64,000 nucleotides of DNA from Dicyema japonicum. Lineage: Eukaryota > Animalia > Dicyemida. Location of the stretch: NCBI GenBank assembly GCA_011109175.1, contig RDEW01000019.1:714145-778144 (forward strand), written 5' to 3'. The notes below the pieces were generated by a model, which saw only the letters and a list, made by a program, of their open reading frames with translations, was not told the origin of the DNA and ran no database searches. This document shows positions 1 through 64,000 of this stretch, piece after piece. Every line of letters begins with the position of its first letter. The first letter of the stretch is position 1. The position numbers and the translations under genes are program-made.

Positions 1-240
1 TTTTTATGGATTCCAGAAAAATTAGTCATTGATGCAATGACTGATGATTTCTAAAGGAATATAGGTAGAAGATACTTTTCCACGTCTTGTTCTTGAGCAT
101 ACCGAAAATCCGACAATGTTCTCTTCTCAATAAATATATTTACCTTATCCCAATGTTAATGATTAGAAAGCGACGCTATTGTCCGGGTAAGTGCTCTCTC
201 AAGACAAACTCTAGAAATGATCCCTAGAAGTATAGTTTTA
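1..240 (-). mobile_element. Tc1/IS630-like transposase remnant (same family as 17700-18200)
   Basis: Positions 1-180 closely match 17947-18145; the longer copy shows FDNAR and NPIENAFS motifs on the minus strand. Confidence 0.55.
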
Positions 241-944
241 AAATTTTTTCATTTACGCAATTTATTAAATTTTAACAATTTCTAACATGGAAGAAATAAT
301 ATTACATGCTTTAAACATAGTTTACATATATCTGTTGATATTATAATTATTTAATTAACATTATATTTTCATTAAATATTTTTAAATAAAATTTATTTAT
401 TATTCTTTTTATAAAAATGAATTCCTTGATACTAAGCTTCATAATTTCTTATTTTGTCTTATATCCTACACTGTCATTTTTAGGAATATACGTAATATAT
501 CAGTATCCTCCATAAAATCATTAGATGACATAACTGTCATGCACGCATGAATCTACAATCAAAGGAATTTGAGATAGATTTTGAGATCCCCTAAAAGATT
601 ACAAGATACATTCAAAGTGGAAATTCGCTTGGATTTGGGATGTTATCTTTACTATAGTTTAAAGTGAAGCGGAGTGGTTGATCTACAACTCAGATAAACT
701 TGTTATTGCAAACTCGGTTTTATAAAAAGAAGCAACCAAATATGATGAAAAAGTGAACAATGCTCTGAAGTTTTTATTCTCATGTTGTTTATTGAATTTT
801 CTTGCCAATGCATTTAATCTTTATAGTTAAGAAGACAATTAATTTTAACCCCGAAGCAAGTCGTTATAGTTGCAGCTACTTATTTAGAAAAATACTGTTT
901 TTCTCATGAAAAATTATATTTAGCTTACTTGCAATGAAAATCCT

Positions 945-1220
945 TATTATTATTAGCACTTTCACGAGAGCCATAATATTTATAGCCAGCAAAAATATAA
1001 GAGATTAGTTAGGTTGCTCCAAGCTCTTCTGTTCTTTGCTAGGTCCTCAGTGAGTCCAGATCGTTACCAGATGCCAATGTTTTCTTCACGGCTTTCAGAT
1101 CGTTTTGTAGAACGACCGGAGGGTAGTTCTCGGTCTTCCACGAAAGCGTTTTACATTGGAGTAGTAATCTTCCATTGCGATATTCGGAGGGGATATCGGG
1201 TCCAACCTCACGAAAATCCT
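945..1220 (-). mobile_element. 3' end of an RTE-like non-LTR retrotransposon
   Basis: Minus strand reads (frameshifted) RPRTTLPVVLQNDLK...LAKNRRAW followed by a (TAA)n tail. Close copy at 23758-24030 and a tail-only copy at 8020-8075. Confidence 0.6.
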
Positions 1221-1740
1221 TATTCTTATTTAAAATTTAGGTCTTCTCGTTCACGTTTAAACAATGTTTTTGTAATTTGTTTCATTCAGTGAATTAAGAA
1301 CTTTTGTATAACTTCTTCCAAAAAAATTGGTCTCATCAAAACTTTTGCGCATTTTTAATTTCTCATTTCATAGCCTTCGTTCCGTTTTTCCAAACAAGAG
1401 TGAGGTAGACAAAGAAGATAGATAAATTTTAGGCCTTCATCTCGCCTTAAAAATCAAAGGGACGTCTTCCGAAAACAGAGTTCAGCTCAACGCCATTTCT
1501 AATAAAGTTTTATGTACTTTTCTTAATCGTGAATGTGTCAGGATTGGGGTCTCATTACGAATTGGATTAAAAGTCTGAGTGCCAGGTCCATGTTAATGCG
1601 GAGATCAGATTTACTATTTTGACCTTCACCTTCTTTCCTCCAGGAAGATTGCAGACAGATCTTCCTGACAAATAGCCTTAAACTAAGTCGTTAGGCGAGC
1701 TTTGAACGCTGCTGGACACCACTCTATGCTCAATCTAGTC

Positions 1741-3560
1741 AAGTGGTTCTTAACTTTTTTTAAGTTAGCGCCCCATTTGATACAATTTTGAAGCTTCAAA
1801 ATTTCAGCGCCCCGTGAAATGCCAACTGACCAAATTTTAATATTATCAAATATTACTAATTATTTTTTAAAATTAAAAAATTATTCACAGACAAAACTTT
1901 TTTTGTTATATACAGGGTTTTCCTATTTATTTTATGACTTGTCATAAAATTTGATAACTGTCAGAAAATTTAATAACTTTGTCAAAATGTTTAATAACTT
2001 TGTCAAATATTTATTGATCATTATTTATATTTATTGGATCATTAAGTCCCTATAAAAACAAATTTTAGCAAAAAATGAATTAAATGAATAGTTACAAAAA
2101 CTACTGTATCGAGGATAACCGAAAACTTATTATAAATAAATATGAAGCAGGGTTGGCTTATTCAAAAATAAGCGAAGACATCTGTATTAACTACCAGACA
2201 GTTGTTTCTATCGTCAAAAAATACAAATATAAAGGAAGTTTTGCTTTTATAATAAATAATTGTGGACGAAAAAAAACTTAATTCATCGGACATCTAATTT
2301 TTGACTAAAAGACTTGAAGAAGATGCTTCATTTATGCTAAAGAATTTACAAAATTCTTTATTTGATGTGCAAAGAAAAAATGTCTCGACAATGAATAGAC
2401 TCTATAGACATTTGGATATAGTTTAAGAAGATTCAATTTGTACCTATGGCGAGAAATTCTACAATAAATATGGAAGAAAGATATAGATATGCCAGAAACA
2501 TAATTGAAATTAATAATCAACGGCTTATTTTTATAAACGAAATGGGAGTCAATTGTTCGATGAGATCAAATTTGGAAGATCTATAAAAGGAGTTACTCCG
2601 AAAAAATGTATTAGAAATATAAAAGAAAAAAATTTCTCTATTTGTGCTGCTATTTCAGTGGACAGCCTTTTACATTACGAAATCAATTCCTCCCCTTATC
2701 GCGCAGAGACGTTCGTTGATTTTGTAATATAGCTTGATTATAAGCTTGAACGTGCAGGGAAAAAAGTATGGTTATATGTTATATTTAAGAAATGGTATTG
2801 ATATGTGACAATGCATCAATTCACATGGGCGATCAATTAAAAAATATTGTATTCGGAACTGGTATCCAATTAATTTTTAACGTGTATGAATTGTATTTTT
2901 TGCCTCTTATACTCCTCAACTTAATCCAATTGAAGAGTTTTTTTTCTGTTTGGAAAAATAACATTAAAAAGAAAAATTGTAGGAACTCTGAGGAATTAAT
3001 AAACGCAATCCGAAACATCGGAGAAATTCCATCAGATGTGTGCAATAATTTGTATAACCACATGCGGAGCTATTTAGTTAAAGCATTGGCTAATTTGAAG
3101 AATTTTAATTTACAGTTGTTTTTTTCGTGACCTTGACAAAGTTATTAAACATTTTGACAAAGTTATTAAAATTGGCTTTTTTTAATTTGACCCTTGACAT
3201 AGTTATTAAATTTTATGACAAAGTTATTAAATAAATAGGAAAACCCTGTAAAAACATTTTAGTGACTGCCTTGTGCTTGATAAGAATTTGTCCCTTTATG
3301 TCAGCTTCCACAGTTGACAGACTTCGTCTCAAATCTCCTCTATTCACAATTTGTAATTTATTTCTTTTTTTGTCAAAATACACCCAAAAAATAGAATTAA
3401 TTAGAAAAGCCCGTGTTAAAAGTACACACAAAAAAAGTAGAATTAATTTGAAAAGCACGTGATAAATGATTTATAGAACCCAATAAAAATATTTATAATA
3501 ATTAAAAAATAAAATTTCAGTGCCCCCTAATATGTTCCAACCCCCCGTTAAGAACCAGTG
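1741..3560. mobile_element. Non-autonomous hAT (Buster/Charlie-type) MITE, interrupted by a Tc1-like element
   Basis: Termini aAGTGGTTCTTAAC (1741) and GTTAAGAACCAGTG (3560). 8-bp flanks atctagtc/aactagtc (7/8 match, NNNTANNN). About 480 bp remains after removing the nested element. Confidence 0.7.
1913..3248 (+). mobile_element. Tc1/mariner-IS630 superfamily DNA transposon, degenerate transposase
   Basis: TIR CAGGGTTTTCCTATTTATTT / AAATAAATAGGAAAACCCTG with TA on both sides, and subterminal repeats TAATAACTTTGTCAAA. HTH-like N-terminus (ORF 2084), FINEMG, LICDNASIH and frameshifted YTPQLNPIEEFFSVWK motifs. Confidence 0.9.
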
Positions 3561-4530
3561 AACTAGTCTGTCTTTGCAGATGTGGCGGGAAACTACCCGA
3601 TTGCGCGACCATCTTTCGTTTTTAAGCCGGAAAACCTCGTGTCTGGGGTGTCCTTAGCCCCAACACATTCGCTCTTACAGCCAACACCAGAGTGCCTTTG
3701 GAGTCTGTTCTGGCGCTGAGAAGGCCGAGAGGTCAAAACGGGCAAAGTAAGCTGTCTTATCAGTAGATTTTTGTTTGCTCCGCTCGCAGTTGAAACCTCT
3801 GGCTTTTTTGCGCCTGAAACTGGAATTCTTGAGTGGCCTGAGGAATCGATTTTTGCACGAACAGAAGATACCTGTAAGCGCTGCTGACTATTTGTGCTAA
3901 TCTCGCTTGCCATCCTGAGATGGAATAGCCACGGGTTAAGGTGGCCGCTGTATACCTTTTTGTTCATGTTCATTTTGGGAAACGGGATTCGAGTCTGGAT
4001 AATTTCTGGACTCTACATTTCCTTTTTTGTCCAGAACTTTGATGAAGTATCTTAAGCTTATCATTTCATCCAGGCATACAAAAAAGAAGACAAGTGTTTT
4101 TATACATCATGAAATGAAGTGACATTTTGCGATAAAATCACCAACTCAACCTTCAGACCAACTAATCATTAGGTTAATACTATCCTTCATGGTATATACT
4201 ATCCTTTTTACTTGTTTTACCATCAAAGTGTCCTTCTTGTTCGCTTTCATAATTGACAAAGATCATCCACCGTTTTTATTTTTACTCCCAATTTTGGCAT
4301 AATCTTGATCCTGAGAAAGGAAATCTAATTTACGTCTAGAATAGATAACAATTTACCGAAAAACTAGTTATTATTTAGAAAATGACTAAAACTCTGAAAG
4401 TAATTATTATCAACGGAAGCTAAATGCAGCATGAGAAACTATCCGGATGCTTTTTCTTTTCTATTTCACCCTTTCGTTGCCAATTCCTCTCTGAGACGCC
4501 CCCAAATCTTTTAAAAATTACCGTCCAAAC

Positions 4531-6660
4531 CAGGGATTCTCAACGGCGGCCCCCAGGATTTTGATTTTGGTGCGGCCCGCTTAAAATTATAAAAAATTAC
4601 ATATTTTACATAATGCAGCCGGATTTAACAGTGCTTTTTCTCTTTTGTTTCTTACATTAAACTTTTTTATGGTTAAAAAATTTTTTACATATTTTTAACT
4701 ATTGTTTTTAAATTAAATATTTTTTGTATTAAATTTTAATTAATATCGCTTGTGATGTCTGGAAAACGTGTTAAAAGTAATAGAAAAATTATTCAAGAAA
4801 ATCGTGCACTTAACCCTGAATGGAAGGAACAATTTTTCGTTTTTGAAGAAAATGGCAAAGAACATTGCCTGATTTGTCATTTTGTTATACGATGTCTTAA
4901 GTTATATAATGTCGAGAGGCATTATATGAAACATTCTTTAGAATATAATTCATTTCAAGTGAATCAAGAAAAATCAAATTTCTATCTATGAAATCAAATC
5001 GCAAACTACACACCACTTTGTTTAAACAGCCCATGTCATCAAGATCGCTACAATAGCTTTTTTCAAAATATGTCATCTACTTGCAAAAAATATGAATCCG
5101 TATTCAGATGGAGAATTTATTAAGCAAGCTATCCTTATATTTACTGAAAAATGTTGTCCTTCAGAAATTAAAAAAAATGTTATAAACTTACAGCTAAGCA
5201 ATGATACAGTTACTAGGAGAATTGAGAGAATATCTGACGATATTCAATGCCAATGCCAGCTACTCACTGAATCCAACTTTTTCGTACACTATTCTATTGC
5301 TCTTGACATCACTAAAGATATTAGTGATACAGAACAAATGGCTGTGTTTATTCGAGGTGTCATGCCTGATTTCAAAATTTATGAAAAATTTCCCACACTA
5401 CGTAACTTTTATGGTTCTACTAAAGGAGCTGATATATTCTGTGAATTTCGTGATTGCCTTGAAAAGGCACATTTGGATCTTTCAAAAATGTTTTCAATTG
5501 TCACAGATGGATTTCTTTCTATGGTTGATAGAAAACTGGGTTTCAAGGTCTCTTAGCTGGATGGCGAGTAGATGATGAGTTGAGTCCTGTGATTTGGCAT
5601 CACTGCATACTACATCAAGAAAATTTAGCTGAAAATTCTATGAAAATGGACCATGTAACAGAAACGGTCATTTCAATCGTAAATTTTATTCGCTCTCGTG
5701 CTTTAAATCACCGCAATTTTAAGAAATTTCTCGAGGATGTTGATGCTGAGTATGGAGATTTGCTCATGCATAAACCGTACGATGGTTGAGTCGGGCAGTA
5801 TGTCTAAAGAGGTTGTATAAATTTTAAATAAATAGCGTTTAGATTTTATGATCTTCTCCCGGAGATTATAAATTTTATTGACAATAAGATATTCTATCTT
5901 CAGCTTACTGATAAGGAGTGGATTACGGATTTAGCATTTACGGTTGATATTTCTACACATTTGTCGATTTTGAATACTTCTCTGCAGGGTAAGAACAAAC
6001 TATGTCATAAATTATACGGACTGGTTTCTGCATTTATCGAAAAATTACACCTTTTCAAAATACAAATTGCAAGTAGAGTTACCATTCATTTTCCAATACT
6101 TTCAAACCACAGGGAAGATGGATCATATGAAAAATATACCTCTGTTGTTAGTGACTTAATCGATGAATTCGAAACGTTTTAATGATTTTAAAGAAGCCCT
6201 ACCTAACAGCTCCATATGTATATCAGCTAAAGCTAATTGAAATGCAGGCAGATTTACAACTTAGCGCGCTATTTAAGTCAAGTGAACTATTGTATTTTTA
6301 GAGTCGAATTCCAAAATGGAAATATCCGAACTTGGTCGATAATGCTAAAAAATGCATTAGTCTTCGGATCAAACGTATGCATGTGAAGCTCTTTTCAGTA
6401 AACTTACGCGAATAAAAAGTAAGTATCGAAATTGATTGACTGATGAACACCTAATTCAACTTTTACGTACATCGTCTTCGAACTTTACTCCTCGTTCGCT
6501 AAAATAGTAGACGCCAAGCAAAATCAAGTCCACATTGATTCTCTTTAGTACGTAATAAAGCCTTTTTTCTCTAATCAAATAAAATATTTTTTTGTGCGGC
6601 CCGCAAAGATACTCTTAATTATCGATTTTGCCCTTGAGCTAAAAAGGTTGAGAACCCCTG
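4531..6660 (+). mobile_element. hAT Buster/SPIN-like (GTF2IRD2/EPM2AIP1-type) transposon, full length, transposase frameshifted
   Basis: TIRs CAGGGATTCTCAAC / GTTGAGAACCCCTG with perfect 8-bp TSD GTCCAAAC. BED-like CLIC..RHY..H, PYSDGEFIK, LSNDTVTRRI, YSIALD, VTDG, HCILHQE, RWLSR and YACEALFS motifs. Confidence 0.93.
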
Positions 6661-6959
6661 GTCCAAACCATTGATAAGCTGATCCTTGGTTGTCTACAGA
6701 ATCGGGGAGCGTCTGAAGTGAAGAAATCTATCAGACCACGCTTGTTTAGATTCTTGGTCCATTCGCAATACATGTCCAAAGAGCTTCCATTATATTTCGA
6801 GCAGCTCATCCCCTCGTATATTCTTCTATTTGATATTCTCAGGGTCCATGGTAGGATAATGTTTGTTTCAAATGGACGATTATGGATGTGAATGTTTAAT
6901 ACAACAAACTCTAACTACGAAAGTGGACATGTTAGTCAGTTAGTTAAGTTACCTCGTCT

Positions 6960-7400
6960 CACCAACTTGTAGGAGACTAGCAGCTATTATATATGAGTAG
7001 TCTTTGAGCTTGGAAAAGATTAATTTTTTGGGAAGATTTGTTCCCTGTAAAAGGACGATATCAATATTGGAAATAAAAAAATACAAAAAGTTCAGTGGAT
7101 TCGTGTAAGGTCCGTTTATGTCGAATTAAATGATGCTCAGGAATTTATCTTTTTGTTGGATCCGGCAAATGAAAACATTAAAACTAGCCACAATATCCTG
7201 AAAAGTAGCCTCAGAGTAGACAGCGGCTGTAATTTTATGCCAAATTGATAAGTGAAATTGGCAAAAGCTTGCAGTTTTGAGGTTACCACTTCATTGACAT
7301 TATCAACCTCGTTTAAGTAAGAATTACCAGTCGCTTCATTTAGCAGCTTCACTTTTTCATAAAATTTTAACAAACCTGCTTTTTCAATTTTTGAGCGCAG
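6960..7400 (-). pseudogene. Alpha-kinase (eEF2K/ALPK-type) domain remnant
   Basis: KLQAFANFTYQ resembles the alpha-kinase QAFSHFTY motif. Downstream in shifted frames and in the expected order: FQ(D/G), LPDP (cf. LTDP), GTNL and a decayed H-x-(C)-N-S-C. Stops and frameshifts are present. Confidence 0.45.
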
Positions 7401-9421
7401 TTTCCGCCGTGGCGTTTTGACGAATTTGATTTTGCGTGATTTTCCAAAGAGATGTGTCAGTTAAAGAAATCTCACAGGAGATATTAAGCTGAGAAAAGCA
7501 TCGGAAATTCCAACAATGCAATAACTACATAAAACACATAAAATTACTGCAATTTTACGTGAAAAGAATTAGCATAGGGAAATATCCTTATTAATGCACG
7601 TGCTGTTGATTGAATATATTTTCCTGCTTTCTGAGTTTTCTAAAATGATTTATTCTTCAGTTATATCGATGTCAATTGTTGCGAGTTTGAACTTTGTGAG
7701 GACCGCGATGTAGCCTTTAGAGGGGGTCTCAGACCACGTAAAAATAGAATTGACTAGAATAAGGCAAAAACAATTTACAGGTAACCCTATTAAGAAGAGA
7801 TAACCGAGAACTAAAATCGAAGATATATAAGAGCTTCATAAAAACGTCATAACAACTCATTGGCAGAATACAGTCCACGAGACATGTTGGAAGGTGGTTT
7901 TGCATATCGCATTCATAGGGATATTCTAAAATATCAAAATAAAATAGTAAAGTTAATAAATTAGCAAAAAATATTATTCGCGTAAAAATTATTATTTAAG
8001 CAAAATTATTTAAAAATTGGCTGCACATGCGTGGGCTATAAATATTATGGCTCTCGTGAAAGCGCTAATAATAATATTTGAAAAATAACTACAAAATTAC
8101 CAGTAATTTGCCAAAATAATAATAAATTTTTATAGAAAGAGGATAGATCATGGAAAGATGGGCCCAAAATAAAGCAATGCTTTCCAAAATATTACCTACC
8201 AGAAGTATCTCTGAATTCGTTCTGAGAGCTTATCAAGCCTTTTAATAAATAAGTTAGATAAAAGCACTTTCGCGTTCTCCCATAAATATGTGATTACTCA
8301 AGGTTTCGCTTGTGGTAAACTCGCTACTATCCATTCTACTAGTTCCTCAATGTAGAATGGACAGAGTGAGAATACAACTAGAGAAGTGTCAGCCACTCAA
8401 AAGCATAGTTATTTTTCATAAAATAATTAATTGGCGATGCAAGAAAACGAGCTGTGGAAGAACTCAAAATATTAAAATGAATTTATTGGTAGCAGTCTGC
8501 CAGGACTATTAAAATCGGAAGCTTCATCGTCAGTCATGAGATTCCAAAAATAGGAATAGCCATTCACAGATGTTGAATACAAATCCTGTTTTCTAAAATT
8601 GTCACAATAACTATTCCAAAGTTTTACAAATAAAACAGAGATTTTAAATCAAATTAAAAATACACCGTTATCCGCAATTGTGAATAAAACGGATAAGATG
8701 TCTTGCAATGTGAAGATAAAACAAGTTGAAGACCTTAAATAGCTTCTGCAATTTCACTATTGGCGGAAGAAATGCATGGTCAATTATCTCATTAATTAGA
8801 TTAAATATAATTTGTTATATTTTATTATTTAAAAAAAGCTCTCCAATTTTTTAATTGCCAAAAAACCAAAAATTGGCTCTTTAGCTTAAAAGGTTACAGC
8901 AGAATAATACTACAGTTTACGAAGAGCCATATTATCAATAGCTATTGCCAGACAGGAGACACAGAATTTATTTAAGGAAAGAACAGTAATGATAACTAAT
9001 CTATAAGGGAGAATAAGGAATTCACTTCACTTATGTCTTCTTTTTGTTGTGTAAGTCTTTTTGTAGAAGATTCAGTTCCAAAATAAGATGTTCACTGATA
9101 ACGGCGGATTCGTCAACCGAAAAGATAGTTAACGAAACAAAAATTGTGCAATTTTATCATTTTTAAGTGAATACAAGATAAATGCGAAAAGTAAAAGTTT
9201 AGAAAAGTAGAACAGAATTACAGTAGAAAACAGACGATGTAATGAACGTAAATTATAATAATTAAGGAAACATAAAATTAGAGAAATATAGACAAAGAAA
9301 GACATCAATGAATGTTTTTTTAAAAAAAGATCGATAAAGAAAAATATACTGATGTATTAATTTTGAAAAATTAAGTTTAGTTAAACTTATATTCTAACGA
9401 AAAGAAACTAATTAATTATTG

Positions 9422-12400
9422 TTAATTATGAATTTCGATGTCGATTGTATCGCTTTGCTGATCATTATCAATAGCTTCTATAGATTCTTCATCGATGGTT
9501 GAAGGTAAATTTGAACATACATTTATTGAATGAACGACATGGTCCGATTGATTTTCTTCATCGGAGGAAAAAAGGTTTAATTGAAATTTCAAAATTTACT
9601 TCGACATTCTCATTATAAGAAGACGTATTAAAATCATTTTCATCTATTGTAATCCCAGATGTTTGTTCAATTTGATTTTCAATTAATGTAGTCATGTTCA
9701 TATCAGAAATAAATTTATCTCCAGAGTTATTATATTGATTTGAATCACTGATATCGTCATCATAACATTTTTACCTTGTTTTTAGTGCATTATCGTTTGT
9801 TGTACTGTATTGTTGATTAAATCGCTCATTTGATTCTTGGCTGATGATGAAGGGTATAATTGATGGACAGTTAATATAAGAGTGATTTTTTTCAAATGTT
9901 GATGTTTCGATAAATTGTTCTTCACCAGTTTCTTCTAAATTTTCATAATAGCCTGATATTTTATGTGCATTAATTTCGTCAGTTTCATTATTTTGAAAAT
10001 CATTTAGTGTAGTCATTTTCAGATCAGAAATAACTTTATCTCCAGAGTTATTAAATTCATTTGAATCACTGATATCGTCATCATAACATTTTTACCTTGT
10101 TTTTAGTGCATTATCGTTTGTTGTACTGTATTGTTTAATAAATCGCTCATTAGATTCTTGGCTGATGATGAAGGGTATAATTGATGGACAGTTAATATAA
10201 GAGTGATTTTTTTCAAATGTTGATGTTTCGATAAATTGTTCTTCACCAGTTTCTTCTAAATTTTCATAATTGCCTGATATTTTATGTGCATTAATTTCGT
10301 CAGTTTCATTATTTTGAAAATCATTTAGTGTAGTCAATTTTCAGATCAGAAATAACTTTATCTCCAGAGTTATTATTTGATTTGAATCACTGATATCGTC
10401 ATCATAACATTTTTACCTTGTTTTAGTGCATTATCGTTTGTTGTACTGTATTGTTTAATAAATCGCTCATTAGATTCTTGGCTGATGATGAAGGGTATAA
10501 TTGATGGACAGTTAATATAAGAGTGATTTTTTTCAAATGTTGATGTTTCGATAAATTGTTCTTCACCAGTTTCTTCTAAATTCTCATAATTGCCTGATAT
10601 TTTATGTGCATTAATTTCGTCAGTTTCATTATTTTGAAAATCATTTAATGTAGTCATTTTCAGATCAGAAATAACTTTATCTCCAGAGTTATTAGTTTGA
10701 TTTGAATCACTGATATCGTCATCATAACATTTTTACCTTGTTTTTAGTGCATTATCGTTTGTTGTACTGTATTGTTTAATAAATCGCTCATTAGATTCTT
10801 GGCTGATGATGAAGGGTATAATTGATGGACAGTTAATATAAGAGTGATTTTTTTCAAATGTTGATGTTTCGATAAATTGTTCTTCACCAGTTTCTTCTAA
10901 ATTCTCATAATTGCCTGATATTTTATGTGCATTAATTTCGTCAGTTTCATTATTTTGAAAATCATTTATGTAGTCATTTTCAGATCAGAAATAACTTTAT
11001 CTCCAGAGTTATTAGTTTGATTTGAATCACTGATATCGTCATCATAACATTTTTACCTTGTTTTTAGTGCATTATCGTTTGTTGTACTGTATTGTTTAAT
11101 AAATCGCTCATTAGATTCTTGGCTGATGATGAAGGGTATAATTGATGGACAGTTAATATAAGAGTGATTTTTTTCAAATGTTGATGTTTCGATAAATTGT
11201 TCTTCACCAGTTTCTTCTAAATTCTCATAATTGCCTGATATTTTATGTGCATTAATTTCGTCAGTTTCATTATTTTGAAAATCATTTAATGTAGTCATTT
11301 TCAGATCAGAAATAACTTTATCTCCAGAGTTATTAGTTTGATTTGAATCACTGATATCGTCATCATAACATTTTTACCTTGTTTTTAGTGCATTATCGTT
11401 TGTTGTACTGTATTGTTTAATAAATCGCTCATTAGATTCTTGGCTGATGATGAAGGGTATAATTGATGGACAGTTAATATAAGAGTGATTTTTTTTCAAA
11501 TGTTGATGTTTCGATAAATTGTTCTTCACCAGTTTCTTCTAAATTCTCATAATTGCCTGATATTTTATGTGCATTAATTTCGTCAGTTTCATTATTTTGA
11601 AAATCATTTATGTAGTCATTTTCAGATCAGAAATAACTTTATCTCCAGAGTTATTAGTTTGATTTGAATCACTGATATCGTCATCATAACATTTTTACCT
11701 TGTTTTTAGTGCATTATCGTTTGTTGTACTGTATTGTTTAATAAATCGCTCATTAGATTCTTGGCTGATGATGAAGGGTATAATTGATGGACAGTTAATA
11801 TAAGAGTGATTTTTTTCAAATGTTGATGTTTCGATAAATTGTTCTTCACCAGTTTCTTCTAAATTCTCATAATTGCCTGATATTTTATGTGCATTAATTT
11901 CGTCAGTTTCATTATTTGAAAATCATTTAATGTAGTCATTTTCAGATCAGAAATAACTTTATCTCCAGAGTTATTAGTTTGATTTGAATCACTGATATCG
12001 TCATCATAACATTTTTACCTTGTTTTTAGTGCATTATCGTTTGTTGTACTGTATTGTTTAATAAATCGCTCATTAGATTCTTGGCTGATGATGAAGGGTA
12101 TAATTGATGGACAGTTAATATAAGAGTGATTTTTTTCAAATGTTGATGTTTCGATAAATTGTTCTTCACCAGTTTCTTCTAAATTCTCATAATTGCCTGA
12201 TATTTTATGTGCATTAATTTCGTCAGTTTCATTATTTGAAAATCATTTAGTGTAGTCATTTTCAGATCAGAAATAACTTTATCTCCAGAGTTATTAGTTT
12301 GATTTGAATCACTGATATCGTCATCATAACATTTTTACCTTGTTTTTAGTGCATTATCGTTTGTTGTACTGTATTGTTTAATAAATCGCTCATTAGATTC

Positions 12401-15400
12401 TTGGCTGATGATGAAGGGTATAATTGATGGACAGTTAATATAAGAGTGATTTTTTTCAAATGTTGATGTTTCGATAAATTGTTCTTCACCAGTTTCTTCT
12501 AAATTCTCATAATTGCCTGATATTTTATGTGCATTAATTTCGTCAGTTTCATTATTTGAAAATCATTTAGTGTAGTCATTTTCAGATCAGAAATAACTTT
12601 ATCTCCAGAGTTATTAGTTTGATTTGAATCACTGATATCGTCATCATAACATTTTTACCTTGTTTTTAGTGCATTATCGTTTGTTGTACTGTATTGTTTA
12701 ATAAATCGCTCATTAGATTCTTGGCTGATGATGAAGGGTATAATTGATGGACAGTTAATATAAGAGTGATTTTTTTCAAATGTTGATGTTTCGATAAATT
12801 GTTCTTCAACAGTTTCTTCTAAATTCTCATAATTGCCTGATATTTTATGTGCGTTATTTTCTTCAGTTTCTTTATTTTGAACTTCATTTAATGTAGTCAT
12901 GTTCATATCAGAAATAACTTTATCTCCAGATTTAATAGTTTCATTTGAATCACTGATATCGTCATCATAAAATTTTTACCTTGTTTTTATTTCATTTTCG
13001 CTTGTTCTACTGTATTGTTGATTAATTTGCTCATTTGATTCTTCGCTGATGTTAGAAGGTAGATTTGATGTAGAGCAAATATCTGAGGAATTTTTGACAA
13101 ATGTTGATGTTTCGATTGATAGTTCTTCAACTGTTTCTTCTACATTCTCAAAACAGACAGATGTTATATGTGCGTTATTTTCTTCAGTTTCTTTATTTTG
13201 AACTTCATTTAATGTAGTCATGTTCATATCAGAAATAACTTTATCTCCAGATTTATTAGTTTCATTTGAATCACTGATATCGTCATCATAAAATTTTTAC
13301 CTTGTTTTTATTTCATTTTCGCTTGTTGTACTGTATTGTTGATTAATTTGCTCATTTGATTCTTCGCTGATGTTGAAGGGTAGATTTGATGTAGAGCTAA
13401 TATCTGAGGAATTTTTGTCAAATGTTGATGTTTTCGATAAATTGTTCTTCACCAGTTTCTTCTAAATTCTCATAATGCCTGATATTTTATGACTGCGTTA
13501 TTTTCTTCAGTTTCTTTATTTTGAACTTCATTTAATGTAGTCATGTTCATATCAGAAATAACTTTATCTCCAGATTTATTAGTTTCATTTGAATCACTGA
13601 TATCGTCATCATAAAATTTTTACCTTGTTTTTATTTCATTTTCGCTTGTTGTACTGTATTGTTGATTAATTTGCTCATTTGATTCTTCGCTGATGTTAGA
13701 AGGTAGATTTGATGTAGAGCAAATATCTGAGGAATTTTTGTCAAATGTTGATGTTTCGATTGATAGTTCTTCAACTGTTTCTTCTACATTCTCATAATTG
13801 CCTGATATTTTATGTGCATTAATTTCGTCAGTTTCATTATTTTGAAAATCATTTAGTGTAGTCATTTTCAGATCAGAAATAACTTTATCTCCAGAGTTAT
13901 TAGTTTGATTTGAATCACTGATATCGTCATCATAAAATTTTTACCTTGTTTTTATTTCATTTTCGCTTGTTGTACTGTATTGTTGATTAATTTGCTCATT
14001 TGATTCTTCGCTGATGATGAAGGGTATAATTGATGGACAGTTAATATAAGAGTGATTTTTTTCAAATGTTGATGTTTCGATAAATTGTTCTTCACCAGTT
14101 TCTTCTAAATTCTCATAATTGCCTGATATTTTATGTGCATTAATTTCGTCAGTTTCATTATTTTTGAAAATCATTTAGTGTAGTCATTTTCAGATCAGAA
14201 ATAACTTTATTATAGTAAGTATTAGTATTGATTTGAATCACTGATATCGTCATCATAACATTTTTACCTTGTTTTTAGTGCATTATCGTTTGTTGTACTG
14301 TATTGTTTAATAAATCGCTCATTAGATTCTTGGCTGATGATGAAGGGTATAATTGATGGACAGTTAATATAGAGTGATTTTTTTCAAATGTTGATGTTTC
14401 GATAAATTGTTCTTCACCAGTTTCTTTCTAAATTCTCATAATTGCCTGATATTTTATGTGCATTAATTTCGTCAGTTTCATTATTTTTGAAAATCATTTA
14501 GTTGTAGTCATTTTCAGATCAGAAATAACTTTATCTCCAGAGTTATTAGTTTGATTTGAATCACTGATATCGTCATCATAACATTTTTACCTTGTTTTTA
14601 GTGCATTATCGTTTGTTGTACTGTATTGTTTAATAAATCGCTCATTAGATTCTTGGCTGATGATGAAGGGTATAATTGATGGACAGTTAATATAAGAGTG
14701 ATTTTTTTCAAATGTTGATGTTTCGATAAATTGTTCTTCACCAGTTTCTTCTAAATTCTCATAATTGCCTGATATTTTATGTGCATTAATTTCGTCAGTT
14801 TCATTATTTTGAAAATCATTTAGTGTAGTCATTTTCAGATCAGAAATAACTTTATCTCCAGAGTTATTAAATTCATTTGAATCACTGATATCGTCATCAT
14901 AACATTTTTACCTTGTTTTTAGTGCATTATCGTTTGTTGTACTGTATTGTTTAATAAATCGCTCATTAGATTCTTGGCTGATGATGAAGGGTATAATTGA
15001 TGGACAGTTAATATAAGAGTGATTTTTTTCAAATGTTGATGTTTCGATAAATTGTTCTTCACCAGTTTCTTCTAAATTCTCATAATTGCCTGATATTTTA
15101 TGTGCATTAATTTCGTCAGTTTCATTATTTTGAAAATCATTTAGTGTAGTCATTTTCAGATCAGAAAATAACTTTATCTCCAGAGTTATTAAATTCATTT
15201 GAATCACTGATATCGTCATCATAACATTTTTACCTTGTTTTTTAGTGCATTATCGTTTGTTGTACTGTATTGTTTAATAAATCGCTCATTAGATTCTTGG
15301 CTGATGATGAAGGGTATAATTGATGGACAGTTAATATAAGAGTGATTTTTTTCAAATGTTGATGTTTCGATAAATTGTTCTTCACCAGTTTCTTCTAAAT

Positions 15401-17438
15401 TTTCATAATAACCTGATATTTTATGTGCATTAATTTCGTCAGTTTCATTATTTTGAAAATCATTTAATGTAGTCATTTTCAGATCAGAAATAACTTTATC
15501 TCCAGAGTTATTAAATTCATTTGAATCACTGATATCGTCATCATAACATTTTTACTTGTTTTTAGTGCATTATCGTTGTGTTGTACTGTATTGTTTAATA
15601 AATCGCTCATTAGATTCTTGGCTGATGATGAAGGGTATAATTGATGGACAGTTAATATAAGAGTGATTTTTTTCAAATGTTGATGTTTCGATAAATTGTT
15701 CTTCACCAGTTTTCTTCTAAATTCTCATAATTGCCTGATATTTTTATGTGCATTAATTTCGTCAGTTTCATTATTTTGAAAATCATTTATGTAGTCATTT
15801 TCAGATCAGAAATAACTTTATCTCCAGAGTTATTAGTTTCATTTGAATCACTGATATCGTCATCATAACATTTTACCTTGTTTTTAGTGCATTATCGTTT
15901 GTTGTACTGTATTGTTTAATAAATCGCTCATTAGATTCTTGGCTGATGATGAAGGGTATAATTGATGGACAGTTAATATAAGAGTGATTTTTTTCAAATG
16001 TTGATGTTTCGATAAATTGTTCTTCACCAGTTTCTTCTAAATTCTCATAATTGCCTGATATTTTATGTGCATTAATTCGTCAGTTTCATTATTTTGAAAA
16101 TCATTTAGTGTAGTCATTTTCAGATCAGAAATAACTTTATCTCCAGAGTTATTAGTTTTTATTCGAATCACTCAAATATTCATATGATTGGACGGAATCC
16201 GAGGAATTTCCTGGAGCCATACTTTCGTTTGAGAAATAACTCTTTGAATTTTCAAATACATTTCCTGTACTTATTGTATTTTTCAAATATTCATTTGATT
16301 GTTCGAAATCTGAATAATTTTCTGGAAGCGAACTTATGCTTGATAATTGACTCTTCGAATTTTCAAATACATTTCCTTTACTCATAGCACCTTTCAAATA
16401 TTCACATGATTGGACTGAATCCGAGGAATTTCCTGAGGCAAACTTTCGTTTGAAAAAGAACTCTTTGATTTTTCAATTACATTTCCTGTACTCATTGGAC
16501 CTTTCAAATATTCATTTGATTGGGAAGAATTTCCTGGAGGCGAACTTATGCTTGATAAATGACTTTTTGAATTTTCAAATAAATTTCCTGTACTCATAGG
16601 ACCTTTCAAATATTCATATGATTGGACGGAATCCGAAGAATTTCCTGGAGGTAAACTTTCGTTTGAGAAATAACTCATTGAATTTTCAAATACATTTCCT
16701 GTACTCATAGGACCTTTCAAATATTCATATGATTGGACGGAATCCGAGGAATTTCCTGGAGGCAAACTTTCGTTTGAGAAATAACTCTTTGAATTTTCAG
16801 ATCATTTCCTGTATTCATTGGACCTTTCAAATATTCATTTGATTGGGCGAAATCTGAAGAATTTTCTGGAGGCGAACTTATGCTTGATAAATGACTCTTT
16901 GAATTTCCACATACATTTCCTGTAATCATAGCACCTTTCAAATATTCACATGATTGGACGGAATCCGAGGAATTTCCTGGAGGCAAACTTTCGTTTGAGA
17001 AAGAATTCTTTGAATTTTCAAATACATTTCCTGTATTCATTGGACCTTTCAAATATTCATTTGATTGGAAGAATTTCCTGGAGGCGAACTTATGCTTGAT
17101 AAATGACTTTTTGAATTTTCAAATACATTTCCTGTACTCATTGGACCTTTCAAATATTCATATGATTGAACGGAATCTGAAGAATTTCCTGGAGGCGAGC
17201 TTACGTTTGATAAATGACTCATTAAATATTGCTTCAGTTATTGAAACTATATTTTAAATTTTCTACAATTTATATTTGTAAAATTATTTTGTAATATTAT
17301 CTTTCAGTAATTTACTTAACGGGCTTTTGGTCTAGAAATAATAAAGTTATATTGTCATACTCCGAGATTGGAATTTGAATATCCATACTCCGAGGGAACT
17401 CGTTCGCAATCCACGCAGCAGGCTTCCTCAACTGACAT
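9422..17438 (-). CDS. Giant repeat-expanded acidic Ser/Asn/Glu-rich protein (family member A), interrupted by 1-nt indels
   Basis: Candidate ATG at 17438, intron 17332-17360, about 10 x 37-aa repeats, about 20 x 321-bp repeats, and a unique C-terminal part ending IDIEIHN*. Repeat lengths are multiples of 3 and open on this strand. Shares SNLG|intron and PGNSSDSVQSYE motifs with members B, C and D. Confidence 0.55.
9690..16155 (-). repeat. 321-bp coding tandem repeat, about 20 units, two sub-types plus chimeras
   Basis: ORF starts recur at about 321-bp spacing (10016, 10337, 10657 ...). Type A is MTTLNDFQNNETDEINAH; type B is MNMTTLNEVQNKETEENNAH (about 12850-13950). Confidence 0.97.
16156..17220 (-). 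repeat. 111-bp (37-aa) coding tandem repeat, about 10 units, some 102 bp
   Basis: Unit PPGNSSDSVQSYEYLKGPMSTGNVFENSxSxFSNESL. GGACCTTTCAAATATTCATATG recurs 111 bp apart (near 16599 and 16710). Two interspersed variants (FSNES / LSSIS). Confidence 0.93.
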
Positions 17439-17699
17439 TTTTTTAATTGTTAAAAAAAGAGTTATATCTATTCGATTAGTCATCGAGGTGTTCTAGTCCA
17501 TCCTTTGTTATCTTTGAAAAATATGTTTTTCATGACTTGATGTTTCTACATTTTCTTTAATAGATTAAATTTTAATTCTTTGTTTGTTTTACCTCATATA
17601 TTATCTTACTTATTGACATTTTATAACCACCTTCATAATTATAGCGTTTCCTGACAATTAACGTCACTTTCACGACCAATAAGGTCACTATATTTTTAA

Positions 17700-18200
17700 T
17701 GGTAAAAAACTTAAAAACAAAAAATAATTAACAAACAAAAATTAAGAAATTATTCCATGATAAAATTAAGAAGCATTTTCCTATAGTTTTTCATGTGCTG
17801 AATGCATTCTCAATCGGATTGGAAAATTGTGGGTAAAGCAGTAAATTTGGAACATGGTGGTTTTATTTCAATTAAATCGTTTATACCTGTATAATACGGG
17901 CATTATCAAAAATAAAGAGCCGGATTTCAATTTCCTCTTTATATCAATTTTTATGGATTCCAGAAAAATTAGTCATTGATGCAATGACTTATGACCTCTA
18001 AAGGAATGTGGTTTTGAGGTAGAAGATCCTTCTCCACGTCTTGGTTTTGAGCATACTGCAAATCCAACGTAAATTATTATGTTCTTTTGTCCAATAAATT
18101 TATTTACCTTTATCTCAATGTTAATGATTAGAAAGCGACGCTATTAGCCAGAAAAATTACGTTAAATAAATACCTATCAAATTTAAAATTTCGGGAAACC
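17700..18200 (-). mobile_element. Tc1/IS630-like DDE transposase remnant
   Basis: Minus strand LFIFDNAR ... SNPIENAFS; duplicated at the window start. Confidence 0.6.
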
Positions 18201-19002
18201 CTATAAATAATTAAAAAAATTAAAATAGTATATTTTTTCTTTCCGTTTAATGTGGCAAAGATATTTGTATAATATACCATTGCCTCACTTTTTTTTGCCA
18301 ATATTATCGGGAGTTGGTTAATATATTATTTGCATCAAAAAAAACGGTGAAGTCTAAAGAAAAGAAATACGATAGGTTTACTTTACCTGTTCGAATTTTG
18401 TTATTGTATTCGAGAGAATTGGAGATACAGAGAGTATATCTTAATAATTTTTAAAGAGATTATATGGTCAAAGGAGAGTTCAGGAACATCAACCTGATTT
18501 CGAAAGCATTTCGGTAAGAAGATCCGATATATAGTTAAAACTGTCTCTTTTCTAGGCTCGCTTGGTTCCATGATAAAAAAGCAAGTAACTAACGTCAAGA
18601 AACTGACTGGGTGTCCCAAAGGATTTCTCTGGCAGTTGTCACTGGAAACATCCACTCAATTACTAGATTACTTTGATTGTTTTTTTACGTTTAACCTAAC
18701 CCTACTTTTTTCATAATTCTAAGCTTAATACTGATCCTTAGTTTTTAGGTTGTTTTTCGGAATATAAAAATTATTCTGAATTTTCGAATTTTACAAAAAA
18801 TATATGCTCTTTATTCGTTATTGAATGATTTTATGTAAAAATAGAATAAGGAAAATCAATATCTTAGCAATTTTATTTTTGCCAAACAATAATATTTCTT
18901 GGTAATTAAATAGGCAGGAAATAAATTTCTTGCCTGGTCGTGGTTCCTTTTTTTTTCACCCCAAGATCACCGGATTAGAAAAAGTTAAAAATTAACTACT
19001 AA

Positions 19003-19480
19003 CTAAGTGATTCCGGTTTTCCGGGTTCTGGCTCTCGTTCGGGGTCCTCGAAGATCCAACAGAATTGGTAGAAACGGGGACGGTCTCATTCTCCATAGAT
19101 TTCCCGCATTTTCTAGATAGTCAGATATAGAGAGTGAAAGCGGACAGCCGGTTTTTATTGCCCACTGAAGAAATGACTTCACTCTCCACCTTAGGTGTTC
19201 TTTAACATTCAATACGTTATCCACAGTTTTCTTATTTATTATTTTCAAGGCAGCAAGTTGTGCGGCTTTTAATTTTTGAGACGACGATTCAGAAATCATC
19301 GAGCTCCAGGAGGGACATGCATATTCGATTACTGGCAGTATGTATTGTCTGTAAATTTTCTGTAGTAAGAAGGTGTTGTGCCCGATTGGTGATCGGACAA
19401 AATTTTCAATATGTTGGTCCTCCTCCTGACTTTGGTAATAACGTCATTGACGTGTTTTTTGTTATCATTAGGAAGGAAAT
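19003..19480 (-). mobile_element. LINE (Jockey/I-like) RT C-terminal remnant
   Basis: LLQKIYRQYILPVIEYACPSWS...QKLKAAQLAALKII, homologous to VYKQYIEPCFSYACASWG in the 42.8-43.9 kb element. Confidence 0.55.
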
Positions 19481-20089
19481 TTACCGGTAGGCCACCCATT
19501 GCAATGCAGGTAGTTTATCAGCATTAATTAATTAATCCCGGGTATACCGAGAAAGGAGTTAAAGTAAAAAACTAGTTAACTGGATCCAGTTTCCACTTCT
19601 ATAGAAACAAAGTTCATCCAGAATCAGCATAAAGGGGAAAAGACGTCCATTACTTGCAGTTGTGAAAACCCCTCCAGTAAAGTGAAGGAAAGCAAATAAT
19701 CCTTTTTTGGGCCAGTTTGACACTGGGCGCCACCTAGACAGGTAGATCACATGACGCCACTCTAATAGGTAGGAAAAGAGGAGGAACAGACAAAACAAAC
19801 AGAAAACTTCAACCATTTAGCCATGTAGCACCACAAGCCGCCACGCGGTTAATAATAATAGTTGTTTGCTTTTTTTCAAGTTGCTTCAAAATTAATTTTT
19901 CAAAAACGCATTCTCTTATGTTTATAATATAGATAAGCTATGACATAATTTAACATTTTTCTATTTAACCTCAAGTTGTTTCATTTGCAGAAATCGTCCA
20001 AGGAACAGAGTGATGAAGAGCAAATGATCCATTTTGATACAACACTGTTACTTGGTGCCTGATGAGCCAGGTGGACGCTAAGATAATTT

Positions 20090-20340
20090 ATTTTTATTTA
20101 TTTAACAACCAAGACAACGGTAAAACCAAACTAACTATCACGTGATCCCGATGCGTTCCACCAAAATCCTCATCCTTTCCCGGTGCTCCTCTCTCGTGCC
20201 CACACAAGCTCGTACTGGGCGGCTGACTGCATTTGCAAGGCCACCTTCCGCATCCCAGCGTTAGTTTTATAAGGCCTCCAGAGTAGTCGGTCCGGTTCTG
20301 TGTCTCCCACAAGTCCACCGCTCCGTGACTCTGAACGCCT
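20090..20340 (-). mobile_element. 3' end of Jockey/I-like LINE (family of 24886-25493 and 42790-43900)
   Basis: Shared GCATCGGGATCACGTGATA...GGTTGTTAAATAAAT 3' end with a (TAAA)n tail. Confidence 0.7.
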
Positions 20341-20495
20341 TACAAACTTAACGAACTAAGAGAACGTTAAAAATTAATTTTTCATAATAAGCCACAGAAT
20401 TATTTTAATAAACTTTAATTTTTAAATTATTTTTGTCAAATTTTTAAAAATTAAAATATTTTTAATAATTGATTACAATTCAAATTTTTAATTTT

Positions 20496-20738
20496 ATGGG
20501 CTCTGTGAGTGATGAAAAATATCACGCGGCTTTACGTAGGGATTGGGTTGGGAGAGAACAGTTGAGCGTCATTGTGAGCTCAATATCGAGATTAGTTGAC
20601 ATCATGAATAAATTTGGTATAATTTAAACCCTTAAAAATATAGAGGCTTCCTCAATGTGCAGAATATCAGCACTTAAAGAAAAACTCTGCCAAATCGAAG
20701 CTAAACTTAGTTACATTGAAAATATTTTTTATAATTAA
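20496..20738 (+). CDS. BRK1: BRICK1/HSPC300 subunit of the WAVE/SCAR complex, copy 1 (71 aa)
   Basis: Exons 20496-20616 and 20644-20738 (27-nt phase-1 intron) give MGSVSDEKYHAALRRDWVGREQLSVIVSSISRLVDIMNKFEASSMCRISALKEKLCQIEAKLSYIENIFYN. This matches BRK1 DWANREY..I.SSI....F...CR.R...LNEKL...E....YIE. Confidence 0.9.
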
Positions 20739-20745
20739 ATGTTAG

Positions 20746-22470
20746 TTAAACAGGTTTTACTCCGTATTCTAGTAGAATAGTGTTTATAAAAGAGTAGTAA
20801 AGTAACCCAATCGCTAGTAGCCTAAAATAAAAAGTTGAATTACCACAAGAAAACTGTTTTCACGTAATTCGACTTTTTGCTTCCCTTTTTAGAAACTTTT
20901 TTCAAGTTTTGGTCAAACAAATCATTTTCGGTCAAAATCTTTCGAGTCAAAGATTTTTTCTCGTTCAACAGATTAGTCTGTAGTTTATTTCTCCATTCAA
21001 GTTCGAAGATATTTTAGCGGTTTTAAGCTTGTATTCTGTTTTTTCTGGTATTTCATCATCCGAAATGATATCTTGGCAATAATTGTTTAAATTCCGATTT
21101 TCATTTCCCGTCCAATCGAAAATAATTTCTTGTAAATCATCATTCTGCTTAGTATTATAAGCGGATTTGTTAGAGTAATTAGCAGGTAATCCATTTGCCA
21201 TTGGATTTGTGTCAATTTTGACGTCACTTAGCATTTCTTTGCTTATAAAGTCATTTTCATTGCCCAGAATTCCATTTTTGGATTCTGAATATTTTTCTTT
21301 AGTGTTTTCCTCATCTTGAATATTAATTAAGTTGGTTTCCAAGGGAATGTCCTTTAATTGGTCATTATTTCCGGAATAATAGGAGGGGACCGAATCAATA
21401 CCATAATTATCAGTGGGTTCAGAGGAACTATTGAAGGCATCTACTTTTTCTGAGTAATTTTCTTCGTCGGTGCTATATTTTTCTGACCCTTGGAAATCTT
21501 TGAATGATTCCCAAATAGGTAAACTATCCGTCGAGTCCTGAATCAAAAAATCCTTAGTGTCTGGAAGTGTTCTTTCCAAAGCTGAGTCAGGAGTTATAGA
21601 GTTTTTGTGAAATTCTTGGGCTCTCTTATCAAATATAGACAGTTCAGAAACATTCACTCCTGATTCTTGGATGGATTCGCATAAATATTCAAAATATTCA
21701 ACGGAATTAGAAGAATATTTAACAGATCCACCTCTTTTAGGGTTTGGAGACGAGTTCTTGTTGCAAAATAGCGTATCGTCGTCGGAAAACAAATCCATTG
21801 ACGCATATTTCATGTCTGTTTTCAACGAAGCTGAGTTAAATCCAAATTTCTTGGGTTTGTATGAGGAATATATATCGTCAGGTTCTATCTGATCCAATTC
21901 ATCGAAATCTATTTTTCCTTTCATGTCTTTTATTTTCTCATTTTTCTCGGCAAACGGCTTTAAATCAGTTTTTTGATCGTTCTGAATCGATTTGTCAAAA
22001 ATGTTCAAATCCAAATTAACTTTCCATGTTTTCTAGGTCATCAAGTTTCTAAATAAACCCCGAGATTGGAAAGAAATATTATATTGTTCCATGAAGTGCT
22101 CAGTCCTTCTATAAGTCGCAATATTGACTCCCAAGTGTCGCTGTCCTCTGGTAAATTAATCTTTTTGGCTTGAAAATAGAGTTGGTTAAGTTTATTAGGA
22201 TAATCCGCTGTAAGCAATTTAATATCCTGAGATTAAGTATTTCTGAATACTGTGAGTGAAAGCGACTGCCTTTTCTCAGCCAGAACCTCCATTTTTGCTA
22301 GTCTTTTTCGAAGCTGTTCGTATGCAATCAGAAATTGGTTCAACGATCGTCTGCACGAGGCGTCTGATATTTCTTTGAACTATGGAATTTGAAATAAAAA
22401 AATAGCTGTTACAGAGCTTATTAGATCGCTTAGTTGATTGTGCTTGACTTGAATGCTGCATTGGACTTTA
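20746..22470 (-). CDS. Spectrin-repeat-like + acidic spacer + C-terminal TM with KASH-like tail (nesprin-like; family member B)
   Basis: Introns 22380-22412, 22227-22250, 22033-22058 and 20822-20843. N-part QFLIAYEQLRKRLAKME...NKLNQLYFQAKKI...ILRLIEGLSTSWNNI; 349-aa acidic ORF; one 1-nt frameshift near 20990; ends KKGSKKSNYVKTVFLW|LLAIGLLYYSFINTILLEYGVKPV*. The start codon is unresolved. Confidence 0.6.
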
Positions 22471-23757
22471 AATTAACTACATTTAACCTCATAATTATTT
22501 ATACAAGTTTGTCCGATTTTTTAAGTATTTTATTTTTATTTATTTAAAAATTAAAATTATAAAAATAATAATAAAATAAAGTTACTTTTTTGTTTTTGTT
22601 GCAAATAGTTCGCATTTTTTCAAATTTAGGTGAGTTTTCTTTTATAAAAGTTCGAGGACGATGATTAATGATTTAATTACGGATACTATTATATCCAATT
22701 TGGTTTCGATTTAAATTCTCGTAGGCTAATCAATACAATATGTGGTTCTATCATTCTTCCAGAAATATAATTATATCTTATCACTTTTTAGGTTTTAAAT
22801 CCGATATGTGAAGATTTTTCTTGTCAAATCACCACCAACAATAAGTTTTGACCAGACGCAGGAGAATTAAACTTCACAGTGCGCCATAAGTTTGTCCTGC
22901 ACTGTTAGCCTGCTAACTCTAATTTGTTGTCAAAATTAAGTTTATACAAATACTTCCAGTTAGCGTAGAAGTTAATAGGTCATGTCGGTGAGTCTGTGAT
23001 GTAGCTTTGCTGCACCATGGGACAGATCTCGTACACAGAATGTTTTATTCTTCTCGAAATGTGTGTAACCTCGTGTTTCCCCTTCTTGGATTCAGAAGAC
23101 GAGAACTTCCAAATACAAGCAAATATCGGATGCACCAAAATTCAAGTTTAGATCTTGTCTGAGACAAACTGGAGTAGTTCGGATTCGTCTTGAAAAAAAG
23201 AGGAACTATTAGTCAGTTATTGACGTACATCATCGGGTCCGGATAATCTATCGCGTCCGGGTGAATAATTAATATAGTCATCCAAAATTACTGTGAGGTA
23301 GAAAGTTTAATGAAAAAACAATATTGGAAAATTTTAATTATGTGAAAGTCCTTGACGTTGCAAGGGACAACGATGTTAGATCTTAACATTGGTTTCCGCG
23401 TTACCCATAAGCAGATGAATACTTAGGGTTTCGCATGTGTTGTGATATTCACTATCCGTTCTACATGTTTTCTTCATACAACTCTCCTCCTCAATGGCTT
23501 CCGAAGTTCATCGAGTTGTCCACTGTTCTCAATTTCCCACCAATATGGGCATAATCTTGGCCCAGACGGATAGGAAACGTAGTTAGTTCTTTGCCGTCCA
23601 CGAAAACCCAAAGTTACATTTTGATTGAAAAATATTCCATAATGAGTTACACAACACCAATACGGAGAATATGCCCAAAAAGGCGTCCGCAAGATTTTAT
23701 CACTTCATCGCTTATCGGTCACATTTGCATAGTTAGTAAAGAGTCCTAGCCAGTAGA

Positions 23758-24030
23758 TTATTATTAGAACTTTCACGAGAGCCATTATATTTATAGCCCC
23801 CATGTGCAGCAAAAAATATAAAAGAAAGAGTTAGCTTGCTCCAAGCTCTTCTGTACCTCAGTGTATCCAGATCGTCACCAGATGCCAATGTTTTCCTCAC
23901 GGCTTTCAGATCGTTTGTAAAACGACCAGGAGATTCGTTCTCGGTCTTTTACGAAAGCGTTTTACATTGAGGAGTAGTAATCTTCCATTCCGATATTCGG
24001 GGGGGGGGGATATCGGGTTCAACCTCAGGA
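23758..24030 (-). mobile_element. 3' end of RTE-like LINE (copy of 945-1220)
   Basis: Close sequence match to 945-1220. Confidence 0.65.
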
Positions 24031-24269
24031 CGTGTCCAAAAAGTTTCAAACGAAAGCTAATGATCTCGAGACTTAATGGTGTACAGTCCTTTCCGCGAGA
24101 TCTTGGATGGCCAGGACATTCCAGTTATGTTTCTTAGATGATTCCTGTGAAACGAGTCTAGCCTCTCCAATTCTTCTTTTGAGGTGCCCCAGGTCCAGAG
24201 TTGTATAGGAAAATTGGTTTGATAAAGGTGTCGTATAACATTATCCTTTGTTTTATGTTATAGATGACT

Positions 24270-24810
24270 ACTATTATTATTATAGGCACGTACGCGATGC
24301 CAAGATCATGACAAAGCATATGCAACACGAACAGTTAACAATCTAATTAACATCGCCCATCTTTTTCGATCCGTTGCCATGTTCCGTAGCATATCTAGAT
24401 CATCGTCATCTTTAAGGCACTTTACAATCCTCCTGAGATCTTCATCTAGGATTACCGGCAGCGGAAACGCGAAGCCTCTAAGACAAAATACTTCTCCATT
24501 GCTATGTTGGCAGAGGTCCCATATCGTGGCAGAGTATGTTTTCAAACAGCCTTCATCTTGAATCAGTAATATCACATGATATTGGCTCAGTTCTTGTTCT
24601 CTTTTATAAGATTTCGGACGGCATTTTGGGAAGAAAGGAGTGATCGGAGATGATTTCTGCGAAAAGAATTCAACTTTTCGAGTTCCTGTCCTGTACATGC
24701 CCATGTACCGGCATTATATAATAGGATTGGCATCACTAGGGCATTGTATAGTCTCATTCGAGCTTTATGCCTACTATTTTTATTAAATTTATTCATAAAG
24801 GTGAACAAAA
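24270..24810 (-). mobile_element. RTE-like LINE RT C-terminal fragment with (TAA)n tail
   Basis: MRLYNALVMPILLYNAGTW...EKLNSFRRNHLR and LPVILDEDL...LRNMATDRKRW; tail TAATAATAATAG. Confidence 0.75.
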
Positions 24811-24885
24811 TTAAGTATTTTATTTTGCAAATTTAAAAATTGTAATTTTAAAATTTAATTAAAATTTTATTTATTTACTTCAAAA

Positions 24886-25493
24886 CCGGCTCGTGGTGAA
24901 TGCAGTGGAGTCGTCTACGTCACTATTTACCTCTGACAAAAGATTGGGACGGAGGACAGTCATCTTGAAGTTAAACAAGGTTGGCATCCTTTTCAACAGA
25001 TGTCAAAGGATCTTGGGTGTGAAAATTGATATGTATCTCTGTGAACACCACACGTAGAAAACATTCTATTCAAATGCGAGAAGAAACTGAACGTATTGAA
25101 AAGTTTATCGGGAATATGGAAGAGTGGTACTCACCCAATCTTGATGAACGTGTACAAACAGTACATCGAGCCATGTTTCTCATATACATGCGCTTCTTGG
25201 AGACTGTCCATATTTTGGACAAATATGAGGAAATGCAAAAGAAAGATTACAGAGTAACGGAGCGTTGGATTTGTGAAGATCACCCGAACCGGACCTACGC
25301 ATCTGGAGGTCCTTATGAGACTAAACTCAGATCACGGGCAGTGGCCCTGGGAATTCAGGCAGCCGTTCTGTACGTTCATGCGCGGGCATGAAGGAAAAAC
25401 ACCGGGCAAAGATGAGGTCTCTGTTAGAATGCATCGGGATCACGTGATAATTAGTTCGGTTTTACCTTTGTCTTGGGTTGTTAAATAAATAAT
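24886..25493 (+). mobile_element. 5'-truncated Jockey/I-like LINE
   Basis: Reverse-complement match to 42800-43417; (TAAA)n tail. Confidence 0.8.
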
Positions 25494-25699
25494 GCCGTGC
25501 TTCCTTCTCTTTCAATAAATTCGCATGACGAACTAGATATTATTCAGAACTATCTTCGATTTTAAGAATGTCCTCATGCAACAGAGCAGATAATTTCTAT
25601 TATCTATCAAACTCAAAATGCTAATAAAAGTAAAATAGAAAACCAAAGGCAAAAACTAGTTTTGAGTTCGAAGCACAGCTACACGGTCAGCTGATACGA

Positions 25700-26760
25700 G
25701 ACACCGCATGTTATCTCTTCGCTGATGACCATTTATTAAACCCCCTGTGGATTGTGTATCCAAAATGTGTAATATTTTCGTATTGAAACGGCAATTTCAA
25801 TTTTAAATCGTTCGTTAAGCCAATTTGATATCTTTCAGATTTATCTAATAACTAAACAAGTTTTTTCCTCGTTATGATACCATCCTTGAAAACCAAGAAT
25901 GGTTCGATACTCGCTACATATATATACAGAAAAGTCTTCGGACTAAATAAAAACGCAAAAGCGACTTCAACACGCAGTTGCTTTTTTCCTTACGCATTTG
26001 ACGTAATCTTTGTAAGATCCCTTTGATCAGCACATACTCCGAGGTACTTGAGACAACCCAGGGTCTTGGTTTGACCCATATTAACATAGTCATTAATTCT
26101 CTCCCTATTCTTCCCAATCCAAGAAATCGTAAATTTTTCCTGAGACAGAGGTAAACGTCTACACCGGCACTATTTTTCAATTTTTTTAATCTGTGCCGAA
26201 ACCTTCTTCCAAGATAAATATTACTTTCGTTCAGTTCTAACATCGATGTACATAAATGATCATTTTCTAATTAGTGTTCCGCTTTAGCTACTTCACTCAT
26301 CAAACAATTAAAAAGAAGTGGACTAGCACCGATCTCTGTGAAATCTTTCCTCTTAACAATTTTTTGAAATTTGATTTTCCAACACGATTCTCCACAGAAA
26401 GAAATTCACTTAATCATAGAAAAGCCGTACTCCAATACTAAAATTCTCTAGTCTTCGTAATGACCAACATGCCAAGCACTATCAAAGCTTTGATATATCT
26501 CGATATGCTGCCGTATGGAATTCTTTATCGCTTGGAGCAATAGTAATAGCTATTCTTAACTCTAAAACAATCTCCAGTGCCTATATTTCGACGAAACGTC
26601 TACTTACCACACGTCGGAACATTCTAAGCGTACGTTTATAAATTATTCGAATTTTCAATGATGATTTTTTTTTAAAAAATGGATCACTCGGAATTGTTGT
26701 CTGTTTCTTTCAATTCGACAAAATTCTATTGGTATTGTCTGAAGAACACCTTATTGGCCA
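25700..26760 (-). mobile_element. Degenerate non-LTR RT fragment
   Basis: Minus strand has KAFDS-like (caaagctttg at about 26483), SPLLFNCLM-like and IYLG remnants with many stops. Confidence 0.5.
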
Positions 26761-27600
26761 TCATGTAATCACAAAATGATCAAACTTGTCTCTGACAAAT
26801 ACGATAAATACATCTTCGATCGCAGAGACATGTGGAATCATGTGGAACCGAAGGATAAAAAATCGGTTAGCCATAAAGATATTCGAATTAAAATTTGCAA
26901 AATGTATCGATTTTAAAGGCATAGTCATCATGAGACGGGAAATTTGCAAAATGCATCGATTTTGGAAGACACGGTTATCATGTACGGTTTTTAGTTATTT
27001 ATGGTGAATCGAGTTCCGAAGAATTTGATTCAAATAAGGAGACTTAGACTTATTTCGAGAATATAAGAACAAAATGTAAGAAAACACCAATATAAACTTT
27101 GAAAGCAAATCGGGGACTTTATAACTGTCAAAAAGGATTTTGACGACAATCCTCATTCAAAAAAGTGTCCAGTAAACAGTTTTCTTGCGAGAGGGAGTAA
27201 AGAGTAATTAACAAAACTCGCATTCGGTTGTGGTTAAAGATATTACAGGTAACAAACAAAAATATACAAAAAAAATAAATTAAAAATCAGTACATGCTAA
27301 AAATTTTCTTTTTAAGCTTCATCAGAATAGAATTGTTAAATCAGGACTTCTAAATCCTCTCAGGCTCTCCAGAGAATATTCAACGCTAACCTAAGATTAC
27401 CTACAGGATTGGAAGCTATCCATCTCTTTAGCCCTGACTGCGTGGATAGTCCCTCTCAGGATTGTAAACTGTATTCGCTGCCAGCAGCAGCGCTCGCTAA
27501 ATCGAATTCCTAGTTGATCCAGAAAAGCATCTTATTTCAGTAAATAATGATAAGCAAGTATATTTTATAAAGAAAAAAAACTTTGGCCTTTTCTGGGAAT

Positions 27601-27873
27601 GTAATTATGTGGTTTTTGAAATTTCATATTTAATTACACTAATTGCGACTTTCTTGATTATTTAAGCGTTCAACGCGTCAGCTAACAAATGCACTTCTAC
27701 TTCTTGTTCTGATTATGTTTTCACCAATAAGTTAATATTTATTTTTTTCAACTATTAGTCAAAATGAAGAAAATTGCGTTGACATGGAATCACTTGATGA
27801 CCCTTACTGCTACCTTACGGACGTTTATGTTGAAGAATGCGGAAGGAACGTTAAGAAATTAGCCTGCGCTTAA
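27601..27873 (+). other. Small six-cysteine coding module, 5' end unresolved (gene end or pseudogene)
   Basis: 28-nt GT-AG intron 27731-27758 joins NKCTSTSCSDYVFTN to NQNEENCVDMESLDDPYCYLTDVYVEECGRNVKKLACA*. Confidence 0.35.
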
Positions 27874-28999
27874 CATTAATTTATTCTCTCTCACTAATAA
27901 TTTCGATTAATAACAATCTTTAATTTATTTTATTTAAAATTCACAATCAAAAAAGATAATTAAATATGCTAGTTCTGCCTGGAGATTTCCTTTCCCTCTC
28001 TGAGGATCGAAGTTATAAACTCTCTCAGGCGTAAAACGACGTGGCTCATGGAAACTGACAATTCATCTATCACCAGGTTCACTTTCCGAGAAGACGAAAC
28101 TGAGAATTCACAGGGTTTGCCACGTTTCTGCAAGGAGCTAGGAAACCAATCCTGAGAAAGACTGACTCATGCAGAGGAATTCCGATCGGCCATAAGAGAA
28201 TTCCTCTGCAGACACAAAAACACAAAGTTTCCAGAGAGAAGTTGAGTCTCTGGCGGAACATTTTAGGAGAGTTCGAGAGATATTGGAGGCTGGGATAATT
28301 TAATTAGTAGATTTGACCTTTCTTCTTGATCTTGGGGTCTAAATAAAATAAAAATCAAAAAGTGAGCACTACACATAAAATTAGATCAGTCTTCTAAAAT
28401 TTCTATTATTCGAGGTGTCAAAATCGCACTAAAGTATCTGTCACTTATTTTCAGAGATGACCCTGTATTTACGGATTTTTTGGAGAGACTGTCAGGGTAG
28501 AAGTCGGTTTACATTCTATATCGTTTTATATTACTTCCCCATCACTCAATTTACAGTGTTTTTTCTTTATAATAACTTACTTAACTTAAAATTTCTATTG
28601 ACATTATTCGCCATACTGTTAGTTAATGAAAGTTTTAGAATTTAAACTTTTTGGCCGTCGCGTTGCTACGGCAAGTGAAATAAATGTTGAAGTGCAATTA
28701 TACGCCACAAAAAGACAGAGAAGCCTAAAGGGAAGAAGCACGGAAGGTTCCTGGACCGGTTCACGTTTTACGCTATTGTTGCCGAGACAACTGGAGCCTT
28801 TATGGAAATCGCCAAAGCGTCTAATTATCGGATTCCCTAGTCGACCAAGAAATTCTAGTGTCTAAGGTCCAATGGCATTGGGGACTCTATAGTAAGAGGA
28901 GTATAAAATTTTAATTACAATTTAGAAAAAAATATAATTATAAAAGTCTTAATTAAACACACACAGTCGAATTATTAATTACCTAATTTATTAGATAAT

Positions 29000-29500
29000 T
29001 GAAATCTGAGTGCGGGTCGTTTCCCCAGGCACTCCTGTCTTAACATGACATTAAAGAATTCCCTTGCCTCTGCTGGACACCATTGCCTGTTAGAACCTGC
29101 TGGTCTTTCCCGAAACGATAAAAAACGCCTGATGGGATGACGACTTTTCCATTCGCCAACTGACGAAACCTGATTTGGGACGCGACGTGTGTCGATACTT
29201 ATTCCCCGTCTAATTTGGTTTGCTTCTGCTTCAGACCCAGGACATGCTTCAAAGCAGGCCGAGGAACGAAAGAAGAGGAAGTACCAGAGAATTTCGGAGG
29301 AGTATCTTTTTGTTCCATTCGCGGTGGAAACGTCAGGAATCTTTGGCCCCCAAGCAGATGAGTTGGTTCGTAAGATCGGCTCCATGATTCAAGCTGTGAC
29401 CGAGACTGGTTGGTTCCGAGAACGTATCTCGTTGGCTATTGTTAGGGGAAATAGCCTGGCCATTCAGATGCCTTAATTTAATTTTTATTCATTTGATAAT
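29000..29500 (+). mobile_element. CRE-clade non-LTR retrotransposon, RLE endonuclease 3' fragment
   Basis: LEPAGLSRNDKKR-PDGMT ... CVDT ... AEERKKRKY ... FVPFAVETSG.FG ... RERISLAIVRGN, typical of the CRE-type restriction-like endonuclease. Confidence 0.8.
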
Positions 29501-29689
29501 AAAATTTCTTTCACTAAAAAAAATTGAAATCTGAAAAAAAGTCTTAATGCGGCAAGTCTGTTTGTAATTACAAGAAGCAACCTACTAGACGAAAATAATT
29601 AATTGCAAAATAATTTTCCTATATAATTTACAATTTTGTCCCATTATTATCCTAAAATTTAGGGTTATTTTATGGATAATATAGACCTT

Positions 29690-30110
29690 GCCCCGGATTG
29701 AGTTTGGACCCTGTGCTTGACACGTCTATGTAGCAGTGAACTTAGAAAGTCCGCAGATACTCATCATCTCACATGTCTAAATGCTGCGTCTGCTAAGAAT
29801 TTGAGGTCCTGGTTGAATACCTTCCCAGTGCGTGCAGTTGGTACTCTGCTTGATGAGAATACAATCCGCGTTGGAGTTGCTCTTCGGGTAGACTTTGACG
29901 TCTGCTTGGAATGCTGACGATGTGGTGGGATGGTTTACAGGAGAGAACTACATTTGTAGTCATGAAGACGGAGCGCCGGGAGATTCCCTTGTCACGCCAT
30001 GCTAAACTAGACGTGCCTTCTGGAACCCGTCGATTTTGACATAGGTTAAGACAAGAGGCCGAGTGGCGCAACGACCATGATTGGAGCTAAGGAAGGTGTC
30101 TTGCTTGGGG
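29690..30110 (+). mobile_element. CRE-like element fragment (pre-RLE region)
   Basis: SWLNTFPVRAVGTLLDENTIRVGVALR followed by a decayed C..C..H..C. Confidence 0.65.
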
Positions 30111-30949
30111 TTCAATTGTGTTTTTCTAATGCAAATTTGCTCAAGTCCTCGTTCAAGATTTGAAAAAGGAGGAACTGGGGGACAGGTTCCCTTTCCAGCC
30201 AATCTCTGTTGAGATGTATAGCGTGATGGCCTGAGCGCGTCTGAGTATATAATGTTAATCGGGCGGCATGCTGGAATGTAGAAGGGTGAACCTAGGATGC
30301 GATGGTTCCAGAACATAAGCTCAGGATCATGAGAGGTAACTCCCATTACTTTTTTAATGCCTGCAAGCCATAATGGAAACCTTTTCACAACAACTAACTT
30401 TAGTTAATTAATAATTCCGACTATGCTACTTTGTAGGAAGCCAGCTGTCTTTAGCCATCCAGTAGCCAGTGCTGAGAACACGATTTGTCTCTTAAAAGGA
30501 AGTGTCCAGAACATAATTTTGCTAACTTCCTCCAAGTCTCTCTGTCTAACATGGGACCTTCTCCTCAACTAACTTTTTTTATTTTAATAAATTATTAATA
30601 AAAAGAAATTTATGGAATTAATCAACCTGATGGTCATAAGGTAGCCGCCCTACTGCATGGGTATTCCCACTTAGGGTGGTGAGCGAGATTCGCTCAAATA
30701 ACTAGCAAAGCTCACGGATATCTCCAGTGCATGTAGAAACCCGATTCCCTTGATAACCCAGGAATTCGAGAATCGAAGTTGCAAGGGAACCTGATTATTA
30801 TCCTTCAACTAAAAAATTAAATGGACACAAAAATAATTCTAATTAATAATAGAAATTCAAATGTGACAATAAATCGATTAGTAGCATCGCACAGTTGAAT
30901 TGTCAATAACTATAATTTATTATAAAAAATCAGAGAATAACTAAGACCT

Positions 30950-31500
30950 CTCCGGGAAAAGAATTGTTTCTCTAACGTGATGGAAGTAATCTACGCCGAT
31001 GATATTGATTTCGTCTGCCGGGATAGGGATACGCTGAAAACTATACTAAAAGTGATCCCTCATGGCTTGGAGGACTAATCCCTGGTAGTAAACCTAGAGA
31101 AAACGGAAAGAACTAGCATATCCCGTTGCACGACGAGAAACGAGGAAAAGTGGAAAACATGCAAGAAGGTGGATCTCTCCTCGGGCACTCAGAGGACGTT
31201 ATTCACAGGAAGTTCTGGCGGTTGCTTCTTTCAAAAAATTCTGGGCGATCTGATGCGACGAATGTACATAGGCACTCGTCTTCGAATTCGGTTGTACAAC
31301 TCCTTTATCGAACCAATTCTACTTTATAACGCGGGGACCTTAATACAGAAAAGTATGATTCCATGGTCTGATTGACCGATGCCATTTCCGAAGCTCTTAG
31401 GATATGTCCAAAGAGCTGCCATTTTGCAGAAGTAACTTTATTCCTAAACAAAACAACGTATCGAGGTCAACAAAGAACAATGTCGCCGTCGACGTTTTTT
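30950..31500 (+). mobile_element. RTE-like LINE RT fragment
   Basis: IYADDIDF (about 30989) and TRLRIRLYNSFIEPILLYNAGT. Confidence 0.75.
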
Positions 31501-32849
31501 TGCATGAATATACATAATTCTAACTATTAGAATTCTATGAAATTTTTAATTTTTCCAAATGGCGTGAAATGATATTTTAAGTCAATGGCCATCAATTTTT
31601 TTGTTGCAGGTTAGAGTTAATAGAGAAAGTTAAAGGCATACCAAAATTTTTACAAAAAATCAAAATTTGGCTACTATTTGAACTGTGGATCTAAAAAAGA
31701 AACATACTTTTTTAATGGATAATTGGCTAGAATTAATCGGCAGAAAACGAAAACCAAGTAACATATCAGTCTTCCTTCAAGACCTTGAATTTATCAAAAA
31801 GTTGCGTTTGTGACTCTTAAATGATTGTAAACTAAAATTCAATTAACGAAAATGAACACCTTCAAATGAATGAGCTCTTCAACTAACAAATCTAAGATAA
31901 CAAAAAAGTACCAAATTTTAGAGGACTATTTGTTGTCCCTTTAGGCGTGGTGATATAAGGAATCGTGGCCCATGACTTATTTGATTGAATTAGTCACCGA
32001 GTAAATGTCACCGAGGATACCCAATGCAGGATGTTTTCAAGAGCATATCTCGCTGGCAATCGTCAGAACAAACAAACAGTCTGGAGAAAATAAGGTTTTG
32101 TGAAAAAAGTCGAAAAATGGTATCCAAAAAATAAAATTTATTAAGTTTTAATTATTGATCCTCAGAATATAATAGTTGACGTATCATGATAGTAATGAGA
32201 TCAACTAATGCAGCCACCGTGATTCGCGGACGTCGTGACGGTCCAATCATAATATTTTTTATACTCCAAAAAATTACCAAGAAATATAAAAACCAATATT
32301 ATGTCTAGAATAATTAACAGAATTCTGGCTAAGGCAACGAGTCGGGATTGTCATATTACGTAGAAACGTATACGCAATCTTATCTAAAAAGGCTTAATTA
32401 TTTAAATTTTTGTTAATAAATTGTTTTCCCATGAACAGAATTAGTGTTAATTTGAGCAATTCTAGAGTTAGGTTAGAATTTGCGTTATAGTTAGGGTCAG
32501 GTTAACTATATATGGGATCTTCTTATCATAATGCTTCCTAATGCAGGTTGATGCTCCATGAGTCTTTTTCGACCTTGTAAACTCATTCAAATGACAAAGA
32601 CTTTTTTTATACATCCAGTAGTCTCGACTACAATACTAAGGAAATGAACTGATAGAGGGAAACTTTCGTATTTCTTTTATTTTGACTTCTCAGTTTTTCA
32701 TGAGGCGAATAATCGTTTAAAGAACTTCCGATAATATTGGAAAAAGAATGTTAGTATACATGACGTCACAACCAATGGCTTCCTCACATTGAACGGAAAA
32801 AAATATTGTGTTATTTTAGAACGGAAAGATATTTAATCATGTGTCGGCT

Positions 32850-33740
32850 TATCAAATGCGAATATGTAAGATAATATTTAAGGTAAACCAAACGGATAAT
32901 TTTTGAAAAATTTGTAGAAAAAAATCACACGCAGGCCGTCAAGAGACTGAGGGAATTTTCGCAGACGATTCGATCCAGGCGTTCATTGAAGAGATAATTA
33001 AATAACAAACTGAAAATATGATATGTTTAAGAAAATGTAAAAAAAATCCAGTGTCTAATAACAGAATACTGAAAACATTCCCGAAAGATGATACTTGAGC
33101 AACTCGATGACCGTTAGGTTAAATATATTTTTATTATTTCTGGACTGAATATAATAAAATGATTCCGAAAGACGTAATCATCAACACAGCACGTGTATTA
33201 TTTTTGTGAAAGATAATATTACAAAAATAATTCTATAAATATATATTTTAGAGAATTTAAAATATCGAAAGTATAGAAAAACAAAAACCTAGAAAAACAC
33301 CATCGAAAGGCTGAAATGAGAAAAAATAAAAGGAACGAATATTTGGCTCAGGAAATTCCTTAGATTCCGTCCAATCATATGAATTTTTGAAAGGTCCAAT
33401 GAGTAAAGGAAATATTTATGACAATTCATTGAATCAGTTCTCAGACGAAAGTTTACATTCAGAAATTCATCAAATCAAAATGAAGAAACATCAGGGAAAA
33501 CTGAAGATGAAGACACTACTTTTCCTCGCAAAAAGCCAATCTGGAGAAAATTCTACAAATAAAGAAAATTCTACTTACATTAATAAAATCTTCACAAAAC
33601 AGAACATAACATTTTTATGGTGATTTACATGTTTTATTTTAGTGCATTATTTTTTTATTGTTGGATTAAATTTTCGAAAGACATTTTTAACAATAACCAC
33701 TAATTATACTACTTATCCGCTATTTTTATTTGATTTAAGT
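32850..33740 (+). pseudogene. Degenerate paralogue (member C) of the KASH-like tail-anchored family
   Basis: Inverted similarity to 17200-17620 and one copy of GNSLDSVQSYEFLKGPMSKGN. The same phase-2 mini-intron after FL-TG (33620-33642) precedes a hydrophobic exon. Many stops upstream. Confidence 0.6.
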
Positions 33741-34859
33741 TGAACAAACATAATTTACGAAAAATAGCTAAATTAGTTGTTGGTTAAGTGTTGAACCTCT
33801 CTAATAATGTCTGTCTTTATAGCAGTCTCAGTATTTACCTGGTGAACGAGCTTGATAAACTGCAAAGATATGCGAGGAGGAAATTTACGTGGAGAAAACT
33901 GGTAGAACGGGTAGTGAAGAGACAAGCAAAACCTTAAGTATTATATGCAACGCGGGAGTGCATTTAACTGACTAACTTTTTAACTACATAATGATTAGCT
34001 AAAGGAGATGGTTAGTTAGTTACCACAACTGCTACCATATGGTATGGACTCTTCACCATCTCATCTTTTTGCAGATCCTTAATTTTTATATCGAGTCACT
34101 AACGCCACTTTTCTTTATAAAATCAGTCATTTGTCTTATATCACCATTTTTATTGGCTTTATCAGGCCGTTTTCTTCGTTTTTGATATATTTATTTATTT
34201 CTCCTTTTTGCGCAAGCATGCTAACTGCTGCTTCTTCTTGGTCTTTTCTAACTGCGATATTGTCTAGTTTTTATTAGTGTTAGTACCAACCCTCATATCT
34301 GTAAACATGCGACAGGATAAATACCCACTTGAACATGAAATGGAAAACCTTTCCCAATTTTCGATTTTCTCATGCACAGAGGAACTTGGAAGGCCCTCTT
34401 TCTTCTAACAGCTACGTCTTCCATAACGTCCCATTTCTTTCCGATTAAAACTCCAACCCCTCCAGTGGAGTGGGGGAGAGCAAATTATCCTTTTTCGTGC
34501 CGGCCTGGCACTGGACGCCACCTAGACAGATGGATCACATGACGCCACTCTAATAGGAAGAAAGGAGGAACAGACAAACAAACAAAAACTTCAACCAATT
34601 AGCTACGAAGCACCACATGGCGCCACGCGGCTAACATCACAGAAAATGGAAATCAAATTAACAAATTGGCTCACCGCAAGAAAGACGTGCGGGAAGCGGT
34701 CTGGCTGAGGCAACGTATTGGTATCACAGTGTCCGCGAAAACGCTTACTCCGTGATGTCAGCAGCCGCTCTCCCCCATAGTTAATAAATAATATTTTATT
34801 GTTAATAAATTTTTTAAATTTAAATTAACATATTTTATGAAAGCAACACGACTTAATGC

Positions 34860-37800
34860 TAACACCCACTTATTTAACAACAATAAAAAAGTTAATATAT
34901 TTAATCAACAACCTTCCTCGCCTGCCTGTTCGCCAGCCTCCTCAGGCAGGTTCGATTCTGGTTGCTGAAACAACTCCGAGAGCGCTTGTCTAATTGAACC
35001 CTCTGCCCATATGGCATCTCAGGGCTCTGCCTCCTATACTCCAGTGTCAGGCTCTCTAGGGTCCGCTTTAACACAGTGGACTGTAGATAGGCCTGGAGCT
35101 TCCTATCTACCCCCAACTGCTTCAGATAACCCTTGTGGTACTTTGTTGCAATTCCTTCCCACGTCATTACTATAGGAATAACGAGGACCTTGCAACCAAG
35201 CATCTGCCCCATCTCGTTTGCAAGAAAGTCATACTTCCTTTTTTTCTCCACCTCCACAGTCTGCAAACGGTCTTGAGACGTGATGCCAACCTCTATGATA
35301 AGGACTTGGCCAGACTCCTTATCGTGTACCACAATGTCCGGTTTATTGTGCTTGACTAGCACCGAGGTACGGATAACACTGTCTACCTTAATTTGGACCC
35401 TGGTGTTCTCTACTACAGATTGCACCTTATGAGTCCGCAACTTTCTGGTGTGGCGAATACCATACTTATTGCATAGTAGAAGATGAAGACTCCTTACTAC
35501 CTCGTTGTGCCTCCACACATAGTCGTGGCAGAGCATGGATCCACATCGAGTGGCTAAATGATCAACCGACATGCTCCTTGACTTACAGTGGGGACATGTA
35601 TTTGTTGATCGACCCCAAAAAATATTGCGGTCTTGCATATACGTGTACAACGCCTCCGATCGAGGTGAGTTGTCACCGTATTTTAGCCATATTGTCGACG
35701 ACTTAAGGTCGACATGTGGGTTGTCCAATGCTCTGAAGAGGACCTTATGAAGGCTTTTTAAGTTGATCTTTTCCATCAAATTATTATATTGTAATTCGAT
35801 CAACGCCTTCACATTTACTAGCCCACCATCATCAACACCATACTTAGCAGACAAAAAAGGTCTGATAGTGCCTAGGTGGGTTGCCCGTGTTTTCTCGGTC
35901 GTTATTATGGCGTGCTTCCTAGCAGACACACTTGACCCAGCTATCAGGGTGTCGTGCATTCGCATTAGGATACGCTCACTTAGTTGGACTACTCCACACA
36001 GTCCACGGCCGAATTTATCACGGGGTAAATATAGTCTCTCCTTATTGGCTGCCAACACATGGACATGGTTCTCTCTGAGTACTCCACGGATCATAACATC
36101 CATCTCATCATACTCTTTGGGCTCAAACTCCACAACACCTATGTAGTAGTTTAGCAGCGAGACAGCATACTCATTTAATGCTAGGAACAAATTCCTTGCA
36201 TTTAGAGACGTCTTACACAATAACGCTGCTCTTTTACGGATGCCTTCAGTAATTTGTCGCTTTGTCTCAGGCATTATAAGGGACTTTGGAGATTCGGTAA
36301 CACCCAGATACTTATATCCTTCGTGTTCCTCTAGGACTCTTACTAACTCGCTACATACTTGCGTGTTAGTCGCAGACTTTGAATAATTCAAATCTAGCCC
36401 TATACTCTCAAAGAATTCCCTGGCACAGACCCCCATGGAGTAGAGCTCCTCGGCTGTTCGAGCATACATCTTCAGTCATCGATAAAAAGAAGGTGATTTG
36501 TACTGAAACAGACCCCTTCACAATGAACTGGTATTTGCTCAAACCGGTCATTGAGGCGGCGACTCAATGGCTCCAAACAGAGAACAAAGAGTAGCGGAGA
36601 CATGCTATCCCCCTGAAGGATCCCCCTCTTGAGTTTTACCTCGCCTATCCGGTGCCTATTATAGTTCAGATGAATACTCCACCTATTCATCACAGCCACT
36701 ACAAAGCTGATGAACCACACAGGCATACACAGACTGTGTAGGCACTCGACAAGGTAAGAATGATCAACTGAATCGTAAGCCTTCTTCACATCCACCCACA
36801 TAGACAAAAGTGAGTTTCCGTGAGACACAGAAAGGCATTTGTTGATCAAAGCCTGCTCTTTTGCCCCCTGACAATTTCGCACAGTTCCCAACTGATTCTC
36901 GGAGAGAATCCCATTTGCGTCTACAAAGCTCCTGACCTCATTAGCCACCAATTTGGTCATCAGCTTATACAGGGTTGTCCAGCTTTGGGATCAAATAAGT
37001 TGTCCCTGTGCATGCCCAATCAGGAATCGTTTCCGGGTTAGTGATGCTTTTCTGTAATACACGACACATAGACTAGTGCAATGAAGTGCATCTTTTGATA
37101 AAGAAATAATAAACTTTATCGACCCCGGTGGTTTTCCAATCAGTGAGATGTCTCACTACCGCCTCAAATTTCTTGCAAAAATCGAAAATTCCTCAAGATT
37201 CCGCCAAGAAAGATGCGGCGCTGTACGGGACATTCCACGCTGATCCTCTGCGTGGTTTAGCATCACACATACTACTCATGTGGAAAGCATGTCCGCGTCC
37301 TGCTGGGAACATACACTATGGCCATTTTCGTGTAGGCGATGGAAAAACAATCTGCGATTAAACTCAAGCAGATTATTTTCTCTCCTTTCATACACCGATT
37401 TTCATATGTATAGATTTTCATCTTATACACCATTACTGCCCCCTCTAACTCCACATTTGCCCTCCTCAACTCTTTGAGGTCCCATTTGGGAACACGGAGT
37501 TTACTAATTAGCCTCTTTACTATAAGCGGTGCTTTTCCTCTAACCCCTCTCGCCACACTACTTATGTGCCCCTCCAGTGCTTCCAGCTCAGTCTGTCTCC
37601 AAACAATCTTGGCACAGATCTGCTCCCTCCATTTACTGGTGGTCTGGGCTTGTCCGTCAATTCCTCATAGGTGATCTGTGCTGCATACAGCACTAGGGAG
37701 ATGTCACCCAATGACCCTACTGGCTTAGCCTCCACCGCATAAGCCACAGCCTTATTGATGCAGGTTAACACTACACCGTTAACCTTACAATGAGGAATCT

Positions 37801-38310
37801 TGCGGGTAAATCTACGGTCCTCAAGTGGGACATCTGCCGCTGCAGCGAGATTCCGCGCAAAAACCTCATAAACATGCTTGAGCTGCAACGTATCACAGCT
37901 CTGGTGCTCGTGCTCTCTTTGACAGTTGTGGTCACCTGGTCCCCGCCCCTTTAGACCAGTACCCTCTTTGCCTACAGCCATCTTCTTGAGTTCACTCACA
38001 GATATAGCAGTACTGAATCTGCCACTGCAGAGCTCCGCCAAGTATGGCCATCCATTCCAGGGCATTCGAGATAGCCTGCTACGTACCTGCAGGACTACCT
38101 GCCTCGCCCATTCTTTTGGGTCATCTGCCACAACGCTCTCGGATATGGCAAGAATTACATTCATACCATCAGGTAACGCAAGTGACCCTTCTCCTTTTTT
38201 CCTTTCAACATTTTTGCCAACTCGAGAGAGTTTTAACGCCACCGAATCGAACGCACGTTGCATGTTTTTTATACTTAATGCTAATATATTGAATATCTTA
38301 GATTAAGTAA
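34860..38310 (-). mobile_element. R4/Dong-like RLE non-LTR retrotransposon, near full length, several frameshifts
   Basis: RT motifs WVDVKKAYDSVDH, RGILQGDSMSPLLF, HLLFIDD and YKYLG; CCHC finger CPHC..HLATRC; RHNEVV; KPDIV..IIEV..KKRKY endonuclease. Visibly more GC-rich than the flanks. Confidence 0.93.
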
Positions 38311-38626
38311 TAAATTATTTATATAAAAATAATAGGGCTTGAAATGGCGGTGATCAGGGAACACCTTTGCAATCCTGGCCTCTTACTAAAAGACTTAGTT
38401 TTTTACCTTTTTCAATGAATTTATTCGATTTTAACAAATTTACATAATTTATCAATTACTAATCTCCGGGCGTCATGAAAAAGCTCAATCACCCAGTAAG
38501 ACGTGGTCTTGTAGATTTGAAAAGAGAAACCAAATTTTAGTCCTAATTTATATCGATTTAACGTAGTTTCGTAACGTTGCTAATATTTAAGATAAGTTCC
38601 CGTTCACGTGTGATTTGCATTGTTCA

Positions 38627-39298
38627 ATGAGTAATCAGAATAATTGGCTACAGAACGCTGATATTTTTTCTGTAGATAACGTTCAGAATTCAAGTAATGT
38701 CGACCGAAATTACAACTCTGTGTGCAATCTCAATTCAAGTGAACATAATTCCCATCGAGGAGTCGACTATTTCGCCAGTAATGATTCAGTCTTGAGTTAC
38801 TCCCCTCAACCAGATGGATCACTATTACAGGCTGACAGTCGACGTGAAGTAGAAAATCCACAGTTGGACGTTTATTATTTCGCCAATTTCTTCAAGCAAG
38901 AACGTGTCAAATTTGGTTATTCGCAAGCAGACATCTCCTTGCTAATGAAAAAGAATGGGCACCCCATTAGTCAAACGACGGTTGGTCGCTTTGAGACTGG
39001 TAAACTGTCTTTTATGAGTATGCAGAAATTTAAAAATATTTTTGCTACTATTTTGGGACTAATAATAAGGGACCTTCCCTCTAAATTTGAGATCATGTCG
39101 TCCACGGATCAGACTGTCAAGAAAAAAACGTTTTTTAACAAAGATGCCAAAGAAACGTTCGAATATATGTTTAATAAAAATATTTATCCGACCAAATCAG
39201 AGATTCAAGAAGTTGCAAAAACCTTCGATTTGCCGAAGTCTAGTGTAAGGTGTCGGTTCAATAACAGAAGGCAGAAAATGCCTAAATTTCCTAAATGA
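38627..39298 (+). CDS. Divergent intronless POU-domain homeobox transcription factor
   Basis: POU-specific domain FANFFKQERVKFGYSQADI...ISQTTVGRFETGKLSFMSMQKFK, then homeodomain KKKTFF...FNKNIYPTKSEIQEVAKTFDLPKSSVRCRFNNRRQK. POU class not assignable. Confidence 0.9.
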   Translation: MSNQNNWLQNADIFSVDNVQNSSNVDRNYNSVCNLNSSEHNSHRGVDYFASNDSVLSYSPQPDGSLLQADSRREVENPQLDVYYFANFFKQERVKFGYSQADISLLMKKNGHPISQTTVGRFETGKLSFMSMQKFKNIFATILGLIIRDLPSKFEIMSSTDQTVKKKTFFNKDAKETFEYMFNKNIYPTKSEIQEVAKTFDLPKSSVRCRFNNRRQKMPKFPK

Positions 39299-39399
39299 CT
39301 GTAAATTTAATTTTGTTAAATAATTTTGTTGTTGATTTTTCTGCTTAATCCTGCTCATTGTAAGAATTTCTCCCTATAGTTCACACATGTCGAATTTAT

Positions 39400-40040
39400 A
39401 GAAGTTTGACAACGTGGTCTGTCTTGTCGAATGTTTTTGGAGGGCGCCATGCTGTTATGGATGACTTCATTGGTGGGGAAGATACTCCCTGCAACGTTTG
39501 TTCCAAGCGAAAGCTTGGGATCCGATGTATGAGTATTCTTCGTTCTTCCACAAGGGATGTGTCAGGCTGTCGAGGAAGTTTCTGAAACCTTTGTCTTCTT
39601 GGGTTTCTTCCCCTCGAGAGTCCCTTGTCATGGAAACAATAAAGTTTTCTCTTCAGAATGCGTTTGCCGCCGAGCTAATGGATGGAGACGTCCGGGCAGA
39701 AGTTAGGACATTATTTTCAACCGAGACTGCTCTCTCGGTCACCCCTGAAGTCATTTCAACTTTGGAGAATAAACATCCTCCCTCTCCATTGGATCTGACA
39801 GAATTTTCAATCCCATTGGACTTCCCCTCCCCGTTTTCTTACCAAATCTGATGTAATGGCTGTATCAAATCCTTCACAGCAGGCAGCAGCGGGGGTTTGA
39901 TGGTTTGCGCCTGGAAATATCAAAGACCTTTAGTTATTCTTGACTTTTGAGGCGGGAGCTCACCTTGTAAACAAACTAACGTGTGTGTGAAACTGAGTTC
40001 CAAAGGATTTCTCTGGCAGTTATCAGGGAAACAGCTATTG
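39400..40040 (+). mobile_element. CRE-like retrotransposon fragment (N-terminal to RT)
   Basis: LMDGDVRAEVRTL...LENKHPPSP followed by SFTAGSSGG.DGL. The 39990-40035 segment recurs at 18600-18650. Confidence 0.55.
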
Positions 40041-40080
40041 ATTCTTGAAGCATTTTGAAGAGTTGATACTGGACTATCTC

Positions 40081-40516
40081 TGGCTGAACGTAACGTCTGA
40101 TGACATCGGATCTTAAGGTCGTGGGTTTCGAATCCGAAAGACGGAGTTTTCAGCGAAGATCAATTTTTGTAAAACAGATCTCATCCGTGAGGCGACGAGT
40201 CCTTCTGGCACAACACAGTAGTTGAAAAGGATCTTCCTACCTTCTCCCTGACCAAATTCTCTGGTGAAGATTGCATTATGAAAACTCTTCCGCCAAAGAA
40301 TGAGGTATGTCCGCGACGGTAGGAAGTGTATGAAAATGGAAGAGGGTAGACCTACTTCTCCACATCTCTTCTGAAATGGAAGCCTGTAATATACTATTGG
40401 AAGATGGATTGGTCGGCACAGGCAGATGTTCTCCCTTAGGTTCCTTCCTTGGATTAATTAGTTATGACTGTTTGTGCTAAGCTTACCAAAGGCTGTAAGC
40501 CTGGGTTAATAATAAC
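40081..40516 (+). mobile_element. tRNA-derived SINE with 14-bp TSD
   Basis: TACTGGACTATCTC at 40067-40080 and 40517-40530; A-box-like TGGCTGAACG, B-box-like GGTTTCGAATCC; TAATAATAA tail. Confidence 0.75.
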
Positions 40517-40696
40517 TACTGGACTATCTCGATGTATTCTGTGTCCTAACATTCTGATGCATAAAAATTATCCACTAAAACTGCAAACATCAGGAAGCAC
40601 GTTTTATTAGATTACTGTAAGATAATCAGAAGTTTATCTACAAATATTAGAGAATTAATAACTGTGACGGGGAAGAGAAACTTAGGAGGTGTTAAA

Positions 40697-41496
40697 ATGG
40701 AAACAAATATTGGTAACGGAAACAGCAAAGTTACTATTATTTATAACTTAGATAACACAAAAATGTTCGTTTTCTAAAGATTCCTTAGATTCTGTCCAAT
40801 CATATGAATATTTGAAATGCCCTATTAAAAATGAAAATGGTTTCGAAATTACTATTTCCAACGAAAAAGTACAAGATTTAGATGAAGCTTCAATATGTCC
40901 TTCCTCCGCCGAATATTCAATTCCAGGAGATTCATCAGATTCCGTCCGATCATATGATTTTATGAAATGTTCTAAATCAAGTGGAAATCTACAAACATTA
41001 ATAATCAAAATGGAGAAGAATCAGGAAAAACTAAAAATGGGAGCGCTTTTGAAGCCACTATTTCTTATGAGAAAGTCAAAGATTTGGATAAAAAATCAGT
41101 AATCACTTCAAATTGTGTAGAAAATCCTACAGACGTTGTTAATTCAACAAAAAATAATTCAATCGATGTGTCTCAGAATTCATATTTTTTTAAAAGCTGC
41201 CAAAAATCTGAAACGTCTATCAATGATGAAGGACTTAACATAGAAAATGAACCTTCTTCAACTAACGTGGAAACTCCTGCAAACATTGTTAGTCCTTCAA
41301 TAAAGATTTTAACCAAAAATGATATGTATAGTCAAACCTCGACTAAAATTTCAAAAAAAAGAAAAATAAAATCGAATTACGTGAAAAAAGTTTTCTGGTG
41401 GTGATAAACTTTAATTTTAGGCTACTAGTGATTGGTTTACTTTACTACACCTTTATAAACACTAGTCTATTAGAATATGGAGTAAAACCTGTTTAA
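40697..41496 (+). CDS. KASH-like tail-anchored protein (family member D), frameshifted
   Basis: PGDSSDSVRSYDFMK motif shared with member A. The 20-nt intron 41401-41420 joins KKRKIKSNYVKKVFWW to LLVIGLLYYTFINTSLLEYGVKPV*. 5' end uncertain. Confidence 0.55.
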
Positions 41497-41503
41497 CTAA
41501 CAT

Positions 41504-41745
41504 TTAATTATAAAAAATGTTTTCAACGTAACTAAGTTTAGCTTCGATTTGACAGAGTTTTTCTTTAAGTGCTGATATTTTGTACATTGAGGAAGCCTCT
41601 ATATTTTAAGGGTTTAAATTATACCACATTTATTCATGATGTCAACTAATCTCGATATTGAGCTCACAATGACGCTCAGTTGTTCTCTCCCAACCCAATC
41701 TCTGCGTAAAGCCGCATGGTATTTTTCATCATTCACAGAGCCCAT
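41504..41745 (-). CDS. BRK1: BRICK1/HSPC300, copy 2 (71 aa)
   Basis: Inverted duplicate of 20496-20738 with a 26-nt intron and an intact frame; differences S5N, F40C, C46Y, R47K, I65V. Confidence 0.87.
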
Positions 41746-42138
41746 AAGATCAAATATTTGAATTGTAATCAAATACTAATAATATTTTAATTTTTAAAAT
41801 ATTCGACAAAAATAATTTAAAAATTAAAGTTTATTAAAATAATTCTGTGTCTCTTATGAAATTTTAATTTTGCACGTGTCTTTCGCTTCGTACGATAAAA
41901 TTGAGAGTCATGAGTTGTTTCAGGGGAAAACATTAAATCACCGACGCCCATGGAGAAACTTTTCGAAAAAAACAAAAATGGACACCAATGCCAAATAGAA
42001 AGTGCTCGTCCGCAACGAACTTGTGTAGGGATGACACCGAGAAAAGATGTGAGCCTTGATCCAATTCGTCGGATCACTTAGTTTAGTTTTTTCGGTTTAA
42101 CAGTGGTCTTTGGAATTAATTTAATTTAATTAATGAGT

Positions 42139-42463
42139 GGCATAGTGGTTAGGTGTCGGGCTAAACTGGCTTAGGTCACGGGTTCGATTCTCGCTGCTGT
42201 TCACCTGATGGAAGATTCCACGCATCTACGATGCGGAAAGGGCTTGACGAGTGACGCCGGTCATAAATGGAGATTCACTGCGGAACTCGATAGTCAAAAG
42301 GACATAAAAAACAAAGAAGTGAAGAGCATTTTTTCGTTCTCCCTCTACGATTAGTTATAATAACTGTTCTTTACTTAAATAAAGAGTGTGTTCTGCACGA
42401 GTGAAACCCTAGGCATCTTACGTGCTTATGGCAACGCGGTAGTGCTTAATTATTATTATCATC
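42139..42463 (+). mobile_element. tRNA-derived SINE with RTE-like 3' end
   Basis: A box (T)GGCATAGTGG, B box GGTTCGATTCT; 3' GGCAACGCGGTAGTGC plus (TTA)n; possible TSD AATGAGT. Confidence 0.7.
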
Positions 42464-42789
42464 AATGAGTTGTTCCAGTATACTTTTCCGGAAATGTTTC
42501 AGGAATTTAGTTTTCTGAGGTTGACTGATTTAGCGAGTTATTTCAATAGATTAGTTCATGTTCGATGGACGTAGCATCCTGTACCAATGGCTTCTCCTCC
42601 TCGGTCGGAAAGATTATGATTCTTTCGGCCGTTTTCAATCTCCTTTGTCCAGGCCGAAAAGCAATGGATTTCTGTCATTGGCGTTACATTGACAGTCCTC
42701 GGTTATGATCATTTTTGGCGGAACATTGGGAGCTTACGTCCATACGATGAACTCATCCTACGTTAATAACGTAATACCGAAATTGTTTA

Positions 42790-43900
42790 TTTTATTTTAT
42801 TTATTTAACCCAAGACCACGGTAAAACAAAACTAATTATCACGTGATCCCGATACATTCTATCAGAGACCTCATCTTTGCCCCTTGTTTTTCCTTCGAGC
42901 CCGCGCATGAACGTACAAGACGGCTGCCTGAATTTTCAGGCCCAACTTCCCGTGATCTGAAGTCTAGTCTCATAAGGGCCTCCAGAGGCGTAGGTCCGGG
43001 TCGATGATCTTCACAAATCCAACGCTCCGTTACTCTGTAAGCCCTCTTTGGCATTTCCTCAATTTTCCTCATATTTGTCCAAGATATGGACGGACCCCAC
43101 GAGGCGCATGCATATGAGAAACATGGCTCGATGTATTGTTTGTATACGTTCATCAAGACTGGGTGAGTACCACTCTTCCATATTCCCGATAAACTTTTCA
43201 ATACGTTCAGTTTCTTCTCGCATTTCAATAGAATGTTTTCTACGTGTGGTGTCAAACAGAGATGCATATCAATTGTCACACCCAAGATCCTTTGACATCT
43301 GTTGAAAGGGATGCCGACCTTGTTTAACTTCAAGGTGACTGTCTTCCTTCCCAATCTTTTGTCCGAGGTAAATAGTGACGTAGACGACTTCTCTGCATTC
43401 ACCACGAGCCGGTTTTTCATTATCCAGGCATTAAGCCTGTCCAGGTTAATTTGTATTCTTTCTTGGTCTTCTGGATGGCCTGATCTCGCGAAGCCAACAC
43501 AATATCATCCGCATAAGAAAGTAGAACATCATTATCAGATTCAAGACTCGGGATATCAGCCAGAAAGAGGTTAAACAGAGCAGGGATAAAGGCGATCCTT
43601 GAGGGACTCCGTTTGGGAAAAGCCGTGAGATTGATTTCAGATTTCCGAGGCAAACACGTCCCCTTCGTCCACTTAGGAAGTTAATAATCCAAAGCTTTAG
43701 CTTCCCTGGGATCTCCGATTGAAATATTTTTCTCGATAGAATCTTCCTCGAGACTGAGTCAAAAGCCTTATTTATGTTGATCGAGCAGAGCACTGTTTTA
43801 AAGTGTCTCGGCTTGGTTGTGAATCCGACTCGAATGAATTTGGTCAATGTTTGCAAGTATGTAGACGTGGATCTCTCATTTTTGAATCCAAGTCTTTTCT
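42790..43900 (-). mobile_element. Jockey/I-like LINE reverse transcriptase, degenerate
   Basis: ININKAFDSVS, NGVPQGS, LFNLFLAD, SYADDIVL and ILGVTID motifs across shifted ORFs; (TAAA)n tail. Confidence 0.88.
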
Positions 43901-44159
43901 GGTAAAAATTCTTTTATTCTCCCGAGCACAAGCCTCTCCAGAATTTTTGACATATGGCGATACTTGCAATTTTAGCAAATTTTAAACAATAATAAATTGT
44001 ATCTTGTGGTATCGTGCTGGTTATTATATTAATTTTTTATTAAAATAATTTATTAACATAAAATAAAGTTGTTAAGACAGGTATCCATCATGGTTTCCAG
44101 TCATTGAGCACGCAATGGGAGTTACCTCTCATAATCGCGAGTCCAATGTTCTGAGGAAC

Positions 44160-44505
44160 TACTAGAAATGCAGTCTGATTCTACACTTAGAGCAAAATAC
44201 CTCGAAGTGGGGATACCTGACTTATTGGATACCTTCCTGAAAAGTTTATAAATTTCAGCAAGTTTTCAACGAGGATTATGCCAATGTTTGCTTCCACCTA
44301 TGTGTGTAACATTTATTTTCCTTAATAAAATCAACAAAATCTCAGAGAACAAGGCTGACTGATGAACACTTGTCATCCTTAGACTTTCAAATTATTAAAA
44401 AAACTTTAATAAAATTACGATTTTTTCAGACTTGTTAATGTGGCCCGCTTGTATACTCAAATTATATTATGCGGCCCCTCGACCTTTTTGAGTTTGACAT
44501 GCCTG
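44160..44505 (+). mobile_element. hAT (Buster-like) right-end remnant
   Basis: MFASTYVC..LFS..RLTDEHL dimerisation-domain remnant; GCGGCCC subterminal motifs; terminus GTTTGACATGCCTG. Confidence 0.7.
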
Positions 44506-46499
44506 CTCTACTTGACACTATGCATCGAAACTCTATGCTCTTGATTTTTTTAAATAACCTCGGTTTTATCCAGTTCCTATATGGGAAGCCCTCACAGGTG
44601 TAGGGAAGAGACTGATCCTTTTTTATGTCGACCAGGAACTGTAGGTTTCCTTAGTTAGGTAGATCCGATGACGCCTCTCAGGAATTAAAAAAGGCAAAGA
44701 ACCAAAAGTAAACCTTCGACGTAGCGATAACCCAAAGCTAATCGCGATGCGAGCGACAGGACCAACTACTATGCTATCTGGTCATATTCTTATAAACCGT
44801 CATTTAATGTCACATTACTGTTACACTAAAATAAACGTTACAGTACTTGATCTTTTTTTTCTTTTTTTTAAATTTATTAAGCCAATTAAAGGCAAAAATT
44901 AACAGTTAGCAATTACTGGCTGTTCGCATAATCGAGAACGTATTTCCCCTGACGATTTGCAAGGAAATACGCTCAATTGCCAACTACTCTCTTTTCTATC
45001 ATTTTTCCTCTTCGCGGTGAGCGATTCGATTCTGTTTAACTGGGTTAGTGATCTTTATTATTAATACAAAATAAAATAAATAGTCGATAAATTGGCCCTG
45101 ACTGACCTTATTTACCACTGTACCCGTTATGCCATGCGCAAACGTAATAGCATGCGACATTTAATTTATTGTAAGAGAAACACACAGCACTTTTCCCGGG
45201 GGCCATGCGTATAGCTTTATAGAGGCAAAAAACACTTTATCAGAGTAAAAAATGGTTATAATAACTGATCGTAGAAAGGGAGCCAACGATTGTTCTAGTA
45301 GTTTTAACTAGTCCTTTGGGAGGACAGAAGTTATCGCTTTGTGAATCTGGTGAGTCAAAGTATTCTAGCATATATCGGAATACGAATTAGGAATCTGAAG
45401 GATAGTGTGATATCAAATTAAAATTCGATATACGAAACCAGAAAGTCGAGATGTGAGGAGTACCTCCTCGATGCTGTTTATGTTAAAGGTTCATTTCTTT
45501 TCTTATTTTTCACTTAAAGTTCTGTGGCGGGTTAAGCAGTAAAAGGATTTCAACCAATCATAGGACAGCATCTACATGAGAACAACCAGAGAGCAGTAAG
45601 CAATCGATAATACATAGTTTGATTCATTGCGACATCGACACTGATTGAATTTTACAGTGAGATTCATTTTAGATGAATATCTAGACAGCAAGAGTAGAAA
45701 GTAATTGTAGATATATTTTTGATAGAAAAGTAGAAAATGTGCAGATAGAAAAAGTGGTACAAGAAGATAGAGATCCGGTACTATAAATGTCAGGAGATTC
45801 GACTTAGCTCAACTTTATAAGAAAGCGACATATTTAATATACCCATATCCTCATACTAAGACCAAAGTCCGTGGGGCTAACCTGTAAAAGTGTCTGAAAA
45901 GTGGTTCAGAAGATCAATGAACAAATAATCTGGATTGTCAAAATGCAATCGAAACAAGAAAGTGAAGAGAGAACAAAATGAACATGAAGAATTTTTTAAA
46001 AGGTGTCACCAGAAATAAAATAGCTAAAAGACCAGAATAAATAAGTCTTTGGCTGTCGGCACGGACTAGACGGTGTACGCAGCCGAATGAAAAGAAGACA
46101 GCCAAAGTTGGAGTGCAGACCTCAAACGAGTCGGCGAAAGATAAGTAAGAATCTCTTATCCAAATCCTTGATATACTAGAGTTGATTATTAAGACGTTAT
46201 GAAGACGAAAAAGAATGCTAAATTTTTACCCGGATTGACGGGGCTCTTTAAAGAAGTGGTCAGACGCCAAATAACCCAGAAGTAACTATGATTAAACTGG
46301 TAAATCCTCGTTCTTATAGGAATCGGGTCGCAGAGTTGGTAGCTCTTACTAGGGCTGTGCAAAAAAGATTTTTTAATAATTAATGAAAATAAGTCTACAA
46401 AACTTAGAGCTATCATAATTCCTGAATATTACTAAATTGACAATCCCATGGGACAATTGTCACTGTTGGAACATGCACCTGCCTTTATTATAAAAAAAT

Positions 46500-46930
46500 T
46501 TTTTATGTAAAGGCCAATGATTATTGAGGAAAATATTTGAATCAGGACTGAAATTGCCAACAAGAATAAACAAGGAATCACTATATAAGAGATGTTGTAC
46601 GGGTCCACTGAGTCTCGAAATTGTCGATATGTGTTGTAGTCTATGATATGTGTTGTAGTCTATTTAGATATATCTTACGAATGGACTTTGGTGCTCTAGC
46701 TAACATAGCAATCGAGGATTACTTCATGAAACAGGGACCGTGTTTCCATGGACGTCGTCGTGTTACACTTCCAGAAACACTTGGAGATCTAAAGCTCGTG
46801 AACAAAAGCCTAAAAGTGGTGACGATATAGAAAAGTTGAGGAAACTCTCTTACAATCGAGGAGGTTGGAAGAGGTTGGTTCGAAGGATTGTTTCGAATGC
46901 TGTACGAGTGAAATCATAACTATTATGGTT
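46500..46930 (+). mobile_element. RTE-like LINE 3' remnant
   Basis: LFRYILRMD...EDYF...GRRRVTLPETLGDL, then NRGGWKRLV in another frame. Confidence 0.6.
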
Positions 46931-47628
46931 TTATGTATGTTGACTATAATAATAATCCATAGAGCTCAAAACAACAGCTGGATGAAAATTAGTGTAGGAA
47001 TTTACTGGAAAATTATTAGAATTTCATTAAGAATAATATGAATCTAATTCTCGCCGAGATTGTAGCAAAATACATATAAAAAATTGCTGTGTTGAATAAA
47101 ATCAAGATAAAAGCTATTAAATATTCAAGGGTGAAAAATAAGTTTTAAATTTAAAAAACTTAATCACTTTTAGCAAAACAGTGCGATAAACTTTAAGAAA
47201 TTTATTACGCATGATTTATTGTAAAGTTGTGATAGGCCCCACTTTGGCCTGCAGGAATTGAGCACGCAATGAGAGTTGTCTCTCATAATCGCGAGCCCAA
47301 TGTTCTGGAAAAGCCATCGCGTTTTTCTAGGTTCACCATTCCGCTTCCAACATGTCGTCAGATTAACGTGATAAACTATAAGTCTCAACAGAAATCAGCT
47401 AGAAAACAAACCTCTAGAAGAATAATCATTACTGTCTAAATTTTCTTAATTTCCGTTAATACAACACTTCCTTTGAATTGCCTGCATGTTACAAAAGGCA
47501 GGACAATTAGTAATAACGCATCAGAACCTTTGAAAGGAAACTGGCAATCAGCTTAAACATTACAGACAAGAGACTACGAAAAATTTAAAAAGAAATCACT
47601 AAAACAACGAAATTGAGTAAATCAAAAA

Positions 47629-48359
47629 TTATCTATTGGCCTTTCCAGCTCGCTCAATCTCATCCCTGCGCTTCACAGCGTAAGAGTTGGTGGTATTCTA
47701 AAATCAATCATCCACAAACCTTAGAAGCATTAATAACCTCATCAGCATAACACTCAGAAATCGTCTTCTGACTTCTAAAGGCAGCCTTTCTCGATCCGAC
47801 AGCCATGTTGTAAATCGCCTGGTTGACTCTCCTTAATGGGGACACATCGACAGACTGTCTCCTTACGCTTCCCTTTCGTCCTATTCTAGTGGAATCCTCA
47901 CGTGGTCCGCAGTTAACGATTGCCTGGACAAGAATTTTGACGGGGTTCTGAAATTATCAAGAAAGGGGTAAAACCTCATTTGTGAGTAGATTTATGATTT
48001 CCATAGCGTGTTCAATTGTTTTGATGGCCTTCAGCTTCTTTCCGTTATTTCTCCCTTTGTGCATGAGCGAACAAACACAGCGCTCAACAATGAAGCATTG
48101 TGCCTTGCGGAACTTCTTTACTTGATATCTCCCAGCGCTGTGGGGGACACAAGTTCCCAAAAGTTTTATATATGGCTAAGATGCTATATATGATTAGTAC
48201 CATGAGGTTGATATCGACCTTAACGTCATCGACGTCCCATTTTCCAAAAAGCAGAACTTTAGGTCCTTGTGGGAGTGTATCCTCCACAACCATTTGGGTC
48301 TCAGTCACCATAGTATCAGTTTCCGCCTAAAAATTAAGTTAATGTCAGCAACACACCAT
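47629..48359 (-). CDS. RPS5: 40S ribosomal protein S5 (uS7)
   Basis: Exons 48359-48357, 48326-48201, 48175-47975, 47947-47720 and 47697-47629 (introns 30, 25, 27, 22 nt). Motifs [49 protein letters not shown] and [17 protein letters not shown]. Confidence 0.97.
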
Positions 48360-48499
48360 ATCACTAAAACACGTTTATTTTTAAAATTTAATTTATTAAT
48401 ATTTAGATATATTTGATATAATTAATTAATTAGTCATTTTAAATAATCAATTTATTTCTTAAACTAAAAAAAAACTTTCAGAATAGAGAAAATGCTAAA

Positions 48500-49050
48500 C
48501 CATTCAAAACGATAGATGGAGCCACACAAGGACATCCCCTATTTTCTATATTTTTTGTTAGATATTTAAAATTTGCACTTAGAAAGCTGTAATCGGTTTG
48601 CAGAGAAAATATTTCATTGTAATTCATGTTGATGATGTGATTTTGTCTCAGATGTGGAATCCCTTCTCAATTATTGAAAATGATACCAGAAAATTATTTG
48701 AATGGTTTTTTTGTTAGTGTAAACAAAACGGAGATAACGGAACTATTACTGGAATCAAAGAATGACGAGTTCTGGTACAATATTAAAATATTAGAACCCT
48801 TTGAGGGGATTACAAAAAATTGCGAGGAGAACGAGATTCGGAAATGTAGCATTGCCATAACATAAATATACTTGACGCAACAGAACTAGGCCTATACAGT
48901 ACGTTGATTAAACTTGTGCCTTTATACAGACTAAGAACGTGGTTCTGTCTATAGACAAAATCATAAAAAAAGAATTTTTTATCACGCAACTGAGACAACG
49001 TTCTCCTGCCGAGGGAGGTGTTCTCCTGAATCGCGAAAGCTAAAATATAT
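48500..49050 (+). mobile_element. Highly degenerate RTE-like RT fragment
   Basis: GATQGHPLFSIFF, HVDDV and SVNKTEI remnants; LGLYSTLIKLVPLY. Confidence 0.5.
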
Positions 49051-49456
49051 AAACTGAACCGTCTACGAGAAAATTAAGTGCTCACCAATTTATATTAAAA
49101 TCATTTTTAACACATTAAACATCTACATGGTGGCCTAGTAAACTCTTCCGACACTCACTGATTCTGTGGACAACCAAGGACTACTCTTAGATGGTCTGAA
49201 CGGAGAATTCTAACAGATTGAATAATGTACTCGTCACGGCCAAGAGAAAGTTAAGCTTCTGCAATTTTTTTGCAAAAACATAAGCCATTTTTTAAAAATA
49301 AGAAAGTATCGAAAATCACGTTAAAAATTTTTGGATTTTTGACAACTGAAGGGAATGTTATTAAGGAACTAAAATGGCTTTAGGTTGAAATGTCGTCGCG
49401 AAGAGAGTTAAAGACAATTTAGCTCAATAAAAGTAAATAGTTAGAATTGTATTAAA

Positions 49457-49774
49457 ATGGGATCTCCGGTCCAAGATTTAAACGTAACTCGAAGTTCTGT
49501 TGAACGCTTTGTTGATATCAATCGAGGAAATGAGTGTTCGCTCTCAAGGTTTGTGATTATCATTATTTATTCCCTAAGAATGGATGAGAAAAGAAAAATT
49601 ATAACAAATGAGGCAGACAAGGGGGAAGTCTACTTACACGGGTGGTTTGTAAATGTTAAAACCATCAGCAATAAATTGCGTAAGTTTTTAAAGGCTAGTA
49701 ATAATAAAGTAGGAAAATTAAGACAGACAGAAGTGGGAGAAGGAGCGTCGCAGTTTGGCTTCAAAATAGAGTAG
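49457..49774 (+). pseudogene. Short spliced fragment resembling the OB-fold N-terminus of a class IIb (Asp/Asn) tRNA synthetase
   Basis: Mini-intron-like segments near 49549 and 49680; EVYLHGWFVNVKTISNKL..KLRQ resembles V.V.GWVH..R..GK.L.F..LR. No catalytic domain follows. Confidence 0.3.
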
Positions 49775-52700
49775 ATTGGGTTTTTTCAAAGCATTGAGAC
49801 CAATTCGTTGTTAATTAAGTTAAAGCATGAAAGGCAATCAGACAAAATATTTAGTTGGTGTCAGTTTGACTAACTGGTCAGAAAATAAAAATTCTTAAAA
49901 ATATAATTAAAGGACTAATTGTTTGTTTACTTATTATTTAATAATTTTTAATAATTAGATAAAATAAAATTTTTTTTCATGGCGCATCTAAATTTGAATA
50001 AAATAAATTTTCAAATTATTACGCTTGTTGAAAATAGCTATCTCGCAGCAAATTTCGGATATACTTCGTGTTTGAAGATTTTTATTATAAACTATATTTT
50101 TAATGTAATAATCAAAGAATTGTCAAATATATTATTTTCAATTTTATATTTTAAAAGTTTGGACTTCATTTTAAAATATGCTAAATTCAAAAATTGAAAA
50201 TATTTTTTTTGAACATATTCACTACAATTCTGATTTCTCATTATTCACGTATAATGTCATTCAATACGTACATTTGACAATTGATCCCTTGAGTCTTTTT
50301 TTTCAAATTTGAACTGAGTGAGATTCGAATCTGCATTCTACGTACATCCGTCACCATTTTTTAGAATTTCAGTTTTCCGATGTCTCCGAATCAATTTCTT
50401 GTCCATGCTTATAATAATGAATATTCGTTGGTTTTCGTCCACCATAAAGCAAAATAAACAATTACTGTAATCGAGGTTTCCATCGCTTCAACATTCCAGC
50501 TAATTAACTACTCGACTAACTGCTCCCTCTCCACATCTGAGTAACCGACCTTTTCCATTCTAACCTCTGAATAATTAAAACTGTAGAAAATTGAATTTTC
50601 AACAAAAATATCAAATTCGATGAGATTATCTGTAATTTAAGATTATCTTTAACATTTATATCATATTTATTAAACGGTCTTCAATATTTCATGAACATTA
50701 ATATTCAGTTTCCAAAAAAAGTTACTTTCTGATCATGCTTTTTATATATTATTCTTGCTCAGATCTTACACCCAATCGGTCGTATTAAGGATAACTCCCA
50801 CCCAGGAAAAAAATATCTTGTCGCAAAAGTTTAGACGATCCGCTATAGAATTTGTTTTCACATGAAATCTGACACCATGTTGAATGAGAACCAAGAGAGA
50901 CTATTGAGACCAATGAGGGTGACTGTGGATGAAAAAATAGAGGTTTTTTGTGGAAGGCTGTTATCCGTCTTCACATGTCAGAGTTACTGAGAAATTACTT
51001 GTTGATGGAAAATCCTAAATAAAAGTCCAAGCCTTTTTGGACAGGATCCGTGATATTCAAACTGGTCTTTATGTTCAACCTCACTTAATTTTTGTGTTAA
51101 CAAAAAATATTAATATATTGAAAAATACTGGTTATGGTATTTTTTAACTAAACACAAATATGGAATAGAGATGTCTTATAAATAGTTCACTTCAGCTTCC
51201 AACTAACTTGTAGTTTTGAGGAGATCCCATTGGAAAAGCAGAGATAACTGACTCGAATGCGGCAAGAGAAGATATTCATGACTTGGCAGCTAACTCTAAC
51301 AAAAAGACGAAAATTTTCATGATTTGGATAAATAACTCGGATATTTCTTAGATAATTTATTATTTATTTTTAAATTGTTAATAAAATTATCATAATAAAC
51401 TATTTTATAAATTTTGCAGAAATCGCATCAAAATTAATTCTATTTAATTTGATGCGATTGATGCCGCAAATCGGAGACCTTCGCGGACATAGATGGTTTT
51501 CTTAGTCATTGGGTATTAATAACAGGGGTTTCAATAAAAATATCGTCATTCCCCAATATTATTAATGAAATGAATGGAAAATGAAATTATTCTGAAGATC
51601 AAAGGTATAACCAAACTAAGTAATCTCCTGATCCTGACACGTTCTAGTAGACCCTTCATCCAAGAACAGCTATTCAAATAACATTGTCCGTGGAGCTAAA
51701 TTCGAAGTCAGAACTCGTCATCAAAGAGCAAAATAGTCTCCCGATAAGATAAAAAGATAGATCCTTTTAAATGCATTGGGTGTCTCCTGAGTGAAGTTGA
51801 TCTGATGTCGCCACTTGAAGGAGGGAAGATAAATTTCCAATCAAGTAGTAACAAGGTACCACGTGGCGCCATTAGGCCACACAATGAAAAATAATAATAT
51901 GTGAACGATGATGTTGTATTAAATTAGATACAAGTTATTTAATATTCGGTATTTGATTGAAGATATCTGATCCGTCTAGTGACGTAACCGGATCCAGAAA
52001 AAATCCAATTCCTGGCCGGATTTAAAAGGATTCATCTTTTCATTCTACCGGAGACCTCTTTCTACATTTTCCAAACGGTTTTTTCATACATTGAAGATTC
52101 TGTCCTCTCTCAAGCATCTGTCAACCAACTACGATGTGGAAAATGCAATGAAAAATGATTTCTATTTTCTCATAAAATGTGATATTTTCAATAATATCAT
52201 TTTGTAACCAAAAATCTTATACAATTGGCGCTTGCTTTTCCCAAAAGTGAGTTTCATCCCCCTATCATTTTGTAGCATAGTTAGTTCCCCTCGAAAAATG
52301 ATTAGACGTCGTCAATATCATGAAAGGAAAATTTTATAGCCTCTTTGAAAATTAGTGTGAGATATTGGACGTTATGTTGAAGAATTTTTTTCAGAAAAAA
52401 TCTTGGATTTGTAATAGTGTAGGGTGCAAACATGTAATTCTCCGCCTGATTTAATTTAGTTTAAATATAAGGGGACTTCAAAACACTGGTTTGCTATACT
52501 AAAATTATAATTTATTGAACCACGACGCGCGTGAGACCGGTAGCTACTCCAGTTGATCTCTGATGCAATCGTGAGAGGCAACGCAACGTCGATAATGTCG
52601 GCGGGGTTTTCTTTGGATGGATGGCTGTGTTAATTAATTATTTATGCGTTTTAAATATAATAAATTAGCTCATTTATTAATTAATTCTATGTATAATTAT

Positions 52701-53992
52701 TAAATCATTTAAATAAATATCGCCTGAGAACGAATTTTGAAAACACCCACCTGAAATTTCATATTGTCCACAAAGGGACGATATCATCCACTATGGAAAA
52801 CCCTTGTCTATTGCACTGGCCATTGTCTCTTTGCAGCTGGAGTATGATTTGTTAGTAATGTCATTGTTTTTGTTTCGAATAATAATTATATTTCTATTAA
52901 TTATTTGATTAGCTTGACTAAAAATTTAAAGATTTCGATTTTTTGAATTATTACAAAACAAAATTTATCACGCAATACAAAAATATTAAAAAATTTATTG
53001 TTCCCAATTTTATCTTTTTAAAATTTGAAAAGCATATCTTGAATATTACTACAACTTACATAGAATTTATTATCCTATACGTGCATAGTAAGGATACCAT
53101 GATCACTTAATTTAGACTAACTCATCATTTTCTTGTAGTTTGAGTTAATAAATTAAATTATCTTATACATGCATTTTTTGACAATAATCCTCTATGTTTT
53201 TTAATTTTTGAGTAAAACGTGATTCTAACTCAGAACGAGAATCTTTACTTAGAACTTCAGATTTCAGATGTCACCTGAGTTTGTCAAAAGAAATAAAACT
53301 TAAGAATAACGAGAAGAACTGTGTATGAAAGAATGCCTTCAATCTCGATCGAAATCAGAAGTTAGGTGGAGATTCTTTCGATACGTACTGAGAATAGACC
53401 CAAAGGTTACAGCTAAAATCATCGTGACGCTCCTCTATTCCATGGATGACCAAGGACCATACTCCCAATGGTCCTCGACGCTGAACTCCAACACAACGGG
53501 AGAAGCCTCAGAGAAGAAGATCTGGATGGACTACAAAAGCCTGCTTGCAACATAAGCAAGTGGAGGGAGTTAACTTTGTTGTTAGATACCGGATTCCACA
53601 TGATTTGTCAATACAATGGCATGGGCATGGGAGAGCGCTTAATTAATCTACCCTTTGGCTGACTTTGAATGCAGCTAAAGTATTTTTAACAAAAGTCATT
53701 ACTTCATATAATCTAATTAGCTAATCATTTCTTCAAATCGTAACAAGTGTCTTTAGAATTCACCAGTCTCAAAGACGTCAAGTGCCTTCCATAAAAAGAT
53801 TCCTTTTTACCTACTTCACTGAAGGGGTTCCGACAATGACAGATATGGATTGAACGTGCAGCTCAGGAAAAATGCGTCTCACCGACCATAGGAACAGAAT
53901 ATACCTTATTTGGCGTTCATCAATTCTTAACCACTCTTCGGTATATCGAGGTTATTTAACGCAAAATCTGCACAGTGAAAAATAGGATAATA

Positions 53993-55703
53993 TGTCACAT
54001 GGGCGCGCGTAACGCATGGGCAGCCTGTTACATTTTTTCGACCTTGAAAAGGTCTTTTGATTATCCGACATTTATTATTATTACAGGATCACTGGGTCAA
54101 AAGAAAGAAATAAAAGTTCTCATCTAACTAAGTGATCCCAGACCGACAAAGGTGAGGACGAGTCCCTCATTGGATTATCCGACATTTAATTTTATATATC
54201 CGATTTATATCGTGATTTAATCCTGTTAAATTAGTTTTTTATTCATAAATGTTATGATTATAAAGATTTTATTTTTTTATAGCGGTAAACCTAGATTTCT
54301 AGCGTGATTTATAGCATGGAAGATTATTTTGTTGCAATGGCTTCTTACAAGGGTTTTGTGAAAGATTGCGTTGAATATCAAACTTTAAAAGATGCTTTGC
54401 ATGATAAATTTCCCGAAAATCTTCCGAGGCACCGAAAATATAGGCTTGTAAAGAAGATAGAGAATTTTTCTATTATCAATGACAGGTATTGTAAATTTTC
54501 AATAATTTTAGACTGTATCTTAAATCAACTGATCCCAAGTTAGTCATATCCCTGGATAATGAAACCGAAATGGAGCATGTTGCGAAATCGTTGCACGAGT
54601 TTTCACACGGAGGAGTCAATAAAATTGAGTATGAATGTCGACAAAGATACTTCACTGTAAAGAATGAGATTATCAGAAAAGTCATTCGAAATTGTGAAGT
54701 CTGCAAATTTTCGCGTCCTTTAAAAGTTCGTGATTTTTTTAATAGATTGGAGATATAAATCACCATGTGTTTGCTTCTTCTCCAAATGAACGTTTTCAGG
54801 TAGATCTAATAGACCTGAAAAAATTTTCAACATTAAATGAAAATTTCAAATGGATTTTAACGGTCATTGACATATATAGTAGGCTGGTTTTTTTTTAATT
54901 TATAGATTCGCTTTTGTACGACCACTCTATAATAAGTCTGGTAAAGAAGTATGTGAAAACTTAAGATCTTTGTTCCGCCTGAATGGGCCATGTAAATTTC
55001 TTCAGTCGGACAATGGTTCTGAATTTAAAAATCAAGAAATAACAAAATTTTGCGAAGATTTTAACATTAAGCAAATTCACGGAAGGACTAACAATCCACG
55101 AGCACAAGGAATTGTCGAAAGATTTAATCAGACGATCACGAGGAAGTTGTCAAAAATTCTGGATAACAGTGAAAAAAAGTGGTTTGATAAATTAGAAAGT
55201 GCTGTCTACAGTTACAACATATCGGTCCATTCATTTTCTAACGAAAGTCCTTTCGAAAGATATCGAGGAATTAAGGGAATAAATTCAAAAATTAATGGTT
55301 ATACTTATATCACATTATGACTTAGATAATTTAAGTGATGAGTGTGCGATTCCAGAACAAATTAACGATTTGGTTAATTGTTCGACTCCAGAATCTATTG
55401 AAAATTCACGTAGTTTGATTTAAAAAATTTATATCTAGATAATTCCCAGTCAGATAATTTATGTCGAATAGGTTCGGGCTAAAAAGGACTTTGGAACAAA
55501 TCCCTCATTGCGACTGTATAAGTTTGAGTCTCAGTATTATCCAGTTGCAGAATAATTAATATTTTATTAATGAGTAGACTAAAAAAGTTACTTAAATTTA
55601 ATTTTTTGTGTTAATAAATCATTTATAAAATTAATTGAAGTTAATCTTGGTTCAAGGTAATGTAACAGGCTGCCCATAGGTAAACGCTTGGAACCATGTG
55701 ACA
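53993..55703 (+). mobile_element. Ginger2/TDD-like (Gypsy-integrase-related) DNA transposon
   Basis: TGT...ACA termini; about 43-bp imperfect TIRs (TGTCACATGG...ATGGGCAGCCTGTTACATT / AATGTAACAGGCTGCCCAT...CCATGTGACA); 5-bp TSD TAATA; integrase only, with no RT or gag. Confidence 0.88.
54316..55482 (+). CDS. HHCC + DDE integrase/transposase of the Ginger-like element (6 exons)
   Basis: Introns 54486-54511, 54726-54745, 54883-54905 (GC-AG), 55298-55325 and 55410-55438 restore one open frame: LHEFSH...CEVC, FQVDLID, VIDIYSRFAF, LQSDNGSEF, PRAQGIVERFNQT. Exact start uncertain. Confidence 0.85.
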
Positions 55704-56440
55704 TAATACAGTAGTCGGTCTATAAAATCAATAGCTCTCAGTAAATGACAAAATTATGTTTGAATTTGACGATCAGATAGTTTTTTCAGTAAATTTTAAT
55801 TTTAGTTCATGTCTAGACTTGCTTATTATTAGATTGTACTTTAAAGCTAATCACCAAAAAATCTTATAGAAAAAATTATAATAATGCAAATTCGAATGAA
55901 AAAGCTACATTCTTCCCGTCGCTTGTGGCATCCATGGATGATCTGATCTGTAAGACTTCTCCACAGTCTTCTCGAGATTGCGATTATTCGAAGGCTGTCT
56001 AGATCATCTGCATCTTCTAATGCCATTTTAACATGATTTAGACCGATGTTCATTATAATGGCAAATTTGTTTGTGTTTCCATTCTAAAAAGTCTCTGAGC
56101 AGAAGTAGTATAATTCTATAATATTCACTTCTGCAACTTCGTTTTTTGGTGAATCGAGTAAATTAAGTGATAAAGAGAGAAGAAATTTCACCGTGGCATA
56201 GGCATAAGCAAACATAGGAACTAGACTACTGATTGAAAAAAGAGAGCTCGAATTGACTTTGACTTTAGTTAGTTAACTAACTGATGACTGACTTTTAAAG
56301 TCTTGATATATTTTTATTACTTGCTTGAGACAAAAAAAATTTTTTATTAAATAAAAAATATAGTTATTAAGTTAATTATATTTTGGTATACCAAAAATAA
56401 AACTTTTAAATAATTTTTCAAAGGTGTACTCTAGTGTGCC

Positions 56441-57540
56441 ATGAACTGTGACGAATTGAACCTTAGACTAGAGCTATATGCCAAATCAGGACTTTACAAC
56501 GGTAAGTCATAAATTAACAGTCAGAAATGTACCTTGTAATAAAGGAGTTAATGTCACGTGGGACAATTCCGACAGTAAAACAGCGAAGTTACATGTCAAT
56601 TGCCTTCAAACACAAAATATCAGGAACAAGGCAATCCTGTAAGGCTTTAAGTCACCTACTACAAACACCGGATGATCGCAACGATAAAGCTTTGTTGGAA
56701 TGTCTTCGTGAATACAAAGAGAATGTACATAATTGGTCATTTTTGTAGGTAATCAAAGAAATGGAGGATATTTGCGTTGAAGAAATGCAAATTATTAAAG
56801 ATTTGATCAAAAAGTGTGACGACGACGACCAGGCCCACGTGTTCTACCTTAAACAGTCAGTTTTTTAGATTTATTTACATTCTATTATTCGCATATAACC
56901 ATCTATTTTAAGGTGGTTAACCTATTTTTGAAATATATATTTATTTGTATTTCATTGTGAATACTTTTAATTGTTTTTGCTTCCACCTTTTATTGACGTC
57001 AATTAATCGCTATTTTCAGTGCTGCTGGCTTATTTTAGAAACACACTTAGATGAAGCTTATTGAATGAGTTATTGATAATATTAAATGTGCGTTAGTAAG
57101 CTGTGATGTGCTTAAATAGTCAATTAGTAGTTATTTACAGTGTTCAATATTCATTAATAGGATTGGAGATTGCTGTCGGTACATGGCCGAGGTACTTCCT
57201 AATGAGAAGAGAGAGGCCTACGTACAGGAGTCTCAAGAAGCTTACGAGTCAGCGCTTGCGATTTCGCAGAGTTTCTCACCGACGGATATTGGACGCCTGG
57301 GACTGGCTCTGAACGCCTCTGTGTTTTACTGCGAGATTTTGGAGGACAAACAGAAGGCTTGTAACCTCGCCAAGGTGACCTTTGATGAAGCTATTTGCTC
57401 CTTGGATTCTCTGAATGGGGTTCTCAATTCTGAGGTGTCACTTATTGTACAGCTTATAAGAGATAACCTACAGCATTGGAATTCTGAATTTATTGGTTGC
57501 TAATTTTTTTGTATTTGTAGATGGAAGTGAACTATCTTAA
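56441..57540 (+). CDS. Divergent 14-3-3 protein
   Basis: Introns 56502-56524, 56725-56748, 56856-57160 and 57496-57520. Motifs MSIAFK, HVFYLKQIGDCCRYMAE, RLGLALNASVFYCEIL, ACNLAKVTFDEAI and LIVQLIRDNLQHW. Confidence 0.93.
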
Positions 57541-60199
57541 CTCTTTAGTTACTTCACGTAGTTAACTCATATTTTCTCTAATACAATTTTTTGGAAACAT
57601 TTTTTTGTAATTTTTTGTGGCTATTTTTATTCATTTGGTAAACTGTTCATCGTATGGTCATGATTGTGAGCGGATTTACTCACCAACCGACGCTCTTTTC
57701 TGCTGTCCTTTTTTACATCCGGTCATCACTTCTTTTGTGTGCAAAAGTGCTAAGAATTTTTTCTCGATAGACTCCAAGGCTTCTTTTCAATAGTTAAAGG
57801 CGAATTTCTTAGTGATGATCTATCGCTCGATATTTAAAATGATTTTTTTCCTAATAAAGTTAATATCTCAAAAAATTAAAATGTATTATTTATAAGTGAA
57901 TATTTTAAAATTTCTTCAATTTGATGTGATCCGAGATTTTGCTAATTATTTATACGACACATTCACCTGGAGACAAGGGAGAGTTCTGGAAAATACGAAT
58001 CACTCAGGGAAACTTCCATTTCGTTCTTTCTACTGTGAAGACTTCAGAATCATGCGAGAGATGACGGACACCTTTCTCGCCAATATTGGACGAAGGTTAT
58101 TTGGAAGGGGATTACATCTGGGCTTGGACTCTACACCTGGACCTTCCTTTATTTATTTTCTGTCTTATGATGTGTCCTGGATCTATGATTTTCTCCTAAA
58201 ACCGTCGATCCGATCCTACACAGTTTCTTTAATTAGTACTAGCAGCATATTTTCTTAGACCATCACTCTATAAAAGTCCATATATTAATGTTTTATTGAT
58301 GAGAATTATTGAATTTAATTGATAAAAGTCAATAAACTTTAATGTTATTGAAAGTTCAATGTAGTTAAATCAACCTTATTATTTTTTCGCTTAGTTTATT
58401 AAATTTAAGGGTGCTAAGTGGTTCATCAGGTGGAAGATTGAGGTGGTGAAGCACCCCTATTGCACTAAATGTTTCTTCGCTTCATGGGAAATGCGAGACC
58501 ATACCTTCCTTTATCTTGTAAACATGGGAGAGATGATGGAATAAGAAGAAATCAGAACCACACATGTTTACAAGTAGGAGGTAGCATTGGATTCACATTA
58601 CCCTTCCTCTTTGCGAATTGAACATATCAACCTACTCTGGTGGAATTCCTTCTCTTCTACGGATCAGTTGCTATTCACTTTTGAGTGGGAATCAAGAAAC
58701 TCATTTTGGGTAGGTTTATCTATAAAGAGAAATCCTGATCGGTTGTGAAGAAAAACACCCAGGTCAAGTTCCCCCGCAGAAATTCAAGGAGAAACTTATA
58801 GAAGCAGGTAGGATCACTGGCAAAGTACATAGGAGAGTCCCTGAGATCACTTAATTAGTAATATCAAACGTGGGCCATAAATCGATTTTTCTCGCTACTG
58901 GCACAAAGCAGACTGGTGATAAAGAACCGCTGCCTCAGAATCAGAGCCCTCACAATTACGGAAAACGGTAAATGTTGTGTCATAATGGATCACCTAATAG
59001 ATCATAGCTAGAATTATTCCCAAGATATGAGAAGTTTTTCTTATCTAAATTATTTAGATTCCAACGTAACCGCTCACAATGTTCCCAATTTTTCAATTAT
59101 AGCTCAAACAAAGTCTGATTCAACAATTGTCTTCGGAATACAGTACAACCTAAAATTCCTGAGTCGTTTAAAAAATTGGATTTTACACGAACAGGAGTTC
59201 CCCGTGAGCGTAAATAAGGTTAAATAGAATTATTACCTGAAAATCAATTGTAGCCAAATATATCACGACTTGGTCACTCAAAGTTTGATATTTTTTCGTT
59301 ACATTTTTTCAGCTTTTGCGGAAGTCAATACAGGGCGAGTGACTATCTGTAATTTAGAAATATAATCTTATCTTAGCGGACGGATATCACAGCACGTGAA
59401 AATCACAAAAAATATTATCAAATACCTTATCCAGTTTCTTTACTGTACTCTAGTTTATTAGAATTCAAGATTTTGTGATTGAAATGAGAATTGAAACCCA
59501 AATCTTAGTATTAAACGCTTCCTTGGATCTTTATTTGAACTACTACATTGGAAGAAAAATGATGACGGACTTGGAAACTTAAAATTAATTTATTTACCTC
59601 CTTTCCCTTCAAACGAAGGAAACCGATGGCTAACAAAAATGTAACCACCATAGACGGATGTTCCCAGATATCCGATAGGTTGATCACGGAGGAAAAACAG
59701 ATGGGAAGACTAAACATGAGAGAAGGTAATCTGTCACAAGAGAAGTCAACATGAAGGTCAAAGTATCCTCGGTTTATAGAAAAGATTTAAGGAGATATGA
59801 TTTGTCCATCAGAGTAGAGATTATCTTTTTTTATTAGTGAAAATCGAAATGCAATGAGTTGGATAGTCTGACTTTTTTACATTTTTCTAAAAATTACAGT
59901 TAGAGCATCCTGAAATGATCTCTCGTTGGAAGTTTTTTGACTCCTAACGGAGGTGATCAGTTAGTATTTTCAGACAACCAGCAATTTTTCTAAGGTCAGA
60001 GTTTTGGATTTGGTTTTCAAGTGGGTCACTAGCTCATGAATGAAAACTACAATTGTAGCCAACAGTAACCTTCTCTCACTTAAAAAAAAGACTAGTGGCT
60101 ATGGGACGAGCGTTAAGCATACAATTAATTTTTAAAATATAAGTAATTAATATTGATTTTTACTGATAAAAACCTTTTTTTAAAAACCAAATATATTTA

Positions 60200-60440
60200 A
60201 ACGCAAAAACTAAGTTAACAACTGCTGGTTGCTCCTATAATTGAAAACGCGTTATCCCTCTTACGATTTGCAAAGAAATACGCTCAATGAGCCATCTCCT
60301 TTTTCTCCTATCGTTTTTTTTCTTCGCAACGAGCGAGCCGATACTGTTTAGCAGGGTCAGTGACCAGCTTCCAATGATTCCTGTCGTTTCGACTGCCACT
60401 GGTTCGAAGATGAATTGTCCTCCAAGACATGCGTATTTTT
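60200..60440 (-). mobile_element. CRE-like RLE 3' remnant
   Basis: FIFEPVAVETTGIIG...WLIERISLQIVRG; a closely related copy lies at 44900-45055. Confidence 0.7.
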
Positions 60441-60551
60441 ATCTAATAAAAACTAATTAAGAAATATTTTAGATGTAAAATAAATTAATTACATTTATTT
60501 CCAGATAAATAAAAAATAAGATTATTTAAAAATTGCATTATCGCATTTTTT

Positions 60552-63500
60552 ATGTGTGATCGTTTGGTCAAAAGTGGTTCCATTTTAACCAAGTACGGAA
60601 AATTTATTTCTCGTCATCCATGGGAAATAATCGTTCTTAGCATAATCTCTACCTCTGTTGTTATGATGATCTGCTTTCCACATTCTCATTCTATGACTTA
60701 TGCGGTTATTTTTTATTCTGATTTTAGAGCGAAAAATCTGAGTGGCTATCAATCTGCATAGTGAAAATGCTGGCAGTGATAAACGTGTATATTGAACTAC
60801 GGAAATTAACAAATATTCCTCAAAAATTCATTATTGGTTGGTTTACCCACGTGACTATAGGATTCATGATTATTGCAACGTTCCTAACTTCCTTCACCTT
60901 TGCAAGTGCAGCTGTTTCGCTGTTTAGCTCGGAAGTGTCTTCTTTAAAGTAATATTCTAATTTTCATGTATTTTGCGGTTAGTTTTTGTAGCTTTATCAT
61001 TTTTGGCTCAGTTTAGTGTTATCTATCTGTTAAACCAGAATACATGGGGTTTATATTTTATTCCACCTTGGGTTGTTGTGTTTTTGCCTTACCATTAGTT
61101 TTTATGGTTATTTTTCTGACCTATTTACACAGGCATTTTATTTCTTTCATACTTACTGTTTTGTATGACTGATGGTTTTTACTTTCTTATTTGAAGATTT
61201 ACGTGCGATAAAATATTTTTCTATGTGTTTTACATGGGTGAACAGTAGCTGAATTAATTTTTGTTATCAGTGTTGCCTTTATGATGGTATTGTTTTTTAG
61301 CTATTTATATGGGCGTTTAGATTTTACATATTTGGTTTTTTGATTAAGTTTGCCTTAGAATTATTGTTTTTGAGGATGATTGTTTATTTGAACTAATTAA
61401 GTGGGCATTTATGTTTTACATACTTGAGCAGGGTTTTGATTTATTCACCTTAGCTTTATGGGTTTTATATGACTGATTTTTTAAAGCTATTTATATGGGC
61501 GTTTGCATTTCACATTCTTTGAGTCTTGATTTATTTTACCTCAGATTTATTGGTTTTATAAGGCTAATTGTCCATTTGAACTATTCACTTAGGCTTTTTT
61601 ATGTTTACATACTTGAGCAGGTTTTGATCAGTTTACCCTAGCAATATTGTCTTTATATGACCGATTGTCTTTTGAACTATTTACACTTATGCTTTTTATG
61701 TTATACATACTTGATCATGGTTTTGATCAGTTTACCCTAGCAATATTGTCTTATATGACCAATTGTCTTTTGAACTATTCACATATGCTTTTTATGTTAT
61801 ACATACTTGACCATGGTTTTGATCAGTTTACCCTAGCAATATTGTCTTATATGACTAATTGTCTTTTTGAACTATTTACATAGGAATTTTATGTTTTACA
61901 TATTTGAGCAGGGCCTTGATTCGTTTACCCTATAAATATTGGTTTTATATGACTGATAGTTTCTTTGAGCTATTTTGTGGGTATTTTATGCTATTCAGCA
62001 TTGGTATTGGTTTTGATTCAATTTATAATAGTCACCCTTATGTAGTGGTGACTGTTTATGCTATTTACAAGGCCTTTTAATATATTGCATATTTGGGTGG
62101 ATTTGCTGATTTCACTTAGTCTTTATCTTCATTAAATAATTAATTTATTATAAGCATTTTTAAATGACGAAAGCAATTTCAACTGCGGTTAAACTTTATT
62201 GTTATGTCTACGCCATATTCTCCACAGTCCTTACAATTAACCTCATCCACGTGGCCTTGATTTCTATAGTCTTTCTTATTTATGTCGGTTTTATTTGCGG
62301 GTGTATATGTTATGAAAACATTTTTTATCAATATTAAATTTATTCAAAATAGAGTTTATTTTTAATTTTAGTAAGGCGATGCCATTCTTGCTGGTTTTGG
62401 TAGACATATCACAGCCAAGTGCATTGGTTATGTACACATTTAACAAACGGGTAGTTTTTACTGTTTATTGCAGGAGTCTTCACTCGCCAAAGCTATTAGT
62501 ATGCTTGGCCCATCTATGATCAAAAACGCAATTATTGAGGCTGTTGTCATCGGGTCTGGCTTTCTCATTGGTATTTTTAATTTTTATTCTCCAAATTTCC
62601 CGCTTAAATTTACCGATCATAATTTATTCCTTAACAATTAGGAACTTGCACTTTTTAAATTTGCGACCTTTTAAAAGTGCTTAACTACTCATTCCGGTTG
62701 AGATTTGGATTGAGCCATGTTTAACTAATGCTTGTACTTACTATCTCTTAGTGTCCTATTTATCCCATCTTTATAAACATAACTATTGTAGGGAATAATA
62801 GACTGGTGAGGGAAATATGCTTGTTTGGATCATTATTGGTGCTAATAAATACAATAGCCTTCTTGAGTTTCTTTGCAAGCTGTCTGTCAATAATAAGTGA
62901 GGTAATCCTTATTACTATTAATTGATTGGTAAACCAGACCGAAATAGCTTTAATGAAAAGTTAGCGGACAACCAAGTACCGTGTTCCAGGCAATCTTATA
63001 ATCTGAGAATCCACTTCATTATTGTAAGTTTCTTTGATATTTTATTTATTTTAAATAATTTATATTAATTTAATTATTTTTTTAATTTATTTAAATTTAA
63101 TATATTAATCGCAATACGTTATATTAAACTTAAATGTAACCACAACCTTCAATTCTTCAATTAATTATATTTAAATCTGTACATATGGCCAAATATAAAA
63201 TTGCTTGTTATATACGCATTTTATATTGTATCTTGTTATATATTTTTTTAAATTTTCTATAATTATTAATACAATTTACATTCTGCTCTAATTAATTTTA
63301 TTTACTGACACACATCTTTATTGTTTACTAAAATTATTTTAAATATATTTTATCAATAAACTTTCTTCATTTAAAATTTACTATAATCAAATTAATTCGT
63401 TGCTTGTTTAAAGCATTTACGCTTTTCCCGTAAGCTTTTTTATATAGGTCATCCGCTGTTTTTTCCTTAATAAGACTGCCTAGGAAGCATAATTCCCTAT

Positions 63501-64000
63501 AATTAATGTAAAAAAATTATGACAAAAATCATTTAATTTTAAATTAAATTTATCTTTATTATTTTATATTTTTAATAAATTTTAATCTCTTTTATTTATG
63601 GTATGGTCCTATTTCTCGCTGCAGTTTGTTAATTTTAATTATTTTAGTCGATTCTTGTTTTGTTTGCAAGCCAATATGACAACTTTTTCAACACAACGTT
63701 ACAGTCGGCGCATTATTCATACAAGTTTGTAGAGTATTTTATTCAGAATATGGCGATTTTCATTGGATGACTTTGCCGTAATTGTAGTGATATTCTGTCT
63801 CGTGTTGAAATACTTTTTATACGACACATATCATGATTTGCCTTTTATTAAACTACCATTTTTTAACAATGAATTGGAACTAAAGCCACAGAAGGAGATT
63901 CGGAGAAAAATCTTAAAGAGTCCCACATCAACTAGTTTTTCGACTGAATTTCCCGCCAACGATTTAAGTTTCACATCGAACAATATTTCACAACAATTTC
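60552..64000 (+). CDS. HMGCR: HMG-CoA reductase, membrane/sterol-sensing domain exons (continues beyond the window)
   Basis: GKFISRHPWEIIV; KMLAVINVYIEL..PQKFIIG; NKAMPFLLVLVDIS; AKAISMLGPS...IEAVVIGSG; EICLFG..L.N...FLSFFASCLSI; LVLKYFLYD. These are collinear with animal HMGCR TM1-TM8. Introns 60705-60727, 60837-60860, 60949-62371, 62451-62473 and others. Confidence 0.88.
61080..62110. repeat. Degenerate about 96-bp minisatellite inside HMGCR intron 3
   Basis: GTTTTGATCAGTTTACCCTAGCAATATTGTC recurs at 61621, 61720 and 61816, with progressively decayed units on both sides. Confidence 0.85.

Follow-up and report, generated by a model that had tools for sequence, protein, structure and literature searches.

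The tails of described KASH proteins follow a common set of rules: they end in PPPX, carry Tyr-7 and Leu-9, kink at Pro-11 and, where the tail is long, also have Cys-23 (PMC6527376; PMC6727767). In mammalian cells the poly-proline is reported to be a strict requirement (PMC2733748). One extra C-terminal residue abolishes SUN binding, and a 14-mer still binds SUN2 (PMC6527376). Opisthokont KASH tails range from 8 to 32 aa, while those of the plant proteins WIP and SINE measure 9-13 aa and carry a penultimate Pro, showing that SUN binding is possible for a short tail that lacks PPPX (PMC13200780). Nesprin-4 displays the order SR, motor-binding region, TM and KASH, and the cytoplasmic parts of KASH proteins evolve too quickly to be recovered by BLAST (PMC9537699). 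In the literature and supplements searched, no SUN or KASH record was found for dicyemids or myxozoans.

Here we describe four loci (A to D) in a window of Dicyema japonicum DNA, the window being the whole 64,000-nucleotide stretch analyzed. This cluster is an orphan family of recent duplicates, in which locus B is a plausible candidate for a KASH-like member. The window has a GC range of 28-46%, and the genome of D. japonicum, whose host is O. sinensis, has 36.7% GC and 49% repeats (PMC6736024). Candidate introns in the window measure 20-33 nt; among animals, introns this small have been described only for myxobolid myxozoans and dicyemids (PMC13644364). The first-pass annotation had taken such mini-introns as a genuine feature, and the rps5 gene of the window, with introns of 25, 27 and 22 nt, bears this out; as rps5 terminates in TAA, a variant genetic code is ruled out. 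A POU-homeobox gene is located at 38615-39298 (Pfam Pou 2.6e-12, Homeodomain 2.6e-10). A homologous-protein search with this ORF was blank, and so was an exact database look-up of 8 window proteins. Transposon fragments are abundant around the cluster.

The closest relative of the 14-3-3 protein of the window carries an Octopus sinensis annotation (67% identity, the next match being at 51%) and sits on the unplaced scaffold VCDQ01001570.1, where homeobox, rps5, 14-3-3 and HMG-CoA reductase genes appear in the same order as in the window and the rps5 introns are equally small. Given the shared gene order, the tiny introns and the fact that O. sinensis hosts D. japonicum, we infer that this scaffold is a dicyemid contaminant in the octopus assembly, probably from a relative of the dicyemid studied here. 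A myxozoan origin of the window, which the myxobolid introns had suggested, was rejected on account of this synteny. Its syntenic spot holds no D-like gene, and the stretch of the scaffold that matches A-C is without a called gene.

The features of the four loci are the following (positions are those of the window):

17196-17386, minus strand: 5' exons of A in the simplest open path (17386-17321, 17300-17248, and 17217 onward).
16172-17227, minus strand: 111-nt tandem array of A, ~9.7 copies, with the repeat SSDSVQSYEYL and several frame switches.
9679-16172, minus strand: 321-nt tandem array of A, ~20 copies of two unit types.
9422-9746, minus strand: terminal diverged unit of A, ending DIEIHN* at 9424-9422, with no membrane segment.
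20746-22492, minus strand: locus B, ~550 aa provided that the frame is broken near 20990 through a mistake in the assembly.
22492-22488, 22455-22413, 22379-22251, 22226-22059, 22032-20844 and 20821-20746, minus strand: candidate exons of B.
22059-22379, minus strand: N-terminal helical exons of B, as modeled exon by exon with AlphaFold.
20968-22032, minus strand: spacer of B, 355 aa, acidic and polar (19% D+E, 30% S/T/N/Q).
20844-20989, minus strand: pre-membrane piece of B with a Lys-rich patch, out of the frame of the spacer in the assembly.
20746-20821, minus strand: last exon of B, hydrophobic segment and tail LEYGVKPV*.
32849-33743, plus strand: locus C, apparently a decayed copy, collinear with the 5' end of A, with one repeat motif.
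33620-33642, plus strand: terminal intron of C, 23 nt, phase 2, GT-AG.
40557-41496, plus strand: locus D, a shorter copy, with candidate starts at 40557 or 40697.
41401-41420 and 41421-41496, plus strand: end of D, where a B-type basic patch is followed by a 20-nt intron (phase 2, GT-AG) and the last exon.
20364-20942, minus strand, with a copy at 41302-41877: duplicated segment, 89% identity, including ~380 nt of 3' flank.
17362-17373, minus strand, and again 22060-22071: a 12-mer, giving no supported link between A and B.

Judging by their sequences, loci A to D are true paralogues of one duplicated family, homologous to each other in overlapping pieces. The PG(N/D)SSDSV repeat by which A, C and D had been joined is indeed shared, the alignment scores over the repeat and the 5' region being 128 for A-C (shuffle maximum 56) and 72 for C-D (shuffle maximum 40), though the PG(N/D)SS portion does not hold for C, whose repeat reads GN-SLDSVQSYE. 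The motif SSDSV(Q/R)SY(E/D) is present in ~10 copies in A, one in C and two in D (at 40788 and 40938), and the 20-nt intron of A at 17320-17301 is matched in position by one in C (33193-33212) and one in D (40601-40621). The link between B and D consists of 580 nt in common at 89% identity, of which ~380 nt are 3' flank, and the connection of B with A and C runs mainly through D. Two weak direct links were also found: among 34,687 windows, no sequence outside the members fits the repeat profile better than the B spacer at 21726 (23/1000 shuffles), and the helix-loop-helix exon of B aligns over most of its length, across two stops, to 17383-17237 of A with a score of 40, reached by 2/200 controls. 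The first-pass annotation had instead connected A and B through the 12-mer and a common SNLG donor. The 12-mer is present, but the 5' regions of both loci align at chance (28 vs a shuffle mean of 28), and the only open path of A with introns of 19-36 nt reads the 12-mer as IPISE and skips the donor, whose use in A would demand introns of 60 and 48 nt. A phase-2 GT-AG mini-intron before the last exon of B, C and D was confirmed, with lengths of 22, 23 and 20 nt, respectively.

Locus B is the sole candidate for the full architecture: an N-terminus predicted to form three helices leads into an acidic spacer of 355 aa, and a basic patch then precedes the hydrophobic segment and its GVKPV tail. Its candidate introns measure 32, 33, 24, 26 and 22 nt, and open splice paths reach the 355-codon exon from either ATG 22492 or ATG 22461, the latter start using a 31-nt intron in an alternative 5' model. 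Of these two, the 33-nt intron, which starts with GTA and has 24% GC, is the more typical in appearance (the 31-nt one has GTT and 39% GC), and only in the four-intron 5' model is the first helix intact. AlphaFold models the N-terminal exon as one 37-residue helix (pLDDT 92) and the next exon as a helix-loop-helix (pLDDT 77), so the separately folded exons fit a three-helix bundle. Of the spectrin-like segment that had been proposed here the helices are retained, while no spectrin profile or fold match accompanies them; we take the Trp spacing of the third helix, judged by eye, to resemble the spectrin-repeat consensus. The spacer contains one faint instance of the family motif, and also PIWES and FDWT, the only approach to the LEWD/EWD kinesin-light-chain motif, which is absent from B, C and D; the DSLPIWE of B may resemble the context of the nesprin adaptive domain. 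The frame switch near 20990, which is bridged by no GT-AG intron of 18-60 nt, is possibly an assembly slip or a genuine mutation. If the last intron (20843-20822) is left unspliced, a stop follows immediately after Trp.

The tail region described in the first-pass annotation for B and D, a basic patch and a hydrophobic stretch followed by INT(I/S)LLEYGVKPV*, is seen in both loci. Identity between them is 90% in the last exon and 92-96% in the 3' flank; since the flank is as alike as the exon, following one duplication, the agreement of the tails does not represent independent conservation. Of the changes between the last exons, 4 are synonymous and 3 non-synonymous (pN/pS 0.27, p=0.074), and those in the final nine codons are all silent; these seven changes are a hint that the tail exon is translated and under purifying selection. 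The 19-residue hydropathy of the last exon is 1.48 in B and 1.33 in D, and in both the hydrophobic segment is prolonged by four apolar residues upstream of the last intron. Within the family, a single C-terminal transmembrane segment is thus predicted for B and D alone. D keeps mere remnants of the 5' helical region and has a frame break around 40990-41030.

When held against the KASH rules, the B and D tails lack the terminal PPPX, ending in VKPV with the penultimate Pro alone, and lack as well the aromatic residue at -7 and Leu-9 (-7 is Leu, and -9 is Ile in B and Ser in D), Pro-11 and Cys-23. Their Tyr is at -5, so that the L-x-Y pair lies two residues nearer the C-terminus than the rule places it. 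What the tails do display is an apolar last residue, Pro-1, Gly-4 and an apolar -7, and the putative luminal part would measure 7-15 aa depending on where the helix is taken to end, with 8-32 aa as the KASH range (PMC13200780). Among 310 background readings (stop-terminated, with a hydrophobic stretch, from the rest of the window and L001) only 4 have a Pro-apolar ending and none G-x-x-Pro-apolar, a comparison made with a pattern chosen after it had been seen. As the features that define KASH were tested and are absent, B is not classed as a KASH member; "KASH-like" is nevertheless a fair lead for B and D, given the nesprin-4/UNC-83-like part order of B.

Searches for homologues were made, like the folds, exon by exon. 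The KASH and spectrin profile comparisons proposed in the first-pass annotation gave no match in Pfam up to E=10, and no exon matched a SNARE or syntaxin family. A phmmer search of the helix-loop-helix exon of B against 1.8 billion representatives was blank, as were PDB sequence searches and Foldseek of both B exon models; the long spacer exon found no homologue in the protein search, and a search for the exact tail pattern in metagenomes was blank. The putative spectrin repeat is split over two exons, and the TM and tail by the last intron, so that these blanks are weak evidence, all the more because KASH cytoplasmic parts diverge quickly and the animal itself is fast-evolving. One metagenome locus, L004, was considered as a relative of B and rejected: it is 52% GC, bacterial, with prophage-like genes, and has in common with B a chance 11-residue word, by which it was picked from 241 million records, so that its E-value is relative to the candidates only; whole-library phmmer gave it no support.

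Among described proteins B most resembles nesprin-4 (SYNE4) and C. elegans UNC-83, in its predicted helical N-terminus, disordered middle and C-terminal membrane segment, and in a short tail without Cys-23 that ends Gly-x-x-Pro-apolar. It differs from them in having no PPPX, Tyr at -5 and not at -7, a tail of at most ~15 aa, no LEWD/EWD kinesin motif, and no profile or fold match. With nesprin-1/2, ANC-1 and Klarsicht it shares a membrane segment near the C-terminus and, behind it, a tail whose penultimate residue is Pro, but its tail is about half of their 30 aa and lacks Cys-23, EEDY and Pro-11, and it has one putative repeat and no CH domains. The short tail and penultimate Pro are also found in WIP and SINE, which belong to an unrelated lineage and end in (V/I)PT where B ends in KPV. 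Like generic tail-anchored proteins and SNAREs, B and D have no visible signal peptide, a basic patch and a single C-terminal hydrophobic segment; unlike these, no SNARE motif or other known domain was found in them. The claim of a KASH-like family survives as a duplicated family with a nesprin-4/UNC-83-like part order in B, and not as a KASH match, a PPPX or a Tyr-7.

Locus A resembles the repeat-expanded orphan genes of parasites, having grown by 111-nt and 321-nt tandem units of mosaic types, and differs from them in that each 321-nt unit, made up of 98 open codons and a GT...AG element of 27 nt, has within this element an in-frame TAA aligned with the terminal stop of the gene itself. Either the 27-nt elements (9774-9748, for example) are spliced, which would give a protein of ~2,400 aa, or translation stops in the first unit, whose TAA lies near 15875. 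Splicing is favored by the otherwise open frame (p 0.002, shuffles) and by 52 substitutions between unit types without a single new stop (p ~0.03). Against it are a pN of 0.185 vs a pS of 0.153 between unit types, a 27-nt element that differs between them at just 1/27 sites, and indels in 13/19 units, 27 in all in the 321-nt array, 13 of them in runs of at least 3 bases; both arrays together hold ~30. At the A end the best 19-residue hydropathy is 0.24, and alignment and shuffle tests found nothing matching the tail of B on its 3' side; a faint LEYKF likeness was non-significant, and a Pfam TNT score on the repeat is noise (E 0.13, 13 bits vs a cut-off of 27). A lost its membrane segment or never had one.

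Locus C is best read as a decayed, disabled copy, since no open 5' path could be drawn for it with introns of 19-36 nt. Its natural last exon has a 13-residue apolar stretch and ends DIFNNNH*, with a 19-residue hydropathy of 0.02 (0.67 in the shifted frame). A KASH-like end had been claimed after removal of one T, yet there is no stop at YPLF and the shifted frame runs on to YPLFLFDLS*, with NFRK within the supposed membrane helix; similarity to the last exon of B is non-significant (176/2000 shuffles). Altogether, we consider it quite probable that the family has the anatomy described so far, with local duplication, exchanged parts, an anchor in B and D, none in A, and C disabled.

As to function, the likeliest single mechanism, to which we give a probability of about 0.4, is that B works as a short-tail, nesprin-4/UNC-83-like, SUN-bound adaptor, as suggested by the nesprin-4-like part order, the helices, the tail residues and the silent tail changes. 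In this scenario, local duplications would have enlarged a small dicyemid family whose copies also exchanged parts. Tail-anchored proteins would be made from B and from D, the shortened copy, their helical bundle and acidic spacer lying in the cytoplasm and their tail of 7-15 residues in the lumen, either of the ER or perinuclear, where a SUN trimer would grip the G-V-K-P-V tail and keep B in the outer nuclear membrane, its cytoplasmic part binding cytoskeleton or motors. A would be a tail-less offshoot, its last exon amplified ~20-fold, and as such unable to tether a nucleus. Only narrowly behind this, as a serious contender, we place B and D as generic tail-anchored adaptors or spacers of the ER, Golgi or mitochondria, in which the tail would be no more than the end of the membrane segment and the KASH likeness due to chance. 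A basic patch ahead of the C-terminal helix, as seen in B and D, is widespread in tail-anchored proteins; the missing KASH-defining residues and the blank profile and fold searches point the same way, and a helix running through TILL would leave 7 residues, fewer than the SUN2-binding 14-mer (PMC6527376). Chance likeness is harder to reconcile with the rarity of Pro-apolar ends in the background, with a helical N-terminus and a tail that agree in direction, and with nine last codons that changed silently only. That B is a tail-anchored protein akin to SNAREs or golgins, its N-terminal three-helix bundle being of the Habc type, seems very improbable. Syntaxin-type SNAREs do share the layout of B, in which a trio of N-terminal helices, a polybasic stretch and a helix at the C-terminus are combined, but no SNARE or syntaxin profile was hit, the similarity between B and D begins ~33 codons ahead of the membrane segment, short of the ~60-aa SNARE motif, and a 355-aa acidic spacer would be unusual.

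It is also rather improbable that the cluster consists mostly of decaying duplicates, the breaks in B and D being real and the 321-nt array of A a neutral amplification of last exon plus stop. Breaks occur in every locus as assembled, pN is close to pS between the A unit types, the TAA of each unit aligns with the terminal stop, just 13/27 indels fall in base runs, the region is transposon-rich and the related dicyemid is without D at the syntenic spot. Tandem arrays are, however, a place where indels frequently persist in long-read assemblies; moreover, the 355-codon exon of B is open in 33% GC DNA and flanked by well-formed introns, the A unit types accumulated their substitutions with no new stop, and the pN/pS of the tail exon is low. 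The first-pass annotation had proposed four KASH proteins with spacers from hundreds to more than 2000 aa tuning the length of a tether, which we find scarcely credible as a whole. The family relationship is genuine, and A would reach ~2,400 aa if every 27-nt element were spliced and every indel were an error; but A, the sole member with a long spacer, has neither membrane segment nor tail, no open 5' path exists for C, whose shifted end lies five residues past Pro-Leu, and two anchored members remain, one of them truncated. The variable-length tether, the striking part of that proposal, is thus unsupported, the long member being unanchored. Returning to B as a SUN-bound adaptor, it is doubtful that two things hold jointly: that B is the first recognized dicyemid KASH-type protein, binding SUN by a shortened non-PPPX tail, LEYGVKPV, within a family that turns over rapidly, and that A carries ~20 new 27-nt introns and encodes a 2,400-aa disordered protein. 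Its introns would then have been born by tandem duplication of the last exon, the old stop being absorbed into a new donor site.

The array of A may offer a clean test of intron birth via tandem duplication, in a genome whose introns measure 20-30 nt. If B binds SUN, the animal KASH code would extend past PPPX and Tyr-7, its tail would provide a search pattern for the missing KASH proteins of fast-evolving parasites, and the locus would give a view of the LINC complex retained in a 30-cell animal.

Several genes and mobile-element remnants lie among and beyond the paralogous loci A to D, as listed here by window position.

Features of the window
2100-3130, 4752-6540, 17620-18145 and 54300-55500: DNA-transposon or integrase-like remnants, recognized by eye
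20086-20339: weaker copies of the 620-nt reverse-transcriptase-like fragment below
24882-25492 and 42797-43416: reverse-transcriptase-like fragment, inverted 620-nt copies, 90% alike
34901-38263, minus strand: non-LTR retrotransposon, GC-richer, in three ORF pieces, between C and the POU gene
38615-39298: POU-homeobox gene, single exon, highly divergent
47626-48311, minus strand: rps5, introns of 22-27 nt
56441-57503: 14-3-3 gene, divergent, one intron of ~300 nt
60576-63686: HMG-CoA reductase, 5' part

By eye, the remnants at the four DNA-transposon or integrase-like sites were of Tc1/mariner-like, hAT-like and integrase-like types, and the non-LTR pieces were assigned as reverse transcriptase-like and C-terminal nuclease-like.

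Scaffold VCDQ01001570.1 of the Octopus sinensis assembly GCA_006345805.1 (regions L001-L003) carries a ~21-kb block with a homeobox gene, rps5, two 14-3-3 genes and HMG-CoA reductase, present in at least three copies of 94-98% identity. Its genes bear octopus annotation; on the basis of the tiny introns and the gene order held in common with the window, the scaffold looks like dicyemid contamination. The rps5 intron positions are common to the window and the scaffold copy; 14-3-3 is single in the window versus two adjacent genes on the scaffold. HMG-CoA reductase is compact on the scaffold and stretched in the window by inserts of ~0.7-1.5 kb, one of which contains a 97-nt tandem array (61289-62025). 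The POU genes of dicyemids have been placed outside the known families (PMC6543705).

A bacterial metagenomic match to B (L004), a prophage-like locus with a metallopeptidase-like gene and HTH regulators, was rejected as a relative, the shared 11-residue word being due to chance.

In the 321-nt array of locus A, each 27-nt GT...AG element (9748-9774 and those of the other units) holds a TAA aligned with the terminal stop of the gene; its AG forms part of a Ser codon which, in the first unit, lies in uninterrupted coding sequence. Intron birth through tandem duplication is a possible origin of these elements.

The 3' flanks of B (20364-20745) and D (41497-41877) are 92-96% alike, exceeding the last-exon synonymous sites (~79%), which suggests that conversion took place recently or that a 3' element is under constraint. 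The last intron opens with an in-frame stop in B (20822-20843), C (33620-33642) and D (41401-41420), so that its retention would yield a soluble form lacking the membrane segment.
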